Source: an uncultured Oscillospiraceae bacterium (GTDB lineage: Bacteria > Bacillota > Clostridia > Christensenellales > CAG-138). From it: a DNA stretch of 64,000 bases. Position numbers and translations under genes: made by a program. The stretch covers positions 25,381 through 89,380 of the forward strand of contig CAZBBX010000003.1 of assembly GCA_964490325.1 (NCBI GenBank). Reading direction: 5' to 3'. Of this stretch, positions 1 through 64,000 are shown piece after piece (positions within the stretch are counted from its first letter, which is position 1; each line of letters begins with the position of its first letter). The notes below the pieces were generated by a model that was not told where the DNA came from, made no database searches, and saw only the letters and a list, made by a program, of their open reading frames with translations.

Positions 1-1
1 C

Positions 2-271
2 ATTCGTCCCGCCAATCCGCGCACGGTGCTTGGCTACTACGAACCCGGGCATTACGCCTTCATCGCCGTGGAAGGCACCCGCACGGGCGGAAAATCGCTG
101 GGGCTGAGCCTTACCGAGCTGTCCAAGCTGTGCGAGAGCCTCGGCCTCAAGGCGGCATACAACATGGACGGCGGCGGCTCCACGACCCTGGTCTTCCACG
201 ATACGGTCTATGCGCACAACGGCCGCGCCACCAGCGACATCATCTACATTGCCGAACTGCCGACGGAATAG
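2..271 (+). CDS. phosphodiester glycosidase family protein (DUF2233/NAGPA-like), C-terminal fragment; 5' end outside window
   Basis: The frame is open to the window edge, and the ORF-track 'M' at 26 is a GTG. The sequence ...ANPRTVLGYY...AYNMDGGGSTTLVF is typical of this family's C-terminus. Stop at 269-271. Confidence 0.6.
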   Translation: MRPANPRTVLGYYEPGHYAFIAVEGTRTGGKSLGLSLTELSKLCESLGLKAAYNMDGGGSTTLVFHDTVYAHNGRATSDIIYIAELPTE

Positions 272-280
272 GAGGACGCT

Positions 281-547
281 ATGAAAAAAAGATTTTGGAA
301 CGATCTTGCCATCATTCTTGCTTCGCTGTGCATCATACTCGGCGGCGCATATACGCTGTTTAAGATCTTGGATGGCTTCAATCCCCTGTTGAATTTTCTG
401 ACCGCCGATAACTTCTTCACCAAGAACCTGTCCTTGATCGTGTCGATCCTCGCTTTTGTCGAGGGCATCGTGGTCACCATTTTGGTGGGCAGGCAGTGGA
501 ATCGGGAAGCACGGAAGAAAAAGCACGAGGAAATGCAGCATAAGTAG
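281..547 (+). CDS. small two-helix membrane protein, unknown function
   Basis: AGGAGG lies just upstream of the ATG. There are two hydrophobic segments (LAIILASLCIILGGAY and LSLIVSILAFVEGIVVTILV) and a basic tail. No family recognised. Confidence 0.55.
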   Translation: MKKRFWNDLAIILASLCIILGGAYTLFKILDGFNPLLNFLTADNFFTKNLSLIVSILAFVEGIVVTILVGRQWNREARKKKHEEMQHK

Positions 548-659
548 GGAAACCTACAACATTGCTCTTTGCGCTGCGCCGTAATTTTTATGGCGCAGCT
601 TGCTATTTTGGCGAAAAACATGTAAGCTATGTCTAACTGTTGATAAGGATGAGAGATCG

Positions 660-1901
660 ATGAGAAAACGGATCATTGCTTGGGTTTGTACCCTTACTTT
701 ACTTTTCGCATCGGCAGGCGCCGCAAACGCTGCGTATGCTGTGGGGGACGTTGACGGAAACGGCAGCGTCAATGCGGCTGATGCGGCAAGTCTGCTTCGC
801 TGTACCGTAAAGCTGGAGACTTTGAGTGAGGACGCCTTGCAGGCAGCGGACGTCGATGGGAACGGCAAGGCGGACGCCGCCGATGCGGCACTGATCCTGC
901 GCTGGCTGGTGCGCCTTTGTAATCTGGACGGCTCTACGCCGTATCAAGATCCCACGCCAAGTCCCGATGCGACAGCTGCGCCCACCCAAACGGCAGAGCC
1001 TTCCCATACACCCCTGCCAAGCGCAGGCACCCAAACAGGCACGCTTGACATATACCTTATCGACGTAGGCTTTGGCGACTGCATTCTGCTCACCTCGCCC
1101 CACGGAAAGACGATGCTTGTGGACGCAAGCAACCTTGGAACGAACGATCATGGCGTAGCCGCCAAGACGCAGATCACCGAGCTTTTAAGCACTTTGGGCA
1201 TCACGCACTTTGATCTGGGCGTGTATTCCCATGCGCATTCCGATCATGTCAACGGCTTTATGGGCTTCCTCACAACGGATTACGGCTACGATGCGTTCGC
1301 GTTTCCTTCCGTACACAGCACGGGAAGCAGCGGCACCTACTCAAACATCACGACCTACCTCCAACAGCAGTCCGCGCTGATGAACTTCACCCTGTATCCC
1401 GTCGACACCTCATCGGACGCCACGGTGTTCACAAGCTGGGACAGCGATGTACAGATCGACGTCCTTTGGCCGCCTGCAGGCTATGAGACCTCCGATCCAA
1501 ACGAGACCAGCCTTGTCTTGCGCTTGGAGTACGATGGGTACAGCATACTGCTGACCGGGGACATCACAAGGGATGTGGAGAGCGAGCTGCTGCAGCTGTA
1601 CGATGCGGACACACTGGATATCGATGTACTGAAGATTGCGCACCATACATCCAACGGCAGTACGAGCGCGGAGTTTTTGAAGGCGACCACGCCCATCCTT
1701 GCCGTGGCTTCCGTGACGCAGTACTCCTATAACTGGCCCGGTGCAAGCACCGTAAGCCGTTTGATGGATGCGCACCTGTACTGGAGCACGACACAGCGCC
1801 CCACAGGCGGTCTGTACGGCACCTGCTATCACGGCAACATCCATGTGCGCATCGACGAGTACGGCGTAATGGTCGAGACCGAGTACAGCTATGCGGGCTG
1901 A
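660..1901 (+). CDS. secreted dockerin-containing MBL-fold metallo-hydrolase (ComEC-type beta-lactamase domain)
   Basis: ATG at 660 gives the signal peptide MRKRIIAWVCTLTLLFASAGAANA. Two DVDGNG dockerin segments follow, then a Pro/Thr linker. The MBL core is LDIYLIDVGFGDCILL...HAHSDHVNGF...IAHHTSNGS. Confidence 0.8.
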   Translation: MRKRIIAWVCTLTLLFASAGAANAAYAVGDVDGNGSVNAADAASLLRCTVKLETLSEDALQAADVDGNGKADAADAALILRWLVRLCNLDGSTPYQDPTPSPDATAAPTQTAEPSHTPLPSAGTQTGTLDIYLIDVGFGDCILLTSPHGKTMLVDASNLGTNDHGVAAKTQITELLSTLGITHFDLGVYSHAHSDHVNGFMGFLTTDYGYDAFAFPSVHSTGSSGTYSNITTYLQQQSALMNFTLYPVDTSSDATVFTSWDSDVQIDVLWPPAGYETSDPNETSLVLRLEYDGYSILLTGDITRDVESELLQLYDADTLDIDVLKIAHHTSNGSTSAEFLKATTPILAVASVTQYSYNWPGASTVSRLMDAHLYWSTTQRPTGGLYGTCYHGNIHVRIDEYGVMVETEYSYAG

Positions 1902-1940
1902 CCCGCTAAAAAGCAATTTATAAAGGAACAAACAAAGAAG

Positions 1941-1964
1941 GGGCGGCCAAGTGCATGGCCGCCC
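1941..1964. terminator. hairpin between convergent genes (bidirectional terminator candidate)
   Basis: GGGCGGCCA / TGGCCGCCC form a 9-bp stem with a 6-nt loop. The minus-strand side is followed by a T-rich run (TTCTTTGTTTGTT); the plus side has a weaker T run. Confidence 0.5.
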
Positions 1965-1982
1965 GCTTACTGTACTTTTCCT

Positions 1983-3461
1983 TTATTCTACGGTTTCTTG
2001 CACTGCCTTTTCAACGTCCTCGGCCTTCAGACCGCTGACATTCAGGTTGCGGTTGACCTTAGCGTCATAGCTCCCTGCGCGAATGATCTCCGTCAGGTCG
2101 ATCCCCGTTGTCTCCTTCATGGAGGCAAACAGCTTTGCCATGACAGCAGGAACGTTGCCCGCAACGGCGTCCACACCGGTGGCGTCACCGCCGATGATGG
2201 TGATCTTGTCGATCTGCGTCAAAGGCTCGGCGATGCGTCCCGCGATGTCGGGCAGGACCTTGATGAGCATTTCCGCCATGGCGGCGTTGTTGTACTTTTG
2301 ATAAGCGACAGCCTTTTTCTCCATGGCGTCCGCTTCCGCAACGCCCTTGGCGCGGATGGCTTCCGCTTCGGCCTCGCCGACCTTGCGAATACCTTCGGCC
2401 TCCTGCTCACGCGTGAAGCGATCCGCTTCCGCACGGGAGCGCTGCGCCTCGGCCTGCTTTTCGACCTCGAACTTCTTGGCCTCGGCGTCCTTCTGCCGCT
2501 CATACAGATCGGCTTCGGCTTGCTGCTGCCTTGCAAAGCGGTCAGCCTCAGCCTTTTTACGGACCTGCGCGTCAAGGGACTGCTCCATGACCTCCGCTTC
2601 CCGCTGCTTGAGCAGGACGACCTTTTCTTCCTTGGCGATGTCCGCTTCCGCTGCGGTGACCTCGATGGTCTTGCGCTGCTCCTGCTGCTGGATGTCATAG
2701 GCGGCGTCGGCTTCGGCACGCTTGGCGTCGGCGTCCTTTTGCAGTGTGGATTTGCGAATGTCCAGCTCGTTGTTCTTGACGGCGATCTCACGCTCGGCGT
2801 TGATGCGCGCATCGTTGGACTGCCGATCCGCCTCCGCCTTTGCCACGGCGATCTCCTTTTCGGCTTCCGCCTTGGCGATCGCTGCCTTCTTTTTGATCTG
2901 GGAGATGTTGTCGATGCCCAGATCATCGATCACACCATTGTTGTCGGTGAAATTCTGCACGTTGAAGCTGATGATGTCCAGACCCATCGCGGCAAGGTCG
3001 GGCTCGGCGTTTTCCTTGACCAGCTCGGCAAATTTTTGCCGATCGCCAACCATCTCCTCCAAGCGCATGCGGCCGACGATCTCACGCATATTGCCCTCAA
3101 GCACCTCGCGGGCAACGCTTGCAACATAGTCGGTGTTTTGATTTAGGAAGTTCTCGGCGGCCTGCTGCAGCCGATCGGGCTTGGAGCTGATCTTGACATT
3201 GACGGCTGCGTCCACTTGGATGTTGATGTAGTCCGCCGTGGGAACGGAGGTGGCAGTCTTTACGTCGATGGGGATGAGCTTTAGGCTCAGCTTATCCAAG
3301 CGATCAAAGAAGGGGACCTTGATACTGGATCTGCCGACAATGATCTTCTTGCGAACGCCGGAGATGATATATGCGGTGTCAGGCGGCGCCTTGACATAGC
3401 CGATCGACAAGAGGATGATCAGAAGTATGGCAGCAGCGCCTCCGATAATGTACCCGATCAT
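1983..3461 (-). CDS. flotillin / SPFH (band 7) family protein, FloT/YuaG-like
   Basis: ATG at 3461 is preceded by AAAGGAGG. It has an N-terminal TM (MIGYIIGGAAAILLIILLSIGY), an SPFH core (REVLEGNMREIVGRMRLEEMVGDR...ISFNVQNF) and a long Ala/Glu/Lys-rich coiled-coil flotillin repeat region. Confidence 0.85.
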   Translation of the reverse strand: MIGYIIGGAAAILLIILLSIGYVKAPPDTAYIISGVRKKIIVGRSSIKVPFFDRLDKLSLKLIPIDVKTATSVPTADYINIQVDAAVNVKISSKPDRLQQAAENFLNQNTDYVASVAREVLEGNMREIVGRMRLEEMVGDRQKFAELVKENAEPDLAAMGLDIISFNVQNFTDNNGVIDDLGIDNISQIKKKAAIAKAEAEKEIAVAKAEADRQSNDARINAEREIAVKNNELDIRKSTLQKDADAKRAEADAAYDIQQQEQRKTIEVTAAEADIAKEEKVVLLKQREAEVMEQSLDAQVRKKAEADRFARQQQAEADLYERQKDAEAKKFEVEKQAEAQRSRAEADRFTREQEAEGIRKVGEAEAEAIRAKGVAEADAMEKKAVAYQKYNNAAMAEMLIKVLPDIAGRIAEPLTQIDKITIIGGDATGVDAVAGNVPAVMAKLFASMKETTGIDLTEIIRAGSYDAKVNRNLNVSGLKAEDVEKAVQETVE

Positions 3462-3521
3462 AAGAAAACCTCCTTTAATTTTGAAAATGAGGATAAGAAT
3501 TGATACCACTCTTACACAAAC

Positions 3522-3551
3522 AGTATAGCATTCAGACGTGAAACTTGTCAA
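3522..3551 (-). promoter_or_regulatory. sigma-A-type promoter for the flotillin gene
   Basis: The minus strand reads TTGACA-18 nt-TATACT, with TG one nucleotide upstream of the -10 (extended -10). Confidence 0.4.
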
Positions 3552-3596
3552 TCATTTGCCAAGGGCAAGATCGCAAAACAAGCGTCGCTGACGACA

Positions 3597-3630
3597 TAGT
3601 AAAAGCTGCCGCCGCAAAAGGGGCGGCAGT
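3597..3630 (-). terminator. terminator candidate after the Spo0A-C-like gene
   Basis: GCTGCCGCC / GGCGGCAGT form a stem with an 8-nt loop about 30 nt downstream of the stop at 3661, followed on the minus strand by TTTT. Confidence 0.4.
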
Positions 3631-3660
3631 TCGACAGCAAAAAGGGCGTCAAACATTCCC

Positions 3661-4461
3661 TCAATACGGCTCGCCGCGGGAATTGTCCGCCAAGGGCGAA
3701 AGAATGTTGGAACGCAGCCGTTCCGCAAGAATATAGATGAAGGCGGAGTTGGTCGGCCTTGCCCGAAGGTCGGCGCCGCAGCCGAAGTAATGACGAATGG
3801 TCTGCAGATTGGAGCGGCTCCAGGACAGGTCGATCACATGCCGCATGGCGCGCTCCGCGGTGATGGGGCTGATGCCGCAGGCGCGTGCGGCGGCAGGATA
3901 GATCTCCTTCATCATCGAAAGGCGTGTGCCGGAGACCGTAAGCGCCACAAGGCGAATGACCTCCTTTAGGGCATAGTAGCCTTGCAGATGCGGTTGGATG
4001 TTCATGGAAAGAAGGATCTCCGCGGCACGATGCTCCAACAGGGCGGAGGTCAGGGAAGGGCTGTTTTGAATACGGTTGCCAAGCAGCAGAACTTCCGTTA
4101 CAAAAACGTCCACAGGCGTTGAAAGCGAAAGAAACTGCAGCGCGGGAAAGCGTTCGCTGAGCCGTTGGATCCGTTCGCACAGAGCCGAGTTTGGCGCCAT
4201 GCCGCCTTCGTGCAGCACGATGACAAGAGGCATATAGTAGAGGGGCAAGGCAATAAAACGCTCGACCAGCGTCAAAAGATCCTTGGGACACGCGCTGATA
4301 TCGATCAGCACAAGGTCTGAGGGCTCATGGAGGAAAGCAGGAAGTAAACTGCCTTCATCGGTCAGTATCGGACGGCATACGACATCCGAGCAATCCGCCA
4401 GTGCATCCCTGTATGCACCTACTCTTCGAGTACAACGACTGAAGAACTGTATAGTACGCAT
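3661..4461 (-). CDS. Spo0A C-terminal-domain regulator with a degenerate receiver-like N-terminus (Spo0A paralogue, not canonical Spo0A)
   Basis: The C-terminus (ACGISPITAERAMRHVIDLSWSRSNLQTIRHYFG...RPTNSAFIYILAERL) matches the Spo0A DNA-binding domain signature. The N-terminal half keeps only DLVLIDIS and lacks the acidic DD pocket. ATG at 4461; the track start at 4476 is a GTG. Confidence 0.7.
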   Translation of the reverse strand: MRTIQFFSRCTRRVGAYRDALADCSDVVCRPILTDEGSLLPAFLHEPSDLVLIDISACPKDLLTLVERFIALPLYYMPLVIVLHEGGMAPNSALCERIQRLSERFPALQFLSLSTPVDVFVTEVLLLGNRIQNSPSLTSALLEHRAAEILLSMNIQPHLQGYYALKEVIRLVALTVSGTRLSMMKEIYPAAARACGISPITAERAMRHVIDLSWSRSNLQTIRHYFGCGADLRARPTNSAFIYILAERLRSNILSPLADNSRGEPY

Positions 4462-4775
4462 AAACCGCAACCTCACAACGGACAGTATTGCATTCTTAGG
4501 CTTCCTTTTTTAAAAGCTCCCTTACTATAGCAGAAAATGCAAGTTTTCGCAAGCATTCTTATGGCGAATTAAAGCGAAAATAGGAAAATTATGAACATAA
4601 ACACGAAGAAAGCACCGCTATCCTATTCGCATATATATGCATATCACATACATACATATATGATATATAATACCAGATAATTGATATAGTACAATTCTGT
4701 TCAAATTCAAACGATTTCTGCATTTTTTGACCCTTGTCGATAAAAATACTGTACAAATACAGTAAGGACAGTTTC
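4462..4775. promoter_or_regulatory. AT-rich divergent control region between the two regulator genes
   Basis: This roughly 300-bp stretch is far more AT-rich than its flanks. It contains the perfect palindrome GCATATATATGC (4629-4640) and a TA/CA alternating tract to about 4672. Confidence 0.5.
4747..4764 (+). promoter_or_regulatory. inverted repeat TACTGTA-N4-TACAGTA immediately upstream of the LytTR regulator RBS (operator candidate)
   Basis: A perfect 7-bp inverted repeat is followed by a further ACAGT copy (4768-4772). The AAGGA RBS and the ATG at 4776 come directly after. Confidence 0.4.
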
Positions 4776-5534
4776 ATGGATACACAGCAGGGGGGAAGCA
4801 ACGTGGCCAATGTATTACTCTGTGCAGAAGATCCTTTTCTCACATTATGGATCGACAAGGCTCTAAAGGAGCTGGATCCCGGCAGGATCAACATATGGGC
4901 TTTCAAAAACATGTTTGCCGCAAACGATTATCTGTCGGAGATCGCGTACGGGAATGTGGACATTCTCATCTTTGATCTGGACGACAAGGGTGAGAAGCGC
5001 GTGAATCCGCTTCGTGCAGTGATGGAAACAAAACGTAAGTTTCCGCTTCTGAAGATCATCCTTCTGTCTGCCCGTCTTGAGCTGGCAACGGATATCTTTG
5101 AAGCGGAGCCGTGCTACTTTTTGCTAAAGCCGCTTGAAAAGTCCTATCTGGCGCGTGCGATCCGCATGGCGCTCAAGCAGATCGAAGCGGACAAAAGCAA
5201 GGCGATCGCGCTGCCCACCAGAAAAGGGATCGCAAGGGTGCGCTATGACTGCATCAAGTATGTAGACTGCAAGGATCGCTGGCTGGTGGTGCATGAGCTG
5301 AGCGGGGATCACGAGATCAAAATGAAGATGAAGGAACTGGTCGCGTGTCTGCCGCCCCAGTTTTTGTGGTGCCACCAAAGCTTCCTTGTAAACATGGATC
5401 GGATCCATCTGCTGACCAAGGACGGCATCCGCCTGTACAGCGGGGAAAGCATACCCATCAGCAGAGCGCGCGTGGGCGAAGTTCGTAAACGCTTCCGCTC
5501 CTATTCCGCACAATTGCAGCCTTTCATCGAATGA
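4776..5534 (+). CDS. LytTR-family response regulator (orphan; no histidine kinase adjacent)
   Basis: The receiver domain has VLLCAEDPF...DILIFDLDD...LLSA...LLKP. The C-terminal LytTR domain is IARVRYDCIKYVDCKDRWLVVH...WCHQSFLVNMDRI...IPISRARV. The ATG at 4776 has an RBS; the track start at 4734 is a TTG. Confidence 0.8.
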   Translation: MDTQQGGSNVANVLLCAEDPFLTLWIDKALKELDPGRINIWAFKNMFAANDYLSEIAYGNVDILIFDLDDKGEKRVNPLRAVMETKRKFPLLKIILLSARLELATDIFEAEPCYFLLKPLEKSYLARAIRMALKQIEADKSKAIALPTRKGIARVRYDCIKYVDCKDRWLVVHELSGDHEIKMKMKELVACLPPQFLWCHQSFLVNMDRIHLLTKDGIRLYSGESIPISRARVGEVRKRFRSYSAQLQPFIE

Positions 5535-5650
5535 GTCTTCCTAAAGAGAAAAGCCGCTGCAAATACTGCACGAAAGATGACCAATCTTGCAAATCACGTG
5601 CAAAGAAAAGGAATATTTGGTAGTATTAAAAGCGGATATGGGAGGGGAAA

Positions 5651-5815
5651 ATGAACGGTATCGACATAGATATCCGTGAGGCAAATGAATATCAAAAGAT
5701 TTGTATAGAGGCATACGCAGCGGATCGGTATAACGGTATAAACGCGGCTTGTGCCTTTTGCGCATTTCCAAGGCTCCCTTTTCGATCCTGCCGCCGAGCG
5801 GCGCTGTGCCTATGA
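5651..5815 (+). CDS. candidate 54-codon upstream ORF (below ORF-track cutoff), stop overlaps next gene start (ATGA)
   Basis: GGGAGGGG lies 4-5 nt before the ATG at 5651. It translates to MNGIDIDIREANEYQKICIEAYAADRYNGINAACAFCAFPRLPFRSCRRAALCL. Its TGA at 5813-5815 overlaps the ATG at 5812 of a gene that has no SD of its own. Third-position GC is low, which counts against it being coding. Confidence 0.25.
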   Translation: MNGIDIDIREANEYQKICIEAYAADRYNGINAACAFCAFPRLPFRSCRRAALCL

Positions 5816-7308
5816 AAAGGCTGCTGCGTTTGATCGCCTGCCTGCTGCTTTGCGCTTTGCTGCTTGCAGCTGCCCCGCAAAGAAGCGCACAGTCGGAAGG
5901 CGCCGCGATCCAAGCGGCCGCGCAGAATATCCTGTGCGTCAAAGCGTATTGGAACAGAGTCACCATCTTGGAAGCCGGCATCAACAAGGAAAGGGCCTAT
6001 ACCTTGGGCGAGGGCTTCCTTGTTGGGTCGATCGAGGCCGCCGATGGGTCGACGCAGGCCGTGCTTGTAACGAACGCGCACTGCATACTTGACTCCACTG
6101 ACGATGCAGGCGCAGCGGACAGGGTCGTTGTCCTTGCAGCTGCTGCGGAGATCAACGCAAGCGTCGCATACAGAAACGAAGACTGCGACCTTGCGATCCT
6201 GTATTTGGACGCAGCCCTGCTTACGCAGGAAGCGCTGCCCCTGCGCAGGGAGGAAGCAGCGCCAAACGAGCCTGTATATGCGCTGAGCTTTGCGGCACAG
6301 GAGTCAGAATGGCATAAGGTCGGTATCCCGGTCACGGTACCCGAAACGGAGATCACGGAGGGCGTGATCGAAAGCCTGACGCAAGCGACCGCCGCAGGGT
6401 CGAGCACCGCGAGGAGCGTGGATGCATACCTGCACAGCGCCAAGCCCGCAGCGGACGGAGGCGGTCCTCTTTTAGACGCGCAGGGTGCGGTCATAGGAGT
6501 AAATTTCACTACGACGGACGGATCCGTTGCAGCGGTACGCATCCAAGAGCTTTGCAGCGCATTGGATGCACTCGGCGTTTCCTACACGACGGTGCAGCAG
6601 ACGGCAAGCCCGCCGATCCCCACGCAGGAGCCAACGCCGACAGCCGCCGAGCAGGCGGAGACGGACGCGCTCGATCAAATACCGACTGACCCTCCACAGC
6701 AGTCTGCCTCCTCGGCCGAGATGACGCAGCAAGCACCGCTGCAAAGCGCCGACGGCGATCCTGCGCAGGAGGATCCGCACAGCACGGTATTAGTGATCCT
6801 TGTTTGCATAGCGGCGCTGCTGGCGGGCTTAAGCGTGAGCCTTATCCTCCTTTGGCAGGCGGATAAAAAGCGGCGGAAGGCCTTGCCTTCGACACGGAAC
6901 GCCGTACAGGCCGACAAAAGCGTCATTCCCTGCGATAAGACAGAGGATCCGAGCAATATAGATCCATTGGATAAAGCGCAGGCACAGAGCGTTCCAAATG
7001 AGGAGGAACAAGCGGAAGCCTATCTGGAGCGCATAAGCACGGGAGAAAGGCTTCCGATCACGGACAGTCCGTTTCGGATCGGTCGTGCGCTCAAGCACAG
7101 TGGCCGCAAGGGGCAGGCAAACGCGGCGATCTACCGAAGCCGCGCAAGCATTACCTATCGGGAGGGAGAGTACCTCCTTTCCGACGGCAAGACCGCAGAC
7201 CATACCTGCGTCAATGAAAAGGAGATCCACGGCAGAACGGAGCTGCCGATCGTACAGGGAGACGTCATCCGCATTGCGGGGGAAGAGTTCATCTTTACCG
7301 TTCGATAG
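5812..7308 (+). CDS. membrane protein: secreted trypsin-fold (S1C-like, Ser->Gly) domain - TM - cytoplasmic FHA-like domain
   Basis: The signal peptide is MKRLLRLIACLLLCALLLAAA. His (VTNAHCI) and Asp (DCDLAILY) of the triad are present, but the GNSGGPL box reads DGGGPLLDAQGAVIGVN. A Pro/Gln linker, a TM (VLVILVCIAALLAGLSVSLILLW) and a C-terminal FHA-like segment (FRIGR...YRSRASITY...VNEKEI...FIFTV) follow. Confidence 0.75.
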   Translation: MKRLLRLIACLLLCALLLAAAPQRSAQSEGAAIQAAAQNILCVKAYWNRVTILEAGINKERAYTLGEGFLVGSIEAADGSTQAVLVTNAHCILDSTDDAGAADRVVVLAAAAEINASVAYRNEDCDLAILYLDAALLTQEALPLRREEAAPNEPVYALSFAAQESEWHKVGIPVTVPETEITEGVIESLTQATAAGSSTARSVDAYLHSAKPAADGGGPLLDAQGAVIGVNFTTTDGSVAAVRIQELCSALDALGVSYTTVQQTASPPIPTQEPTPTAAEQAETDALDQIPTDPPQQSASSAEMTQQAPLQSADGDPAQEDPHSTVLVILVCIAALLAGLSVSLILLWQADKKRRKALPSTRNAVQADKSVIPCDKTEDPSNIDPLDKAQAQSVPNEEEQAEAYLERISTGERLPITDSPFRIGRALKHSGRKGQANAAIYRSRASITYREGEYLLSDGKTADHTCVNEKEIHGRTELPIVQGDVIRIAGEEFIFTVR

Positions 7309-7344
7309 ATCGGCAGATCGAAACGGAGCAAGGGGGGAGCATAC

Positions 7345-8121
7345 ATGCGGTTTCTGTCGGCGGAGCATACAGATGTGGGGATCCGAAAGCAGGTCAATCA
7401 AGACGGTCTGCTGCTCAAGATCGTACAGTACGGCGATGAACAACTGGCGTTCGCGCTGCTTTGCGACGGTATGGGAGGTCTGTCCGATGGCGAGATCGCA
7501 AGCAACACCGTGCTTCGCGCCTTCCTCGATTGGTTCTCCGAAACGCTGCCTGCCATTTTGGAGGAGGGGCAGCTGACAAACGAGCGTATCAGCCGCGACT
7601 GGAGCCAAATCGCGCAAGCGCAGAACCAGCAGATCGGCCGTTATGCCGCGAAGCGCGGCATCCATATGGGAACGACGGCAACTGCGCTGCTGCTGGCCTT
7701 TGGCCACTACTATGTGATGAACGTGGGGGATACGCGGCTGTACCTGCTGCGCGACGGCGTGGAGCAGCTCACGGAGGATCAGACCTTTGTTGCAAGGGAG
7801 CTGGCGCAGGGCAGAATGACCAAGGAGCAGGCCGCTGCGGATCCAAGACGCAATGTGCTGCTGCAGTGCATCGGCGCATCCAACGAGGTAACTCCGGACT
7901 TTTTCTTCGGCGACTATCGGGAAGGCGACGCTTTTCTGCTGTGTACGGATGGCTTTCGGCATCTGTTGCGCAAGGAGGAGCTGCAACAAGCCTTTATGGG
8001 CGAAGACAGCAGCAGCGAGCAGAGCCTTAAGCAGCAGTGCGTAAGACTGACCGAGTTGAACAAGCAGCGCGGCGAGACCGACAACATAACGGCAGCGATC
8101 ATTAAGGCGGTGAGGGGCTGA
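7345..8121 (+). CDS. PP2C-family Ser/Thr protein phosphatase
   Basis: The motifs HTDVGIRKQVNQD, LLCDGMGG, NVGDTRLYL and GETDNITAAII are all present, and an RBS GGGGGAG lies upstream. Confidence 0.9.
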   Translation: MRFLSAEHTDVGIRKQVNQDGLLLKIVQYGDEQLAFALLCDGMGGLSDGEIASNTVLRAFLDWFSETLPAILEEGQLTNERISRDWSQIAQAQNQQIGRYAAKRGIHMGTTATALLLAFGHYYVMNVGDTRLYLLRDGVEQLTEDQTFVARELAQGRMTKEQAAADPRRNVLLQCIGASNEVTPDFFFGDYREGDAFLLCTDGFRHLLRKEELQQAFMGEDSSSEQSLKQQCVRLTELNKQRGETDNITAAIIKAVRG

Positions 8122-8122
8122 G

Positions 8123-9799
8123 ATGTTAGAGAACGGAACGATCATCGACGGGAAATATGAGATCCTGAGCAAGGTCGGGCAGGGCGGCATGAGCATCGTC
8201 TATTTGGCGCTGAACAGGAAGGCAAACAAGCAGTGGGCGATCAAGGAGGTCCGCAAGGACGGCGTTAAGGACTTTGAGCTTGTGCGGCAAAGCTTGGTCG
8301 TCGAAACGGACATGCTCAAGCGCTTGAGCCACCCCAACCTGCCCAGCATCGTGGACATCATCGATGAGGACGGACGCTTTTTGATCGTCATGGACTACAT
8401 CGAGGGCAAGCCGCTCAGCGCGATCCTAAAGGAGTATGGGCCGCAGCCGCAGTCCTATGTTCTGGAATGGGCCATTCAGCTTTGCGATGTGCTGGAATAC
8501 CTGCACACCCGCAAGCCTCCCATCATCTATCGGGATATGAAGCCGTCCAACGTCATGCTCAAGCCTGACGGCACGGTGGTGCTCATAGACTTTGGAACGG
8601 CACGGGAGTATAAGGAGCGGAATGTCGCCGACACGACCTGCCTTGGCACACTGGGCTATGCCGCACCCGAACAGTTTGGCGGCCATGGTCAGACCGACGC
8701 CCGCACGGACGTCTACTGCTTGGGCGCAACGCTGTACCATCTGCTGACGGGCAAAAGCCCCGCTGAGCCGCCATACCAGATCAAACCGATCCGCGAGTGG
8801 AATCCGCAGCTCTCCAAGGGACTGGAGGCGATCATCCTGCAATGCACGGAGCAGGATCCCAGGAAGCGTTTCCAAAGCTGTGCCGAGCTGAAATATGCGT
8901 TAGAGCATTCCGAAGAGTACGATGCGGCCTACCAAAAGCAGCAGCGTAAAAAAGCCGTAACCTTCCTTGTCACCATGGGCTTAAGCGTGCTGTGCGGCGT
9001 ATCCGCCGTGCTGTGCCTATTTGGTCGAAACACGATGCGTGACAAAAACTATCAGGCGCTGATCGAAGCGGGTGAATATAAGCAGGCTATTGCCATGAAG
9101 CCCGAAACGATGGACGCCTATGAGGCGATGATACGCTCCTTCAAGACGGACGGTGCGTTCACAACGGAGGAGGAGAGGCAGCTCAATTCGGTCATCACCG
9201 CATCCACAGGCGGCTCGGGCATGCAGGCCACGGATCACGATGCGCTCATCCGCGTGGGCAAGTATGATGAGCTGGCCTTTGAGATCGGTATCCTGTACAG
9301 CTGCTATTATCAATACGGCGGGCAGGAGACCACACCCCTTGTCTGCTCGGCGCCTTGGTTTCGCATTGCATCCGATGAGGTGTACGGCAACGACAAACGG
9401 GAATTGGCATACCTCTACTATCAGCTGGCCGCCATCTATGAGGATTCGAGCAACGCCATCATCGAGGGACGGGAAGCCGAGGACTATACAAAGGCGTGGA
9501 CGACCATGACCAAGATCGTGCAGTATCTAAAAACGGACAAAAGCATCGGTACGTATCTGCGCCTGCAGTTATACTACGCCGTGCAGTACAGCATCTATAA
9601 GGACGCAAGCAAGCTTGCACAATACTTGGAGCAGGGAGACGTCAACACGCTCCTCGGCGAAATGGAGACCGCCGTTAAGGCATTGGATCTGAAGGAAGAG
9701 GCCACGATCGCCGCCAAGGATCGCTTTATGCAGCAGCTGCCCAAGACCAAGGAAAGCATTACCGTAGCATACGGAAAGCAGGGGGTGAACAACGGATGA
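8123..9799 (+). CDS. Hanks-type Ser/Thr protein kinase with TM and non-PASTA extracellular domain
   Basis: Kinase motifs are GQGGMSIVY, WAIKEV, YRDMKPSN, DFGTA and GTLGYAAPE. A TM (AVTFLVTMGLSVLCGVSAVLCLF) and a roughly 250-aa ectodomain with no PASTA repeats follow. The start is 1 nt after the phosphatase stop. Confidence 0.9.
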   Translation: MLENGTIIDGKYEILSKVGQGGMSIVYLALNRKANKQWAIKEVRKDGVKDFELVRQSLVVETDMLKRLSHPNLPSIVDIIDEDGRFLIVMDYIEGKPLSAILKEYGPQPQSYVLEWAIQLCDVLEYLHTRKPPIIYRDMKPSNVMLKPDGTVVLIDFGTAREYKERNVADTTCLGTLGYAAPEQFGGHGQTDARTDVYCLGATLYHLLTGKSPAEPPYQIKPIREWNPQLSKGLEAIILQCTEQDPRKRFQSCAELKYALEHSEEYDAAYQKQQRKKAVTFLVTMGLSVLCGVSAVLCLFGRNTMRDKNYQALIEAGEYKQAIAMKPETMDAYEAMIRSFKTDGAFTTEEERQLNSVITASTGGSGMQATDHDALIRVGKYDELAFEIGILYSCYYQYGGQETTPLVCSAPWFRIASDEVYGNDKRELAYLYYQLAAIYEDSSNAIIEGREAEDYTKAWTTMTKIVQYLKTDKSIGTYLRLQLYYAVQYSIYKDASKLAQYLEQGDVNTLLGEMETAVKALDLKEEATIAAKDRFMQQLPKTKESITVAYGKQGVNNG

Positions 9800-10530
9800 G
9801 CGCCGAAGCATTGCTGTCTCTGTACAATACCCTATTTATTCTGTGCCTCATACTGTGCGGCGCCTTCCTTATACTAAGCGTCTGCCTGTTCTTTTTCAAC
9901 AAGGTGGGGCAGGCGTTCAAGTTTTTGTCGGGCAGATCGGCAGCCAAGGCCATCGACAAGATCACCAGTGACAGCCGCATGATGGAACGTTCGCACGCGG
10001 CGAACCCCGAGGCGAACTCACGCCGCCTGAAGGGCGGTAACAGCGGTCGGATCGGCGGAAACAGCGGTCGGATCGACAGGCCGAACGTGGCGGGCTATTT
10101 CCAAAAGGCGGGGACGAATGCGGGGGAACGCGTTCAAGCGCCGGTAAAGCCGATCGCCCCGCAGGGCGAGGGAACGTATCCACCGCGCACAAAGCAGCCG
10201 ATCGCGCAGGGCGGGGAGGACGATGCGACTTGGAGCCTGCAGCAAGCGCCGCAAAGACCCGTGCAGCAACGGGACAACGCCGATACCATGCCGCTCCTAT
10301 CTAAAAACGTCTCGGCCGCGCCAAAGGAAGAAGGAGCAAGCGCCGTGGCAGGCTTGAAGGCGGTCATATCGCAAGCGCCGCCGAAGCCCCAAACAGGACC
10401 CGTGCATACGGCAGGGGCGGCAGGTGAGACGAGCGTCTTGGAAGAAAAAGGGGACGCACAGGAAAAGAAAAAGGGCTTTGTGTCCGTCAAGGACGTGCTG
10501 CTCACGGGAACGGAGGAACGGATCCCATGA
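9796..10530 (+). CDS. single-pass membrane protein with Pro/Gly/Gln-rich disordered tail
   Basis: Its start forms an ATGA overlap with the kinase stop. It has an N-terminal TM (LFILCLILCGAFLILSVCLFFF) and a low-complexity remainder. GC3-rich codons support coding. Confidence 0.65.
   Translation: MSAEALLSLYNTLFILCLILCGAFLILSVCLFFFNKVGQAFKFLSGRSAAKAIDKITSDSRMMERSHAANPEANSRRLKGGNSGRIGGNSGRIDRPNVAGYFQKAGTNAGERVQAPVKPIAPQGEGTYPPRTKQPIAQGGEDDATWSLQQAPQRPVQQRDNADTMPLLSKNVSAAPKEEGASAVAGLKAVISQAPPKPQTGPVHTAGAAGETSVLEEKGDAQEKKKGFVSVKDVLLTGTEERIP
10033..10074 (+). repeat. perfect-register 21-bp tandem duplication (2 copies, 1 mismatch) encoding GGNSGRI GGNSGRI
   Basis: GGCGGTAACAGCGGTCGGATC is directly followed by GGCGGAAACAGCGGTCGGATC. 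Confidence 0.9.
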
Positions 10531-11021
10531 CAAAGGGAGTAAAGCGGATCGGCGTAAAGGCGTGCCGAATTTGGTTTTTCTTAAGCGTACTCTGCCTGCT
10601 GCTCTCCTCGGCAGCCGTCATTTTGATCCCCTTTGTGACCTTTGATCAAACAAAGGGCAAGCCGCTTTACGCCTACCTCACAGGCGCGGCGATCTGGGGA
10701 TTTATGCTGCTCGGCTACGGACTGTTCATCGGGCTGGCCTGCGCAACAAAGCAACATCGCAAAAAGGGCGACAAGACCTGGGGCATTTTCCGCGTATTTT
10801 CAAACCCGGAGGCGACCGCGGCGGATCTACTGCTCCTGCTGAGCCTGATCGCCTTCGTACTGCTGTGTGTGCTGCGGTATCAAAACAGCTTACTCGTGTG
10901 CAGCACGCTTGCTGTCCTTCTGCTTTCACTGCACCTGCATGGGCTGCTGAACGGAAGGGTCTATCAAAGCATTCGCACAAGACCCATATTAAACCGTCAA
11001 TCGCATAAAAAAGAACAATAA
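10527..11021 (+). CDS. four-TM membrane protein, unknown function
   Basis: Its start forms an ATGA overlap with the upstream gene. It has four hydrophobic segments and a basic C-terminus. Confidence 0.65.
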   Translation: MTKGVKRIGVKACRIWFFLSVLCLLLSSAAVILIPFVTFDQTKGKPLYAYLTGAAIWGFMLLGYGLFIGLACATKQHRKKGDKTWGIFRVFSNPEATAADLLLLLSLIAFVLLCVLRYQNSLLVCSTLAVLLLSLHLHGLLNGRVYQSIRTRPILNRQSHKKEQ

Positions 11022-11050
11022 CAAAGGGATCAACAAAGGAGGGAAAGAGA

Positions 11051-14000
11051 ATGAAAGCTTCTTCAAACTGGGTCAGGTTGACCGCATGGCTGCTGGTACT
11101 GCTGCTTTGCGCCTGCCTGTTGCCGATCGATCGAACGGCTGAGGCGGCGGAGGGCGAAACGCATCGGGTAGCATTTGAGTGCAATTACTACGGGGAATAC
11201 AGAGGACCTGCCCTCACGTACACGGAGGGAACAGAATTGCAGCTGCCAAGCGCAGACAACGTTGTAAATGTACATGATAAGATGGAATTCACGGGTTGGT
11301 CGTTGAACAACGCTGTGATAACCGCCATCCCCGCGGACTATACAGTGGAACCCGGCGCACAGATAAAGATCGTTGCCACATGGAAGATCACGGCGGATGT
11401 GTTCACAAGTACCTATGATGGCAGCTGGACGAACAAAGCAATCGAGTTCCAAGCGGATAACGGCTTTATGATCAATCCTTCCTCCTATTTCGACGAAGGA
11501 GAGAAAGATCTCGTGATTAAACAGGACGTAATATATGCCCCGACAACGGTCGAAGACCGAAAGAGCAGCGTCCATGTCAAGATCGACCGGACCGCTCCCG
11601 ATATCAGCTGCGATGCGATCGATGGATGGAATACGGAGGCTGTAGACGTCACATTTACTGTTACGGATGCGCTTTCCGGCGTTGCAGAGGTAAAGGTGGA
11701 TGATGCTGTCGTTGAGAAAAACGATGCAAATGAATACTCGTTTACCGCAAATTTCCCCGGGGAAACGAGCTATACGATCACAGCAACGGATCTTGCAGGA
11801 AACGTAAAAACGCAAATAGTTCATGCTGCGTACGATCCGACCGAGGCGATACTGTCCATGGAAACACAGGAAGAGTGGACGAATGCTGAGAGCGTAAAGG
11901 TAGAAGTCAATCTGAGCGAGAAACCCTACAGCGGCGTTAGCGGCACTTGGAGGCGCGGCAGCGAAGAGGGAGAGCTCGAATTTTCGGGTGAGCATGGCGA
12001 GTGCAAGGCAAGCTTCTTTGTCACGGAAGAAGGAAGCATGGACGCGGAAGCCGAGGTCGAGACAGGCGCAGGCAAAAAGTATTCCGCAGCTGCCGCCGTC
12101 ATGATCGACAGAACAAAGCCTGTCATCAGCGCCGCAGCTTCCACGCAGCCCAATGCAAATGGCTGGTACAGCACGGCGCCCACCATTGAGGTAACGGCAA
12201 GCGATACCCCCGCAGAAGGGGTGACGGAATGCAGCGGCGTCGGCAAGATCGAGTTCACGGCAAACGTGGATCTGAGCGGTCATTGGGACGAGCTGGTTCT
12301 GACCGATCCAAAGTTCACGGCGAACAGGGAGGGCGTGCAGACCTACACCGTGCGTGCGGCGGACAAGGCAAATAACAGCGCGAGCACCACTGTTACGATC
12401 AAGCTGGACAGCGCCGTTCCAAAGATCAAGGTCACACCGTCTGAGACTACATGGACAAGCGGGGCAGTCGAGCTAACGGTCAAGCTCACGGAAAGCATGA
12501 TCAGCGGAAACGCGATCAATGGGACATATACCTATACGAAGCGTGACGGCAGCTTAGGCGGCGGAACATTCGTACTGGACGAGATGGGAGAAGCAACGAT
12601 CACCATCGATGAGGAATGCAACACGGATGTATGCTTCACCGTAACATCCAATGCAGGCGTCTCATCGGAGCAGGCCGCTGCAAAGGTGCAGATCGACCGC
12701 ACGGCTCCCGTCATCGACAGCATAACGATCGATGATGAGATCTTCACCATGGTGGGCGCGGTGTTCACCTTTAACACCATCATTACGCCGGACAGCTATC
12801 TGGCCATCGAGGCGCACGACGAGTGGGGCGAATTGGATCATGCGGAGCTGACCATAACAGGCGAACGGGATGGGGACGCCTATCCGCAGACCCGCAGCGC
12901 CGACTTTATCATGGTGCAGCATGTCCTGACGGCGACCTTCAAAGTCGACACGGATATCACGGGAACCTTCTGCTTTACAGCCTGCGATAAGGCAAACAAC
13001 AGCACGGCCTCCGCGAACAAGGAGAATATCGTGGCGGAGAGCTCCAACGCCGCACTGACGATCTCTACACCGATATGGAGGGACAGCCTTGAGGAATATG
13101 ACGGCGATCCTACAAAGACCGCCGCGGACTATCTTGTCGTCACCCTATCGGGACAGGCCTATTCCGGCATCAAAGAATACCTTTGGAGCAGCGAAGAGGG
13201 AGGGGCGTTTGTACCGCTGACGACGCTTGCGGAGAATAACGGGGATCCGTACTTCTACTCCGTGACCGTGGCGGGAGAGTCGAGCGACGAGTTCATCACG
13301 ACCGTTCCCTCTGTGACCATCACGTTCTGCATTCTCAAGGAGGCGAAGACCTTCTACTTTAAGACGATCAGCAACGCGGGACATGAATCGAGCGTACAAA
13401 GCGTCACGGTCCCTGCGGACGGTATCGCGCCTGTGGTAACGCTGGATTGGAGCGAGACCCATACCGCCGAGAGCACGGGCTTTGCGTACTACAACGCCGC
13501 AAGAACGCTGACGATCACGGTACAGGAGCACAACTTCGATCCCGAATCCTCCACGCTCAGCTTTACGGGGATGGATCAAAAGACAGGTGACGCAATCACC
13601 GCTTCCACGCTGAACTGGCAGCCTGTGGAGACCAGAGGCCCAAGCGATACGCTGAAGACCTATCGAGCCGAGTATACCTTTGGCGAGGGCGAATACACAG
13701 ATGTAGCCGTCAACGTTACGGATCTTGCGGGAAATTCTTGGACGCCGCAGCAGATCCGTCAGTTCATCGTTGACACGACCGCACCGATCATCAGCTTCGT
13801 GGAGACGACGGCCGTCGACGACGAGCCTGTGCCGCTGGGTGAAACCAACTACTACCATGCCGTTCGCAGCTATGTGATCGAGGTGGAGGATGCGAACTTC
13901 GATCCCTTTGCCGCTGCCGAAGGCTCCATGGTCAACGGAAAGTGGCAGCAGCTGACGGCAAGCTTCTTGGACGGCAGCACTGCGCCTGTAGAGGAGAGCT

Positions 14001-16012
14001 GGACAAAGGTCGAGGGCAAGCGCAACAGCTATCGCTGCAGCCTCAGCTTTGCCGAAGGCCGCTATATGGACGGCATTCGCTTGCAGCTGTACGATTATGC
14101 AACGAATGCTTCCAACATCTTGGAGGACAAGACGCCCTTCATCGTGGACATGACGGCGCCCAAGATCGCGATCAGCAGCGTCACTTCATCGCACCTTGCC
14201 GCGTTCAACGGCACTGAGACCTATTTCCATGCGCTGCCCTCGCTGGGCGTAACGGTCACCATCACCGACAATGTCTCGGGCGTGGGCTATGGCACGGTGC
14301 TGTCCCCTGCGGTCAGATACACCACGGCAAACACGGACGTCTTTACGGAAACTGCGCTTACGGAGAGCGATCCTCAGGCAAAGGTGGATATCTCCATCTC
14401 GGTTGCCGAGAACGCCTTGGGCAAGATCCTTGCAAACGCTTGGGACTGGAGCGGCATTCAGGCAACGCAGGCGGAGACGGCACAGTTTACCGTTGACAAC
14501 ACGACCCCCAGATGCACCGTAACGTTCAACGATGCATACGGCGAACACGACGGCAAGGATTACTACGGCAAGACGGAGGGTGAGATCACCATCTCCGTCA
14601 CGATCGAGGAGGTATTCTTTGATCAATCCAAGATCGAGCAGTCCCTGCAGCTGAACAACGGCGGCAGTGGCAAGCTGCTGTATTTCACGAACGACAGCAA
14701 CTGCCACTACGCCAAGATCACCCTCACGGACGATGGCGACTATCGTCTGTTCCTCAAGTATGTCGACTTTGCAGGGCATGCCTTAGCGGATTACGCATCG
14801 AACGTGAAGGTGCTGGACACCGTTGCACCAACGATCCGCATCACGGGTGTGAGCGACCGCACGGCGTATGCGGGAGACTGCACGCCAATCGTCACCTGCT
14901 TTGACAGGAACATGAACGAAGGCGCACTCAAGATCCTCTTCTCGGGCAAGAATCGCGGCGAGCTGACCCCAAGCGGCAGCTATACGAGCTATTCCGGCAC
15001 GGAGGCAGCGCATTTTGGTGCGGTGACGGGCAAGGTGTTCACCTTCGATCCCTTTGCCGATACCCGCGAGAACGACGACGTGTACACCCTGTCGGCCTCC
15101 TGCACGGACTATGCGGGCAACACGACCGATACGAGCAACACCCCTGCAACAACGCAGCTGAGCTTCTCCCTAAACCGCAACGGTTCCGTGTTCTACTACG
15201 AGAAGGAGTCCGAGGCGATCAATGGGACATACATCAATCAGGAGCAAACGCTGCTGCTGCACGAGATCAACGTGACCGACATTGAAACGACCAAGATCCT
15301 TGTTACGGGTTCGCTTAACAGCAGCGAGCTGACGGACGGCAATGGGTATGCGATGGAGGATCGCAGCGAAGCGGATGGCTGGAAGGAATATGTCTACAGC
15401 ATTAAGGACACCAACTTCACCAAGGAGGACAGCTATCAGGTCGTGGCGCGTTCCGAGGACGTGACCGAGCTGATCTATGAGAGTACCGATGAAGGACGCG
15501 GCGCAGAGCTTGACGCGGCAGGCAACGTGCTTGCCGAGGACAAGGGCGCAGACATGAATTTCACCGTTGACAAGACAGCGCCGCTGCTGATGTACATCGA
15601 CCTGTCCGATCAAAGCGATGAGAACCGTTCGCAGGGCGACAGCCGCATGGTACAGTTCCGCGTAAAGGACGACTGCAAGCTGGAGAAGATCATGCTGACG
15701 ATCAACGGGGAGACGCAGATCTTTACCGCGGATTCTCCCGAGATCACAGGCCAGTCCGCAAGGGAGTGGGAGCTGAGCTTCAACCTGAACGAGAGCAACA
15801 ACTGGCAGACCATCAACGTATCCATCAGCGATGCAGCAGGCAATACAAGCACCCTGATGCAGTATAAGGCACTGGTCACCAACAACGTTCTGGTGCAGTA
15901 CTTCTACAACAAGCCTCTGTTCTACGGGTCGATCGCAGGCGTTGTGGTGATCCTTGCTGCAGCCGCATGGATCGTCACAGCCCGCAAAAAGGCCAAGAAA
16001 GCAAAGGCATAA
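11051..16012 (+). CDS. 1,653-aa cell-surface Ig-like-domain repeat protein with C-terminal TM anchor
   Basis: An RBS AAAGGAGGG and the signal peptide MKASSNWVRLTAWLLVLLLCACLL open the gene. The N-terminus has a Listeria-Bacteroides-type repeat (VAFECN...FTGWSL). About 10 module boundaries carry a (I/V)D-x-T-A-P-x-I motif (KIDRTAPDI, MIDRTKPVI, QIDRTAPVI, VDTTAPII, VDMTAPKI, LDTVAPTI, VDKTAPLL and others). The C-terminus is a hydrophobic helix plus RKKAKKAKA. Confidence 0.85.
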   Translation: MKASSNWVRLTAWLLVLLLCACLLPIDRTAEAAEGETHRVAFECNYYGEYRGPALTYTEGTELQLPSADNVVNVHDKMEFTGWSLNNAVITAIPADYTVEPGAQIKIVATWKITADVFTSTYDGSWTNKAIEFQADNGFMINPSSYFDEGEKDLVIKQDVIYAPTTVEDRKSSVHVKIDRTAPDISCDAIDGWNTEAVDVTFTVTDALSGVAEVKVDDAVVEKNDANEYSFTANFPGETSYTITATDLAGNVKTQIVHAAYDPTEAILSMETQEEWTNAESVKVEVNLSEKPYSGVSGTWRRGSEEGELEFSGEHGECKASFFVTEEGSMDAEAEVETGAGKKYSAAAAVMIDRTKPVISAAASTQPNANGWYSTAPTIEVTASDTPAEGVTECSGVGKIEFTANVDLSGHWDELVLTDPKFTANREGVQTYTVRAADKANNSASTTVTIKLDSAVPKIKVTPSETTWTSGAVELTVKLTESMISGNAINGTYTYTKRDGSLGGGTFVLDEMGEATITIDEECNTDVCFTVTSNAGVSSEQAAAKVQIDRTAPVIDSITIDDEIFTMVGAVFTFNTIITPDSYLAIEAHDEWGELDHAELTITGERDGDAYPQTRSADFIMVQHVLTATFKVDTDITGTFCFTACDKANNSTASANKENIVAESSNAALTISTPIWRDSLEEYDGDPTKTAADYLVVTLSGQAYSGIKEYLWSSEEGGAFVPLTTLAENNGDPYFYSVTVAGESSDEFITTVPSVTITFCILKEAKTFYFKTISNAGHESSVQSVTVPADGIAPVVTLDWSETHTAESTGFAYYNAARTLTITVQEHNFDPESSTLSFTGMDQKTGDAITASTLNWQPVETRGPSDTLKTYRAEYTFGEGEYTDVAVNVTDLAGNSWTPQQIRQFIVDTTAPIISFVETTAVDDEPVPLGETNYYHAVRSYVIEVEDANFDPFAAAEGSMVNGKWQQLTASFLDGSTAPVEESWTKVEGKRNSYRCSLSFAEGRYMDGIRLQLYDYATNASNILEDKTPFIVDMTAPKIAISSVTSSHLAAFNGTETYFHALPSLGVTVTITDNVSGVGYGTVLSPAVRYTTANTDVFTETALTESDPQAKVDISISVAENALGKILANAWDWSGIQATQAETAQFTVDNTTPRCTVTFNDAYGEHDGKDYYGKTEGEITISVTIEEVFFDQSKIEQSLQLNNGGSGKLLYFTNDSNCHYAKITLTDDGDYRLFLKYVDFAGHALADYASNVKVLDTVAPTIRITGVSDRTAYAGDCTPIVTCFDRNMNEGALKILFSGKNRGELTPSGSYTSYSGTEAAHFGAVTGKVFTFDPFADTRENDDVYTLSASCTDYAGNTTDTSNTPATTQLSFSLNRNGSVFYYEKESEAINGTYINQEQTLLLHEINVTDIETTKILVTGSLNSSELTDGNGYAMEDRSEADGWKEYVYSIKDTNFTKEDSYQVVARSEDVTELIYESTDEGRGAELDAAGNVLAEDKGADMNFTVDKTAPLLMYIDLSDQSDENRSQGDSRMVQFRVKDDCKLEKIMLTINGETQIFTADSPEITGQSAREWELSFNLNESNNWQTINVSISDAAGNTSTLMQYKALVTNNVLVQYFYNKPLFYGSIAGVVVILAAAAWIVTARKKAKKAKA

Positions 16013-16023
16013 GCAAGCAAGGG

Positions 16024-16055
16024 GAGGGGCTTACCTCGCGTAAGCCCCTCTTTTT
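16024..16055 (+). terminator. strong intrinsic terminator directly after the giant surface-protein gene
   Basis: GAGGGGCTTAC / GTAAGCCCCTC form a perfect 11-bp stem with a 5-nt loop, followed by TTTTT. The next ATG is only 16 nt further on. Confidence 0.75.
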
Positions 16056-16071
16056 AGGATGGGATGTGTGA

Positions 16072-18915
16072 ATGATGGAAAGCCAACAGAACAAAGAAAG
16101 CAGGCAACAGCTGTGCATTGCGGCTGTGCAAAAACCGTTGGCAGGCGCCCTGCTTCTCGCCTTTACGGGCGCATGGGCAGCGATGCTGTGCATAAGCGAA
16201 AACGGCTTGGAAGCGGTCAATCTTTGCATAAGCGGCGCTCCCTCTTTCCTGTTCTTGGCGGTTCTGCTGCTGTCCTCCTTTTTAGAGGGGAGGGCAAAGC
16301 GCCTGACGCTCTCAATTGCACTGCTCCTTCCCTTCGGCCTTAATGTCCTCTATTTCATTTATCGCATGCTTGCCGCGGCACAACAGGGTGAATTTGCAGC
16401 CTTGTCCGCATATGCCGCGCCTGCTGCCTCCTTTGCGGCGTGCTTCATGGGCATAGCCGTATTGGTATCAAATCGCACGGGTACGCGCTTGCTGGCCTGC
16501 ATGGCTGCGGCGTTTGCACTTACGGCACAGCTGCTGCGGTGGATGGACGCCGCGCCTTCCGTCACGCTCATCTTGGAGAGCGGCATGACGATCCTCTTTG
16601 TGACGGGTGTTCTTGCCGTTGCGATCAATACACGTTCCATAAAGCGCTTAAAGCGCGTACAAATCAAACGGCGACTGACCATAGCGGACTGTCAACTGGA
16701 TCTGGCGCGGCACAGCCTGCGCCTGTTCCTGAGCTTCGGCGTTTGGCGTATGATCTGGACCTATCGCATGACGCGTTGCTTTTATGTCGGAGCGCGGCAG
16801 GGAAAGAAGGCGGGCGGAACGATCCTGCTGTACCTGTTTGTGCCCTTCTACGCCGTATACTGGAATTATCGTCTGGCAAAGATCTTGGATCAAACAAAGC
16901 AAGAGCTTGGCTTTGCGGGCAGGAGTGCCTTAAGCTGCCTGCTGCTGACGCTGTTTGGCTGCGGCGGCATAGCCACCATACTCCTGCAGGACTCCGTGAA
17001 CGCCATAGCGGAGCGTAAGCTGTTCGAGGACACGCGGCTGCTGGCTCGGGCAAGCACACTTTTGCAGTTTGGGGACGCGCCCGTGCTGATCGGGGAACGC
17101 TGCGTGCGCAAGGATCGTTCCAAACGAACGGTCTTTGGGACGGCGCGCCTTCTGCCCATCGGCAAACGAAAGCTGCTTTCCGTTCGCTTTGACATCATCG
17201 GCAAGGACGCGGCAGGCGCGGAAGTGGAGACGCAGCGCGGCGTCACCTTTGCTGACTTTACGGAGGACGAGCAAACAGACGGCGGCTGCCAAATGAAGTT
17301 TCCCTTCTCCGATTCGACGGTGCGAAGCTTTTCCATCCGTCCCGTTGAAGCGCTTTATGGATCGGGAGCCGAATGGAAGGGCGGGGACGCTGTTTGCACG
17401 GTCCTTGCTGCGCAGAAACGTCTGGAAGCGGACGGTCGTTCGGAAGCGCTCGTGCGCCGCTATCGGCAGGCACTGTATGCACGCTGCCCCAACTGTGACG
17501 CCGTCTTTGCACCAACGGAGTACGGCGAGCTGCTGGCGTGCAGCTGCGGCGGCATAGGCGAACGCAGCGAACGCTGTCCCTGCTGCGACACGCCGCTTGC
17601 GATCCAATGGGAGCTGTACAAAAAAGACGCATTGGAAGAGGCACAGCAGGCGGAACGGGAACGCAAAAGCGTCGCAAAGGAGCCCCTCCGCAAGGGCTTC
17701 GGACTGGGCATGGCAAGCGTACTGCTGCTGGCGTTACTGGTGTTCTCCCTGTCCTATGCGCTGCCCGAGCTGAAGCTGTTGCAGGCGAAGCAGCTGTATG
17801 ACGAAGGGGAATATGCAAAGGCGCGGGAAAGCTTTGTCATTATGAGCGGCTATACAGGCAGCAACGAATATGTCAACGCCTGTGATTATGCCACAGCGGC
17901 CGCCTTGGAGGAGCAGGGCGATACGGCTGCTGCCGCAAGCCTGTTCGCCTCGTTAAACGGCTACAAGGACAGCGCGGCGCGCAGCAGCAAGCTTGACGCG
18001 GGAGCGGCATATGACTATGCGGTGGCCTGCTATCGGCGCGGCGCGTATCGGGACGCCATCACCGCGTTAGAACCCTTGGAGCGGGACGCCTATTCCGATG
18101 CAGACTACCTGTATCAGCTTTCGCATCTTGGCGTCATCCAACAACTTTTAGAGCAGGAGGAGCTGCAAAAGGCTATGGAGCTGGGGGAGAGCTGCGCTAA
18201 AAAGCTGTATTGGCAGCCCGATGGCGAACTGATGCAGATGTATACGCAGCTGTTGTCCGCCTATTTATCGGATAAAGCGGACTGGTCGGAGAAGCTGATC
18301 CTGTGGGACTACTTTGATATGTCGGATCAAAAGGGACAGTACAGCAGGGAGCTGTTTGCCCGCTCCGAACTGTTTCGCGACGGAGATCTGTACGGCCTGC
18401 GCCTCACGGAGGGCAGAATACAGCCCTGCATCCTGCAAGCGGCAGAATATGCAAAGATCGTGCTTATAGAGGGAGCGGACTACGCTATCGTGTCCGTCAA
18501 CGGCGTCCTCATGGGAACCATGCTTGCGGATGGGAGCTTCCGCATTGCGCCGCTGTTTTCGGAGTATCGCAGGATCGATGACAACTACTATCGCATCTCG
18601 CATGACGGCAAGTACGGCGTGATGAGCAAGGACGGACAGCTTGTGCTTCCCCAAGTCTACGACGAGCTTGCCCTGCTGCACTCCTATGCGGACAAACGCC
18701 TTGTTTGGATACGCGAAGGCGAACTGTGGGGCGTCTACGACCTGCACAAGCAAAAGGTGACGGTGACGCCGCAGTTTAGCACACTGCCCGAAGCCTACCT
18801 GTATGATAATAACGGTGCAGTGGTCGCCGATGGCACATATGCATTGCTGGACGGACAGCTGGTTAATGATGAGGGAGAGGCCGTTCCCCTGCCAAGCACA
18901 GCGCCGACCGCCTGA
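16072..18915 (+). CDS. 947-aa polytopic membrane protein: N-terminal multi-TM block, DUF4234-like segment, Cys4 zinc-ribbon, TM, helical-repeat region, C-terminal WG-type repeats
   Basis: It has at least 6 N-terminal hydrophobic helices. FVPFYAVYWNYRLAKILD resembles DUF4234. CPNCDAVF...CSCGG...CPCCDTPL is zinc-ribbon-like. The C-terminus carries WG-type repeats (KYGVMSKDGQLVLPQVYDEL, LWGVYDLHKQKVTVTPQFS). Confidence 0.7.
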   Translation: MMESQQNKESRQQLCIAAVQKPLAGALLLAFTGAWAAMLCISENGLEAVNLCISGAPSFLFLAVLLLSSFLEGRAKRLTLSIALLLPFGLNVLYFIYRMLAAAQQGEFAALSAYAAPAASFAACFMGIAVLVSNRTGTRLLACMAAAFALTAQLLRWMDAAPSVTLILESGMTILFVTGVLAVAINTRSIKRLKRVQIKRRLTIADCQLDLARHSLRLFLSFGVWRMIWTYRMTRCFYVGARQGKKAGGTILLYLFVPFYAVYWNYRLAKILDQTKQELGFAGRSALSCLLLTLFGCGGIATILLQDSVNAIAERKLFEDTRLLARASTLLQFGDAPVLIGERCVRKDRSKRTVFGTARLLPIGKRKLLSVRFDIIGKDAAGAEVETQRGVTFADFTEDEQTDGGCQMKFPFSDSTVRSFSIRPVEALYGSGAEWKGGDAVCTVLAAQKRLEADGRSEALVRRYRQALYARCPNCDAVFAPTEYGELLACSCGGIGERSERCPCCDTPLAIQWELYKKDALEEAQQAERERKSVAKEPLRKGFGLGMASVLLLALLVFSLSYALPELKLLQAKQLYDEGEYAKARESFVIMSGYTGSNEYVNACDYATAAALEEQGDTAAAASLFASLNGYKDSAARSSKLDAGAAYDYAVACYRRGAYRDAITALEPLERDAYSDADYLYQLSHLGVIQQLLEQEELQKAMELGESCAKKLYWQPDGELMQMYTQLLSAYLSDKADWSEKLILWDYFDMSDQKGQYSRELFARSELFRDGDLYGLRLTEGRIQPCILQAAEYAKIVLIEGADYAIVSVNGVLMGTMLADGSFRIAPLFSEYRRIDDNYYRISHDGKYGVMSKDGQLVLPQVYDELALLHSYADKRLVWIREGELWGVYDLHKQKVTVTPQFSTLPEAYLYDNNGAVVADGTYALLDGQLVNDEGEAVPLPSTAPTA

Positions 18916-18984
18916 TACAGCAAAGCACGTATCCGCGTTTACATACAAGACCAGACTGCTTCAACAGAAAATTTTGCCTCCGTC

Positions 18985-19027
18985 AAAAAAAGGATCTTGA
19001 CCCGACTATGCGGGCAAGATCCTTTGT
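18985..19027. terminator. bidirectional terminator between the 947-aa gene and the sortase gene
   Basis: A 13-bp stem (AGGATCTTG[A]CCCG / CGGGCAAGATCCT) is flanked by A7 upstream and TTTGT downstream. Confidence 0.7.
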
Positions 19028-19062
19028 GCTTATGAAATGGGAATGGCTGCGCTTTCCTTGCG

Positions 19063-20091
19063 TCAGTCGATGGGGACCAAGACGCCCTGCACGATGAAGC
19101 GCTGCATGTCGTCCTTAACAACGCAGGTGACAAGGGTGATGATCTTATCGTCCGAGGTGGGGATGATCCCCGTGGTGACCTCGGAGCGCACCGCGCAGCC
19201 CGTCAGGTAGGACTGGTAGTCACTGCTGCTGTCGAAGCGCGTTACGTTGTAGTCGCCTGCAATGTCGTCCTGATAGGCGGCAAACACATAGATAAGGTAA
19301 TTCTGCGATGGCGTATACAGCTGCATGACGGGATGCGAATCAAAGTAGCTCTGCGTAGCGTACTTGTTCAGCTTGCCAAACATGGAGCCGTTGTTCATGC
19401 GATGCCCATGGATGATGGTATTGCGGGTCTTAAACGGCGTAAAACCGGATTCAATGAACAGACTGCCCGCAATGTTTTCCGTTTGGTCATACATATGCGT
19501 GAGGTAGTAGCCGGTCGGATGCGCATCCGATTCCTGCACCACGGGATAGTTGATGGAGGAATCCTGCAGATAGAGCCAAGCCACCACGTCACTGTTGATC
19601 GCTCGCAGCGTGGTGAAGTTGATATCGATCGGGGAGATGGTCGTTTGACCGTCGGTGGCTGCGGGGGTAGCCGTAGCCGTACTGCCGTTGGAGGTAGCCT
19701 TTGCGGTCGCCTTGCTCGTTGCTTTGCTTGTTGCCTTAGCCGTTGCACTTGCAGCAGCCGCCGTATCCGTAGGCTGCGGGTCTTCGGTGCCCGGGCTGCC
19801 TGCATCGGGGGTGGTCAGCGGCTCGGTCGGCTCGGGCGTATCCGTGACGGGTACGGAAGTTGTGACCTGATACGGATCCAAGGGGATCACGATCGTTTGA
19901 CCGTCCGAAGTAACGGCTTGATCGATCGCATCGTCAATGACGCGCTTCGCTTCCCAGGGACGCGATTCCAAAAGCTGCAGCAGGATGAGCGTGCAGCTGA
20001 TAACAATGATCAGGATCAAAACCAGCATGACGATGGTCAAAACCATCTTTTCCTGCTGTTTTTTCTTGCTTGCCTTGGTGTTAGAAGTCAT
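19063..20091 (-). CDS. srtB: class B sortase with a long Thr/Pro/Ala-rich stalk
   Basis: The ATG at 20091 is preceded by AAGGAGGA. A TM (MVLTIVMLVLILIIVISCTLILL) and a roughly 130-aa low-complexity linker follow. The catalytic domain reads INSDVVAWLYLQDSSINYPVVQ...TIIHGHRM...IITLVTCVV. Confidence 0.8.
   Translation of the reverse strand: MTSNTKASKKKQQEKMVLTIVMLVLILIIVISCTLILLQLLESRPWEAKRVIDDAIDQAVTSDGQTIVIPLDPYQVTTSVPVTDTPEPTEPLTTPDAGSPGTEDPQPTDTAAAASATAKATSKATSKATAKATSNGSTATATPAATDGQTTISPIDINFTTLRAINSDVVAWLYLQDSSINYPVVQESDAHPTGYYLTHMYDQTENIAGSLFIESGFTPFKTRNTIIHGHRMNNGSMFGKLNKYATQSYFDSHPVMQLYTPSQNYLIYVFAAYQDDIAGDYNVTRFDSSSDYQSYLTGCAVRSEVTTGIIPTSDDKIITLVTCVVKDDMQRFIVQGVLVPID
19697..19756 (-). 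repeat. about five 12-bp tandem units encoding (A/S)KAT repeats in the sortase linker
   Basis: The plus strand reads GCCTTGCTCGTT GCTTTGCTTGTT GCCTTAGCCGTT and so on. The protein reads ATAKATSKATSKATAKATS. Confidence 0.7.
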
Positions 20092-20110
20092 AACATCCTC
20101 CTTGCGTGTC

Positions 20111-20139
20111 ATTATACTACAACGCTCCCCCTTCGTCAA
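20111..20139 (-). promoter_or_regulatory. near-consensus sigma-A promoter of the sortase gene
   Basis: The minus strand reads TTGACG-17 nt-TATAAT, about 20 nt upstream of the RBS and ATG. Confidence 0.65.
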
Positions 20140-20217
20140 AACAAATGATCAGGGAAGCTTGCGCCCTTGCAATAAGTTCACATTTCTGCTACACTTAAAA
20201 CACAAGGAGGCAAGCAT

Positions 20218-20775
20218 ATGCCTATATTTGTCCATGGCTCCGAAAAGGATAAGCTGACCATCCTATATTTCATTCGCTCCTTCTCCGAAGGCATCACGCA
20301 GGAGCAGCTGTACCACGCCATTTACACCTGCGGCTGCATGGAGTACTTTGCGTATTCACAGGCGATCTCCGAGCTGGAGGAGGACGGCTATCTGGCCGTT
20401 GTTCCCTGCAGCTTCGGGCAATGCTACCATCTGTCCGCGCAGGGCTCCGACACCTTGGAAATGTTTCAAAAGAGCCTGCCGATCTCCCTTAGAAAGGAAC
20501 TGGACGAGTATGTCCAGTTAAATCGCGACGCCATTCGCCGCGAAATGCAGATCGTTACGGGCATGGAGGAGCTGAAGGGCGGGGGGTATTTGGTGACCCT
20601 CACCGTCGCCGAGAAGACGAACCTTGTGTTGGAGATCAAACTGTCGCTGTCCTCAAAGGAGCAGGCGTTGACGATGCGCGCCAACTGGGAGGAGCACTGC
20701 TCCGACCTGTACGATCATATTTGGGACACGCTCTTGACTTCCAAGAACGCAACGCCCAAAGAGGAAACGCCCTAG
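20218..20775 (+). CDS. DUF4364-family putative transcriptional regulator
   Basis: AAGGAGG RBS. The N-terminus (KDKLTILYFIRSFSEGITQEQLYHAIYTCGCMEYFAYSQAISELEEDGYL) resembles the DUF4364 winged-helix family common in Clostridia. Confidence 0.55.
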   Translation: MPIFVHGSEKDKLTILYFIRSFSEGITQEQLYHAIYTCGCMEYFAYSQAISELEEDGYLAVVPCSFGQCYHLSAQGSDTLEMFQKSLPISLRKELDEYVQLNRDAIRREMQIVTGMEELKGGGYLVTLTVAEKTNLVLEIKLSLSSKEQALTMRANWEEHCSDLYDHIWDTLLTSKNATPKEETP

Positions 20776-21836
20776 ACATAGACCTTCTTTACATAGGAGC
20801 TGGTGGACAGCGCCAAGAGCGCGCCGTAGCTTAGGGTAAAGTCGATCGTGTCGCCGACGGCAAGCGTGCTGCGCTCACTTAAGTCGACGATCAGGTGGTC
20901 GGAGCTGGAGCCTATCACGCGGATGCCCGCATCGCAGGGGGTCAAGCCCTCATGCGGAACATCCTGCCGTCCGACGGCCAGTATGCCGCGCCGCTGTATC
21001 CCTACATCCTGATACTCCATCGTCTCGCCAAAGGCGTTCTTGCTGCGCGCACCCTCCGGATAGGAGGGCTTATTTTGCACCTCGATCAGCTCGGCACGCA
21101 GGACGAAGGCGTCCGTGTGCAGCGGCGGCAGGGGCTTGCAGCCCGCCGTCTCGCGCCCCAGCATACCGCATTCTCCAATGCGCAGAAGGTTGACGCCCTT
21201 GGGCAGCCCTTCGCTTAGCAGCAGCGAGACGGAGGAGGAGTTGCCGCCGCCCACAAGGGGCAGCTCGAGGGAAAACTCCTTTTCCATTAGATCGCGTATG
21301 GCAACGAGCTTGGACAGATTCTCATGGCTTGGAAGCACGCTCCCATAGCAGGTCAAATTGGTAGCAACGCCCAAAAAAACCAGTCCTTTTGCTTCAGACA
21401 GAAACTGCGCCGCTTGGCGGATCGCCGCAAGGTCGCTGTAATACAGCCCTTCGCGCAGATCGCCAAGGTCGATCATCAGCAGCACGCCATGCCTGCGGCC
21501 TCGCCTTAGAGCGGCTTCATTGAGCAGCTTCAGCGTAGTCAGCTCGCTCTCCAAGCTGATCTCGCTTGCCTCCGTGACCGCCTCCGCCTCGGAGGGCATG
21601 GAAAGGCGCAGCAGCATCCGCGGCAGAGCGCCCCGTATCCGCTGCAGGTTTTCGATGCGGGAATCGGCGATATAGTCCGCCCCGCTCTCCTCGATGAGCT
21701 GAACCACGCGCTCGTCCGCGCAGACCACCTTGCTCACCACCGCAAGACGTATACCGCGGTCGTGGCAAAGCGCAGTCAGGTACGACAGGTTTTCCTTTAG
21801 CTTTTGCGTATGCAGGATCAGCGCAGGATAGTTCAC
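20772..21836 (-). CDS. orr: ornithine racemase (alanine-racemase fold)
   Basis: The gene lies at the end of the ornithine cluster. AVVSKVVCAD is the PLP-Lys region. The likely GTG start at 21836 forms a GTGA overlap with the upstream stop and is preceded by AAAGGAG; the track start is a TTG. Confidence 0.7.
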   Translation of the reverse strand: MNYPALILHTQKLKENLSYLTALCHDRGIRLAVVSKVVCADERVVQLIEESGADYIADSRIENLQRIRGALPRMLLRLSMPSEAEAVTEASEISLESELTTLKLLNEAALRRGRRHGVLLMIDLGDLREGLYYSDLAAIRQAAQFLSEAKGLVFLGVATNLTCYGSVLPSHENLSKLVAIRDLMEKEFSLELPLVGGGNSSSVSLLLSEGLPKGVNLLRIGECGMLGRETAGCKPLPPLHTDAFVLRAELIEVQNKPSYPEGARSKNAFGETMEYQDVGIQRRGILAVGRQDVPHEGLTPCDAGIRVIGSSSDHLIVDLSERSTLAVGDTIDFTLSYGALLALSTSSYVKKVYV

Positions 21837-23194
21837 AGTCCTAAACTCCTTTGCAGCAGATGACAAGCGTCAAGGGGATATGCCTTGGACAGCGCACCCA
21901 CGGACGCCATGATGTAGTCGTTGTCAAAAAGCAGGCGTACGCTGCCCTTCTTGGGAAACAGCAGCATACGGTTCTCGTTGAGGTCGGCCATGGAGCGCAG
22001 CAAGGCCTCTCGGTGCGGCAGCCGCGTTAAGGCTCCGCCCGTGCCGATCAGCCAGCGGACGCAGCTGAGATCCTTGCCCTCCGCAACGGTCTGCCGTCCC
22101 TGCGGCGTGTAGAGATAGCGCAGGGAGCCGCAATGCCGCCGCAGCGCCGTCAGCCCCGCTTCCAAGCAGAGCCGCTCCGTCAGACGAAACTGGGCTTCAC
22201 TTTCGGGGATGGAGCGGTACGCGGCGCATACGGCGTCCATGTCGATATCCAATTCCCGCGAAAGCTTGTCCCTGCCGATCCGATCGATCAGATGCGCCGC
22301 GTTGACGTACAGACCAAGATCGCCCTCCACGGTGCGCTTGGCAAAGGGCTCGGGCGCGGTCAACAGGCGCGCGATCTCCTCCGACCCTTCGGTGACGGAG
22401 TGAACGTCCGTGGTAGCGCCGCCGATGTCCAGCACGCACAGGTCGCCGATCTGTTCATATAAAAGCTTAGCCGCCAGCATCACGCTGCCGGGCGTGGGCA
22501 GGATGGCGCCGTCCACCAAGTCGCGGATGTGCTCCATGCCGGGCGCCTGTACGATGTGCCGCTCAAAGGCCTCCTGAATGCAGACCCGCACAGGCTCCAC
22601 GTTGAGCACATCGAGGCGGGGATAGACGTTTTCTGTCACGGAAAGGGGGATGTCGTAGGCGGCGCACAGCTCCTTCACACGCGGAATGTTTTGGATATTC
22701 CCGCAGTACACAAGGGGGATGCGGATCCCCGCGCTGCCGATGCGCTCCAAGTTGTACAGCGCCGTGTCGCGCTCGCCGTAGTCGGTACCACCCGCCAAAA
22801 GGATCAGCTTGGGCGCAAGGCGCTTGAGCTCAGTGATCTCCTCATCGCGCATACGCCCCGCCGTTAAAAAGCACAGCACGGCTCCCGCACCCAAGGCCGC
22901 TGCCTCCGCAGCGCGCACGGTCATGTCGCGTACCAGCCCGTGGACGCTCATCCGAAGGCCGCCCGCTGCGGAACCCGTCGCCAGCATGGTCATGCAGTCT
23001 ACGCGTTTCTCGCCCAAAGCACGACAAAGGGCGGCGCGTGCGTTGTTGAGTCCAACGCACACGTCGCCGTCCGTTACGGTCGTTGCAGCCTGCCCGCTGC
23101 CCAAGAAGCGGGGCGCGCCCGTCCCAAGGCCGTCAAAGGCGTTCAGGATGGTCGTCGTGGAACCGATCTCGGCGACGAGCGCGTCTATCTTCAT
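21833..23194 (-). CDS. GlmL/MutL-like protein (putative ornithine aminomutase reactivase)
   Basis: The N-terminus is MKIDALVAEIGSTTT, with a second DIGGATTD ATPase-fold motif. Its start forms an ATGA overlap with the oraE stop. Confidence 0.65.
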   Translation of the reverse strand: MKIDALVAEIGSTTTILNAFDGLGTGAPRFLGSGQAATTVTDGDVCVGLNNARAALCRALGEKRVDCMTMLATGSAAGGLRMSVHGLVRDMTVRAAEAAALGAGAVLCFLTAGRMRDEEITELKRLAPKLILLAGGTDYGERDTALYNLERIGSAGIRIPLVYCGNIQNIPRVKELCAAYDIPLSVTENVYPRLDVLNVEPVRVCIQEAFERHIVQAPGMEHIRDLVDGAILPTPGSVMLAAKLLYEQIGDLCVLDIGGATTDVHSVTEGSEEIARLLTAPEPFAKRTVEGDLGLYVNAAHLIDRIGRDKLSRELDIDMDAVCAAYRSIPESEAQFRLTERLCLEAGLTALRRHCGSLRYLYTPQGRQTVAEGKDLSCVRWLIGTGGALTRLPHREALLRSMADLNENRMLLFPKKGSVRLLFDNDYIMASVGALSKAYPLDACHLLQRSLGL

Positions 23195-25413
23195 AGGCCT
23201 TCTCTCCGCCTGCGCTCCTTGACAAGGAAGGTGGCGACATGGTTGCCGTGGGTGCCGCGTCCAAAGCCTGCGTCCGCACCCGCCAAGCGCGCTCCCTCGT
23301 CGGTGACCTGCGTGCCGCCTGCGCAGAAGATCAGCTTGTCTCGAACGCCCATCTCACGCGCAATGCTGTCCACAAGGGCAATGTTGCGGTAATGGATGTT
23401 TTCGTGCGAGATGACGGCGGAGGCCAGCATCGCGTCCGCGTTGAGTTCGATCGCGGCGTTGACCAGCTTCTCCGGGGGAACGGAGGTGCCGAGGTAATGC
23501 ACCTCTACACCGTACTTTTCGATGCCGCCGTGCTTGATGTCGATGATCTCGCGCAGACCGACCGAATGTTCGTCCTGCCCGATGGTCCCCGCTACGACCC
23601 GCAGGGGCTTGCGTTCGATGTCGGCGCGGATCTCCTCATCGCTCAATATGTCAGGCTCCTTGGGCAAAACAAGGGAATCGATGTCCAGATCGAAGCCTAC
23701 CTTGCCCTTCATTTCGATGCGCGTGCCCTCTGCGCGCTGCATGATCTCGCGGTTGATGACCTCGCAGTCGGAGAGGTTCATCCGCTTGCCGACCTCCAGC
23801 GCGGCCGCCTCGGCGTGCCGCACATCCGTCGGGAAAAAGAGGGTCAGCATCACGGTGCCGTCCGCCAGCCATTCCATTTCGGGCTTGAGCTTTTTGGCTT
23901 CGGGACCCGCATACGCCTGCACCTCGTCCATGCGAAGGTACACGTTGTCGGTCTCGTCCAATTCATCAATATAGACGATCTTGTCGGGACATTCCAGCGT
24001 GCAGCCGCCGATGAGGCGGGAGGGATCGTCCACCGCGTCGGGATCGTACTGGGCAACATTGTTGCGCCCAAAGTGCGCGGTGACGGGAGCCATGTAATCC
24101 TTGGCGCGCTTGGCCACCGTTCCCGCACCCACGCCGTCGTCGATCTTGCGGACGATGCCGTCGCCGTTGCGTTCGGGGAACATGCCGGAGTCCACAAAGT
24201 AGCCCGCTTCCACGGCGGCAAAGTAGCCGCCCAAGGCAAGGCAATCCTCCAAGAACAGCACGGCACGCTCCTGCAGCTCACGGGACTTCTCCACAAGATA
24301 GCCGTCCTTCTTCAGCTCCACCATCTCCATCAGTCCGTCCAAGCCCACAAGCGTCTGCTTGGCGGTGTCGCAGGCTTCGATGTTGTAGATGTGCCAAGGA
24401 ACGTTGCGTCCCTCATCGGGGGTGATGGTGCTTTGAATGTCTGCACTTGTGAGCTTAGAGATCAGCATGTTGAGCACATGCGTCACCGTGGCTTCCCGCG
24501 TGGAGGCTTCGATATACTTGGTGTTCATCTGTGCGCGCACACGGTAGCCGCTAAAGAGCTTGCGCAGGGCTACGGCATACGGAAGATCCATGTAGACGCA
24601 GGGACCGGGTGTCGCCGTGGGCGGAACGGTGGACAGGCAGATGTTCTCTTTTTTCATACCTGCTTTGACGGATACCGCGGCATTGATACCGTGCTGCACC
24701 ATCAGCTCGGGCATGACCTTCCACGCGTCGCGTGCGGTGGCGTTGGCGTTGTGCGCACCGTCGATCTGCGCCATGTTTGCCCAGGCCATGACGCGCTTGG
24801 ACTCGCAGGCGTCCACAAAGGAGCGCACCATGTTGATGTTGCGGTAGATCACATTGTACTGCGGATCCTGATGAGCGCCGTTGACGCCCTCCTCCGCGAA
24901 CATGACCGCAATGTCGGGGCCTGCCACGCCGCTGACATAGGAATGGTAGTTGATGGGACGACCCACCTCGTCCTCGATCATATCCAGCGCCTTGCGCTGC
25001 GCGCGCACCTGCTTGCGGGTGACGGGTACGCCGCCGATGCCCTGCGGACTGCCCTCGATCAGACCGTCGAAATGGGACTGCCCCGCCGTGCGAATGACCA
25101 TGATGTGATCCGCACCGTGATGGGCAGCCATGCGCATACGGCGAATGTCGTCCTCAAAGCGCCCGGAGGCGATCTCGGTGGTGATGACGGGGAGGGGCTG
25201 CGGGTCAATGTCGCCAAAGTAATGCGCAGGGGGCAGACCCACGCTGTCCTTGAGCGGGGTCGAGCAGTCGTGATAGGTGAACGGTCCCATCTTCAGGTCG
25301 GGATCGGGCGTGCGCCATGTCCAGCCGCGGCGGCGGGGTCTGTAATGCTCCAGATCCGTCAGGATGGAAGCCACATCGATGCGGACATTCGGATCCAAGC
25401 TATTCTCCTGCAT
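23191..25413 (-). CDS. oraE: D-ornithine 4,5-aminomutase, large (E) subunit, B12/PLP-dependent
   Basis: The C-terminal B12 domain carries the DxHxxG motif (GQDEHSVG), and the protein is about 740 aa. The ATG at 25413 is preceded by GAAGGGGG. It sits between oraS and the reactivase. Confidence 0.85.
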   Translation of the reverse strand: MQENSLDPNVRIDVASILTDLEHYRPRRRGWTWRTPDPDLKMGPFTYHDCSTPLKDSVGLPPAHYFGDIDPQPLPVITTEIASGRFEDDIRRMRMAAHHGADHIMVIRTAGQSHFDGLIEGSPQGIGGVPVTRKQVRAQRKALDMIEDEVGRPINYHSYVSGVAGPDIAVMFAEEGVNGAHQDPQYNVIYRNINMVRSFVDACESKRVMAWANMAQIDGAHNANATARDAWKVMPELMVQHGINAAVSVKAGMKKENICLSTVPPTATPGPCVYMDLPYAVALRKLFSGYRVRAQMNTKYIEASTREATVTHVLNMLISKLTSADIQSTITPDEGRNVPWHIYNIEACDTAKQTLVGLDGLMEMVELKKDGYLVEKSRELQERAVLFLEDCLALGGYFAAVEAGYFVDSGMFPERNGDGIVRKIDDGVGAGTVAKRAKDYMAPVTAHFGRNNVAQYDPDAVDDPSRLIGGCTLECPDKIVYIDELDETDNVYLRMDEVQAYAGPEAKKLKPEMEWLADGTVMLTLFFPTDVRHAEAAALEVGKRMNLSDCEVINREIMQRAEGTRIEMKGKVGFDLDIDSLVLPKEPDILSDEEIRADIERKPLRVVAGTIGQDEHSVGLREIIDIKHGGIEKYGVEVHYLGTSVPPEKLVNAAIELNADAMLASAVISHENIHYRNIALVDSIAREMGVRDKLIFCAGGTQVTDEGARLAGADAGFGRGTHGNHVATFLVKERRRREGL

Positions 25414-25777
25414 ACTCGACGCCCCCTTCAAACAGTTGTTCCGCCTCGTTCCAGCAGCCGCTTTCGATCAAGGCAAGTCCCGCCGTGCGCACATCGCAGC
25501 CCCGCGCCTTGGCAAGGCGATAGAGGACGTTGCCCGCGCCGTGCTTGATTAAGCCGTGCTCCGTGCAGCCGTCTGCCAGCGTCTTTGCCTCCAAGGAGGA
25601 AAAGCCCATGCGCAGCAGCACGCTGCGTTCGATGGCGGGGGAGGTGTTCTCCCGCGCAAGCTCGACAAGCGGGTCGGTCAGCTGATCGAGCAGCGCCCAA
25701 AAGCGATCCTTCAGCGCTTCATCACTGAGCGATGCGAGATGCTCTCTGCGCTCGGCAAAATCGTCGGCTCGTTTCAT
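25400..25777 (-). CDS. oraS: D-ornithine 4,5-aminomutase, small (S) subunit
   Basis: This 125-aa protein (MKRADDFAERREHLASLSDEALKDRFW...) sits directly upstream of oraE and overlaps it. Its start forms an ATGA overlap with ortB. Confidence 0.8.
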   Translation of the reverse strand: MKRADDFAERREHLASLSDEALKDRFWALLDQLTDPLVELARENTSPAIERSVLLRMGFSSLEAKTLADGCTEHGLIKHGAGNVLYRLAKARGCDVRTAGLALIESGCWNEAEQLFEGGVEYAGE

Positions 25778-27162
25778 AGCAGCTCCTTTACAAAGTCCAA
25801 GTCGGATTTGGTCTCCTCCGCAAGGAAGGCAAGATCTTGATCGTTCGGCGCGTGGGGAACGGTCTGCAGGGCGTGATGGATCAGCGAGCTGCGCAGATGC
25901 GTGATGTTCGCTTCCCTTGCACGGATCAGGGAGGGGTGAGCGGGCAGGATGATGTTCTTGCCGGGGATCTCCTCCTCGGGGTCACCCAAGCGAACATCGA
26001 TGCCGTTGTCACGCGCAAAGGAAAGCTGCGCGTTGACATGTTTGCCTGCGCCTGTATACTCCGTTTCCTGCACGACGATGCACTTGTCGGCGGGAAGCTG
26101 CTGCGCAAGGGCAAAGGCTGCCGCCAGCGAGGTGTTGCCTGCGGGACCCTTTTCCATGCCCTCCAGCACTGCCAGCGCCTCCGTCATGAAGAAGACCTCG
26201 CCTTGGTTGACGGTCACATAGCGATCCATGTAGCGCAGCGGCCGCGCAGCGCTGCGGGGTACGTCGCTGCGGTCGGGCCAAGAGGAGAAGGGCATTCCAA
26301 AGCCCGTATGCCCCGTGGTAAAGGACTTGAGGTTGAACTGCGTGTCCGAAGCCATGTGCAGCCCCTTGAGGTTCACGGACGCCGCGACGATCTCGCTGTG
26401 GCAGCCGGCCTTCAATAGTCCTCGCGCCGTACCCGTCAGGTTGCCGCCGCCTGCGTTGGTGCAGACCACGGCGTCAGGCTCCTTGCCATAGCGGTCACGG
26501 AACTGCGTTGCGATCTCATAGCCCAGCGTTTCGATGCCCGCCACGCCATAGGCGGTGTACAGGGAGGCGTTGAAGTAACCCGTGTCCTCAAGCATCCTTA
26601 AAAATAGGTAGAACAGCTCGGGACCGACGGTGAGCTGCACGACCTCCGCGCCCAACGCCTCGCATTTGCGCGCCTTTTCCACGATCTCGGGCTGACCCAC
26701 GCCGCGGGAGTCAAAGCACTCCTGCACGACGATGCACTTCAGTCCCGCCTTTGCGGCACAGGCCGCCACGGCCGCGCCGTAGTTGCCGCTGGTGGCGGCG
26801 ATGACGCCCTTATAGCCGCTGCGCTTTGCGTGATGCACGGAGGTGCAGGCGCGGCGCACCTTGAAGCTGCCGGACAGATTCGCCGCCTCATCCTTGACAA
26901 AAATTCGTGCGCCGTATCCTGCGGGAGCGCAGGCACGAGCCAGCGCGGTGATGTTCTTCAGCTCGATCAGGGGCGTGTCGCCAATGTTGTAGGAGCGCTG
27001 GATCTCGCGAACATTCTCCAGCGTGTATCCTGTTGCCGCCATCATGCCCTCATAGTCAAAGGCAATGGAGCCGGACTCAAAGGCGTCGTAGTCCATGCCG
27101 ACGGCAGCCTTCATGATCTCGTTCTTGCGCGCCATCACTGCGGAATAACTGTTGTCACGCAT
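25774..27162 (-). CDS. ortB: 2-amino-4-ketopentanoate thiolase, beta (PLP) subunit
   Basis: It has a Trp-synthase-beta-like fold with ANLSGSFKVRRA (PLP Lys). The ATG at 27162 overlaps the ortA stop by 8 nt. Confidence 0.8.
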   Translation of the reverse strand: MRDNSYSAVMARKNEIMKAAVGMDYDAFESGSIAFDYEGMMAATGYTLENVREIQRSYNIGDTPLIELKNITALARACAPAGYGARIFVKDEAANLSGSFKVRRACTSVHHAKRSGYKGVIAATSGNYGAAVAACAAKAGLKCIVVQECFDSRGVGQPEIVEKARKCEALGAEVVQLTVGPELFYLFLRMLEDTGYFNASLYTAYGVAGIETLGYEIATQFRDRYGKEPDAVVCTNAGGGNLTGTARGLLKAGCHSEIVAASVNLKGLHMASDTQFNLKSFTTGHTGFGMPFSSWPDRSDVPRSAARPLRYMDRYVTVNQGEVFFMTEALAVLEGMEKGPAGNTSLAAAFALAQQLPADKCIVVQETEYTGAGKHVNAQLSFARDNGIDVRLGDPEEEIPGKNIILPAHPSLIRAREANITHLRSSLIHHALQTVPHAPNDQDLAFLAEETKSDLDFVKELL

Positions 27163-27463
27163 TGCTCTGCCCTCCAAAAACGATCTCCTTGACCATGTCG
27201 TCCACGACATGCAGCTCGGGGATATACTTGCCGAAGCTGTGCTCATAGCAGGGCTGCTCCGCGCAGAGCTTTCCCGTGACGATACGACCCGTGCGGGTCA
27301 CCACCGTGACGGTGTCGCCCAAGGCGGCGCTCTCCTCGACCAGATTTCCCTTTACCCATTGCTCCAACGGCAGCATACGCGTGTCGTCGGGAATGTTCTC
27401 CGCTCGTTCGGCGGGTTTGAGTACGATCAGATGGATCTGTACCCACTCGTTTTTAACAGCCAT
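27155..27463 (-). CDS. ortA: 2-amino-4-ketopentanoate thiolase, alpha subunit
   Basis: This 102-aa protein (MAVKNEWVQIHLIVLKPAERAENIPDDT...) has an AAGGAGG RBS and lies between ord and ortB. Confidence 0.8.
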   Translation of the reverse strand: MAVKNEWVQIHLIVLKPAERAENIPDDTRMLPLEQWVKGNLVEESAALGDTVTVVTRTGRIVTGKLCAEQPCYEHSFGKYIPELHVVDDMVKEIVFGGQSNA

Positions 27464-27475
27464 ACGAACGCCTCC

Positions 27476-28522
27476 TTACTTTGTTTCGATCCGATCGCGC
27501 ATATCGCCCATGATGGCACGGGGTACGGGCAGATCCAGCATGGTCTTCAGACCCGGCGTCGCGTTGATGACCTGCGGGATCATGTTGACGCACATGGCAA
27601 TGGTACCCGTTCCGCCGTTGACCTCGGGGCGGATCTGCATGTTGACGGCGGGCGTGCCCGTCAGGGTGATGTAGTCGCCCGTATAGGTGCCTTCCGCCTC
27701 CGGTTCGATCTGTTGCGGATGGATCATCTCGATCTTTTGCTCGCCGTTTACATAGCCCTGTCCCGTCATGTTGACGCCTGCTACATCGCCTGCCTTGGCA
27801 AAGCCGTAGGGGGAGCGGCGATCCACGCTTGTGATGATGGGCTGCATCTGCTGTTCAAAGCGATCCACCTTCCAGCCCAACGCCTCCGCGATCATGCCTA
27901 CGGACTCGGCAAAGCCGACATGCCCCGCAAGGGAGCCGTCCGAAACACCCGCTGCAAAGGCTTCCTTGGTAAGTCCCACACCCTGCTCCACCATGACGGC
28001 GGGGCCGAAGGGAGAGAGGCTGTTGACGCGCTTGCAAAGAACGTGCTCCACATCGGTCATGCAGCCGCTCAGACACACCGCCAAAAGATCCATCATCAGA
28101 CCGGGGTTGATGCCCGTACCCAATACGGTCACGCCGTGCGCCTTTGCGATCCTGTCCATTTCTTCGGTCAATTCGGGGGATTTTGCCTTGGGATAGCTCA
28201 TCTCTTCAGCGGTGCTGATGACGTTGATACCGCTTTCAAGGAGCAGCTTGATCTTGGGAAATGCTTTTTTTGTAAAGGAATCCGTAGCCAAAATGCACAG
28301 TATGGGCTTGGCCTTGATAAGCTCTTGGATGTCGGCGGTGACAAACACGTCGGGGCGTTCCCCCCGCTCCGTATCCAACAGCGCATAGACGCTCTTGCCC
28401 ACACGCGACGGGGCAATGTCACAGACCCCGCACAGTTCCACACCGCGTTTTTGCATGAGCGCGTGCGCAATGCCGCTGCCCATGGCGCCAAAGCCCCAGA
28501 TGGCTACACGAATGTTTTGCAT
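27476..28522 (-). CDS. ord: 2,4-diaminopentanoate dehydrogenase
   Basis: The N-terminal Rossmann motif is IRVAIWGFGAMGSGIA. The protein is DapB-like, is the first gene of the cluster and has a GGAGG RBS. Confidence 0.8.
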   Translation of the reverse strand: MQNIRVAIWGFGAMGSGIAHALMQKRGVELCGVCDIAPSRVGKSVYALLDTERGERPDVFVTADIQELIKAKPILCILATDSFTKKAFPKIKLLLESGINVISTAEEMSYPKAKSPELTEEMDRIAKAHGVTVLGTGINPGLMMDLLAVCLSGCMTDVEHVLCKRVNSLSPFGPAVMVEQGVGLTKEAFAAGVSDGSLAGHVGFAESVGMIAEALGWKVDRFEQQMQPIITSVDRRSPYGFAKAGDVAGVNMTGQGYVNGEQKIEMIHPQQIEPEAEGTYTGDYITLTGTPAVNMQIRPEVNGGTGTIAMCVNMIPQVINATPGLKTMLDLPVPRAIMGDMRDRIETK

Positions 28523-28634
28523 GAGATACCTCCGTTATGAAATTTTACAACAAAAGAACGCAAGCGCAGGTCTCCCTTTTACGGTCGCCGCTTCCTCACG
28601 GCGCCGCCGCGCTCACGTTCCTAATATAGCAAAT

Positions 28635-29768
28635 TCAGGACAATTTTGCAACAGCGGAAAGCAGGTATTCCACATCCTTTTCACGCGTTGTATGCCCGGG
28701 GGAAAAGCGTATCGTTCCCTGCGGATAGGTACCCAGCGTTTTATGCGCGCTGGGGGCGCAGTGCAGGCCGCAGCGCGTGTCGATGCCGTAGTCCTCCGAC
28801 AGGGCAAACGCAAGCTCCGCGTTGTCCCGCCGCAGGCAGTCCACGGATACGACGCCTGTTGCATAGGTGTCTGCCTGCGGCGCAAGTACGTTCAGCTGCG
28901 GTATAGCGCTTAGACCCTCGGTCAACTGCCTCGTCCGCTCCGCTATGCTTTCGCCGATGGCTTTTACGCCAAGGCCTTCGATGTAGGCAAGCGCGGCGTT
29001 AAAAGCATACAGCCCGCTGATGTTCAGCGTCCCCGCCTCAAAGCGGTCGGGAAAGAGCGTGGGGACCTCCTCGCTGTAGGAAAAGGAACCCGTCCCGCCA
29101 ACGATCAGCGGCGTGAGCTTATCCAAAAACGCTTCCGTTCCAAGAAGCACACCCACACCGGGCAGGGCAAGCAGCCCCTTGTGGGCGGGCAGACAGAGCG
29201 CGGCAAGATGCAGCGCCGCAAAGTCGATCGGCACATGCCCCGCCGTCTGCGCAGCGTCCAGTACGAAGGGAATGTTTGCCCTTTGCAGCAGCTCGGACAG
29301 CTCGTAAACGGGGTTTAGCACCCCGCACACGTTGGAGGCATGGGTGCAGACGCACAGCTTGATGTCGGGACGGATCAGCTCCTTTGCCGCAGCAAGATCC
29401 ATCAGACCTTTGCAGTCGGCAGGGATGCGTACGATCTTTGCGCCAAGCTGCACAAGCGGACGCATGACCGCGTTATGCTCAAGGGAACTGACCAGTACGA
29501 CATCTCCCTGCTTGATAAAGCCCTTGATGACCTGATTGAGAGCCGCCGTCAGCCCACCCGTGAACAGTACGCGCTTGGGCTCGTCAAAATGAAACAGGCG
29601 GCACAGGCTTTCCCGCACGGACAGTACGGTCAGCTCCGCCTCGCTTGCGCTCTGATAGCTCCCGCGGCCGATGTTTGCGCCGACTTCCTTTATGTAATGA
29701 AGGGTCGCCTCCGCAACGGAGGGCGCTTTGGGAAAGGAGGTCGCGGCATTATCAAAATAAATCGACAT
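28635..29768 (-). CDS. class V aminotransferase, cysteine desulfurase / selenocysteine lyase family (NifS-like)
   Basis: It begins MSIYFDNAATSFPK and carries a PLP-Lys box PAHKGLLALPGVG. It is divergent from yedE. Confidence 0.75.
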   Translation of the reverse strand: MSIYFDNAATSFPKAPSVAEATLHYIKEVGANIGRGSYQSASEAELTVLSVRESLCRLFHFDEPKRVLFTGGLTAALNQVIKGFIKQGDVVLVSSLEHNAVMRPLVQLGAKIVRIPADCKGLMDLAAAKELIRPDIKLCVCTHASNVCGVLNPVYELSELLQRANIPFVLDAAQTAGHVPIDFAALHLAALCLPAHKGLLALPGVGVLLGTEAFLDKLTPLIVGGTGSFSYSEEVPTLFPDRFEAGTLNISGLYAFNAALAYIEGLGVKAIGESIAERTRQLTEGLSAIPQLNVLAPQADTYATGVVSVDCLRRDNAELAFALSEDYGIDTRCGLHCAPSAHKTLGTYPQGTIRFSPGHTTREKDVEYLLSAVAKLS

Positions 29769-29784
29769 TTTTCGTTATCCTCAC

Positions 29785-29813
29785 TTGCATATAACGCTCG
29801 TCTATGGTATTAT
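29785..29813 (+). promoter_or_regulatory. promoter of yedE-yedF-DUF3343
   Basis: TTGCAT-17 nt-TATTAT, with an extended -10 TG (ATGGTATTAT). Confidence 0.5.
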
Positions 29814-29854
29814 AACACAGGGAAGAAAAAAATCATACCCCAAGGAGGACACTC

Positions 29855-30928
29855 GTGGAAAAGAAAGAAAACTTTTTTACCCGTTACGGTCTGATCCTGA
29901 TAACGGGCGTCGCAGTCGGCTTAGCCGCACTGGGACTGACGGCGTGGGGAAACCCCTCGAACATGGGTTTTTGCATTGCCTGCTTCCTTCGTGACATCGC
30001 AGGCGCGTTGGGTCTGCACGCTGCCGCAAAGGTACAGTATGTGCGTCCTGAGATCATCGGTCTGGTGCTGGGCTCCACCATCATCGCCCTCATCCGCAAG
30101 GAGTTTCGTCCGCAGGGCGGTTCCTCGCCCTTTACGCGCTTTTTGATCGCCATCTTCGTCATGATCGGCGCGCTGGTCTTCTTGGGCTGCCCGCTGCGCA
30201 TGATCATCCGTCTTGGCGGCGGCGACCTGAACGCGTTGGTCGGCCTTGTCGGCTTCATCGTCGGCATCCTCATCGGCGCAGGCGCGCTGCGCATGGGCTT
30301 CTCGTTCCGCCGTGCGTACAAGCAAAGCCTTACGGAGGGACTGCTGTTCCCCATCGTGATGCTTGTGCTGCTCCTTATCTCTCTTACGACCACCCTGTTC
30401 AACGCCAGCGCGGAAGGCCCCGGCTCGCAGCATGCGCCTTGGCTGGCCTCGTTGGTGATCGCCCTTGCCATCGGCGCTCTTTGCCAGCAGTCAAGACTTT
30501 GCATGGTCGGCGGCGTTCGCGATGCGGTCATGTTCAAGGATTTCAAACTCATTCTGGGCTTTGTCGCCATCCTTATCACGGTCGTGGTCGGCAACCTCAT
30601 TTTGGGCAAGTTCAAGCTTTCGTTTGAAGGCCAACCCATTGCGCACACCGACGGTGTTTGGAACTTCTTAGGTATGCTGATGGTCGGCTGGGGCAGCGTA
30701 TTACTGGGCGGCTGTCCGCTTAGGCAGCTCATCTTGGCGGGTGAGGGCAATTCCGACTCCGCCGTCGTCATCACTGGCTTCATCGTCGGCGCGGCGCTGT
30801 CCCACAATTTCGGGCTGGCTTCGAGCGGCGACGGCATCGGCGCAGGCCCCGTGGTCATCACGATGATCGTGGGCTTCGTGTTCCTCCTTGCCGTGTCCCT
30901 GCTGAACATTTCCAAGAAGGAGGCATAA
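29855..30928 (+). CDS. yedE: YedE/FdhT-family selenium/sulfur transporter-like membrane protein
   Basis: GTG start 7 nt after AAGGAGG. It is polytopic, with the conserved Cys motifs NMGFCIACFLRD and GGCPLRQL. Confidence 0.75.
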   Translation: MEKKENFFTRYGLILITGVAVGLAALGLTAWGNPSNMGFCIACFLRDIAGALGLHAAAKVQYVRPEIIGLVLGSTIIALIRKEFRPQGGSSPFTRFLIAIFVMIGALVFLGCPLRMIIRLGGGDLNALVGLVGFIVGILIGAGALRMGFSFRRAYKQSLTEGLLFPIVMLVLLLISLTTTLFNASAEGPGSQHAPWLASLVIALAIGALCQQSRLCMVGGVRDAVMFKDFKLILGFVAILITVVVGNLILGKFKLSFEGQPIAHTDGVWNFLGMLMVGWGSVLLGGCPLRQLILAGEGNSDSAVVITGFIVGAALSHNFGLASSGDGIGAGPVVITMIVGFVFLLAVSLLNISKKEA

Positions 30929-30929
30929 C

Positions 30930-31136
30930 ATGATCGATGCAAGAGGTTTGTCCTGCCCGCAGCCCGTGCTGCTTGTACAGCGCGCCGTCAAGAAGGACGC
31001 GCCTGCGCTTGTCGAGGTAGTAGTAGACAACGAAACGGCGGTGCAGAATATTCGCCGTTTTGCAAAGGCGGTCGGTTACAGCTTTGAAGTCGCAGAGGAT
31101 GCAGGCGAATACAAGCTGAAACTGATGAAGGCATGA
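30930..31136 (+). CDS. yedF: TusA/SirA-like sulfurtransferase (YedF-type)
   Basis: This 68-aa protein carries the CPxP motif in DARGLSCPQPVL. It starts 1 nt after the yedE stop. Confidence 0.8.
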   Translation: MIDARGLSCPQPVLLVQRAVKKDAPALVEVVVDNETAVQNIRRFAKAVGYSFEVAEDAGEYKLKLMKA

Positions 31137-31372
31137 ATTCCTACATAGCCACCTTTTATACGCATTTGTCCGCTATGCGCAGCCATCAAAAGCTGCGCAC
31201 GGCGGGTCTTACGGCAAAACTCATGCCGGTGCCGCGTGCGCTCAGCGCAAGCTGCGGCACCTGCGTGAGCTACCTTGCCGACGAGCCGCACGAGGAACTC
31301 TTGGACAGCGACGCAGAGCAGCTTGCCCTGCGCACGGAGGACGGATTCCGCATACTGAAGCATTTTTCATAG
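31133..31372 (+). CDS. DUF3343 protein (putative Se/S carrier-like)
   Basis: Its start forms an ATGA overlap with yedF. The sequence MNSYIATFYTHLSAMRSHQKLRTAGL...PVPRALSASCGTCV fits the DUF3343 pattern. Confidence 0.65.
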   Translation: MNSYIATFYTHLSAMRSHQKLRTAGLTAKLMPVPRALSASCGTCVSYLADEPHEELLDSDAEQLALRTEDGFRILKHFS

Positions 31373-31407
31373 GATCTCGCCGAAATTTTCATATCGCAGC
31401 CGTTTTG

Positions 31408-31436
31408 CTTGACAAAAAGCCCTTGGATGTAGATAA
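31408..31436 (+). promoter_or_regulatory. promoter of glyQS
   Basis: TTGACA-17 nt-GATAAT, 30 nt upstream of the ATG. No T-box leader fits in the 94-nt gap. Confidence 0.5.
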
Positions 31437-31466
31437 TAGGGAAGGAAAAAATAGGAGGCGAACGGC

Positions 31467-32858
31467 ATGGCATTCGACTATACGATGGACAAGATCGTGT
31501 CCCTGTGCAAGAATAGGGGCTTTATCTTTGCAGGCAGCGAGATCTACGGCGGCCTGTCCAACACTTGGGATTACGGCCCCTTGGGCGTAGAATTCAAGAA
31601 CAACGTAAAAAAGGCATGGTGGCGCAAGTTCGTGCAGGAAAGTCCCTACAACGTGGGCATGGACGCAGCCATCCTGATGAACCCGCAAACTTGGGTGGCT
31701 TCGGGTCATGTGGGCGGTTTTTCCGACCCGCTGATGGACTGCAAGGCGTGCAAGGCGCGTTTCCGTGCGGACAAGCTCATCGAGGACTATGCCGCGGCCA
31801 ACGGCTTGGATGACGTCCATCCCGATGGCTGGACGAACGAGCAGATGGAGCAGTACATCGCCGACAAGGGCATAGCCTGCCCCGAGTGCGGCGCAAAGAG
31901 CTTCACCTCCATTCGCAAGTTCAACCTTATGTTCAAGACCTTTCAGGGCGTGACGGAGGATACCGCATCCCAGCTTTATCTCAGACCCGAGACGGCACAG
32001 GGCATCTTTGTCAACTTCCGCAATGTGCAGCGCACAACGCGCCGCAAGCTCCCGTTTGGCATCTGCCAGATCGGCAAGAGCTTCCGCAACGAGATCACCC
32101 CGGGCAACTTCACCTTCCGTACCCGCGAGTTCGAGCAAATGGAATGCGAATTTTTCTGTGCGCCTGGCACGGATCTCGATTGGTATCACTACTGGAAGGA
32201 CTATGCCGAAAACTTCCTGCTCTCCTTGGGCATGAAGCGCGACAGTCTGCGCCTGCGGGAGCATGAGAAGGCGGAACTTTCCCACTACAGCAAGGGCACT
32301 ACGGACGTTGAGTTCCTGTTCCCCTTCGGCTGGGGCGAGCTGTGGGGCATCGCCGATCGCACCGATTTCGACCTGAAGGCACACGCGGCCTGCTCAGGCG
32401 AGAACTTCGAGTATCAGGATCCCTTCACGGGTGAGAAGTACGTTCCGTACTGCATCGAGCCCTCCTTGGGCGCGGATCGCGTCACGCTGGCCTTCCTTTG
32501 CAGCGCTTACGACGAGGAGACGCTGGAGGGCAACGATGTGCGCACGGTGCTGCATCTGCATCCCGCGCTTGCGCCGTATAAGGCTGCCGTGCTGCCTCTG
32601 TCCAAAAAGCTGTCCGAAAAGGCGACCGCCGTATACACCGAGCTTGCAAAGCATTTCATGGTGGACTACGACGAAACAGGCTCCATCGGCAAACGGTATC
32701 GCCGTGAGGACGAGATCGGAACGCCGCTGTGCATAACGGTCGATTTTGAAACGGCGGAGGACGAAACGGTCACCGTTCGTGACCGCGACACGATGCAGCA
32801 GATCCGCCTGCCGATAAGCGAATTGCCCGCCTACATCGCGGAACGCATCGAGTTTTAG
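31467..32858 (+). CDS. glyQS: glycine--tRNA ligase (homodimeric class II)
   Basis: It begins [40 protein letters not shown] and contains [12 protein letters not shown] and [10 protein letters not shown]. Confidence 0.95.
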
Positions 32859-32864
32859 TTTCAG

Positions 32865-32896
32865 CGGGGCAGGGCGTTCGACCCTGTCCCTTTTTT
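32865..32896 (+). terminator. intrinsic terminator after glyQS
   Basis: GGGGCAGGG / CCCTGTCCC form a 9-bp stem (one G-U pair) with a 7-nt loop, followed by TTTTTT. Confidence 0.7.
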
Positions 32897-32933
32897 CGTT
32901 TATTAGAAGAGACATCCAAGGGAAGGAGCCGTT

Positions 32934-35138
32934 ATGGAGTTTACAGGCATTGTGCAGTCCATCATCTATCGCAACCCCGACAACGGCTATACCGTGCTGA
33001 ACGTGCAGAGCGACAAGGGCGAGCAGCTAACGGCCGTGGGCGCGCTGATGCTGGTGGGCGAGGGGGAGCAGGTCCTGCTCAAGGGCGATATCAAGTCGCA
33101 CCCGCGCTTTGGCCGCCAGCTTGCCGTAACGAGCTATGAGCGCATCGCGCCCCGCACAGCCTCCGCTGTGATCGCGTACTTGGGCAGCGGCGTTGTCAAG
33201 GGCGTAGGACCTGCCTTAGCTAAGACCATTGTCGATCAATTCGGCTTGGACACCCTTCGCATCATGGAGGAGGAACCTGACAGGCTTTGCGAGGTGCGCG
33301 GCATCGGTCACAAAAAAAGCGCCATGATCAGCGAATCCTTTTGCGAGAACTATAAGATGCGTGAGATCCTTATGGCCTTGGAGCCCTACGGTGTGACGGT
33401 CAATCAGGCATATCGGCTGTACAAGACCTATGGCGACCTCTGCCTTGCCAAAGTGCAGGAAAACCCCTACAGGATGATCGAGGACGTGGAGGGCATAGGT
33501 TTTTTGACGGCGGACAAGATCGCGCAGAACGTGGCGGGTTTCGAGTTTGATTCACGCTCTCGCTTGGAAGCGGGACTGCGGTTTGCGCTCACGGACGCCA
33601 TGCAGGAGTACGGACACACCTATCTGCCGCGGGAAAAGCTGCTCATTAAGGCACAGGGACTGTTGGGCGTCGGCGAGGAAGCCTTGCAGGAAGCGATCGA
33701 CAACATGGCGGACGATGGCCGCCTGCTCATCCAGTATCCCGACGGGGATACGGACTGTGTATTTTTGCCCTATCTTGCGCGTATGGAGGACTCCATTGCC
33801 GCGCACCTGTTTGCGCTGCGGGAGGCGCCGTCCACGCAGGAGCTTTGGGATCTTGGCAAGTATGAAGCGGAGCTTGGCCTTACGCTGTCCGACGAGCAGC
33901 GCAGCGCCGTGAAGGCAGCCTTGAACGCGGGGCTCATCGTCATCACAGGCGGCCCCGGCACGGGCAAGACGACCATCATTCGCGTCATTGTGCGTGCCTT
34001 GTTCGAGCGGCAGCTCTCCGTGGGACTGGCGGCGCCTACGGGCAGAGCCGCCAAGCGCATGACGGAGGCAACCGGCTTCGACGCCGCCACCATCCATCGC
34101 CTGCTGGAGTATAACCCCTCGGAGGGCTTTGTCCGCAATCGCGATAAGCAGCTGGACTTTGACGCCATCGTTATCGACGAGATGTCCATGGTGGATGCCC
34201 CGCTGATGTACGCGCTTTTACAGGCCGTCCCGCAGGGCACGCGCCTGATCCTTGTGGGTGACCGCGATCAGCTTCCCCCCGTGGGCTGCGGCGACGTCTT
34301 GAAGGACGTCATTGAAAGCGGCGCGGTACAGGTCATACGCTTGACAGAGATCTTCAGACAGGCACAGCAGAGCGCCATCGTCATGAACGCGCATCGCATC
34401 AACAACGGGCAGATGCCCGACCTGTCGCCCACGCACAATGACTTCGTGTTCGAGGAGCTGCTTTCCCCCGATGCGGTGTTGAACCGCATCCTTAGCCTGT
34501 TTGCACGGGAGAAGTCCGCGCTTGGCAGCAGCGAGCCACTGATGGACGTGCAGGTCTTGACGCCCATGAAAAAGGGTACGCTCGGCGTATACAATCTCAA
34601 TATGAATCTACAGGCCACGCTCAATCCTCCAAGCCCGCTGAAGGAGGAGCACAGCTTTGGCAGCACCACTTTCCGCGAAGGCGACAAGATCATGCAGATC
34701 AAGAACGATTATAAGGTGGAGTGGACAAAGCAGCAGCAGGATGGCACGCTGCAGGACGGCACGGGAGCGTTCAACGGCGATCTTGGAACGCTGTATCGCG
34801 TCAACGAACGGGAGCGCACGCTCACGGTGCTCTTTGACGACAACCGCATGGCAAACTATGATTTTGCGCAGGCAGATGAGCTGGATCTGGCGTACTGCAT
34901 TTCCATCCATAAGAGTCAGGGAAGCGAGTTTCGGACGGTGCTTCTGCCGCTGGCAGGCGGACCGCCGATGCTCTTGACACGAAACCTGCTGTATACCGCC
35001 GTCACGCGGGCAAGGGAGCTGGTGTTTTGTGTCGGCAGGCGGGAAACAATCGCGCAAATGGTGCGCACCTGCATGACGCGCCGCCGCTATACCTCGCTTG
35101 CACAGCGCCTTAAGGCACGGCTCACGGAAACCGAATAG
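32934..35138 (+). CDS. recD2: RecD2-type SF1B ATP-dependent DNA helicase
   Basis: Walker A is GGPGTGKTT and Walker B is VIDEMSMVD. GDRDQLPPVG, AISIHKSQGSEF and LLYTAVTRAR are also present. Confidence 0.9.
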   Translation: MEFTGIVQSIIYRNPDNGYTVLNVQSDKGEQLTAVGALMLVGEGEQVLLKGDIKSHPRFGRQLAVTSYERIAPRTASAVIAYLGSGVVKGVGPALAKTIVDQFGLDTLRIMEEEPDRLCEVRGIGHKKSAMISESFCENYKMREILMALEPYGVTVNQAYRLYKTYGDLCLAKVQENPYRMIEDVEGIGFLTADKIAQNVAGFEFDSRSRLEAGLRFALTDAMQEYGHTYLPREKLLIKAQGLLGVGEEALQEAIDNMADDGRLLIQYPDGDTDCVFLPYLARMEDSIAAHLFALREAPSTQELWDLGKYEAELGLTLSDEQRSAVKAALNAGLIVITGGPGTGKTTIIRVIVRALFERQLSVGLAAPTGRAAKRMTEATGFDAATIHRLLEYNPSEGFVRNRDKQLDFDAIVIDEMSMVDAPLMYALLQAVPQGTRLILVGDRDQLPPVGCGDVLKDVIESGAVQVIRLTEIFRQAQQSAIVMNAHRINNGQMPDLSPTHNDFVFEELLSPDAVLNRILSLFAREKSALGSSEPLMDVQVLTPMKKGTLGVYNLNMNLQATLNPPSPLKEEHSFGSTTFREGDKIMQIKNDYKVEWTKQQQDGTLQDGTGAFNGDLGTLYRVNERERTLTVLFDDNRMANYDFAQADELDLAYCISIHKSQGSEFRTVLLPLAGGPPMLLTRNLLYTAVTRARELVFCVGRRETIAQMVRTCMTRRRYTSLAQRLKARLTETE

Positions 35139-35141
35139 GTC

Positions 35142-35170
35142 TTGAATCCAACGCATATACATGGTATACT
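35142..35170 (+). promoter_or_regulatory. promoter of hydantoinase-mocA-guaD operon
   Basis: TTGAAT-17 nt-TATACT, with an extended -10 TG (ATGGTATACT). Confidence 0.5.
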
Positions 35171-35201
35171 ATCGTATATACGCAACATATGAGGTGATCG
35201 A

Positions 35202-36572
35202 ATGAAAACGTTGCTACAGAACGGCACTTTGGTGCGCGGCGACGGCTGCCGCAGGGCGGACCTATTGATCGAGGACGGGAAGATCGCCGCCATCGGCGAA
35301 AACTTGCCCACAAGCGGCGCCAAGATCGTTGATGCGACGGACTGCTGCGTGTTCGCAGGCTTTATCGATACGCACACCCACTTCGATCTGGATCTGGGCG
35401 TGACCGTCACGGCAGATAATTTTATCACGGGCAGCCGCGCTGCGGTGGTGGGCGGCACGACCTGCGTGCTGGACTTTGCCACGCAGGATCGCGGTATGAC
35501 CATGCAGGATGCGCTTGACCTTTGGCGCAAAAAAGCGCAGGGCAGCAGCTGCCATTACGGCTTCCATTTGGCGGTCTCCGAGTGGAACGAAGCGCGCTGC
35601 GCGGAGATCCCCCGCATGATCGAGCAAGGCGTGACCTCTTTTAAGATGTACATGGTCTACGATACTATGCGCGTGGACGATGGACGCATCTATGATGCGC
35701 TGCAGGCGGCCGCCAAGGAGGACTGTCTCATCGGCGTACACTGCGAAAACTATGACGTCCTGCAGGCGCGCATCCGCGAGCTTAAGGCAGCGGGGCATTT
35801 AGCGCCCAAGTATCATCCCATCTCGCGCCCCAACGCGGTCGAGGCGGAGGGCGTTGCGCGGCTGATGCGCATAGCGGAGCTGGCAAAGGCGCCCGCTTGG
35901 GTCGTGCATCTTTCCACTGCGGAGGGCTTGGAGGAGGCAAAGCGCGCACGAGCGCGTGGGCAGGAGGTCTACTTGGAGACCTGCCCGCAGTACTTCACCC
36001 TTACGGACGCAGCCTACAACGCCCCTGACGGAGAAAAATTCATCATGTCGCCGCCCTTGCGCAAGGAGGCGGACGTCCTTGCCATCAGGAAAGCCATGAC
36101 ATTGGGCGATATCGACTTTACGGGGACGGATCACTGCTCCTTTACCATGGCGCAAAAGGCGCTTGGCGGCGGCGATTTTTCCCGCGTGCCCAACGGCGGC
36201 GCGGGTGTGCAAAACAGAGCGGCGCTCCTGTATACCTACGGCGTTCTCGGCGGCTTTATCAGCTTGGAGCAGATGGCGCGTCTTCTCAGCGAGAACGCGG
36301 CGCATATCTTCGGATTAGTGCCCGAGAAGGGCGTGCTTGCGGTCGGCGCGGATGCGGATGTAGTCGTGTTCGATCCCAACGTTTCCTACACCATCAGCTA
36401 TCGGAGCAATCTGCATAACTGCGACAACTCCCCGTACGAGGGCATGGCGGTGCGCGGCGCTTGCCGCAGCGTGTTCTTAGACGGAATCGAGGTCGTCAAA
36501 AACGGCAAGTGCATAGCAGAGGGGAAGGGACGCTTTGTGCATCGTCACCGCAGTGAGCGGCCGCGCAAATGA
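35202..36572 (+). CDS. D-hydantoinase / dihydropyrimidinase-family cyclic amidohydrolase
   Basis: GFIDTHTHFDL is the metal-binding motif and SFKMYM the carboxylated-Lys region. VHCEN is present and the protein is 456 aa. Confidence 0.8.
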   Translation: MKTLLQNGTLVRGDGCRRADLLIEDGKIAAIGENLPTSGAKIVDATDCCVFAGFIDTHTHFDLDLGVTVTADNFITGSRAAVVGGTTCVLDFATQDRGMTMQDALDLWRKKAQGSSCHYGFHLAVSEWNEARCAEIPRMIEQGVTSFKMYMVYDTMRVDDGRIYDALQAAAKEDCLIGVHCENYDVLQARIRELKAAGHLAPKYHPISRPNAVEAEGVARLMRIAELAKAPAWVVHLSTAEGLEEAKRARARGQEVYLETCPQYFTLTDAAYNAPDGEKFIMSPPLRKEADVLAIRKAMTLGDIDFTGTDHCSFTMAQKALGGGDFSRVPNGGAGVQNRAALLYTYGVLGGFISLEQMARLLSENAAHIFGLVPEKGVLAVGADADVVVFDPNVSYTISYRSNLHNCDNSPYEGMAVRGACRSVFLDGIEVVKNGKCIAEGKGRFVHRHRSERPRK

Positions 36573-37150
36573 AGCTTTGCTGCGTGTTGACGGCGGCGGG
36601 GCTGTCCCGCCGTTACGGCTCTGACAAGTTGGCGGCGCAGGTGGACGGCAAGCCGATGATCGAGCCGATCCTGCGCATCTTGGGCGAACTTCCCTTTGAA
36701 AAGCGCTTCTTGGTGACGCAGCGCAGCAAGCTGCCTTTGATCGACTTGGGCGTTAGATACGGCTTTATGCCCGTTTACAACGATGCGCCCGAGGAAGGCT
36801 TATCTTTAAGCGTTCGATTGGGGACGGAGCGGGCCGTTCATGCAAAAGCTGACGGGATCCTCTTCGCAGTCGGCGATCAACCGCACCTTAGGCGGGAAAG
36901 CGTGGAAGCGCTCATCGACTGCTTTGATCGCGAACCCGATCGCATCGTTGCGCTTGCCGCAAACGGAAAGCGGGGAAATCCCGTGATCTTTCCCAAGACG
37001 ACCTTTGCAGACTTGCTTTCGATCACGGGTGATGTGGGAGGTTCTGCGGTGATACGCAAGCATTCGGACTTGCTGCAATTATGCGATGCGGCACGACCCG
37101 AAGAGCTTATGGATATTGATCGTCCCGCCGAAGGGGATCGGCGGAACTGA
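36569..37150 (+). CDS. MobA/MocA-like nucleotidyltransferase (molybdenum cofactor cytidylyl/guanylyl-transferase family)
   Basis: Its start forms an ATGA overlap with the upstream gene. It carries VLTAAGLSRRYGSDKL and FAVGDQP motifs. Confidence 0.7.
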   Translation: MKLCCVLTAAGLSRRYGSDKLAAQVDGKPMIEPILRILGELPFEKRFLVTQRSKLPLIDLGVRYGFMPVYNDAPEEGLSLSVRLGTERAVHAKADGILFAVGDQPHLRRESVEALIDCFDREPDRIVALAANGKRGNPVIFPKTTFADLLSITGDVGGSAVIRKHSDLLQLCDAARPEELMDIDRPAEGDRRN

Positions 37151-37171
37151 CGGAAAAGAGGAAGAAACGAG

Positions 37172-38422
37172 ATGCAACTGGCCTTACACGGCAATATTAT
37201 CGAGACGCGAAGTAAGGGCTTCGCCGTACACTTAAACAGCTATTTGGTGGCAGAAAATGGCCGTATTGTCGGCATTTTTGACGTTCTGCCCGAACGCTTT
37301 AAGACTGCGCAGCAGGAGGATTGGGGCAGCGCGCTGCTGTTGCCCGCACTTTGCGACATGCACGCGCATGCGCCGCAGTATCCCATGCTGGGCGTGGGCT
37401 TCGACCTCCCGCTTTTGGATTGGCTGGATCGATACACCTTTCCCATGGAGGCGCGTTTTTCGGACATTCGCTATGCCGAAGCGGTCTATCCAAAGTTTGC
37501 GCAGGCGCTCATCGACTGCGGCACGACACGCTTTTGCTTGTTTTCCTCCCTGCATACGGACGCTACGCTCGTGCTGATGCGCGCTCTTGAGGACGCGGGA
37601 CTGTATGGCTATGTCGGCAAGGTCAACATGGACAGAAACGGAACGCCGCAGCTTGAGGAGACGACTGAGGAGAGTAAGCGGGAGACCCTGCGCTGGCTGG
37701 ACGCCTGTAAGGACCTAAAGCATATCAAGCCCATCCTTACGCCACGCTTTACGCCCTCCTGCACCGATGAACTGATGCGCTGGTTGGGCGAACTGGCAAA
37801 GGAAAGGCAGCTGCCCGTCCAATCGCATCTGTCCGAAAATTTGGCGGAGATGGACTGGGTGCATAAGCTGCATCCCGACTGCGCGCAGTACTGGGAGACC
37901 TACGACAAGTACGGCCTGTTCGGACAGCGGAGCATCATGGCGCATTGCGTGCATTGCGATGCGCGGGAGCGTAAGGCGCTGAAGGAGCACGGCGTTCTGG
38001 TGGCGCATTGCGCGGATTCCAACGTGAACCTGTCCAGCGGCTTTGCGCCGGTGCGGACGATGCTCGACGAGGGCGTGCGCGTAGCTTTAGGCTCAGACAT
38101 AGCAGGCGGTTCGCAGCTTTGCATGCTCGATGTGATGACGGCTTCCATTCGCGCAAGCAAGGTGCGCCGCGTGGAAAACAAGTGGACGCTGCCCTTCCTG
38201 ACGGTCGCGGAGGCATGGCATCTGGGAACAGGCGCCGCCGCTTCCTTCTTTGGCGAGAAGGAGGGCTTCTCTGTGGGAGCGCCGCTGCACGCGCTTGTGA
38301 TAGACGATCTGGATCGCGTCGGTACTGAGCTGATGAGCGTCACGGAACGTGCAGAACGAGCGCCCTACTTGGGACGCGACTGCATCAAGGCGGTCTACGT
38401 TCCCCATGCAAGACTAAAATAA
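37172..38422 (+). CDS. guaD: guanine deaminase-family amidohydrolase
   Basis: The motifs CDMHAHAPQ, LLDWLDRYTFPME, LTPRFTPS, HLSENLAEMDWV, AHCVH and GSDIAGG are colinear with E. coli GuaD. Confidence 0.7.
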   Translation: MQLALHGNIIETRSKGFAVHLNSYLVAENGRIVGIFDVLPERFKTAQQEDWGSALLLPALCDMHAHAPQYPMLGVGFDLPLLDWLDRYTFPMEARFSDIRYAEAVYPKFAQALIDCGTTRFCLFSSLHTDATLVLMRALEDAGLYGYVGKVNMDRNGTPQLEETTEESKRETLRWLDACKDLKHIKPILTPRFTPSCTDELMRWLGELAKERQLPVQSHLSENLAEMDWVHKLHPDCAQYWETYDKYGLFGQRSIMAHCVHCDARERKALKEHGVLVAHCADSNVNLSSGFAPVRTMLDEGVRVALGSDIAGGSQLCMLDVMTASIRASKVRRVENKWTLPFLTVAEAWHLGTGAAASFFGEKEGFSVGAPLHALVIDDLDRVGTELMSVTERAERAPYLGRDCIKAVYVPHARLK

Positions 38423-38606
38423 AAAAGGTACTTTCAAAAGGGCTGCCGCAGGAGGATCGCGGCGGCTCTTTTCTATAGATCGCGGGATAAAAAATAGGTC
38501 GGCTGCGCAGGATAGGGGAAGCGGGCGCGATGAAAGTAAGACGACATAGACTGCCGATCGCTTTCTGTTCGGGAGAAACGGACCCTGCATAAGGAGGCTG
38601 CGCAGA

Positions 38607-39221
38607 ATGCATCTTAGTTCGTTTATCCTCATCGGGCTTGGCTGCATGACCCTCTGCGGCTGCTTTGACGCCTGTCTCACGCGGCCTGTGGAGCGTGTGT
38701 TGTTGGCACTCCTCTGCGTTGGCGGGGTGCTGCTTGCCTATTTTGAAGTAGAATTTCAACCGACAACTGCCTTGTCCGTCTATCCTTGCGCACTGCTTTT
38801 GTTGGCAATGGGCGCGCTGCCCTTTGGACGCCGCCGCATCGGAGGCGTGCTGCTTTGCGCCGTATTTGGCGGACTGATCGGCTGGAAGCTCTTGGATCGT
38901 TTTCCCTTGTTTTCGGAGCCCGGAATACTGATCGCACTGCCCACACTCATACTGTGCATGGTCTGCCAAACAGGCTCTGCGGAGCGCTTGACCGCCGTTG
39001 TTCTTGCGCCGCTCGTTGCAATGCTCGTGTATGTCGCACAGGATCTTTTGCTGTACGGCTACGCCCGCGTGATGCTGGGCTCCGCGGAGGCCGCGGATGC
39101 GCAGGCGATCGGCGTGACGGCACTCTTGTTGTATGAAGCGTTCCGCGCATGGCGTAAGACACGTTCCGCTGCGTATCAGCCAAAAAGAAATTGTCGGATC
39201 GACACGGCGATCCGACAATGA
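38607..39221 (+). CDS. polytopic membrane protein, unknown function
   Basis: AAGGAGG lies 9 nt upstream. It has about 6 hydrophobic helices. No family recognised. Confidence 0.55.
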   Translation: MHLSSFILIGLGCMTLCGCFDACLTRPVERVLLALLCVGGVLLAYFEVEFQPTTALSVYPCALLLLAMGALPFGRRRIGGVLLCAVFGGLIGWKLLDRFPLFSEPGILIALPTLILCMVCQTGSAERLTAVVLAPLVAMLVYVAQDLLLYGYARVMLGSAEAADAQAIGVTALLLYEAFRAWRKTRSAAYQPKRNCRIDTAIRQ

Positions 39222-39295
39222 TGCTGACGATAAATCATCATGGCTCCGCTGTTACAAACCCGTAATGAATCCGAAGCTTTAACGGCCGCAAGCGC

Positions 39296-40663
39296 TTACT
39301 TGTCGGTCTTCACGGGGTGGCGGCGGATCCGCTCCGACAGCGGCGCAAGCAGGGAGGAGATGAACGCCGTGAGCGGTACGGCTAAAATGATGCCCGTGCT
39401 GCCTGCAAGTCCTATGATCAGTTCCGATGCGATAAAGTCGTTGTTGATGATGGCGCGGTACGACCAGCCGTTGATGTAGATCAAGACAAAGTCCACAAGG
39501 GCGCTGCCCGTAAAGGCAAGCACCAAGGTGTTGGTCATGGTGCCCACGGCGTCTCTGCCGATGTTCATGCCGGAGCGGAACAGGTCGCGGCTTCCCATGC
39601 TGCCGTTGACGCTTCTTAGCTCGTTCACGGCGGAGGAGATGCTCATGGCGACATCCATCACAGCGCCCATGGAGGCGATGATGACGCCCGATACGAACAG
39701 GCCGCGTATGTTGATCTGATAGCCTTGGTACTTGGCCTGCACCAGCGTGTCGGTCTCGTTGGTGGCAAGCTCCAACCCGTCGATGTGCATGATCCTTCCC
39801 GCTATATAGGCAAACAGCGCCGCAACGGCAAAGCCTGCGATCGTGCCCAATATGGCCGACAGCGTCTTTGCGCTGACTCCGTCCAGCAGGACGAAGCACA
39901 CGATGGTCGTATAGATGGCGATAAGGAAGGTCAGCCCCACGGCGGAGAAGCCCTTGAGCAGCAGCGGCACAAGGATGCACACGATGCACACAATGGTAAA
40001 GAGCAGCCCAATAATGGAGCGCGCCCCCACCTTTCCGCCTACCAAAATGGTGACGATCAAAAACAGCGCGATCATACCGTAGATGGCAAGGGTACGGTTG
40101 TAGTTCGTGACGGAAACACTGATGGAGGGATCGCCATTTTCGTCCAACGAAGTGTAGTTGGTGTAGACGTTCAACAGCAGACGCGTTCCCACGGAGGCGT
40201 GCTTGTCAAACAGCTTGCTCATGCGGTTCTCCACGGTGAAGGTCTGCCCCGTATAGCGTCCCGTCTGCATCTGCACGGAGAGGTACTGCGTCCCAAGATG
40301 CACATTTTCCGTGTCGGGATCCTGCTGCACGCTCTCGTCCAAGATCTCGGTCACGATCCCGTATTCATATTCGTAGATCTGCAGATCGGTCCCGTCATAC
40401 AGCTCGTCCGACAATTCTTCATCGTTGAATAAAAGGCGGTTGGAGTCCACGGCCAGACCCGCGCTTGAAAAGTATACGCTCTTTGCATCATCGGGATCGG
40501 AATTGTACAGAGCCGCAGGCGTTTTAGCATACAGGTATGCAGCGACGAACAGCACGGCAGCCACAAGCAAGATCAAAGCGACCCGCCAATCAAAACGTGA
40601 AAGGAAGCGTTTTTTAAAAGAGGGCTTTTTAGCGTCCGCAGGCTTCCTAAATTTTGCTTTCAA
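39296..40663 (-). CDS. YibE/F-like membrane protein
   Basis: It has an N-terminal TM, a roughly 150-aa extracytoplasmic segment and then 6-7 TM helices. The start appears to be a TTG with a GGTGAGAG SD. The family call is from memory of the architecture. Confidence 0.5.
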   Translation of the reverse strand: MKAKFRKPADAKKPSFKKRFLSRFDWRVALILLVAAVLFVAAYLYAKTPAALYNSDPDDAKSVYFSSAGLAVDSNRLLFNDEELSDELYDGTDLQIYEYEYGIVTEILDESVQQDPDTENVHLGTQYLSVQMQTGRYTGQTFTVENRMSKLFDKHASVGTRLLLNVYTNYTSLDENGDPSISVSVTNYNRTLAIYGMIALFLIVTILVGGKVGARSIIGLLFTIVCIVCILVPLLLKGFSAVGLTFLIAIYTTIVCFVLLDGVSAKTLSAILGTIAGFAVAALFAYIAGRIMHIDGLELATNETDTLVQAKYQGYQINIRGLFVSGVIIASMGAVMDVAMSISSAVNELRSVNGSMGSRDLFRSGMNIGRDAVGTMTNTLVLAFTGSALVDFVLIYINGWSYRAIINNDFIASELIIGLAGSTGIILAVPLTAFISSLLAPLSERIRRHPVKTDK

Positions 40664-40857
40664 ACTCTCACCAACCTTTATTGACTGCGATCAGCCGCAT
40701 CAGGAGCCGCAATACAACTTTCTACGGTAGTATACAACGTTTAGAAAGCTCGCGTCAAGCGGCACAGCCTTCTAAAAAGAGCGAATACTTATGCAAGAAT
40801 TTGGTTTACATTCGCAGATCTAAGCGGTATACTGATATTAATGGGGGAACAAGGCGC

Positions 40858-41592
40858 ATGGAGCTTAGTACGGAACGGTATCGAAGACAGCAAGCTTTGA
40901 TCGGTGAGACGGGACAAAAAGCCCTGAAAAGAGCAAGGGTCGCCCTCATCGGACTTGGCGGCTTGGGCAGCGTTGCGGCTTTTTCTCTTGCGGGGCTGGG
41001 CGTAGGCGAGCTGCTTTTAATCGATTTTGACGCGGTATCGCCTTCCAACCTGAACCGTCAGTTCCTGTACAGCGAGAACGATCTCAACCGCAGCAAGGCC
41101 GACTGCGCACAAAAGCGACTTTCCGTGTTCAACAGTGAAATATCCCTTCGATCCGTAAACTGCCGCGTTGACGAAAAGAACGCGGCGTCCTTGCTTGACG
41201 GCTGCGATGTTGTGCTGTGCTGTATCGACGAACTAAAGCAGCGCCTGTCCCTGTCTAAAGCGCTTTTTCCCCTGAACGCAGCGCAGATCCATGCGGGCGT
41301 GGAGGGCTTTGACGGAACGCTGCTCGTTAGCAATGCGCAGTCACCCTGCCTTGCCTGCGCCTATCCAAACGGAGTGGGGAGCGGTGCACACAAAAACGCC
41401 GTCTCGCTGCCGCCCATTACGAGCGCACTTTCCGCGCTGATGGCACAGGCGACGCTGCTGACGATCTTGGGACGCGGTGATACGCTGACGGGCAAGCTCT
41501 ATTGCTTCGACGGCCGCCGCCTCACCCTCGAGGCGATCCCCCTTGTAAGGCGGAAAACCTGTCCGATCTGTGGAGGGGCGCAAAAACGGTAG
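40858..41592 (+). CDS. ThiF/MoeB/HesA-family E1-like adenylyltransferase
   Basis: ATG at 40858. It carries RYRRQ...LIGLGGLGS, SPSNLNRQFLY and a C-terminal CPICGG. Confidence 0.8.
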   Translation: MELSTERYRRQQALIGETGQKALKRARVALIGLGGLGSVAAFSLAGLGVGELLLIDFDAVSPSNLNRQFLYSENDLNRSKADCAQKRLSVFNSEISLRSVNCRVDEKNAASLLDGCDVVLCCIDELKQRLSLSKALFPLNAAQIHAGVEGFDGTLLVSNAQSPCLACAYPNGVGSGAHKNAVSLPPITSALSALMAQATLLTILGRGDTLTGKLYCFDGRRLTLEAIPLVRRKTCPICGGAQKR

Positions 41593-41686
41593 TCAACGGG
41601 GCTTGACCCCGTAAAACGCCAAGGAGCCGAAAGCCCTTGGCAATAGAAGGAACAAAATGGGAAGCACAAAGCAGGAGGAATGAAAG

Positions 41687-42907
41687 ATGTCAGTTTCATG
41701 GGCGCTGAAAAAGGCTTGGTATCGTACCTTCCAAGCGGTGTTCAATGTCGGAGCGGCCTTGCTGCCGTGGCGCAAGGCGGAACGGGTAGAGGGTGCAGGG
41801 AGCATCGGCAAGATCCCCGCGCTGCTCAAGACGGAAGGCGTAACAAAACCCATCGTCGTGACGGATCCGGGCTTGATGAAGGCGGGTGTGGCACCTCGCG
41901 TCCTTGCCGTCTTGGACGATGCAAAGATCCCGTATTCGCTGTACGACAGCGTAGAGCCAAACCCATCGGTCAACACGGTCGAGCGCATCCGCAAGCAGTA
42001 TCTGGACGAGGGCTGCGGCGGCTTCATCGCCATAGGCGGCGGCTCCTCCATGGACGCGGCCAAGGGTGCGGCGGCTCGGGTGACGCGACCCAAAAAGACG
42101 GTCAACCAAATGGGTGGTCTGCTGAAGGTGTTAAAGCGTATCCCGCCCTTTATCGCCGTTCCCACAACGGCGGGCACCGGCTCGGAAACGACCATTGCCG
42201 CAGTGGTGACGGACACACAGACGCATCATAAGTACGCCATCATGGATCTGAGGCTCATCCCGCGCTATGCGGTGCTGGATCCTGAGCTGACGCTGGGTCT
42301 GCCGCCGCACATCACCTCCACCACGGGCATGGACGCGCTGACTCACGCTGTGGAGGGGTATCTATGCTGGACGATGACCACCAAGGACAGCCTGCACTGC
42401 GCCGAGGAAGCTGCAAAGGCCATCTTCAAAAACTTAGAAAAGGTCTATCAAAACGGACAGGACGTCGAGGCACGAAGCGCCATGCTGGTCGCTTCCTATC
42501 AGGCGGGCTTTGCCTTCACCCGTGCGGGCGTGGGCAACATTCACGCCATTGCGCATACCTTGGGCGGCCTGTACGGCACGCCGCACGGCCTTGCCAACGC
42601 GGTGATCCTGCCCATCGTCTTAGAGGATTACGGCGACAAGGTCGCAGCGAAGCTTGCGCATCTGGCAAGGATAACGGGCGTTGCGTCCGAGGGCAGCGAC
42701 AGCGACATGGCAAAGGCCTTTGTCACCGAGATCTATGCCATGAACGAGCGCATGGGCATTCCGCGTCACTTAGACGTCATCCGCGACGAGGATGTGCAGC
42801 AGATCATCACTTGGGCGTCGCATGAGGCCAATCCCATCTATCCCGTACCCGTGCTGTTCGATCGCGCACACTTTGCTGCTGTGATCGAAAAGATACGCGG
42901 GAGGTAG
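41687..42907 (+). CDS. iron-containing alcohol dehydrogenase
   Basis: AGGAGGAA RBS. It carries GGGSSMDAAKG, PTTAGTGSE and His-rich metal-site motifs (HAVE, HAIAH). Confidence 0.85.
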   Translation: MSVSWALKKAWYRTFQAVFNVGAALLPWRKAERVEGAGSIGKIPALLKTEGVTKPIVVTDPGLMKAGVAPRVLAVLDDAKIPYSLYDSVEPNPSVNTVERIRKQYLDEGCGGFIAIGGGSSMDAAKGAAARVTRPKKTVNQMGGLLKVLKRIPPFIAVPTTAGTGSETTIAAVVTDTQTHHKYAIMDLRLIPRYAVLDPELTLGLPPHITSTTGMDALTHAVEGYLCWTMTTKDSLHCAEEAAKAIFKNLEKVYQNGQDVEARSAMLVASYQAGFAFTRAGVGNIHAIAHTLGGLYGTPHGLANAVILPIVLEDYGDKVAAKLAHLARITGVASEGSDSDMAKAFVTEIYAMNERMGIPRHLDVIRDEDVQQIITWASHEANPIYPVPVLFDRAHFAAVIEKIRGR

Positions 42908-42909
42908 GT

Positions 42910-43350
42910 ATGGCGCATACCATCACAACGGCCTGCGTCGGCTGCGGCGCCTGCGCAAGGCTCTGCCCCGTACTTGCGATCACGGGAGAGCGCGGCAAGC
43001 AGCACGTCGTCAACGAAAAGCGCTGTGTGGACTGCGGCGTTTGCGGCAGAGTCTGCCCAAAGGGCGCGATCACGGACGAGACAGGCAAGGTCTGCGCGGT
43101 GGTCAAGCGCAGCGAATGGAAAAGACCCTCGATCGACACGGAGCTTTGCTCCGCCTGCGGCCTGTGCGTTTCCGTTTGCACGGCGGAGGCGTTGTCCATT
43201 GCCTACCCGCGCTATCGCGGCGATTTCCATGTTACGGCGATCCTGAGCGCCGAAAAAAAGTGCGTGGGCTGCGGCCTTTGCGAACAAGCCTGCCCGCTGG
43301 AGGCGATCACGCTGCATTTGCCCGAGGCTGCGGCGCAAAAGGAGGCCTGA
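42910..43350 (+). CDS. 4Fe-4S ferredoxin with four CxxCxxCxxxC(P) motifs (two dicluster domains)
   Basis: The four motifs are CVGCGACARLCP, CVDCGVCGRVCP, CSACGLCVSVC and CVGCGLCEQACP. Confidence 0.85.
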   Translation: MAHTITTACVGCGACARLCPVLAITGERGKQHVVNEKRCVDCGVCGRVCPKGAITDETGKVCAVVKRSEWKRPSIDTELCSACGLCVSVCTAEALSIAYPRYRGDFHVTAILSAEKKCVGCGLCEQACPLEAITLHLPEAAAQKEA

Positions 43351-43351
43351 G

Positions 43352-45250
43352 ATGGAACAGGCAAAATACATTTGGGTGGATTTGAGCAGTAAAAGCGCAA
43401 AGCCCTACCTTGTTCCGCAGAACTACTGCGAAAAATACATCGGCGGCAAGTGCCTTGCGGCGCGGCTTTTGTTGGATCTGACCGAAAAGGGCGTGGATCC
43501 GCTTGCGCCCGAGGCGATGCTCATCGTCAACACGGGTCCGCTCAACGGAACGGGAGCGCCCTCGTCCAGCCGCTTCAACATGAGCTTCAAGAACGTCATG
43601 ACAGGCGGCATTGCTTCCAGCAACAGCGGCGGCCAGTTTGGCGTGCTGCTGCGCAAGGCGGGATACGAGGGTCTGATCCTTACGGGAAGGGCGGAGAAGC
43701 CGACACTTTTGGAGATCCTTGACGGCGAGGTGCATTTCACGGACGCGGCGGAGCTGTGGGGTCTCGATGCAGAGGAGACGCAGGCAAAGCTGCCCAAGCC
43801 GTATGGGAAGCTCGTCATCGGCCCCGCAGGCGAGCATCTGGTGCGCTACGCATCCGTGGCGTCGGGGGAGCGTATGTCGGGGCGCTGCGGCTGCGGCGCC
43901 GTGTTCGGCAGCAAGAATCTCAAGGCGGTCGTTGCATACGGTACCCGCCAGATCCCCGTGTACGATCGCGAGGGGCTGAAAGCCTTCACCAAGAAGTGGG
44001 TGAAATTCTTGCGCAAGCACCCCATGACGGGGGAGAGCCTGCCGCGCTACGGCAGCGGCGGCTTGGTCAACAAGGCCAACGCCTCCTATGCGCTGCCCAC
44101 GCATAACTTCAAATATGGACATGACGCTAAGGCGGACGCCGTCAGCGGCGAGACGCTCACAGAGACGATGCTGGTGCGCAACGGCTCCTGCGTGAGCTGC
44201 CCCATCCGCTGCGAACGGCGTGTGTTGGTGGACGGCAAGGAGGTCAAGGGTCCCGAATACGAAACGATGGGCTTCTTTGGTCCCAACATCGACGCGCACG
44301 ATCTCAAGCTGGTGCTCAAGATGAACTACCTTTGCGATGTGTACGGAATGGACACCATCTCCTGCGCATCGACCATCGCGTTTGCCATGGAGCTGAAGGA
44401 GCAAGGTATTCACGACTTTGGCGTGTCTTTTTCGGATGTGGAGGGCTTGGAAGCCTTGATTCGGGAAATCGCCCTGCGCGAAGGCGCTGGAAATGAGCTT
44501 GCCGAGGGCACCAAGCGCTTGAGCGAAAAGTACGGCGGCAAGGACTTTGCAATGAACGCCAAGGGACTGGAGATGGCTTCCTACGAACCGCGCCGCAGCG
44601 TGGGCATGGGTTTGGGCTATGCCGTGGCAAATCGCGGCGGCTGCCATCTCAACGGCGGCTACTTGGCGCTGCTCGAATCGGTGGGCGTGCTGTCCTTGGA
44701 TGCGCAAAGCCCGAAGGCGAAGGCAGAGTTTACGGTGTTCATGCAGGACTGCTTGGAGGCCGTGTCCACGGCAGGGCATTGCCTATTCTCCGCGCAGACC
44801 TTCGTTCCCGCGATCCTGTACAAATGGGGACCCACCCATCCCATGACGCGGCTCATCGGCAAGATTGCCACGCATATCGGCTGGGGCGTGCGCCTGCTGC
44901 TGCGTTTGAGCAATCTTTTGCAGTTCAATTCGCTCTATCTGCTGCCCCATGCGGAGGCGCTGCACCTTGCGACGGGACTGAAAATGAAGACGGCAGAGTT
45001 CATCAAGCTGGGCGAGCGCAGCTACAATTTAGAGCGCCTGTACAGTCTGCGGGAGGGCTTGAGCGGCAAGGACGACACCCTGCCCGATCGATTGACAAAG
45101 ACGCCGCAGGATCCGTCAAAGCCCGACACGGTGGTACCGCTTGACAAGATGCTGCCGCGCTACTACAAGACACGCGGCTGGGACGCGCAGGGCATTCCCA
45201 CAAAGAAGACGCTGCAGCGCCTAAACATTGAGGAGGGGGGATCAAAATGA
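43352..45250 (+). CDS. aor: aldehyde:ferredoxin oxidoreductase (tungsto/molybdo-pterin AOR family)
   Basis: The 632-aa protein has an N-terminal AOR_N pattern (IWVDLSSKSAKPYLVPQNYCEKYIGGKCLAARLL). The CVSCPIRC cluster ligands, EYETMGFFGPN and GLGYAVANRGGCHLNG are also present. Confidence 0.85.
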   Translation: MEQAKYIWVDLSSKSAKPYLVPQNYCEKYIGGKCLAARLLLDLTEKGVDPLAPEAMLIVNTGPLNGTGAPSSSRFNMSFKNVMTGGIASSNSGGQFGVLLRKAGYEGLILTGRAEKPTLLEILDGEVHFTDAAELWGLDAEETQAKLPKPYGKLVIGPAGEHLVRYASVASGERMSGRCGCGAVFGSKNLKAVVAYGTRQIPVYDREGLKAFTKKWVKFLRKHPMTGESLPRYGSGGLVNKANASYALPTHNFKYGHDAKADAVSGETLTETMLVRNGSCVSCPIRCERRVLVDGKEVKGPEYETMGFFGPNIDAHDLKLVLKMNYLCDVYGMDTISCASTIAFAMELKEQGIHDFGVSFSDVEGLEALIREIALREGAGNELAEGTKRLSEKYGGKDFAMNAKGLEMASYEPRRSVGMGLGYAVANRGGCHLNGGYLALLESVGVLSLDAQSPKAKAEFTVFMQDCLEAVSTAGHCLFSAQTFVPAILYKWGPTHPMTRLIGKIATHIGWGVRLLLRLSNLLQFNSLYLLPHAEALHLATGLKMKTAEFIKLGERSYNLERLYSLREGLSGKDDTLPDRLTKTPQDPSKPDTVVPLDKMLPRYYKTRGWDAQGIPTKKTLQRLNIEEGGSK

Positions 45251-45498
45251 TCGTGATCCGCTATCGCGGCGAGCTTTTGGAGCGGATCGGCCACGAGTTT
45301 GACCGCGTTGCCGATATCCATACGGCAAAAGGCGCGCTGCGTTTCGTCAAAATGGCATACGGAAAGGAGACCTGTAAGGTCGCAAAGAAGATGCTGATCG
45401 TTATAAACGGCGAAAGCATCGCGCTGCACGGATACTTTCATGCAAAACTGAAGGAGGGCGACGAGCTGGGCTTTTTACCCATCTGCGGCGGCGGCTGA
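45247..45498 (+). CDS. MoaD/ThiS-family ubiquitin-like sulfur carrier
   Basis: Its start forms an ATGA overlap with aor. The 83-aa protein ends ...LGFLPICGGG, a C-terminal Gly-Gly. Confidence 0.75.
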   Translation: MIVIRYRGELLERIGHEFDRVADIHTAKGALRFVKMAYGKETCKVAKKMLIVINGESIALHGYFHAKLKEGDELGFLPICGGG

Positions 45499-45512
45499 TA
45501 CGATCGATCGGA

Positions 45513-46244
45513 TCAGCGGTAGATCTTAACGCGTCCCGAAAACAGCTGTGCCAAGGTTTCGGTCAGCCTGTTTTCCTTTTGTCCGCTCAGGTCATAGATG
45601 ATCAGCGTCTTGGGCGCCATGTGGATCAAAAGGTTCACCAGCCCCTCCCTTGCGCCGTCCTCGTACTCCAAGCGCACAAAGCAATCGTCCGTCAAGGTGC
45701 AGCGGCCATCCGCATGGATGCAAAGCTGCAGCTCGCAAACGCGTGGGGGCAGGGCCTCTAAATACGAATCGAGCGCCTGCAGCAGATCCTGATACTCGCG
45801 CCCCAGCAGCGCCTGCGCCGCAGCCTGCTCCACATACAGCTGCCACAGCTCGGTGTATTCCTGCATTCGAAAGGTCAAGTAGCCCTCCAAGCAAAAGGAA
45901 GTGGAGCGTTTCAGCTCCTCCGCGATCCCCTGTGCAAGCTTTTCATACTCCTCATGTCCCCTTGCGGCGGAGAGCGCTTCCGTTAGGACGGTCTGCTTTT
46001 CCTCCAAGTTTAGAGGCAGTCGATCCGCCATGCGCGCCATGACAAAATACGAAAGATCGCGGCAGAGTACACGGGCAAGCGCCTGCGCCAACAGTCCCGC
46101 AGCACGCGAACCGCGCAGGGTCACGACCGTCTCCCGCTTGCGATCCGCAATGGTAAAGTCGGCTTCTCGTTCCCGTAAGCGCCTTGTGATCAGCGGCGTG
46201 GGATCCAGATCAAACTCCTCCGTAAAAACGACCCAGCTTGGCAT
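45513..46244 (-). CDS. YtxC-like putative sporulation protein
   Basis: The ATG at 46244 is preceded by AAAGGAG. The core LEGYLTFRMQEY...YQDLLQAL resembles the YtxC family. The call is from memory. Confidence 0.45.
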   Translation of the reverse strand: MPSWVVFTEEFDLDPTPLITRRLREREADFTIADRKRETVVTLRGSRAAGLLAQALARVLCRDLSYFVMARMADRLPLNLEEKQTVLTEALSAARGHEEYEKLAQGIAEELKRSTSFCLEGYLTFRMQEYTELWQLYVEQAAAQALLGREYQDLLQALDSYLEALPPRVCELQLCIHADGRCTLTDDCFVRLEYEDGAREGLVNLLIHMAPKTLIIYDLSGQKENRLTETLAQLFSGRVKIYR

Positions 46245-46357
46245 AGACGCTCCTTTCAAGGGCTTAGGCGCTCGTCTTCCTAATGATATGAACGCCTTTC
46301 CCTATTGTGTGCAGAGCAAATTAAAACGCGCATGGTAATTTTCGGCTGTGGCACACT

Positions 46358-47950
46358 ATGCGCATGGAACAGGAACAGCGCTACAGAAAATATTTGGAAC
46401 AGTCAGCAATCACGGATGCGCAAAGGGAATTGTATGAAAAAACGAGCTTTGAAAGTCCGCCCTTGTTCAGTCTGCTCTGTGCTGACGAAGATCCTTCGTT
46501 CCTCAAGGCTTCCCTGCAAACGCAGATCTATCCGCATTTTGAACTGCTTTTAGGCAGGGATCCCAAAGCGCTTGCAAGAAAAGCGCGGGGAGACTTCCTG
46601 CTGTATTTCCCACGGGACGGGATACTGTCAAGCGACGCCTTGTATCAAATGGCGCTGCTCCTTGCCGCGGACGCCGACGCCGTATACGGCGATTACGACA
46701 GACTTTGCAAGGGCAGACGCGTGTCACCGCAGTTCCTGCCCGCATACTCGCCCGACACGCTGCTGTCCTATCCGTACATCGGTGTTCCCTTTGCAGTCAA
46801 ACGTTCCCTTGACAATGCCGTAGGCGGCCTTGTGAGCTTTGACGCCGGTGAGCGCAGGCGATACACGCTCTTGGTGACGCGGGAGGCAAAGCGCGTGCTG
46901 CATGTTCCCCGCGTGTTGTTCAGCGACAGCGGTATGGACGCTCCCTACGGTACAGAGCCTGTTCGTAAGGCGCTGCGAAGCTTTCACGAAAGGGGACTTG
47001 TCACCGAGGGACTGTTTTTAGGCAGCACAGCCATACGCTTTGGGCTTCGCGGCAGACCCTTGGTGTCCGTGATCATCGCAGGCAAGGGCGACTATAAGAG
47101 CCTGCGGCAGAGCTTGGAAGCTATTGACACAAGCAGCCTGTATCGCAGGATCGAATATGTTGTCTCGGAGAGCGCGGAGGACGAAACGCTGCACCGCTAC
47201 TTGGAAAACCTGCAAAAGAAGCGCCTTGCCCGCGTCCTGATCCCGCAAAGCGGCGAGCCGAATGCCGCGCAGGCTCTCAATACGGCGGCATTTGCGGCGA
47301 AGGGCAGGTACCTGCTCTTTTTGAACGCGGGGGATGAGCCGATCAGCGGAGACTTTGCAGAACGGCTCTGTGAGCTTGCCGCAAGAAACGGCACAGGCGC
47401 GGTGGGCGGTTCCGTTGTCAACACGGACAAACGGATCGTGTCCTGCGGAACGGTCGTGGGGCTGCTGGGCGGACTTGGTTCGCTCTATGCGGAAGCGGTT
47501 CGGGACGAGGGCGGTACGGAAACGACGCAGATCTTTGACAGGAGCCTTTTTCAGCAGTTTACCCGCTGCATCCGCAATGTCAGCGCACTGCCGCTTTGCG
47601 GCCTTACGCTTGCAAGGGAGCTGTTCTTTGCACAGCGCGGCTTTGACGAGACCTTGGGAACGGCGGGCTTTGCGGAGGAGCTGTGCCTGCGCCTGAACGC
47701 CGTGGGCAGAAGAACGATCTTTACACCCTACGCGACCTTTTTGACGCGTTCCCTCCCGCAAAAAGCAAACGATCCAAGGATGCAGGACGTCTTCCGCGCC
47801 ATGCTGAAGGAGGGAGACCCTTACTTCAGCCCAAATTTTTCCTTGGAAACAACAACGCCGCAGATCAAAACGCGTGAGCGGAGCGGTCTAAGCCTGCATG
47901 TGGAGGGGGAGTGGTTCACTACCCTGCAGGGAAGCGCGGAAAAACCATAA
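46358..47950 (+). CDS. family 2 glycosyltransferase (two GT-A-like halves)
   Basis: Two GT2-type N-terminal strands are present: FSLLCADEDPSFLKASLQT and PLVSVIIAGKGDYKSLRQSLEAI. LFLNAGDEP is a DxD-like region. Confidence 0.6.
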   Translation: MRMEQEQRYRKYLEQSAITDAQRELYEKTSFESPPLFSLLCADEDPSFLKASLQTQIYPHFELLLGRDPKALARKARGDFLLYFPRDGILSSDALYQMALLLAADADAVYGDYDRLCKGRRVSPQFLPAYSPDTLLSYPYIGVPFAVKRSLDNAVGGLVSFDAGERRRYTLLVTREAKRVLHVPRVLFSDSGMDAPYGTEPVRKALRSFHERGLVTEGLFLGSTAIRFGLRGRPLVSVIIAGKGDYKSLRQSLEAIDTSSLYRRIEYVVSESAEDETLHRYLENLQKKRLARVLIPQSGEPNAAQALNTAAFAAKGRYLLFLNAGDEPISGDFAERLCELAARNGTGAVGGSVVNTDKRIVSCGTVVGLLGGLGSLYAEAVRDEGGTETTQIFDRSLFQQFTRCIRNVSALPLCGLTLARELFFAQRGFDETLGTAGFAEELCLRLNAVGRRTIFTPYATFLTRSLPQKANDPRMQDVFRAMLKEGDPYFSPNFSLETTTPQIKTRERSGLSLHVEGEWFTTLQGSAEKP

Positions 47951-47953
47951 GAA

Positions 47954-47994
47954 ACGGCCTTCGCCCGAATCAGACGAAGGCCGTAATCATTTTT
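47954..47994. terminator. bidirectional terminator between GT2 and aminotransferase genes
   Basis: ACGGCCTTCG / CGAAGGCCGT form a perfect 10-bp stem with an 11-nt loop, followed by AATCATTTTT. Confidence 0.65.
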
Positions 47995-48005
47995 GATGGG
48001 TCGCT

Positions 48006-49190
48006 CTATCGATTGCTTTCGATCAAGCGGCGGAAGACGGGGAGCGAACGCTCCGCCTTGTCCGTGGTCAGACAGTAGCAAAGCCGCACATAGGGTGCGC
48101 AGCCAAAGTCGCGACCCGGAACAGCAAGGATGCCCTGCGCCTTGGCACGGTCGCTGAAGGCGTTGCCGTCGCCTTCGGGTGCGCGCACGAACAGGTAGAA
48201 TGCACCCTGCGGCTTGGCGGTATGGTAGCCCATTTCGGTCAGGCCTTCGTAGAGGAGCTTGCGATTTATGATGTAGCTGCTAAGATCCGGCTGCACATCG
48301 CAGCACAGCGCGGCCACTCGCTGATACAGGGAGTTGGCGCAAACATGTCCACACACGCGTGCACTGCCCGCAATGGCGTCCCGAATGTCCGAATACTCAC
48401 TGAGCGTCTTGGGAAAGAGGATCCAACCGATGCGCTGACCCGGCAGGGACAGCACCTTGCTGTAGGAATAGCAGACCAAGGTATCGGGGTAGTACTGCGG
48501 CACCCAGGGCACGACGCAGCCGTCGTAGACCAGCTCGCGATAGGGCTCGTCGCTGATGAGGTAGATGGGATGTCCCAGCTCCCGTGAGCGGCGCTTCAGC
48601 AGTTCCGCAAGAGAACGAAGCGTATCCTCGCTGTACACGCAGCCGCAGGGATTGTTTGGCGAGTTGATAAGGACAGCCTGCGTGTGCGGACCGATGGCGG
48701 CGTCCAACGCATCCAAGCGGATCTGAAAGTTCGGTTCATCGGGCGGAACGACCACGATCTTGCCGCCGTTGGCGGAGATAAAAGGTACATACTCCGCAAA
48801 ATAGGGAGCGATCAGAACAAATTCGGCTTCAGGCACCATCAAAGCCCGAATACAGCTGACCAATGCGGGGGCTGCGCCCACGGTCAGGAACAGTTCGTTC
48901 GCCGTGTAGCTGCTGCCAAAGCGCCGATTGAGCGATGCGGCGATCTTAGCACGCGAGGCTGCGTCGCCTGCCGCAACGGTATAGCCGTTGAGCTCGACTG
49001 AATTTGTCTCAGCAAGAATGGACAGAATGGCTTCCTTTACGGCGTCGGGAGCGGGGGTACTAGGGTTGCCGATGCTAAAATCAAAGATGTTTTCAGCCCC
49101 GATCTCCTTGCTTTTTTGCATACCATATTCAAACAATTCCCGAATGTTGGAGCGCGTATGCCCCAGCTGAAACATGGTTTTTGAGACCAT
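48006..49190 (-). CDS. class I/II PLP-dependent aminotransferase (aspartate/aromatic type)
   Basis: It carries FSIGNPSTPAP, NSPNNPCG and SYSKVLSLPGQRIGW (PLP Lys). The start is uncertain: ATG at 49190 or 49175, while the track start at 49199 is a TTG. Confidence 0.8.
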   Translation of the reverse strand: MVSKTMFQLGHTRSNIRELFEYGMQKSKEIGAENIFDFSIGNPSTPAPDAVKEAILSILAETNSVELNGYTVAAGDAASRAKIAASLNRRFGSSYTANELFLTVGAAPALVSCIRALMVPEAEFVLIAPYFAEYVPFISANGGKIVVVPPDEPNFQIRLDALDAAIGPHTQAVLINSPNNPCGCVYSEDTLRSLAELLKRRSRELGHPIYLISDEPYRELVYDGCVVPWVPQYYPDTLVCYSYSKVLSLPGQRIGWILFPKTLSEYSDIRDAIAGSARVCGHVCANSLYQRVAALCCDVQPDLSSYIINRKLLYEGLTEMGYHTAKPQGAFYLFVRAPEGDGNAFSDRAKAQGILAVPGRDFGCAPYVRLCYCLTTDKAERSLPVFRRLIESNR

Positions 49191-49310
49191 ATGCTGCAAT
49201 GACCCTGCCTTTCTGCGCAGTATGCGCGTCCTTCCTCTAATTCATAATAACACAGACGTATGAAAAAGTCACAGTTTCACAAGATATATTTTGTATACGC
49301 AAACAGCTAT

Positions 49311-49339
49311 TTGACAGATACCCCATGGGGGTATATAAT
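49311..49339 (+). promoter_or_regulatory. consensus sigma-A promoter of copA with embedded CsoR-type operator
   Basis: The promoter is TTGACA (49311-16), 17 nt, then TATAAT (49334-39). The spacer holds the perfect inverted repeat ATACCCC-ATG-GGGGTAT (49318-49334). Confidence 0.75.
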
Positions 49340-49358
49340 ACGAAAAAAAGGGGGCTGC

Positions 49359-51587
49359 ATGAAAGACGAAAGCTATAGCATAGGCGGCATGTCCTGCGCT
49401 GCCTGCGCGGCCGCCGTGGAACGGGTCACAAGCAAGCTTGCGGGTGTGGAGCTGAGCGAGGTGAACCTTGTCACGCAGCGGATGCACATTCGGTACGATG
49501 AAAAAAAGGTGACTGCCGCCGCCATCACGGCACGCATCGAGAAGGCGGGCTTTACGGCGGAGCTTGAACGGCAAAAGGAAGCTGCCGCAAAGAAAAAGCA
49601 GACGGACAAGGCGGGAGACGGCAAAACGGAGCTGATCGTTGCGCTTGCGTTCGCGGCCATATTGCTCTATGTTTCCATGGGGCCGATGCTCTTTTCGGCG
49701 CCTTTGCCTGCGGTCTTTTCACCCGAGCAGCGTCCGCTGCAGTATGGACTTTTGCAGCTGCTGTTGACCCTGCCCGCACTGTATGTGGGACGCGGTCTTA
49801 TCGGTCATGGCCTGAAGTCTTTGTTTCGGGGGCAGCCCAACATGGACAGCTTGGTGGCCATCGGCTGCCTTTGCTCCTTCCTTTACAGCACGCTGCTTCT
49901 TTTGCTGTCGACCGACACGAGTCATCTTGCCCATCAGCTGTACTTTGAGTCCGCCGCGGTGGTCTTGGCGTTGGTGATGCTGGGTAAATATTTGGAGCGG
50001 CGCAGCAAGAAAAAGACGCTTTCCGCCATTGAAAAGCTGCAGGCGCTCATGCCCGATACCGCTCTGTTGGAAAAGGACGGCGAGCTGCGTTCGGTCGCGG
50101 CGGACAGCCTGCGTGTTGGGGACATTGTACGTATTCGCCCCGGTGCTCGCGTTCCGCGGGATGCTGTTGTGACGGAGGGTACGAGCGGCGTGGACGAATC
50201 GCTCTTGACGGGGGAAAGCATACCCGTTGAAAAGCAGGCGGGAAGCGAACTCATCGGAGGGAGCGTGAACGGTGCGGGACTATTGCGCGCACGCATCACC
50301 CGCGTGGGCGAGGACACCACACTTGCCGCCATCATTCGCTTCGTGGAGGATGCGCAGAGCAAGAAAGCACCCATTGCAAAGCTTGCGGACAAGGTGTCGG
50401 GCGTGTTCGTGCCCGTGGTGATGGGCATAGCGCTGTTGGCAGGCGCGATCTTTCTGCTGGCGGGAGAAGGGATCGCCCTTGCGCTGCGTGTGTTCACGGC
50501 GGTACTGGTGATCGCCTGCCCCTGCGCACTGGGGCTTGCCACACCCACCTCTGTGGTGGTGGGAACGGGGCTTGGCGCGGCGCACGGCTTGATGATACGC
50601 AGCGGCGAGGCCTTGGAGCAGCTGCACAAAACGCAGCTTGTCGTGTTCGACAAAACGGGAACGCTGACGGAGGGCAAGCCGCGTGTGACAAAGATCCTAA
50701 GCTTTACAGCCGATGAAAACGAGGCGCTGACCCTATGCGCCATTGCGGAGTCCGCTTCCACGCACCCACTTGCAAAGGCGCTTCTTGACGAAGCCGAGCG
50801 GCGGAAGCTCGTTTTGGACAAGAGCCGTCTTACAAAAATGACGGAGCGAGGCGGGCTTGGCTTGGAGGCAAGCCTTTCGGACGGCAAAGCTCTGTTGATC
50901 GGCAGCGAACGTTTGCTTAGTGAAAACGGTGTTGCGGCGACGCTTACGGATGCGCAAAACGAAAGCTTGCAGGGACAAACAAGGGTCTATGTCGCACTTG
51001 ACGGCAAGCTCCTTGCGGTCATCGGCGTAGCGGACACGCTGCGTGAGGGCGCAGTCGAGGCGATAGAGCAGCTGCATCGCAGCAAGCGCGAGGTGCTGCT
51101 GCTGTCGGGCGACAGGCGCGAGACGGCGGAGCAGATCGCAAAGGCTTTGGGCGCGGACGCCGTCAAGGCGGAGGTGCTGCCCAAGGATAAGGCGCGGGTC
51201 ATTTCGGAGCTGCAGGCACAAAAGAAGATCGTTTTGATGGTGGGCGACGGCGTGAATGACGCGCCTGCCCTTGTACAGGCGGACTGCGGCATGGCGATCG
51301 GCGCAGGCAGCGATGTTGCCATCGCGCAGGCGGACGTCATCCTCACGCGCAACGATCCAAGGGACGTGGTCAAGGCGATCCGTCTTTCGGATCTGACGAT
51401 GCGGAACATCAAGCAGAACCTGTTTTGGGCGTTCTTTTATAACAGCATCGGCATCCCCATAGCGGCAGGGATCCTTTATCCCGCCTTTGGCTTTCTATTA
51501 AGTCCCATGATCGCGGGTCTGGCGATGAGCCTAAGCTCCATATGCGTGGTGACGAATGCCTTAAGCTTAAGGAGGAAAAAATTGTGA
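49359..51587 (+). CDS. copA: copper-translocating P1B-type ATPase
   Basis: ATG at 49359. It has an HMA domain (GMSCAACAAAVE), CPC (ACPCALGLATP), DKTGTLT and GDGVNDAP. Confidence 0.9.
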   Translation: MKDESYSIGGMSCAACAAAVERVTSKLAGVELSEVNLVTQRMHIRYDEKKVTAAAITARIEKAGFTAELERQKEAAAKKKQTDKAGDGKTELIVALAFAAILLYVSMGPMLFSAPLPAVFSPEQRPLQYGLLQLLLTLPALYVGRGLIGHGLKSLFRGQPNMDSLVAIGCLCSFLYSTLLLLLSTDTSHLAHQLYFESAAVVLALVMLGKYLERRSKKKTLSAIEKLQALMPDTALLEKDGELRSVAADSLRVGDIVRIRPGARVPRDAVVTEGTSGVDESLLTGESIPVEKQAGSELIGGSVNGAGLLRARITRVGEDTTLAAIIRFVEDAQSKKAPIAKLADKVSGVFVPVVMGIALLAGAIFLLAGEGIALALRVFTAVLVIACPCALGLATPTSVVVGTGLGAAHGLMIRSGEALEQLHKTQLVVFDKTGTLTEGKPRVTKILSFTADENEALTLCAIAESASTHPLAKALLDEAERRKLVLDKSRLTKMTERGGLGLEASLSDGKALLIGSERLLSENGVAATLTDAQNESLQGQTRVYVALDGKLLAVIGVADTLREGAVEAIEQLHRSKREVLLLSGDRRETAEQIAKALGADAVKAEVLPKDKARVISELQAQKKIVLMVGDGVNDAPALVQADCGMAIGAGSDVAIAQADVILTRNDPRDVVKAIRLSDLTMRNIKQNLFWAFFYNSIGIPIAAGILYPAFGFLLSPMIAGLAMSLSSICVVTNALSLRRKKL

Positions 51588-51910
51588 CGCAGGATGAATT
51601 AGAACGTAAGGAGCAGGCCTGCTGCGCCTGTACGCGGCACAAGCAGCGAAACGAGGACGAGCAGAAGGCGCTCAAGAACCGTCTGAGCCGCATCGAGGGG
51701 CAGGTGCGCGGCATACGGCGCATGGTCGAGGACGAGGTCTATTGCGTTGACATCCTAAACCAACTCATTGCGGCACGGTCGGCATTGGACGCGTTCGGAC
51801 GTGAGCTGATGGCGCAGCATGTGCGCGACTGCGTGGTAACAGGCGTCAAGCAGGGGGATGAAGCCGTAGTGGAGGAATTGATCTCTACACTTCGTCGCAT
51901 GATGAAATAA
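51584..51910 (+). CDS. csoR: CsoR-family copper-sensing repressor
   Basis: The GTG start forms a GTGA overlap with the copA stop and is preceded by AAGGAGG. LKNRLSRIEGQVRGIRRM is present, as are the C-H-C ligands (YCVD, HVRDC). Confidence 0.85.
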   Translation: MTQDELERKEQACCACTRHKQRNEDEQKALKNRLSRIEGQVRGIRRMVEDEVYCVDILNQLIAARSALDAFGRELMAQHVRDCVVTGVKQGDEAVVEELISTLRRMMK

Positions 51911-51934
51911 TTCCGCATAGAAAGAGGTAAGAAC

Positions 51935-52129
51935 ATGGTCGAATGGAAGGTAACGGACATGCACTGCGCTATGTGCGTGGCGCGCATCGAGAAGGCGATG
52001 CAACAAAACAAGCTCCAAGCAAACGTTTCCCTTGCGGATAAACGCGTGAGCGTGGACGGCGGGGAAGCGAAGGCTGCAAAAGCGGAGGAGATCTTAGAGG
52101 AGCTGGGCTTTGACGCGGTAAGGATCTGA
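51935..52129 (+). CDS. copZ: heavy-metal-associated (CopZ-like) copper chaperone
   Basis: The 64-aa protein carries MxCxxC as DMHCAMCVARIEKA. Confidence 0.75.
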   Translation: MVEWKVTDMHCAMCVARIEKAMQQNKLQANVSLADKRVSVDGGEAKAAKAEEILEELGFDAVRI

Positions 52130-52233
52130 TCCAAGCCCGCACCCCTCCGTGCGCACACAATTCAAGGACGGTGCGTATTATACAGTATTCGGCGGCAGCG
52201 TCGAAAAAACTGTCCTAAGGAGGGAGAAGAACG

Positions 52234-52437
52234 ATGTTCGGTAACTGTGGGGGCTCCAACGTGATGTGGGTGCTCGTCCTGCTGCTGGTACTCGGCGATG
52301 GCGAAGACGGCTGTGGCTGCGGCTGCGATACGCTGATCTGGCTGCTTCTGCTCAGCAAGTACTGCGGTCTTGGCGAAGGTTTCAACGGCGGCGGCTGCAA
52401 CTGCAACAATCAGTCCAATCGGAACTGCGGCTGCTAA
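52234..52437 (+). CDS. 67-aa Cys/Gly/Asn-rich protein with two short hydrophobic segments
   Basis: TAAGGAGGGAG RBS. Third-position GC is strong in this frame. The sequence is MFGNCGGSNVMWVLVLLLVLGDGEDGCGCGCDTLIWLLLLSKYCGLGEGFNGGGCNCNNQSNRNCGC. Confidence 0.55.
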   Translation: MFGNCGGSNVMWVLVLLLVLGDGEDGCGCGCDTLIWLLLLSKYCGLGEGFNGGGCNCNNQSNRNCGC

Positions 52438-52455
52438 GTTGTAAAGCGAAAAACG

Positions 52456-52484
52456 TTGGCAAAGCGGCTCCTCTGTGGTATACT
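52456..52484 (+). promoter_or_regulatory. promoter of mnmA operon
   Basis: TTGGCA-17 nt-TATACT, with an extended -10 TG. Confidence 0.5.
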
Positions 52485-52536
52485 GCCATGGGGGAGCCCT
52501 CTGTTTTTGCGTAAAGGATCCGACCAATTTTTATGA

Positions 52537-54356
<1,820 letters not shown>

Positions 54357-54359
54357 AGA

Positions 54360-55154
54360 ATGAAGCTCATCGATTTTTTGGACATGATGGAACGGCACGC
54401 GCCGCGTTCCTATGCGTATGAGGGTGACAACGTGGGTCTGCTCGTGGGTACGGACAGAACGGAGATCCGCCGCGTCTTGGTGGCGTTGGACTGCACGGAG
54501 CGCGTAGCAAAGGAGGCGGCGGAGCTGGACGTGGATCTTGTGCTGACGCATCATCCGCTGTTCTATCATCCCGTGCAGGGCTTTCGACCCGATCTGATCG
54601 CCACAAGAGCCGCCTACATTCTGGCGCGTCACGGCATCGGCATGTTCGCGGCACACACAAATCTGGACGCAGCTCCCGGCGGTGTAAACGACTGTCTTGC
54701 AAAGCTCTTGGATCTGACAGACGTCACGCCGCTGGAGCCGGAGCGCTTGGGCAGGGTGGGAAGGCTAACAGAGCCTCTCCGCTTGGACGCCTTTTTGACG
54801 CTTTGCGAAAAGCGGCTGCATACCCATGCGCGCTATGGCGGCGACTTGGATAAAATGATCTGCAAGGTCGCGGTCATGGGCGGCAGCGGCGGCGGCGACG
54901 TCTACGAAGCGTTTGCGGCGGGTGCGGACGTGTTCGTAACGGGAGAGGTCAAGCACAGCCAAGCCATCGATGCGGCGCATCTCGGCCTTGCCTTGGCGGT
55001 CTTGGGACACTACGAAACAGAAAAGATCGTTCTCGAACCGTTAATTCAAGGTTTACAGAGCGAGAAGAATGATGTACAATATTATATAACGCGCACAGAA
55101 GTTGCGCCGCTTGCCTGTTATGAAGGAGGGACGAAAAGGAATGACGAAACTTGA
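54360..55154 (+). CDS. Nif3-like dinuclear metal centre protein
   Basis: It carries YEGDNVGLLVG, LVLTHHPLFY, FAAHTNLD and GHYETE. Confidence 0.85.
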   Translation: MKLIDFLDMMERHAPRSYAYEGDNVGLLVGTDRTEIRRVLVALDCTERVAKEAAELDVDLVLTHHPLFYHPVQGFRPDLIATRAAYILARHGIGMFAAHTNLDAAPGGVNDCLAKLLDLTDVTPLEPERLGRVGRLTEPLRLDAFLTLCEKRLHTHARYGGDLDKMICKVAVMGGSGGGDVYEAFAAGADVFVTGEVKHSQAIDAAHLGLALAVLGHYETEKIVLEPLIQGLQSEKNDVQYYITRTEVAPLACYEGGTKRNDET

Positions 55155-55863
55155 TGTATTGCTGGCCTACCAGCAGGCAGACGAAAAGAAGCAGCAGTTG
55201 GAGCTTGCGATCCGTTCCACGGAAAATCGTCAAAAGCTGAACAAACTGTATAAGCAGCTCAAGGAGCAGCAGCTCGTTATCAAGAAGCTGACGGACGAAA
55301 TGGAGGCCTTCTCCAACACGATGGCGCGCCTCAAGGCGCATCAGGAGCAGCTGGAAAGGCGCTTGGATCTGGAAAGCTCGGAGCTGGACACTCTCAATTC
55401 GGATGAGGAATGCACCGCCGAGGAGATGACCGAGTTCCGTACCGACATCGAAAAGCTCATGAAGGAGATGCACACGGTCGAGCGCGAGATGAAGCAGCTT
55501 TCCGCAAGCGTGGAACATGCAATCGGCGAGTATCAAAAGACGCGTGTGCTTGCGGGTAAGAACAAGAAGGAATACGATCAGCTGCGCGTCGTCTGCGACA
55601 AGGAAAAAGAGGACGCCACGGCGGAGCTGAACGCCTGTGACACGGAGATGGAGCGCATTGCCGAGCGTACCGACCCCGAAATGCTTGCCAAGTACAACAA
55701 GGCGCGACAGCATCACAATCTGCCCGTCGTACCCGTCATTGGCGCCAAGTGCAGTGGCTGCCGCATGTCGCTGCCCATGATGACGCTGAAGAAAATATCC
55801 ATAGAGGACTCCATCGTGGAGTGCGAAAACTGCGGCCGACTGCTCTACGCAGAAAAGAATTAG
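55141..55863 (+). CDS. coiled-coil / C4 zinc-ribbon protein (DUF164-type)
   Basis: ATG at 55141. It is a long coiled coil ending CSGCRMSL...CENCGRLLY, and sits in the usual position downstream of nif3. Confidence 0.75.
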   Translation: MTKLDVLLAYQQADEKKQQLELAIRSTENRQKLNKLYKQLKEQQLVIKKLTDEMEAFSNTMARLKAHQEQLERRLDLESSELDTLNSDEECTAEEMTEFRTDIEKLMKEMHTVEREMKQLSASVEHAIGEYQKTRVLAGKNKKEYDQLRVVCDKEKEDATAELNACDTEMERIAERTDPEMLAKYNKARQHHNLPVVPVIGAKCSGCRMSLPMMTLKKISIEDSIVECENCGRLLYAEKN

Positions 55864-55891
55864 CGCATACGATTTTTGACAACTGAATATT

Positions 55892-56238
55892 CGCTGCGAG
55901 TAAGACAGACGATCGCGCCCCCTCGGGGGTGAGGAAAGTCCGAGCACCACAAGGCAAGAGTGCCGGGTAACACCCGGTGGAGGCGACTCCAAGGAAAGTG
56001 CAACAGAAATAAACCGCCTGTTCTTTAGAACGGGTAAGGATGGAAAGGCGAGGTAAGAGCTCACCGACGACATGGCGACTTGTCGTACCTGTAAACCCCA
56101 CTCGGTGCAAGATTGAATTGGGAGCATTCAATGGCCGCCTGCCAAGCTCCTTGTAATCGCTGGAGCCCTGCGGCAACGCAGGGCCTTAGATAGATGATCG
56201 TCCTTAGACAGAACTCGGCTTACGGCTTGCTCGCAGCG
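55892..56238 (+). ncRNA. rnpB: RNase P RNA, bacterial type A
   Basis: The P1 helix pairs CGCTGCGAG (55892-55900) with CTCGCAGCG (56230-56238). The universally conserved GAGGAAAGTCCGAGC is at 55931-55945, with ...GTGCCGGGTAACACCCGG...AAAGTGCAACAGAAA...ACAGAACTCGGCTTAC following. A T7 run follows. Confidence 0.9.
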
Positions 56239-56259
56239 TTTTTTTATTGGGAGGGAATA

Positions 56260-57264
56260 ATGGAGGAAGCAAAAAAGGTCATTTTATCGGGCATACAGCC
56301 TTCCGGCAACGTGACGCTGGGCAATTACTTGGGCGCGCTCAAAAACTGGGCGCTGCTGCAGGACGACTATACCGCGCTGTACATGATCGCCAATATGCAC
56401 GCCATCACCGTGCGCCAAGACGCCGCAGAGCTGCGGCGCAGAAGCATTGAGATGCTTGCCATTTTGCTTTCCTGCGGCATCGATGCAAAGCGCTCGGTGC
56501 TTTTTGTGCAATCGCAGGTCCCCGAGCATACCATGCTGACTTGGGCGCTGAGCTGCAACACCTACATGGGAGAGCTCATGCGCATGACGCAGTTCAAGGA
56601 CAAGAGCGCAAGCCACGCGGACAATGTCAACGCGGGGCTGTTCACCTATCCCGTTTTGATGGCGGCGGACATCCTGCTGTATCAGGCCGACCTTGTACCC
56701 GTAGGAGCGGATCAAAAGCAGCATGTCGAACTGACGCGGGTGCTTGCAACGCGCTTCAACAACGCTTACGGCGAGACCTTCGTGGTGCCAGAACCGTACA
56801 TCCCCAAGCTTGGCGCAAGGGTGATGAGCCTGCAGGAACCTACAAAAAAGATGAGCAAGTCCGATTCCAACCCAAACGCGTACATTTTGGTCTTGGACGA
56901 GCCGGACGTCATCGTTCGCAAGTTCCGCCGTGCCGTTACGGACTGCGAGGCGCAGATCGCCTTTGATCCGCAGTCGCGTGCGGGCGTGAGCAACCTCTTG
57001 TCCATCTACTCGGTCTGTGCCGATTGCAGCATGGAAAAGACCCTTGCGCACTTTGAGGGGCAGAATTACGGAACGCTCAAGCAGGAGACGGCGGACGCCG
57101 TTATCGCCCTGCTGGAGCCGCTGCAGAGCGCCTACAAACGCTACATGGGGGACAAGACCTTCCTTGGCGATACCATGAAGGAGGGCGCGGATAAGGCGCG
57201 GGGGATCGCCGTGCGCACCGTGCGGAAGGTGTACCATAAGCTGGGCTTTGACTGCGTGAAGTAG
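56260..57264 (+). CDS. trpS: tryptophan--tRNA ligase
   Basis: The ATG at 56260 follows GGGAGGG. It carries ILSGIQPSGNVTLGNYLGA and KMSKS. Confidence 0.95.
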   Translation: MEEAKKVILSGIQPSGNVTLGNYLGALKNWALLQDDYTALYMIANMHAITVRQDAAELRRRSIEMLAILLSCGIDAKRSVLFVQSQVPEHTMLTWALSCNTYMGELMRMTQFKDKSASHADNVNAGLFTYPVLMAADILLYQADLVPVGADQKQHVELTRVLATRFNNAYGETFVVPEPYIPKLGARVMSLQEPTKKMSKSDSNPNAYILVLDEPDVIVRKFRRAVTDCEAQIAFDPQSRAGVSNLLSIYSVCADCSMEKTLAHFEGQNYGTLKQETADAVIALLEPLQSAYKRYMGDKTFLGDTMKEGADKARGIAVRTVRKVYHKLGFDCVK

Positions 57265-57273
57265 GAGGTGGAC

Positions 57274-58307
57274 ATGGAACAGAGCAGACGGACGGCCTAC
57301 GACATTTTGCGAGTTATCGCCTTTGTGGGAACGCTGTTTTGCCTGGCGGTGCTGCGTGTCGCCTTTACGGTGCGCGGCGGCCTGAACATCAATGTCCTGC
57401 AGGGGTATTTGTCCCTGTTTAGTCCCTGCCTTGGTATCTTATCCTGCTTATGGGCGCATTCGGACTGGATCCCGACCGCGCGTTTTGCATCAAGAGCTAC
57501 TTTTTCAAAACGATCCTGCGCATGGGGCTGGTCATCATCTGCTGGGGTGTGCTGTATGCGGCGCTGTCCTTTCTGACGCTTGGCTCCGCGTTCACACTTA
57601 AGGATTTCATTAAGCGCGCATTCATAGAGCGCGACATCATCTACTGGCTGTTCATTCCGTTTGGGCTTGCTCTGCTTACGCCCATCCTGCGTCCCATCGC
57701 CAAGGATCGTGTTCTGAGCCTCTACTTTTTGGCTGGAGCCTTTCTGTTTGCGGCGCTGCTGCCTACGCTGCAGCTGATCAAGCCCTTGGACAAGTCCGCT
57801 TACATCACCGATCTGATCGACTGCAAGGCGTTCTTGGGATATGCGGGGCTGTATGTGGCGGGCAGTTACTTGAAACGAGAGTCCCTGCCTAAGGCGCTGC
57901 GCATCTCCCTGTATGCGCTGGGTGTGATCGGCGTCTTTGTGACGTTCATGCTGTTTACGGGACGCTGGACGAACACCATCCTCTTCACCTACAACCGTCT
58001 AAACGGCAATTACCTGTTCCTGCTGCTGCCAACACTTGCCCTCTTTGTCACATTTACCGAGTGGGACAGAAGAGCAAGCTTTCCAAAGAGGACAGCTGCC
58101 ATCTTCGAGGAACTTTCGCGCTGTACGCTTGGCGCGTACCTTCTGTCGCTGCCGTCGCTCAAGTTGCTTTCCTGCATCGGTCTGACGGCAAAGAGCTTCA
58201 CGCCCCTTGCGGCGACCCCGCTGACGGTGCTTTGCGCAGCGATCCTGTGCTACGGGATCGCGTACCTGCTGCGCCGCATTCCCATCTTCAACCGATACCT
58301 GCTGTAG
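57274..58307 (+). pseudogene. acyltransferase-3 (OafA-like) family membrane protein, apparently disrupted by a 1-nt frameshift near 57420-57425
   Basis: Frame 1 (from ATG 57274) reads MEQSRRTAYDILRVIAFVG...GYLSLF. Frame 0 opens after the TAG at 57420 as SLPWYLILLMGAFGLDPDRAFCIKSYFFKTILRMGLVIICWGVLYA and runs to 58307. Together they reproduce the family's N-terminal order, and the shift lies at a TTT/CCC run. Confidence 0.5.
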
Positions 58308-58348
58308 ATCCGTCCATCAAAAGCGATTCTTGAAGGGAGTATTTGGAG

Positions 58349-60772
58349 ATGAAGAAAGTATTTTGCATGCTGCTTGCTTTGCTGCTGCTTTGTACGATGG
58401 CAGCAACAAGCCAAGCCGAAACAACTCTCTCGTCCGAGCAGAAAAAGCTGCAAACCTTTTTGGAGCTGACCGACACGGAGGGCGTAAAGAACGGCGTTAA
58501 GCTGAATCCAAACTACGCTCCGAACGACCCTGCAACTTGGAGCGGTATAGAGTTCAGCAACGGCAAGCTGGTCTATCTGAACCTGAACAAAGCGGCTTGC
58601 GTGGGTGCGTTGGATCTGTCCCTCTGTAAGCAGCTCACCAATGTGAATACGCGCAACAGCTCGATCACTTCTCTTAATTTGTCCTACTGCTCGGCTTTGA
58701 CCGACCTCCGCTGTTCGGAGTGCGGCGACCTTAACTCCCTTATCGTCAGATCCTGCACTGCATTGGAGACGATCTACGCGGAGAACTGCAATTTGACTTC
58801 TATAGACCTTGGCAGCTGCAAGTCTTTGACCTGTCTGCATTTGGATAACAGTCACCTGACGGAACTGGATCTCAATAACTGCACAAAACTGAAGGAGCTG
58901 CAGATCAACAATAATCAGATCTCCAGACTGGACCTTAGCAAGAACACCGCTATCTACATTCTCCACATGAGCAACAACCCCTTGGTCTATCTGCGCGTGA
59001 ACCCGCAGGGCAACTACGGAACAGGCGCCGTGTTTGTAAGCACAGAGGGGCTTGGGTATGTCAATACACGGATCGGCTTTGAGGGCTTTAACGATCGTTT
59101 CTATTATTTGAAATTTGGCAACGGAGAGGCGCTGCCGGGCTATGAGTATGCGGGCTGGTATTGCAAGAACACCAAAGAATACTTAGAGCCGAACGCTTCT
59201 ACGCCCTTGCCTTACTACAAGGCGTATACCTACGAAATAAAATACACTATGATCGAAGGCTACGATACGCAGCTGAACAAGATCGGTTCCTTCCTTGCGC
59301 TGCGCGATGCAAACGGCGTTCAAAACGGCTCCAAGCTGGACGCGGGGTATGTTGAGACGGATTGGCACAGCTGGCCGGGGATCTATTGGAGCAAGTATGG
59401 CTTTGCGATCGCCATCGATTTTTCACAGACCGCTGACACATCCGCCGAGGATCGCCTGATCGGCACCCTGGACTTGACGGATTCGAAGGTGGAGAACGTG
59501 AATATCGGCTTTACCAACATCGACAAGCTCATCGTGTCCGACGTAACGCGAGAGCTTGGCATGGCGGGTACGGACGCCGATCTGGAAGGCAATATCGCGC
59601 TCTCTACATTTGACTGCTCCTACTCGATGCACGCGTATCGCATCATTTGCGACCTTCGCCTGCACACCAGCCTGACTGCAGTTGGCCTGGGCATCAGCAG
59701 CTTGGAATACAATTGCTATTCAGGTCTGGATCTGCGGGACAATTGCTTTACGACCTTTACCACTACAGTGGGCAACAATCCCTACGATTTTCGCGGCAAT
59801 CCCTTGACATACCTGAGGGATACCTACAACAGCATTACGTTCACCGCTGACAGCGGCAGCTTTGGAGCGCACTTCGGGTACATATCGGAAGAATACAAGA
59901 GCAACATTGAATTAACGCGTCATGACGACGGCATTGGCGCCTTCCTTGGCTGGTATGCGGACGGCGTCTGCATCGGCACGGAGGATACCGTCATCATCAG
60001 CCCAATTGCGCACTATCAGCTGGTCACGGCTAAGTACTATTTGTTCTCCGAGGACGAACTGGCCGTGCGCGATTTCCTTTCGCAGTATGGACAACGTCTC
60101 TATGGCAGCGCCGCATGGAGCCTCGACGATCCGACAAGCTGGAAGGGCTTCACGTTCGATGCGGAGCAGTACCTGACGGCTGTCGACTTTACGGGACTTA
60201 CGCCGACCGTGGGAGCGACCCTCAGCCTGAGCGGAGTGCGCTTGACTTCTCTTAAGGCAAACGGCATGAAGCTGTCCAATCTGACGGTGCAAAGCTGCAG
60301 CGTCTTGACCGCGTTGGATCTTACGGGAAACTACCTCAACGTGCTTTCCATGGATCTGACGGCCGCGGGTTATGGCGTCATAGAGCTGAAGGCCGATCCC
60401 TGCGGACGGGTCGGGCTTCTCTTGAATGCGGACGGCTTGACCGCACTGGCAGAGGAGCGCGTCAACACGCAGTTCGTGGCTTTTGAGGGCGATCTTACGG
60501 CGGATACGGCACAGCTGAGCCTTAATAAGGGCAGCAATGCTACATTGACGGCGAAGTATACGCTTGCCTATGTGTTGGGTGATGCAGATTCCAATACGCG
60601 GGTCAACGCTGCCGATGCGGCGTGCATCCTGCGCTATACCGTCAAGCTGCAGGATCTTAGTGCAATGCAGCTTTTGGCGGCGGATGTAACAAACGACGGC
60701 AAGGTGGGCGCGGACGACGCAGCAAAGCTTTTGCGCTATACGGTCAGTCTGATACCCCTGCTGGACGAGTGA
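58349..60772 (+). CDS. secreted leucine-rich-repeat protein with C-terminal dockerin
   Basis: The signal peptide is MKKVFCMLLALLLLCTMAATSQA. The LRR block reads LNLSYCSALTDLRCSECGDLNSLIVRSCTALETIYAENCNLTSIDLGSCKSLTCLHLDNSHLTELDLNNCTKLKELQINNNQISRLDLS. The C-terminal dockerin is GDADSNTRVNAADAACILRY...DVTNDGKVGADDAAKLLRY. Confidence 0.8.
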   Translation: MKKVFCMLLALLLLCTMAATSQAETTLSSEQKKLQTFLELTDTEGVKNGVKLNPNYAPNDPATWSGIEFSNGKLVYLNLNKAACVGALDLSLCKQLTNVNTRNSSITSLNLSYCSALTDLRCSECGDLNSLIVRSCTALETIYAENCNLTSIDLGSCKSLTCLHLDNSHLTELDLNNCTKLKELQINNNQISRLDLSKNTAIYILHMSNNPLVYLRVNPQGNYGTGAVFVSTEGLGYVNTRIGFEGFNDRFYYLKFGNGEALPGYEYAGWYCKNTKEYLEPNASTPLPYYKAYTYEIKYTMIEGYDTQLNKIGSFLALRDANGVQNGSKLDAGYVETDWHSWPGIYWSKYGFAIAIDFSQTADTSAEDRLIGTLDLTDSKVENVNIGFTNIDKLIVSDVTRELGMAGTDADLEGNIALSTFDCSYSMHAYRIICDLRLHTSLTAVGLGISSLEYNCYSGLDLRDNCFTTFTTTVGNNPYDFRGNPLTYLRDTYNSITFTADSGSFGAHFGYISEEYKSNIELTRHDDGIGAFLGWYADGVCIGTEDTVIISPIAHYQLVTAKYYLFSEDELAVRDFLSQYGQRLYGSAAWSLDDPTSWKGFTFDAEQYLTAVDFTGLTPTVGATLSLSGVRLTSLKANGMKLSNLTVQSCSVLTALDLTGNYLNVLSMDLTAAGYGVIELKADPCGRVGLLLNADGLTALAEERVNTQFVAFEGDLTADTAQLSLNKGSNATLTAKYTLAYVLGDADSNTRVNAADAACILRYTVKLQDLSAMQLLAADVTNDGKVGADDAAKLLRYTVSLIPLLDE

Positions 60773-60818
60773 ACTAAGCTTCGCCGCTGCAGCGGACAAA
60801 GTAATTTCTTGGATCAAA

Positions 60819-60856
60819 AAGGGTCGATCGTCTCGGATCGACCCTTGCGTTTTTTA
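60819..60856. terminator. bidirectional terminator between the LRR-dockerin gene and selD
   Basis: AAGGGTCGATC / GATCGACCCTT form a perfect 11-bp stem with a 6-nt loop. It is flanked by AAAAA upstream and TTTTTT downstream. Confidence 0.75.
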
Positions 60857-60876
60857 TTAATAAGCTCAAATAGATG

Positions 60877-61908
60877 CTACCGCAGCAGGATCGCCTTATC
60901 CGTGCGCGCCTGCATGACACCTATGCGCTGCGCAGCGGGGACGGCGTCCTTCAGGCCATCGTACAGCGCGTCCGCATCGAGCGGATCCACCGCGATCAAA
61001 AGCCCGCCCGAGGTCTGCGGGTCAAACAGCAGATCGCAAACGGCCTCGTCCACCGTCCCAAGATCCACGGATGCCTCGGCAAAATGCCGATTTCGATACA
61101 TGCCCGCTGGCAGGATGCCCATGCGTGCAAAGTCCAAGGCGGCGGGGATGAAGCGGATGCTGTCTGTATCGATGCGGGCAGTCAGCTCGGAGCCGTTTGC
61201 CATCTCCGTCAGATGTCCAAGGAAGCCAAAGCCCGTCACATCCGTGCAGGCGTGTACGCGATACTGCACCATCACGTCGCGTGCAGCCTTGTTGAGCGTG
61301 GTCATCAAGCTAAGCATCAGCGCCGTGTCCGCCTCGTCAAGCAGCTCTGCCTTGGCTGCCGTGGACAACACGCCTATGCCCAAGGGTTTGGTCAAAAACA
61401 GGACGTCGCCTTCCTTTGCGCCGCTGTTCGTGAGCACATGGTCGGGATGCACAAAGCCCGTTACAGACAGGCCGTACTTCGGTTCGCGGTCATAGATGCT
61501 GTGCCCGCCCGTGATGAGCGCGCCCGCCTCGTATACCTTGTCATAACCGCCGCGCAGGATGCGATGCACGATCCCCTTGTCCATGGTCTCGGGCACGCAC
61601 ATGATGTTCAGCGCCAGTTTAGGCTCGCCGCCCATGGCGTATATGTCGGACAGCGCGTTCGTGGCCGCGATCTGACCGAACAGGTAGGGATCGTCCGCGA
61701 TCGGCGGAAAGAAGTCCAGCGTCTGTACCAGTGCCAGCTCGTCGCTGATGCGGTATACGGAGGCGTCGTCGCTCTTGTCAAACCCCACCAAGAGGTTTTC
61801 ATCCCTGCGGACGGCAATGCCCTCCAGCAGCTTTGCCAGTTCGCCTGCGCCGACCTTTGCACCGCAGCCTGCGCACTCGGCAAGCTTTGTCAATTTGATG
61901 TCTTCCAT
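60877..61908 (-). CDS. selD: selenide, water dikinase (selenophosphate synthetase), Cys form
   Basis: The N-terminus is LTKLAECAGCGAKVG (Cys/Lys active-site loop). It has AIR-synthase-like domains and a GAGGAG RBS. Confidence 0.9.
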   Translation of the reverse strand: MEDIKLTKLAECAGCGAKVGAGELAKLLEGIAVRRDENLLVGFDKSDDASVYRISDELALVQTLDFFPPIADDPYLFGQIAATNALSDIYAMGGEPKLALNIMCVPETMDKGIVHRILRGGYDKVYEAGALITGGHSIYDREPKYGLSVTGFVHPDHVLTNSGAKEGDVLFLTKPLGIGVLSTAAKAELLDEADTALMLSLMTTLNKAARDVMVQYRVHACTDVTGFGFLGHLTEMANGSELTARIDTDSIRFIPAALDFARMGILPAGMYRNRHFAEASVDLGTVDEAVCDLLFDPQTSGGLLIAVDPLDADALYDGLKDAVPAAQRIGVMQARTDKAILLR

Positions 61909-61911
61909 GCT

Positions 61912-62877
61912 TTACTCCTCACAGTATTGAAACAGTACCTCAACAAAGTCCTCGCTGCCGCTGCGGATCGGAAAACGCAGCAGCGCGGAACGTTTATCCA
62001 ACAGAAGCTGCCGCGCCTCGATCAATGCCAGATGCTCCGCATGACCACCGCCGATGCTTGCGATCGATATCCCGTTTGACAGAAGCAGCATGCGCGCACC
62101 CGCCCTGCGTGGCGCAGTACCGACCACGCGAGTGAGCGTCAGCAGCATGGCGGGAGCGCTTAGAACACAAAGCGCATTCACAAGCTCCACATCCCAAATG
62201 GACTCATCGCCTGAACGATTCTTGGTCTCGATCAGCTCGGCGGTAATGCAAAGCCCCAGCTCGCTTGGCGTGCGAGCCCCCACCTTGATCCCAACGGGAG
62301 CGTGCACCTCTGCGAGAGCCTTCTTGGAAACGCCCTGTTCGGCAAGCGTTTCAAAGATGGAGCGGATCTTGCGCCTGCTGCCCAACAGCCCTATGTAGCT
62401 GTGCCTGCGAAGAAGGACTTCGTTCAAACAGTACAGTTCCTGTTCGGGATCGGAGGCCAGCAGCACATAGTAGGGCGCTGCGGCGGTGATGCTTTTCAGC
62501 CCTTCACAAAAGGTTACGGGCAGGAGCCTTGCGTTTGGGAAGCGTTCGGGGGTGCATAGTTCTTGGCGCTCGTCTATGACGGTCACGGAAAAGCCGATTG
62601 CGGATGCAAAGTAGGCGGTTGCCTTGGCGACATGTCCCGCACCGCATAAAACGAGCGTGGGCTTTGGCAGCGCCTGCTCGACAAAGAGCGCGTTTGGAGC
62701 TTCCGTGCAGTAGGGCAGGGGAGCGTCCGAAAGGGAAGAGGAGCTTATAAGCTCCGTTGGATCAACGCGTTCTCCCGCGGCGATGTACGCCGACTTGCCG
62801 CAGTTTGCGCCGTCAAGACAGCTTACGAGCGTGAGGGCTTCGCCCCTCACTAAGCGCTGCGCAATCTCCTTCAGCAT
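61912..62877 (-). CDS. XdhC/CoxI-family molybdenum hydroxylase maturation protein
   Basis: The XdhC N-domain reads MLKEIAQRLVRGEALTLVS. The Rossmann part is TLVLCGAGHVAKATAYFASAIGFSVTVID. The start overlaps the yqeB stop. Confidence 0.75.
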   Translation of the reverse strand: MLKEIAQRLVRGEALTLVSCLDGANCGKSAYIAAGERVDPTELISSSSLSDAPLPYCTEAPNALFVEQALPKPTLVLCGAGHVAKATAYFASAIGFSVTVIDERQELCTPERFPNARLLPVTFCEGLKSITAAAPYYVLLASDPEQELYCLNEVLLRRHSYIGLLGSRRKIRSIFETLAEQGVSKKALAEVHAPVGIKVGARTPSELGLCITAELIETKNRSGDESIWDVELVNALCVLSAPAMLLTLTRVVGTAPRRAGARMLLLSNGISIASIGGGHAEHLALIEARQLLLDKRSALLRFPIRSGSEDFVEVLFQYCEE

Positions 62878-63662
62878 GACGCGGCGGAGAAGCGCAGCAG
62901 CGCCTCCAATACGCCGCCTGCTACGGCGCGAGCCTTGTCCGAAACGGTGTAGCAGTGCATGACCTCACAGCGGGGATCCACATCGCCGCTCTTCATGCCC
63001 GTCTGCACAGGCGTGCCCTCGGGAAGAAGGCCGCGCAGGACGCCGCTGATCTGCGAAACAACGGGAAGTTCCTCGACCATGGCGACGGGCTCGCCCTTCT
63101 CCACAAGGTCGCCGATGTGATGCAGCTCATGAAAGGTACCCGCGCAGGGCGCTCGCAAAACGCGTTCGACCGAGAAGCCGCTGATAACCCCGGGAATACC
63201 CGTGTTGGGCGCGGCACTGCCCGAAAGGATCACGCGGCCAAGATCATGACCGCGCTGCGTCTCCACAACGGCGTGACAATCCACCCCCGCCGTGAAGCCG
63301 GGGCCAACGCCAATGACAATGGGCGCTTGCTCCATACGCGTGTTGAGGTTGCGCTTGGCAAGGATGGCGTCCACAACGGCGTCGGGATGCAAAACCTCAA
63401 TACAGGCGGCTTTTTCGTCCGCAAGGACGGCGATCTCGTTTGCGTCAAGGATGGCGGTGACTTCGTTGGGCGAGGCGGCAAAGCGCGCAGTAACGCCCTC
63501 GATGGCCTGCGTGCCATAGCGGATGCTTTCCGAAAAGCAAACGCTGCGCCTTATGGACGTAGGCTCCGGCAGATCCGTCATAACAAGTCGGAAGCCGCTG
63601 TTGTGCAAACGAACGGCAATGCCGCTTGCCAGATCCCCCGCGCCCTTTATGAGTACAAACAT
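62871..63662 (-). CDS. yqeB: selenium-dependent molybdenum hydroxylase accessory protein YqeB (EF2563 family)
   Basis: The ATG at 63662 follows GGAGGAA. The sequence MFVLIKGAGDLASGIAVRLHNSGFRLVMTDLPEPTSIRR matches the family N-terminus. Confidence 0.75.
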   Translation of the reverse strand: MFVLIKGAGDLASGIAVRLHNSGFRLVMTDLPEPTSIRRSVCFSESIRYGTQAIEGVTARFAASPNEVTAILDANEIAVLADEKAACIEVLHPDAVVDAILAKRNLNTRMEQAPIVIGVGPGFTAGVDCHAVVETQRGHDLGRVILSGSAAPNTGIPGVISGFSVERVLRAPCAGTFHELHHIGDLVEKGEPVAMVEELPVVSQISGVLRGLLPEGTPVQTGMKSGDVDPRCEVMHCYTVSDKARAVAGGVLEALLRFSAASC

Positions 63663-64000
63663 GTTCCATTCCTCCAGATCTCTATGATGCGTTTCTCCCG
63701 CTGCAGCGCACAGATGGCGGTGGGACAGGGGGAGAGGGCAGCAAGACGCCTTGCCGCCGTAAGGCGTTCTGCCGTGTCTGCCTTGTTGATGATAAGCCCG
63801 TTGATGGCGGGCCATTGCCGTATGACCGTAAGAAGATCCTCCGCGCTTAGGATATGCGCCGCAGGAGCGTGCAGGATCTCGCAGCAGCGCTCCACGCGAT
63901 GCGCCGCAGAAGCAATACTGCTGCCCACTGCGTCAATGCCCACAACGCCCAAGACGGCCTCCGTGCAGGCGGGCAGTACGGGCTCATAGGCTGCGTGCGC
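63647..64000 (-). CDS. yqeC: selenium cofactor biosynthesis protein YqeC, C-terminal part; 5' end outside window
   Basis: The frame is open to the window edge. The sequence reads ...HAAYEPVLPACTEAVLGVVGIDAVGSSI...AHRVERCCEIL...LIINKADT. It overlaps the yqeB start by 16 nt. Confidence 0.7.
   Translation of the reverse strand, partial: AHAAYEPVLPACTEAVLGVVGIDAVGSSIASAAHRVERCCEILHAPAAHILSAEDLLTVIRQWPAINGLIINKADTAERLTAARRLAALSPCPTAICALQREKRIIEIWRNGTCLYS

Follow-up and report, generated by a model that had tools for sequence, protein, structure and literature searches.

The locus analysed here is probably an ATPase-less relative of the T7SSe/T7SSj type that encodes a threonine-phosphorylation switch around a giant envelope-spanning Ig-repeat protein. 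It lies in a 64-kb stretch of DNA from an uncultured Oscillospiraceae bacterium (64,000 nucleotides; hereafter the window), and its kinase, phosphatase, TseH-like, 4-TM, and giant genes are still intact in this species. A preliminary description, made from the sequence alone, had recognized no named counterpart for the gene set; by description, it matches TseF, TseD, TseH, and TseI of T7SSd/e/j (Garrett & Palmer 2024, PMC11217815).

Organization of the operon

The features of the locus are as follows.

4776..5534, + strand: orphan LytTR-type response regulator, 252 aa as called (Pfam LytTR, 5.5e-14)
5560..5650, + strand: putative promoter and leader of the operon (window versus L002 DNA alignment)
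5651..5815, + strand: 54-aa ORF, 5' stump of a deleted FHA gene (alignment with L002)
5812..7308, + strand: protease-FHA protein, 498 aa (profile matches, hydropathy)
7345..8121, + strand: PP2C/PPM phosphatase, 258 aa, cytoplasmic, TseF-like (profile search)
8123..9799, + strand: Hanks Ser/Thr kinase, 558 aa, TseD-like (profile search, hydropathy)
9796..10530, + strand: single-TM disordered protein (p244), 244 aa, TseH-like (hydropathy, position-matched homologues)
10527..11021, + strand: 4-TM membrane protein (p164), 164 aa, unnamed family (hydropathy)
11051..16012, + strand: surface protein, 1653 aa, TseI-like (profiles, hydropathy, model)
16021..16055, + strand: intrinsic terminator-like hairpin and T run, closing the core operon (fold)
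16072..18915, + strand: accessory protein, 947 aa (sub-threshold Pfam; L002 orthologue)

The ORF coordinates reproduced the tight same-strand packing noted earlier: a single operon spans 5651-16012, with ATGA start/stop overlaps at 5812, 9796, and 10527, a 1-nt gap at 8121/8123, and 36 and 29 nt between the other genes. All eight ORFs of the locus are intact, including those of 4.9 and 2.8 kb, and are about 40-72% identical to their counterparts in L002, a second species whose synteny with the window extends all the way from the LytTR regulator through the 947-aa gene. Alignment of the DNA of these two species showed TGCACG / TGC.A repeats, an extended -10-like box (TTTGGTAnnAT), and an RBS (GGGAGGGG) within 5560..5650, a segment that probably acts as promoter and leader. 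The strong terminator claimed after the 1653-aa gene was recovered by folding 16010-16075, which gave a hairpin at 16021-16050 followed by TTTTT (-25.6 kcal/mol, z = -2.64); a simple pattern scan for terminators did not pick it up. Membrane topology was called from hydropathy, and the calls agree with the preliminary description for the protease-FHA protein, kinase, p244, p164, and giant protein.

Kinase, phosphatase, and giant Ig-repeat protein

Profile searches upheld the initial identification of both enzymes. The phosphatase is of the Stp1/IreP type (NF033484, 4.8e-51) and is 41-66% identical to those in L002, L004, L009, L013, L014, L016, and L017. The kinase matches Pkinase (Pfam, 1.4e-46) and has a TM at aa 277-302, with an ectodomain of ~255 aa; no PASTA domain was found in the protein by profile search. 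Its catalytic residues (K41, D138, N143, DFG, and APE) are invariant in an alignment of 10 loci, among which the kinases are 37-72% identical over their whole length and 40-72% over the BLAST-aligned stretches. The ectodomain appears helical in a low-confidence model (pLDDT 33), the sole basis for this assignment.

The 1653-aa protein starts with a Sec signal peptide, continues as a series of Ig-like β-sandwiches, and ends in a C-terminal TM (1621-1646) and a Lys-rich tail, the signal peptide and TM being called from hydropathy; it is 56% identical between the window and L002. Its Ig modules gave Big_13, Big_3, and OmpL47-type Pfam matches below threshold. AlphaFold modelling of the C-terminal 523 residues (aa 1131-1653, pLDDT 84) gave four β-sandwich Ig modules and the TM helix, and Foldseek searches with this model matched multi-Ig proteins alone, bearing out the architecture first proposed. 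The conserved motif 'LVTxNxxVQ[FY][FY]xNKPLFxG' precedes the C-terminal TM, and no LPXTG- or NPQTN-type sorting motif was found ahead of it.

Between the kinase and the giant protein are encoded two small membrane proteins. p244 has a single TM, at its N-terminus, and continues into the cytoplasm as a disordered tail of ~200 aa, with the motifs 'LSGRSAAKAI' next to the membrane and 'GETSVL' at aa 210. It had no match in Pfam or NCBIfam; homologues occupy the same position in L002, L004, L009, L013, L014, L016, L017, and L018, and in L012 the TseH-like and giant genes are merged in one ORF. Homologues of p164 (150-162 aa) are encoded between the TseH-like and giant genes in L002, L013, L014, L016, L017, and L018, with G53, W57, A96, D100, S106, H138, and N142 invariant, and the 4-TM family is, by these sequences, part of the cassette too.

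Across all loci, 'GETxVL' was seen both in FHA linkers and in TseH-like tails, and this common threonine motif is, as a sequence feature, new here. FHA domains prefer pT-x-x-L. GETxVL fits FHA docking because the Leu at +3 suits this preference, and we infer that the motif may be phosphorylated, docked by FHA domains, and used in complex formation.

Decay of the FHA arm

In L002, the stand-alone FHA gene encodes 297 aa; in the window all but its 5' end is deleted. At the DNA level, the 54-aa ORF aligns with L002:3880- over its RBS and roughly its first 10 codons, and the N-termini are alike (MNGIDIDIRE versus MSGIELDMRT in the L002 FHA protein). A tblastn search found no other FHA remnant of the deleted gene in the window. 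On this alignment evidence, the 54-aa ORF is a leftover of the deleted gene.

The 498-aa protein consists of a signal peptide, an extracytoplasmic trypsin-like domain (Trypsin_2, E = 8.7e-15), a TM at aa 320-351, and a cytoplasmic FHA domain. Its FHA match fell short of the cut-off (20.5 versus 20.7 bits), and the call is secure because the L002 orthologue scores 7.9e-14. The trypsin-TM-FHA architecture read earlier therefore stands, but the catalytic Ser of the protease is missing and, of the five canonical FHA contact residues, three are replaced. The family sequence GNSGGPL is ADGGGPL in the window protein (Ser to Gly), with His and Asp of the catalytic set retained; in the FHA domain, YRSR stands at the SR-H motif, and Asp replaces the conserved Asn. 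The substitutions are identical in 5/5 strain variants, and the ORF is full length in five independently assembled strain variants. The window and L002 orthologues are 37% identical, versus 66-72% for the phosphatase and kinase. Catalytic residues are likewise missing in about 1 in 8 members of the protease-FHA family, pointing to a tolerated non-catalytic role. The FHA arm of the window locus is thus decayed, with the stand-alone gene deleted, the pocket mutated, and the protease Ser gone; this combination of Ser → Gly protease, degenerate FHA pocket, and second FHA gene cut to a 54-aa ORF is, as read from the sequence, new here.

Most relatives encode a cytoplasmic DUF6382-FHA protein in lieu of the protease fusion. 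The trypsin-FHA/PP2C/STK triad emphasized in the preliminary description is present in the window but represents one variant of several, the DUF6382-FHA form being commoner in relatives. As judged from homologous sequences, the trypsin-TM-FHA fusion is widespread and substitutes for TseJ, a cytoplasmic FHA adaptor; this, too, is new here.

Conservation of the cassette in Clostridia

This operon type recurs in many Clostridia. We sampled eight giant-protein homologues (L002, L012, L013, L014, L016, L017, L018, and L019), and in each the gene immediately upstream of the giant gene encodes a kinase of the same subfamily as the window kinase. In seven of these loci, the kinase is 40-72% identical to that of the window; the kinase of L019, which has the L016 layout, was left out of the alignment. 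A homologous single-TM protein is present in 7/8 loci (in L012, fused to the giant protein) and a homologous 4-TM protein in 6/8. L009, a ninth locus reached independently via the FHA protein, has the same gene order. The co-occurrence of giant gene and kinase proposed earlier was therefore found in every sampled relative and in L009, and this synteny supports a functional tie of kinase and phosphatase to the giant protein.

The genes beyond the cassette vary. Among the eight lineages with flanks seen, an EssC-type ATPase adjoins it in two, L013 and L017, in the same orientation and within 5-7 kb downstream; these ATPases are 32% identical over ~1390 aa, and each has multiple Walker A motifs. 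L013 continues with DUF6382-FHA, AAA_31, YukD, FHA-EssC, and WXG100 genes, and L017 with an FHA gene, a 1566-aa FtsK_SpoIIIE protein, and then LytTR. EssC was not found in the sequenced flanks of L002, L012, L014, L016/L019, or L018. No homologue of EssC, YukD, WXG100, or AAA_31 was detected anywhere in the window by tblastn, nor in the 2.8 kb that precede it. The window and L002 cassettes are flanked by housekeeping genes, the very common L016/L019/L014 type adjoins prepilin peptidase (Peptidase_A24) and DUF5702 genes, and the L018 and L012 cassettes lie amid unrelated genes. Because EssC is absent from most flanks, the link to type VII secretion may be facultative or coincidental.

Genes bordering the operon

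The receiver of the LytTR regulator retains the acidic pocket, the Asp in 'IFDLDD', Ser, and Lys-Pro, and no histidine kinase adjoins the gene. Its L002 orthologue is 55% identical and is matched by both Response_reg and LytTR; a LytTR gene also lies 3' of EssC in L017. The 947-aa protein, first read as a polytopic WG-repeat protein, does have a polytopic N-terminal membrane domain (DUF4234-like; 29 bits for DUF4234 in the L002 orthologue), followed by a Cys-rich stretch resembling a zinc ribbon and a further TM at 539-570, and its outer region is TPR-like and bears WG-type repeats, but the WG call fell short of the cut-off (21.4 versus 25.6 bits). The L002 species has the only orthologue found. 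Separate WG_beta_rep and Zn-ribbon/MamF-like proteins, weakly similar to the 947-aa protein, flank the module in L014, L016, and L019. Because the gene follows the strong hairpin terminator and is carried by only two species, its membership in the system is uncertain. The synteny of the LytTR regulator and 947-aa protein, seen in the sequences of the window and L002 only, is new here.

The converging class B sortase gene was confirmed (TIGR03064, 162 bits, above cut-off), as was its near-consensus promoter (TTGACG-17-TATAAT, 11/12 matches by pattern scan). The sortase was not found in L002 or any other sampled locus, and a tie to the module is not supported.

Discussion

The PP2C phosphatase, TM kinase, single-TM protein, and giant protein are homologous to genes beside EssC in L013 and L017. 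The window phosphatase resembles TseF, the helical-ectodomain kinase TseD, the single-TM disordered protein TseH, and the giant Sec/Ig/C-terminal-TM protein TseI, a mapping made from published descriptions and from homology through L013 and L017. These components (also TsdD/H/I and TsjD/F/I) were named in a purely computational description of T7SSd/e/j; the TseI-type protein of Olsenella uli is 1654 aa (PMC11217815). The window differs in having no secretion ATPase and a decayed protease-FHA adaptor. In addition, TseJ has DUF6382, whereas the L002 FHA protein has none detectable, and TseK is described as single-TM, whereas the conserved window protein has four TM.

A less probable alternative, though the strongest competitor, is an autonomous giant-adhesin or surface-fibre system under phospho-regulation, intrinsically unrelated to type VII secretion, beside which T7SS and Tad-pilus loci sit or which they recruited; this is essentially the preliminary view. 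The varied flanks favour it, with EssC adjacent in just two of eight lineages, and the giant protein would not need T7SS for export because it carries its own Sec signal peptide. However, the ATPase lies downstream in two independent lineages, with YukD and WXG100 added in L013, and EssC may lie elsewhere in the other genomes, as our searches covered flanks. When the search starts from EssC, all T7SSd/e loci carry D, H, and I, and the FHA domains of EssC in these subtypes retain intact phosphothreonine pockets, consistent with a shared kinase (PMC11217815). It is rather unlikely that the locus is a decaying T7SSe-like remnant without organized function now, having lost ATPase, WXG100, YukD, one FHA gene, protease active site, and FHA pocket. 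The 54-aa stump, the protease and FHA substitutions, the less conserved protease-FHA protein, and the missing ATPase point that way, but the eight intact, conserved ORFs, the full-length protease-FHA ORF in all five strain variants, the intact kinase catalytic residues, and the family members that likewise lack catalytic residues argue against it.

Two further readings are very improbable. An anti-phage defence system of the PD-T4-6, MADS, or BREX-PglW type is suggested by matches of the kinase domain to PADLOC PD-T4-6 and mad6 and to NCBIfam MADS6 and PglW, and of the PP2C to PDC-M21C, but these are confined to generic catalytic domains and far under family cut-offs; PADLOC matched none of the TseH-like, 4-TM, giant, and 947-aa proteins, and the neighbours are not defence genes. 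The idea that the class B sortase takes the giant protein as its substrate, in a sortase-dependent adhesin or pilus locus, is prompted by the SrtB gene, which has a strong promoter and converges 150 nt downstream of the 947-aa gene; the missing sorting motif, with a different motif conserved in its place, and the lack of sortase conservation with the module disfavour it.

For the T7SSe/T7SSj-type relative that we prefer, the orphan LytTR regulator would act at the conserved promoter near 5600 to give a single transcript. The kinase ectodomain would sense an envelope cue, and the kinase would phosphorylate the Thr of 'GETxVL' in the TseH-like cytoplasmic tail and, in other species, in FHA-adaptor linkers too. 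FHA domains could then dock on these phosphothreonines, building or holding together a membrane complex in which the TseH-like and 4-TM proteins join the giant protein's C-terminal anchor, with PP2C resetting the switch. Where the system is complete, this platform would also take in the FHA-bearing EssC ATPase. The giant protein may function, as has been suggested for TsdI (PMC11217815), as a wall-spanning conduit or contact device. In this species, the remaining genes most likely form a phospho-regulated surface-fibre or adhesin module, acting alone or with an ATPase encoded elsewhere.

Organization and Expression Signals of the Gene Array

The preliminary description had singled out a packed run of FHA, PP2C phosphatase, and Hanks kinase genes leading into a gene for a giant Ig-repeat surface protein, and our analysis confirmed that this observation is real. 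The window carries a compact gene array on its plus strand from 4.7 to 18.9 kb. Gene density is high across 4.7–20.8 kb, and the 54-aa ORF, an FHA stump, is the sole small ORF.

4776–5534, plus strand: LytTR response regulator (start and end as in public assemblies)
5651–5815, plus strand: 54-aa ORF
5812–7308, plus strand: 498-aa protein, a trypsin-TM-FHA fusion (protease-FHA)
7345–8121, plus strand: 258-aa PP2C phosphatase
8123–9799, plus strand: 558-aa Hanks kinase
9796–10530, plus strand: 244-aa single-TM protein (p244)
10527–11021, plus strand: 164-aa 4-TM protein
11051–16012, plus strand: 1653-aa giant Ig-repeat protein
16072–18915, plus strand: 947-aa polytopic protein
19063–20091, minus strand: class B sortase

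The ATGA overlaps, 1-nt gap, and 29–36-nt spacers that had been reported were all found again, hydropathy reproduced the reported topologies, and Pfam and NCBIfam back the domain calls of Trypsin_2, FHA (marginal), PP2C, Hanks kinase without PASTA, and class B sortase. The terminator placed after the giant gene also stood: a hairpin at 16021–16050 (−25.6 kcal/mol, z = −2.6) is followed by TTTTT. It was missed by a simple pattern scan and detected by folding.

DNA alignment of window positions 5560–5650 with positions 3790–3880 of L002, the locus of a second species with full synteny, shows that the region 3′ of the LytTR gene is conserved between both species. This region contains TGCACG / TGC.A repeats, which may be LytTR operator sites, and an extended −10-like TTTGGTAnnAT box followed by a GGGAGGGG ribosome-binding site. 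Conservation of these elements suggests that the array is under control of the LytTR regulator, which is encoded in the window, in L002, and also in L017.

Conservation of the Gene Neighborhood

The organism is rare, with exact-sequence clusters holding 2–7 members. In a word-indexed search of 5.8 billion proteins, the only full-length orthologue of the giant protein was P0037 (56% identity) and that of the 947-aa protein was P0156 (50%), both from the L002 species. That species retains the full block from the LytTR gene to a 945-aa gene in different flanks. We reached distant relatives by two routes, through the protease-FHA family and through partial homologues of the giant protein. A locus search with a four-sequence protease-FHA alignment gave six loci in genomes and three in metagenomes; L005, L006, and L008 were dropped as relatives, having generic trypsin matches alone.

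Table. Gene content of related loci. Genes are listed in order; for loci with a giant-protein homologue (accession in parentheses), they are those upstream of the giant gene, followed by the surroundings.
L002 (P0037): as window, plus 297-aa FHA gene; flanks differ, sortase absent
L012 (P0043): kinase; surrounded by unrelated genes
L013 (P0065): DUF6382-FHA, PP2C, kinase, 166 aa, 162 aa; then EssC-type ATPase cluster
L014 (P0045): Peptidase_A24, TPR/WG_beta_rep, DUF6382-FHA, PP2C, kinase, 186 aa, 162 aa; DUF5702 further upstream
L016/L019 (P0084, P0062): same as L014; Zn-ribbon/MamF-like gene downstream
L017 (P0080): trypsin-FHA, PP2C, kinase (52% identical), 175 aa, 155 aa; then EssC-type ATPase
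L018 (P0044): PP2C, kinase, 155 aa, 153 aa; surrounded by unrelated genes
L004 (Oscillospiraceae MAG): FHA, trypsin-FHA, PP2C, kinase (41% identical, same ectodomain), p244-like, secreted Flg_new-repeat protein
L007: SpoIVB, FHA, PP2C, trypsin-FHA, kinase with LRR ectodomain
L009 (low-GC metagenome contig): FHA, PP2C, kinase (40% identical), p244-like, signal-peptide Ig protein of >898 aa

All eight giant-protein homologues looked up have a kinase of the same subfamily upstream, with its gene either adjacent to the giant gene or separated from it by two small genes. Across seven loci, these kinases are 40–72% identical to the window kinase over their full length, including the ectodomain (L019, which has the L016 layout, was left out of the alignment). 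The Ig protein of L009 contains the same ‘YYNxxRxxxIxVxExNFD’ modules as the giant protein. Kinase and phosphatase are thus tied to the giant protein across lineages in which the kinases are only about 40% identical, and on this cross-lineage neighborhood the functional linkage that had been proposed between them was right.

Two of these loci continue into further gene sets. The L013 cassette leads directly into another DUF6382-FHA gene and then into genes for an AAA_31 ATPase, YukD, an FtsK_SpoIIIE protein with FHA (1506 aa), and WXG100. Downstream of the L017 cassette lie genes for a further kinase, an FHA protein, an FtsK_SpoIIIE protein of 1566 aa, and LytTR. The two large ATPases share 32% identity over about 1390 residues and each has multiple Walker A motifs. 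YukD, an FHA-bearing EssC-type ATPase, and WXG100 are hallmarks of type VII secretion in Bacillota.

The commonest form of the cassette lies elsewhere, directly downstream of genes for a very large DUF5702 protein, a Peptidase_A24 prepilin peptidase, and a WG_beta_rep protein (L014 1–4600, L016 1–4800, L019 1–2300). These surroundings suggest a link to Tad/type IV pilus-like genes and not to EssC.

Comparison with Accessory Components of T7SSd, T7SSe, and T7SSj

A full-text literature search for DUF6382 led us to Garrett & Palmer 2024 (Microlife 5:uqae013; PMC11217815), who defined T7SSd (Actinomycetota), T7SSe (Bacillota), and T7SSj (Clostridium) by EssC-centered neighborhoods. Beyond TsxA/B/C, these systems contain a transmembrane Ser/Thr kinase (TsxD) whose active site is intact and whose outer domain is helical, a PPM phosphatase (TsxF), and TsxH, in which a single TM is joined to a short cytoplasmic segment that is unstructured. 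TsxI is large, at 1654 aa in Olsenella uli, carries a Sec signal peptide, Ig-like domains, and a C-terminal TM, and is proposed, like EsaA, to cross the envelope. TsxJ combines DUF6382 and FHA, and TsxK is a single-TM protein with a short cytoplasmic stretch (PMC11217815).

The 258-aa phosphatase matches the Stp1/IreP model NF033484 (4.8e-51) and PP2C_2 (3.3e-11), shows the PP2C metal-binding motifs, and is 41% and 45% identical to the L013 and L017 phosphatases, in agreement with the cytoplasmic PPM/PP2C enzyme TsxF. The 558-aa protein likewise agrees with TsxD, with a Pkinase match (1.4e-46), a TM at 277–302, and invariant catalytic residues; its activation-loop threonines lie in ‘DTTCLGT’. 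In BLAST alignments, it is 40% identical over aa 1–499 to the EssC-linked kinase of L013 and 52% identical over aa 1–491 to that of L017. A low-confidence single-sequence model (pLDDT 33), unsuited to a fold search, suggests that the kinase ectodomain may be helical, and a PDB sequence search with the ectodomain gave no match. Pfam and NCBIfam returned no PASTA match on this kinase. We rejected a PASTA kinase/Stp1 cell-wall pair, as NF033483 covers the kinase domain alone (aa 5–274) with 206 bits against a cut-off of 450.

The giant protein combines a Sec signal peptide, Ig-like domains, a C-terminal TM, and very large size, as described for TsxI. Its Ig-like Pfam and NCBIfam matches are weak, and a PDB sequence search gave no match. 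We modeled its C-terminal 523 residues with AlphaFold from 18 homologues (pLDDT 84); four β-sandwich modules and a terminal TM helix are seen, and Foldseek searches of the PDB with this model returned multi-Ig proteins alone, for example DSCAM, the B-cell receptor, and the giant adhesin SiiE. The C-terminal part is 26–32% identical over about 500–900 aligned residues to the giants of L013, L017, L014, and L012. Conservation is highest in the last ~520 residues, which include a ‘LVTxNxxVQ[FY][FY]xNKPLFxG’ motif followed by the TM and a Lys-rich tail; the protein ends ...ALVTNNVLVQYFYNKPLFYG-TM-RKKAKKAKA, in which an LPXTG/NPQTN-type sorting motif was not found.

The two small cassette proteins, of 244 and 164 aa, have no family match in Pfam or NCBIfam. 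As described for TsxH, p244 has one N-terminal TM, here with a Pro/Gly/Gln-rich tail, and its L013 and L017 homologues occupy the corresponding place in the gene order. Relatives of p244 share the N-terminal TM, a juxtamembrane ‘G.L(S/T)G..A.K.I’, a disordered region, and ‘GETxVL’. The proteins encoded between the H-like and I-like genes have four predicted TMs and seven invariant residues; TseK, compared by description, is a single-TM protein. Judged by this conservation, the p244-like and 4-TM proteins are real families. In L012 (10001–14971), a p244-like segment and the giant protein form a single in-frame ORF, in the order TM, short cytoplasmic loop with GATELL, second hydrophobic segment, and Ig modules. 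The kinase gene directly abuts this fusion ORF, and PP2C and FHA genes are absent at the locus. The fusion supports physical contact between the TseH-like and giant proteins.

By the published descriptions and the L013 and L017 homologues, the window PP2C, kinase, p244, and 1653-aa protein fit TseF, TseD, TseH, and TseI (PMC11217815), and the earlier statement that the gene set has no named counterpart was wrong. The counterpart is itself a computational prediction, our literature search having found no experimental work on the accessory components of T7SSd/e/j.

A Degenerate FHA Arm and a Candidate Phosphothreonine Motif

The position of TsxJ in the window is taken by the trypsin-TM-FHA protein. 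This 498-aa protein has a Trypsin_2 match in Pfam (8.7e-15) and an FHA match that is marginal, scoring 20.5 bits where the cut-off is 20.7. Fusions of this type are present in the window, L002, L004, L007, and L017. An exhaustive HMMER search found 1369 representatives with the same architecture at E ≤ 1e-3 and 151 at E ≤ 1e-10, mostly of 480–600 aa. The trypsin-TM-FHA proteins are a large undescribed family; the fusion is not mentioned in PMC11217815.

Compared with 47 aligned family members, the window protease keeps the catalytic His (NAHC) and Asp (DLAIL), whereas its nucleophile Ser is replaced with Gly (ADGGGPL versus the consensus GNSGGPL; window 6445–6465, aa 212–218). In the FHA domain, the Ser, His, and Asn that contact phosphothreonine in the family are replaced with Tyr, Arg, and Asp (YRSR versus SRSH and TADHT versus TTNHT; window 7120–7150). 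Both sets of substitutions are identical in five of five independently assembled strain variants and are thus not a sequencing error. Catalytic residues are also gone in about one-eighth of the aligned family members. An active serine protease of the HtrA/DegP or MarP type was rejected: the Ser of the GNSGGP motif is Gly, a PDZ domain was not found, and NCBIfam scores fall far under the cut-offs. The protease-FHA protein is fast-evolving, with 37% identity between window and L002 compared with 66% for the phosphatase, 72% for the kinase, 68% for the 4-TM protein, and 56% for the giant protein.

Where the window has the 54-aa ORF, L002 has a stand-alone FHA gene with a product of 297 aa. Its ribosome-binding site and first ~10 codons align with those of the 54-aa ORF, and the remainder is gone from the window. 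By this alignment, the ORF is what is left of the 5′ end of such a gene, about 0.7 kb having been deleted in the window species. Of a stand-alone FHA gene, the window thus has this stump alone, and the intact L002 copy is an FHA protein without detectable DUF6382. Judging from the deletion and the substituted contacts, the FHA arm in the window species is decayed and degenerate.

A G-E-T-x-[VI]-L motif occurs in one to three copies at two kinds of site. In the DUF6382-FHA and trypsin-FHA proteins, it lies in the linker that immediately precedes the FHA domain; in the TseH-like proteins of all loci, it lies in the cytoplasmic tail. It was located in window p244 and in FHA linkers and TseH-like tails of L002, L004, L009, L013, L014, L016, and L017. 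In the window species, GETSVL is retained by p244 alone (aa 210–215, window 10421–10438). FHA domains prefer pT-x-x-(L/I/V), and the Leu at +3 of GETxVL fits this preference. The motif is a candidate kinase target and FHA ligand; we found no description of it in PMC11217815.

Relation to Known Systems

With the predicted T7SSe/d/j accessory sets, the window shares a membrane kinase, a PPM phosphatase, a single-TM protein, and a giant Ig protein of 1653 aa (1654 in O. uli). Separate FHA proteins are a further point of likeness, and in L013 and L017 relatives of the window genes are physically linked to an EssC-type ATPase, in L013 together with YukD and WXG100. In contrast, the window has no EssC, WXG100, or YukD in its 64 kb, its second FHA gene is deleted, and a trypsin-TM-FHA protein replaces DUF6382-FHA. 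It also adds a conserved 4-TM protein outside the published list, a LytTR regulator, and the 947-aa polytopic/WG-repeat protein.

Tblastn with the L013 and L017 EssC proteins (E ≤ 1e-3) gave no match in the 64-kb window. No EssC-type ATPase was seen in 2.8 kb further upstream or in the visible flanks of L002, L012, L014, L016/L019, and L018. YukD, WXG100, and AAA_31 likewise gave no tblastn match in the 64-kb window (with L013 queries for YukD and WXG100; tblastn is less sensitive to small helical proteins). The largest other window ORFs are housekeeping genes, and the products of the flanking genes include Spo0A, flotillin, glycosyltransferases, ornithine/lysine fermentation enzymes, tRNA synthetases, and RecD2. 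Full T7SS membership thus fails on its defining features, at least locally. The window locus is a new ATPase-less, protease-FHA-bearing variant of the predicted T7SSe/d/j accessory module.

Other systems share parts of this logic. In T6SS PpkA/PppA/Fha1 of Pseudomonas aeruginosa, and in TssL phosphorylation with Fha in Agrobacterium, a membrane Hanks kinase, a PP2C phosphatase, and an FHA adaptor control the assembly of an envelope machine post-translationally through phosphothreonine docking. The window differs in having no T6SS structural genes, a Gram-positive host, and as the proposed gated object a giant Ig protein with or without a T7SS ATPase, and its homology to those proteins is limited to generic catalytic and FHA domains. 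The actinobacterial FhaA/FhaB-PstP-RodA-PbpA-PknA/PknB locus and the PASTA kinases (PrkC, Stk1, IreK) with Stp1/IreP resemble it in their adjacent, overlapping phosphatase and kinase genes and co-encoded FHA, and the best PP2C score of the window phosphatase is to Stp1/IreP; the window, however, lacks PASTA, RodA/FtsW, and PBP, and its kinase ectodomain appears to belong to a different helical family conserved with the giant cassette.

Two comparisons concern the extracytoplasmic parts. EsaA/YueB is the wall-spanning extracellular component of T7SSb, of which TsdI, and by extension the window giant, is a proposed analogue. MycP mycosin, a membrane-anchored extracytoplasmic serine protease, belongs to the T7SSa core, where the stability of the complex depends on MycP being there and not on its catalytic activity. 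By analogy only, the Ser-less trypsin-TM-FHA protein may be functionally reminiscent of MycP in mycobacterial ESX systems. Sequence and fold are unrelated in both cases: EsaA is a polytopic protein whose ectodomain is largely helical, and MycP belongs to the subtilisins, whereas the window giant is all Ig-like β-sandwich and the window protease is trypsin-like in fold. We also compared the gene set with the vWA-ternary and conflict systems that Kaur et al. 2020 describe and found no match, and an anti-phage defense system was rejected because PADLOC matches were restricted to generic domains.

Neighboring Genes

The 947-aa polytopic/Zn-ribbon/TPR/WG-type protein is found in the window and L002 only, and a PDB sequence search with it gave no match. 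It shows repeat-level similarity to the WG_beta_rep, Zn-ribbon/MamF, and TPR neighbors of L014, L016, and L019, with E around 5e-4 in a tiny database, a likeness so weak that we take it as thematic and not as proven orthology.

The class B sortase (TIGR03064, 162 bits, over the cut-off) has a near-consensus promoter and an unusually long N-terminal region made up of a TM and a Thr/Pro/Ala-rich linker with (ATSK)n repeats. It had been described as converging on the locus; it is a bystander that is not conserved with the module. We rejected the giant protein as its substrate, as the giant lacks a sorting motif and the same C-terminal motif is kept in loci without a sortase.

Elsewhere in the window, two secreted proteins with type I dockerin domains (660–1901 and 58343–60772, both plus strand) hint that the organism builds cellulosome-like complexes. 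An ornithine/lysine fermentation cluster on the minus strand (20772–29768) comprises alanine-racemase-like and MutL-like proteins, D-ornithine/lysine aminomutase subunits, OrtA/OrtB-like and diaminopentanoate dehydrogenase-like proteins, and an aminotransferase. An aldehyde:ferredoxin oxidoreductase gene (43352–45250, plus strand; AFOR_N/AFOR_C, E = 8e-116) adjoins an iron-containing alcohol dehydrogenase gene (41687–42907). A look-up of the ORF at 49260–51587 returned no record.

Proposed Mechanism and Implications

The most parsimonious mechanism, in our view, is one in which the kinase would be activated via its ectodomain and would then phosphorylate the GETxVL threonines. FHA domains of the adaptors, and of EssC in complete systems, would dock on these phosphothreonines, and docking would bring the TseH-like and 4-TM proteins together with the giant protein's anchor in a membrane platform. 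The PP2C phosphatase would reverse the switch. Through the trypsin-TM-FHA protein, phosphorylation in the cytoplasm would be linked to where a protease or pseudoprotease sits on the outer face.

The decayed FHA arm could mean that the whole locus is a decaying remnant. All ORFs are intact across strains, however, which makes this reading less likely, and we consider it improbable. In the window, decay has reached the FHA arm, while the kinase, phosphatase, TseH-like, 4-TM, and giant genes are intact. The module is probably still functional, whether alone as a regulated surface fiber or together with an ATPase from another part of the genome. A serious alternative, although in our estimate an unlikely one, is an autonomous adhesin module unrelated to T7SS. 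The ATPase-less layouts of the window and of several relatives are compatible with it, while the EssC-linked homologues in L013 and L017 speak for the T7SSe/d/j relationship.

T7SSd/e/j were defined by searching outward from EssC, so ATPase-less loci were invisible to that definition. Searching outward from the giant protein, we often find the kinase/phosphatase/TseH-like/TseI-like cassette with no EssC nearby, which bears on whether these proteins are true parts of a secretion machine or a separable surface module. Tentatively, and as a possibility that we rate below even chances, the cassette might be an autonomous phosphothreonine-gated, wall-spanning fiber that is wider in distribution than its namesake T7SS variants, ATPase-free in many Clostridia, and secondarily plugged into T7SS (L013, L017) or Tad-pilus (L014, L016) neighborhoods. 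Under the same tentative proposal, the trypsin-TM-FHA proteins, with more than 1300 family representatives, would be inside-out adaptors that respond to phosphorylation in the cytoplasm by positioning a protease or pseudoprotease at the outer face.

The GETxVL motif, the TseH-TseI fusion, the conserved 4-TM partner, and the trypsin-TM-FHA family are testable elements that make the role of these ‘T7SS’ components accessible to experiment. The hosts are uncultured gut-type Clostridia, in which such giant surface proteins likely determine cell-to-cell or cell-to-host contact.

Follow-up and report, generated by a model that had tools for sequence, protein, structure and literature searches.

In actinobacteria, FHA genes are found in the gene order fhaA-fhaB-pstP-rodA-pbpA-pknA-pknB, in which the product of fhaB is also named FipA, and in GarA and OdhI an ETTS motif and an FHA domain form a self-binding switch. 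Azurocidin (heparin-binding protein) and the masquerade-type homologues of arthropods are dead S1 proteins in which the Ser is replaced by Gly and the fold is used for binding. A bacterial case is MamO of magnetotactic bacteria, an HtrA-family pseudoprotease that was repurposed after loss of catalysis (PMC4794232). On the side of FHA domains, phospho-Thr binding crucially depends on the residues GR, SxxH, and NG, and MxiG-N, which has an FHA fold without the full set, binds no phospho-Thr; MxiG and YscD carry this fold as inner-ring proteins of type III systems (PMC3162421). A survey of prokaryotic serine proteases from 2008 includes a protein with both trypsin and FHA domains, the FHA-FHA-Trypsin protein NP_811686.1 from Bacteroides thetaiotaomicron (PMC2605481). 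Precedents exist both for pseudoproteases and for non-canonical FHA folds, and the protein analyzed here joins the two in one polypeptide.

The gene of this protein covers positions 5812..7308 of the window, by which we mean the whole 64-kb stretch of DNA that was analyzed, and like all features given below it lies on the forward strand. It starts with ATG 5812, ends with the stop codon at 7306-7308, and encodes 498 aa, as judged by translation of the open reading frame and Pfam. A signal peptide is predicted for aa 1-28 (MKRLLRLIACLLLCALLLAAAPQRSAQS, 5812..5895) on the basis of its sequence, an AF2 helix at aa 2-19, and the alignment with the N-terminus of its orthologue P0008, with a putative cleavage site after aa 28. 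The trypsin/HtrA-fold ectodomain (aa 40-260, 5929..6591) was recognized by Pfam Trypsin_2, AF2, and Foldseek, and is followed by a disordered extracellular linker rich in P, T, Q, and A (aa 261-324, 6592..6783; AF2 pLDDT 36-53) and a single hydrophobic transmembrane helix (aa 325-348, 6784..6855), which AF2 modeled as a helix at aa 324-349. The positively charged stretch QADKKRRK directly follows this helix, and by the positive-inside rule the C-terminus is most likely cytoplasmic. The cytoplasmic part would then consist of a juxtamembrane segment without GETxVL motifs (aa 349-400, 6856..7011), delimited by the family alignment and the pairwise alignment with P0008, and of an FHA-fold domain with a degenerate phospho-Thr pocket (aa 401-498, 7012..7305), assigned by Pfam, alignment with EmbR, and AF2 with Foldseek. 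A preliminary description of this DNA had proposed just this succession of a trypsin-fold ectodomain, one transmembrane helix, and an FHA-like domain, which Pfam, AF2, and Foldseek confirmed, and its topology, with the ectodomain outside and the FHA domain inside, is supported as well.

The ectodomain is matched by Pfam Trypsin_2 at aa 67-230 (E 8.7e-15), its AF2 model has pLDDT values mostly above 85, and the best Foldseek matches of this model were Deg1, DegS, MarP/Rv3671c, and HtrA1 (E 7e-11 to 6e-9). With the S1C proteases of MEROPS, namely HtrA, DegP, DegS, and MarP, it shares the chymotrypsin fold together with recognizable forms of the GGPL..G..IG.N core and of the boxes around His and Asp, and like DegS and MarP it is extracytoplasmic and membrane-tethered. 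It differs from S1C proteases in having Gly216, an Ala at the first Gly of the nucleophile box, and no PDZ domain (none was found with Pfam and NCBIfam), and in being tethered by a C-terminal transmembrane helix, beyond which a cytoplasmic FHA fold follows. The NCBIfam models for HtrA and MarP scored 17-27 bits, against cut-offs of 250-800.

The catalytic His and Asp are retained as His90 (CAC, 6079..6081, within VTNAHC) and Asp126 (GAC, 6187..6189, within DCDLAIL), at alignment columns where 135/150 family representatives have the His and 141/150 the Asp. At 6451..6459, by contrast to these retained residues, A214-D215-G216 (GCG GAC GGA) replaces the G-N-S of the family, as aligned both to HtrA/Deg chains and to the family columns. 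With phmmer against solved HtrA/Deg structures ('paADGGGPLLDaqGavIGvN' aligned to 'GNSGGPLLD..G..IGIN'), the nucleophile column is Gly216 (GGA, 6457-6459), which agrees with the preliminary assignment of a kept His and Asp and a Ser-to-Gly exchange. A complete triad with Ser in a G-N-S-G-G-P box is absent, and the box reads A-D-G-G-G-P. The nucleophile column is Ser in 133 of the 150 family representatives, and Gly occurs there solely in the window protein. The oxyanion Gly, with which the GNSGG box begins, is changed to Ala214 at a column with at least 90% Gly in the family, and the ALGFP motif is also altered at its conserved positions G159 and P161. A trypsin/HtrA fold without the nucleophile cannot be a conventional serine protease, and these exchanges point to a loss of catalysis in the ectodomain.

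The same gene occurs, identical or near-identical, in five other assemblies (L001, L002, L047, L048, and L049), where its reading frame is intact and the DNA differs by up to ~6.5%, and ADGGGP is found in all of these as well as in 7/7 members of the 90% cluster. As Gly216 is common to five assemblies, it is not a sequencing error; this origin was ruled out by the recurrence in assemblies from different samples and by the codon GGA, which is at least two base changes away from any Ser codon. A mutation of one strain was likewise ruled out, since all sampled strains of the lineage share the Gly. An apparent split of the gene in the contig of L047 turned out to be a scaffolding gap of Ns and not a frameshift. 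The question of whether orthologues share the substitution, raised in the preliminary description, thus has a two-sided answer: the exchange is fixed across the strains of the lineage, but the orthologue and 133/150 representatives keep G-N/S-S-G-G-P. The fixation in all sampled strains, together with the many other changes, argues for a lineage-specific loss.

The FHA domain is degenerate as well. Pfam FHA matches aa 437-488 with 20.5 bits, just below the cut-off of 20.7, whereas P0008 scores 52.1 bits. The fold is nevertheless well modeled: AF2 gave a pLDDT of 80 and a pTM of 0.71 for aa 397-498, and Foldseek matched this model to the FHA domain of EmbR (TM 0.75-0.76) and also to OdhI, GarA, FhaA, and DgcB; EmbR was found with phmmer, too (E 9e-4). 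The signature GR, SxxH, and NG was examined as defined in PMC3162421; SxxH precedes strand 5 and NG precedes strand 7, and in NG it is the Asn that is critical. The G-R claimed earlier is indeed present as G424-R425, and the D-H reported at the site of the canonical N-G was confirmed by alignment as D463-H464, with Asn replaced by D463. The S-R that had also been regarded as retained (S443-R444) lies two residues out of register, however, as seen in ungapped alignments with P0008 and with EmbR. The canonical S-R-x-H corresponds to Y441-R442-S443-R444, and therefore the phosphate-binding Ser is Tyr (Y441) and the His is Arg (R444). Among the six signature residues, G-R alone remains; T461 and N468 are kept in addition. 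As a separate observation, R425, R442, and T461 are still present in the pocket, to which R444 and the hydroxyl of a Tyr have been added, and some phosphate binding may be possible.

The three exchanged positions are close to invariant in the family, with Ser in 126/150, His in 147/150, and Asn in 138/150 representatives, while the second position of NG is variable (G, F, H, C, or Y). Asp at the Asn column occurs solely in the window protein, which is also the only full-length representative altered at Ser, His, and Asn together. The changes extend into the juxtamembrane segment, where the family has one to three G-E/D-T-x-V-L motifs. By a crude pattern, at least one GETxVL motif is present in 120/150 representatives and none in the window protein. 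The two motifs of P0008 read GETSVL and GATTVL, and the conserved Thr columns are occupied by Ile383 and Gln392 in the window protein. The GETxVL motifs are probably target sites of the kinase. Taken at the level of these residues, canonical phospho-Thr binding by the FHA domain of the window protein appears to have been lost.

Judging from the sequences, the window protein is the degenerate outlier of a Clostridial family that combines an S1C protease, a transmembrane helix, two GETxVL motifs, and an FHA domain. This family was defined here from 150 representatives and comprises at least 150 clusters at 50% identity. Its members have a signal peptide, a trypsin domain, a linker, one transmembrane helix, and a C-terminal FHA domain in ~500-600 aa, an architecture to which the window protein conforms; it aligns over its full length with P0008 (E 2.7e-82, 40% identity) and also with many representatives of 480-600 aa. 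The nearest relative outside its species is ~40% identical. The closest locus was found in a Christensenella MAG (L003), and the positional orthologue encoded there retains the two TxVL motifs as well as SRSHA, TNH, and GSSGGP, with TCC as the Ser codon. The window protein is less similar to the other representatives than P0008 is in 139/147 comparisons of the ectodomain and in 144/146 comparisons of the FHA domain, and at columns conserved to at least 80% it has 16/56 mismatches, as compared to 1/56 in P0008. About 10% of the representatives lack the Ser, and fifteen of these, the window protein not among them, keep a canonical FHA domain.

A scan of metagenome contigs with an alignment of P0001 and P0008 returned relatives of 29-30% identity only, and a scan of genome contigs with the window protein found no relative. 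Word-indexed protein searches recovered only its own cluster with the full-length query, mostly generic HtrA proteins with the family profile, and nothing with the ectodomain alone, which did not even retrieve itself; they are therefore weak evidence against relatives of 40-90% identity. Family members score weakly on Pfam Yop-YscD_cpl. In full-text literature, we found no experimental description of the family architecture or of the ETTVL motif, the only find being the 2008 survey with its FHA-FHA-Tryp entry from Bacteroides.

By its gene content, the window belongs to a Clostridia chromosome. The genomic neighborhood links the family to Ser/Thr phosphorylation. Downstream of the gene, after 36 nt, follows a PP2C Ser/Thr phosphatase (7345..8121; Pfam PP2C_2; NCBIfam Stp1/IreP-type, E 4.8e-51) with intact motifs (DGMGG, GDTR, TDG, and DN), and then a Hanks-type Ser/Thr kinase (8123..9799; Pfam Pkinase, E 1.4e-46) with one transmembrane helix, an extracellular non-PASTA domain of ~250 aa, and likewise intact motifs (G-loop, AIK, YRDMKPSN, DFG, and APE). 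With kinases of related loci, it shares 72-73% identity in the kinase domain. The adjoining kinase and phosphatase had been pointed out before, and both are part of one gene string with the gene analyzed here. The same position directly upstream of PP2C and Hanks kinase genes was found at eight related loci (L003, L004, L005, L007, L008, L009, L011, and L014). In L003, L004, L005, L007, L009, L011, and L014, a soluble FHA gene directly precedes the protease-FHA gene; in the window, it is not intact. The equivalent place of the 297-aa FHA gene of L003 is taken by a 54-codon ORF (5651..5815), a stub of the soluble FHA gene in which the ribosome-binding site and the first ~17 codons are homologous. 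The stub has a strong Shine-Dalgarno sequence, and its stop codon and the start codon of the main gene overlap in the sequence ATGA; the main gene itself has no Shine-Dalgarno sequence before ATG 5812. No other copy of the soluble FHA gene is present in the 64-kb window, nor did tblastn with five family members detect an intact paralogue in it.

Further upstream lies a gene for a LytTR DNA-binding protein whose N-terminus weakly resembles a receiver domain (4734..5534; Pfam LytTR E 5.5e-14, Response_reg E 0.063). An upstream LytTR gene is also found in L011 and L014 as well as in L003, where the order is LytTR, FHA1, protease-TM-FHA, and PP2C. The identity between L003 and the window is 53% for LytTR, 66% for PP2C, and 37-40% for the protease-FHA gene. 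A scan for promoters and terminators gave counts at the level of shuffled sequence.

On balance, we favor the view that the window protein is a dead-protease membrane protein that was eroded in signaling but retained by selection, being non-catalytic and without canonical phospho-Thr reading. In this lineage, the FHA arm of the module was dismantled: the soluble FHA gene was deleted down to the 54-codon stub, and both TxVL threonines and the Ser, His, and Asn of the FHA pocket were lost. The protease lost its nucleophile (Ser to Gly) and the Gly at the head of the GNSGG box. What is left may be an HtrA-fold ectodomain that binds a polypeptide or envelope ligand and does not cleave it, and an FHA fold that could make a phospho-independent contact or one with altered specificity.

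Such erosion could also be that of a functionless relic, a decaying remnant of the family whose reading frame has not yet been disrupted. The loss of all family-defining functional motifs in three separate modules is as expected of a gene en route to loss, the branch is markedly accelerated in comparison to the sister protein and to the neighboring genes, the adjacent FHA gene is already deleted, and the Shine-Dalgarno sequence is missing. We nevertheless regard a relic as unlikely, as the reading frame is intact in five assemblies despite the DNA divergence, the AF2 models of the two domains are of high confidence, coupled translation would be possible through the ATGA overlap with the stub and its strong Shine-Dalgarno sequence, and nonsynonymous exchanges are in deficit in the folded parts while the linker drifts. 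Compared with L048, the whole gene has 7 nonsynonymous and 10 synonymous substitutions, with 75% nonsynonymous expected (p = 0.003); the numbers are 5 versus 9 for the ectodomain (p = 0.002) and 6 versus 8 for the transmembrane, juxtamembrane, and FHA part compared with L047 (p = 0.008), whereas the linker is approximately neutral (11 versus 4, ratio 0.87), with 14-17 substitutions per comparison and with L048 and L049 not being independent. Both folded domains are thus under purifying selection among the strains. As both folds are kept under this selection, the protein is most likely maintained as a membrane protein without enzymatic function.

The selection data would also suit the model of the preliminary description, in which the dead protease is an extracellular ligand sensor, joined across the membrane to an FHA domain that still reads phospho-Thr and would dock on targets of the adjacent kinase and phosphatase, and thus an outside-in adaptor. 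The architecture and the position in the operon agree with that description, G-R, R442, T461, and N468 remain with R444 adding positive charge, and the pairing of an inactive protease with an intact FHA domain does exist in the family, in fifteen other representatives without the Ser. For the window protein, we consider this model quite improbable, however, because the near-invariant Ser, His, and Asn of the pocket are replaced, both GETxVL motifs are lost, and the partner FHA gene is deleted, all of which speaks against a working cytoplasmic phospho-Thr reader, and because MxiG as an FHA fold without the full motif set bound no phospho-Thr (PMC3162421). The model may fit the fifteen representatives with a canonical FHA domain better than the window protein. 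That the protein is an active protease, which uses another residue as nucleophile or owes its Gly to an assembly or sequencing artifact, is hardly conceivable: although His90 and Asp126 are retained and have Cys91 and Cys125 adjacent to them in sequence, independent assemblies from different samples share the GGA codon at its distance of two or more substitutions from Ser, the flanking box is changed from GNS to ADG along with G159 and P161, and every profile and structure alignment places Gly216 in the nucleophile column.

Returning to the favored reading of a retained, non-catalytic membrane protein, the described systems offer partial parallels. MamO is similar in being a retained bacterial HtrA-family domain without catalysis, and pseudoproteases arose repeatedly in its family as well, but it has a Thr at the nucleophile position, di-His metal binding, and a fusion to a TauE transporter, whereas nothing in the window protein suggests metal binding and its gene is linked to a Ser/Thr kinase module. 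Azurocidin and the masquerade-type proteins belong to an unrelated lineage and are secreted and soluble, with no transmembrane helix, FHA domain, or kinase linkage. The FhaA and FhaB genes resemble the locus in lying directly upstream of PP2C and Hanks kinase genes, and the ETTS-FHA switch of GarA and OdhI is resembled by the GETxVL motifs beside the FHA domain in the family, in line with the match of the FHA model to OdhI, GarA, FhaA, and EmbR. The actinobacterial FHA proteins have no extracellular protease fold, however, and the window protein has no Thr motifs and three changed FHA residues. In MxiG and YscD, the FHA fold is N-terminal, whereas it is C-terminal in the window protein, which has no secretion-system context and whose degeneracy is lineage-specific in an otherwise canonical family. 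NP_811686.1 likewise contains trypsin-family and FHA domains, a likeness of domain content, but in the order FHA-FHA-Tryp as opposed to Tryp-TM-FHA and in a different phylum.

For the family as a whole, we tentatively consider it possible, though doubtful, that it is a transmembrane device in which the Hanks kinase phosphorylates the GETxVL motifs, the FHA domain of the protein itself or the partner FHA protein reads them, and an extracellular HtrA-type protease is thereby controlled in its assembly or activity, as inside-out control of surface proteolysis or in the reverse direction, and that the window protein is an 'everything-dead' allele of this device kept by selection. If so, the window protein would have a scaffold role without catalysis or phospho-Thr recognition, for example in docking the kinase or a surface-protein partner.

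In practical terms, the gene should not be annotated as a serine protease or as a phospho-Thr-binding protein. As canonical relatives are available, the window protein and its orthologue from the Christensenella MAG constitute a natural before-and-after pair, with which one could ask about the role of a Clostridial protease-TM-FHA protein and about the activities that it can do without. Of greater value is a side result of this analysis, namely the family, in which a GarA-like module of Thr motif and FHA domain connects an extracellular HtrA-type protease with a Hanks kinase and a PP2C phosphatase.

The gene at 5812-7308 (+ strand) has an uninterrupted reading frame of 498 codons, and its product starts with MKRLLRLIACLLLCALLLAAAP..., which reads as a typical signal peptide. 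Pfam matched Trypsin_2 at aa 67-230 (E 8.7e-15) and FHA at aa 437-488, the latter with 20.5 bits and thus slightly below the cut-off of 20.7. The AlphaFold2 model, for which a 57-sequence family alignment served as input (mean pLDDT 76.9), was confident at aa 40-260 and aa 401-498, with a helix at aa 324-349 and disorder at aa 281-323 and aa 351-396. As the hydrophobic stretch aa 325-348 is directly followed by QADKKRRK, the protease fold would be extracellular and the FHA fold cytoplasmic. Using Foldseek, the ectodomain matched Deg1, DegS, MarP/Rv3671c, and HtrA1 (E 7e-11 to 6e-9), and the separately modelled aa 397-498 (pLDDT 80, pTM 0.71) matched the EmbR FHA domain at TM 0.75-0.76, with OdhI, GarA, FhaA, and DgcB as further structural matches.

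In phmmer alignments to solved structures, the stretch paADGGGPLLDaqGavIGvN was aligned to GNSGGPLLD..G..IGIN of Deg1, HtrA1, and HhoA, which places Gly216 (GGA, 6457-6459) in the nucleophile column, and Ala214 and Asp215 in the two preceding box positions, where Gly-Asn is expected. His90 and Asp126 fill the other two triad columns. A sequencing error was ruled out, as ADGGGP is present in 7/7 members of the 90%-identity cluster and in five contigs from different samples (DNA identity 93-100%), and as GGA is at least two substitutions away from every Ser codon, the relatives using TCN. At the level of this alignment, the dead protease proposed in the preliminary description is supported, and the underlying observation was real apart from one mis-registered detail in the FHA domain.

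An exhaustive HMMER search over 1.84 billion representatives yielded 151 proteins at E ≤ 1e-10, most of them 480-600 aa long and matching across both trypsin and FHA parts; the window protein and 149 other representatives listed were aligned. The nucleophile column holds Ser in 133 of these 150 and Gly only in the window protein. As Ser is also absent from 15 further full-length representatives (P0024, P0026, P0053, P0057, P0062, P0091, P0092, P0097, P0120, P0129, P0132, P0138, P0147, P0151, and P0155), which have A, C, L, Y, I, E, V, or K and often lack the His too, Ser was independently lost in ~10% of the representatives, and catalysis is predicted to have been lost repeatedly within the family. 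All 15 retain a canonical FHA domain (S-R-x-H, N) and would suit the combination of a dead protease and a live phospho-Thr reader better than the window protein does.

In the family consensus, two juxtamembrane G-E-T-x-V-L motifs immediately precede a canonical FHA domain (GK/GR, SRxH, TNG). This arrangement resembles the ETTS-plus-FHA switch of GarA and OdhI, and by analogy the GETxVL motifs are probably kinase target sites; the Foldseek matches of the window FHA model to OdhI and GarA are consistent with this analogy. Elsewhere in the Clostridia, double motif and FHA domain also occur in non-protease FHA proteins whose genes precede those for PP2C and kinase. Among P0008-P0156 and the loci L003-L020, two G-E/D-T-x-V-L motifs, sometimes one or three, are conserved before the FHA domain. 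A full-text literature search found no description of this motif, and none of the Tryp-TM-FHA family by experiment; a 2008 survey contains an FHA-FHA-Tryp protein from Bacteroides (PMC2605481).

The closest relative, P0008 (500 aa, ~37-40% full-length identity, E 2.7e-82), has GSSGGP, GETSVL plus GATTVL, SRSHA, and TNH. At columns conserved in at least 80% of the family, this sister deviates at 1/56 positions, whereas the window protein deviates at 16/56, including the nucleophile box (G214A, S216G), the ALGFP motif (G159S, P161A), the Thr and Leu columns of both juxtamembrane TxVL motifs, and three FHA positions (S441Y, H444R, N463D). In relative-rate comparisons with the other representatives, P0008 was more similar to them than the window protein in 139 of 147 cases for the ectodomain and in 144 of 146 for the FHA domain; by this measure, the window branch and not the P0008 branch is the accelerated one. 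We consider it fairly probable that the window protein is a retained non-catalytic membrane protein that has lost catalysis, the canonical phospho-Thr pocket, and what were probably its phospho-acceptor sites. Its ancestor would have been a protease-TM-FHA signalling protein.

Such losses could also mark a functionless relic. Nei-Gojobori substitution counts were small; they were tested against neutral change, of which ~75% should be nonsynonymous. In comparison to L048/L049, strain variants that share identical variants, there were 7 nonsynonymous and 10 synonymous substitutions in the whole gene (p 0.003) and 5 and 9 in the ectodomain (p 0.002). In comparison to L047, the most divergent strain variant (contig ERZ4240422 NODE_232075, 93% DNA identity), there were 6 and 8 in TM, juxtamembrane region, and FHA domain (p 0.008), but 11 and 4 in the linker (p 0.5). 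As the folded domains appear constrained while the linker is free, a freely decaying pseudogene is argued against, and we regard a relic as unlikely. The split of the L047 gene into two ORFs was rejected as pseudogene evidence, as the break consists of a scaffolding N run and an adjacent 29-nt insertion at 2x coverage. Between strains (L048/L049), pS was 0.045 in the ectodomain segment (5812-6597) versus 0.017 in the LytTR gene and 0.006 in the PP2C gene, and this several-fold higher synonymous divergence suggests that the segment has recombined or is an older allele.

Slightly less likely still is an adaptor with a working phospho-Thr reader, as originally proposed. Ungapped alignments to P0008 and the solved EmbR FHA domain set the register, and the S-R assigned before (S443-R444) lies two residues out of it. 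The family has the signature Ser in 126/150, His in 147/150, and Asn in 138/150 representatives, and the window protein is the sole full-length representative of the 150 aligned that deviates at all three together; its Pfam FHA score is 20.5 bits versus 52 bits in P0008. GR, SxxH, and NG are crucial for phospho-Thr binding in FHA domains, and MxiG-N, an FHA fold without the full motif set, did not bind phospho-Thr (PMC3162421). With S441, H444, and N463 replaced, wiring to a phospho-Thr reader is not supported by the sequence. The pocket has kept R425, R442, and T461 and gained R444, with which an altered phosphate-binding mode would be compatible. A protease that is still active, with His90 and Asp126 in place but Gly216 in the nucleophile column, is scarcely credible.

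The locus L003 of an uncultured Christensenella MAG carries a copy 91% identical to P0008 and shares with the window the order LytTR regulator, protease-TM-FHA, PP2C. Identity between the two is 53% for LytTR and 66% for PP2C, but only ~40% for protease-FHA. In more than 20 Clostridial loci, an FHA-containing gene is directly upstream of PP2C and Hanks kinase genes. Between its LytTR and protease-FHA genes, L003 has a gene for a 297-aa soluble FHA protein (1719-2612; Pfam FHA E 3e-10), and FHA genes fill the same position in L004, L005, L007, L009, L011, and L014. The corresponding intergenic distance is 277 nt in the window versus 1051 nt in L003. A strong Shine-Dalgarno sequence precedes a 54-codon ORF (5651-5815, +), the 5' remnant of this gene. 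Of the gene, only the ribosome-binding site and roughly the first 17 codons can still be recognised (MNGIDIDIREANEYQKI versus MSGIELDMRTLEILQKL), and the stop codon of the ORF overlaps the start codon of the window protein gene (ATGA). The window lineage appears to have lost ~775 nt here; another copy of the soluble FHA gene was not found within the 64 kb.

As the catalytic motifs of the window kinase and phosphatase are complete and the kinase domain shares 72-73% identity with kinases of related loci, dismantling has affected the FHA arm of this module specifically. The Hanks kinase (8123-9799, +) has no PASTA repeats, and its TM helix (~aa 279-300) is followed by a ~250-aa extracellular domain without Pfam match that is conserved full length in L004 and L005 (41-45% identity). 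The LytTR DNA-binding protein (4734-5534, +) has an N-terminal receiver-like domain (Response_reg E 0.063 only) and may be an atypical regulator under kinase control; its gene is conserved in front of the FHA/PP2C/kinase set in L003, L011, and L014. Past the kinase, genes on the same strand (9796-11021, 11051-16012, and 16072-18915, +) encode two small membrane or disordered proteins of 244 and 164 aa without family matches, a protein of 1653 aa containing bacterial Ig-like domains, and one of 947 aa containing a WG repeat, followed by a sortase gene on the opposite strand (19063-20139, -). Weak similarity to the Ig-like protein was also found close to the module in L005 and L008. Two type I dockerin proteins (600-1901 and 58343-60772, +), one fused to a metallo-beta-lactamase fold, point to a cellulosome-type Clostridial organism, and a D-ornithine/lysine aminomutase-type cluster (20772-27246, -) with B12-binding aminomutase, MutL-like reactivase, PLP enzyme, and alanine-racemase-like protein indicates amino-acid fermentation.

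Pseudoproteases and degenerate FHA folds are kinds already known. The window protein would be a bacterial HtrA-family pseudoprotease like the repurposed MamO (PMC4794232), and a single-pass membrane protein with a putative non-phospho-Thr FHA fold, for which MxiG/YscD is a precedent (PMC3162421). The finding is of value mainly for the parent family, which is uncharacterised, and for the natural pair that the eroded window member and its canonical orthologue offer for comparison.
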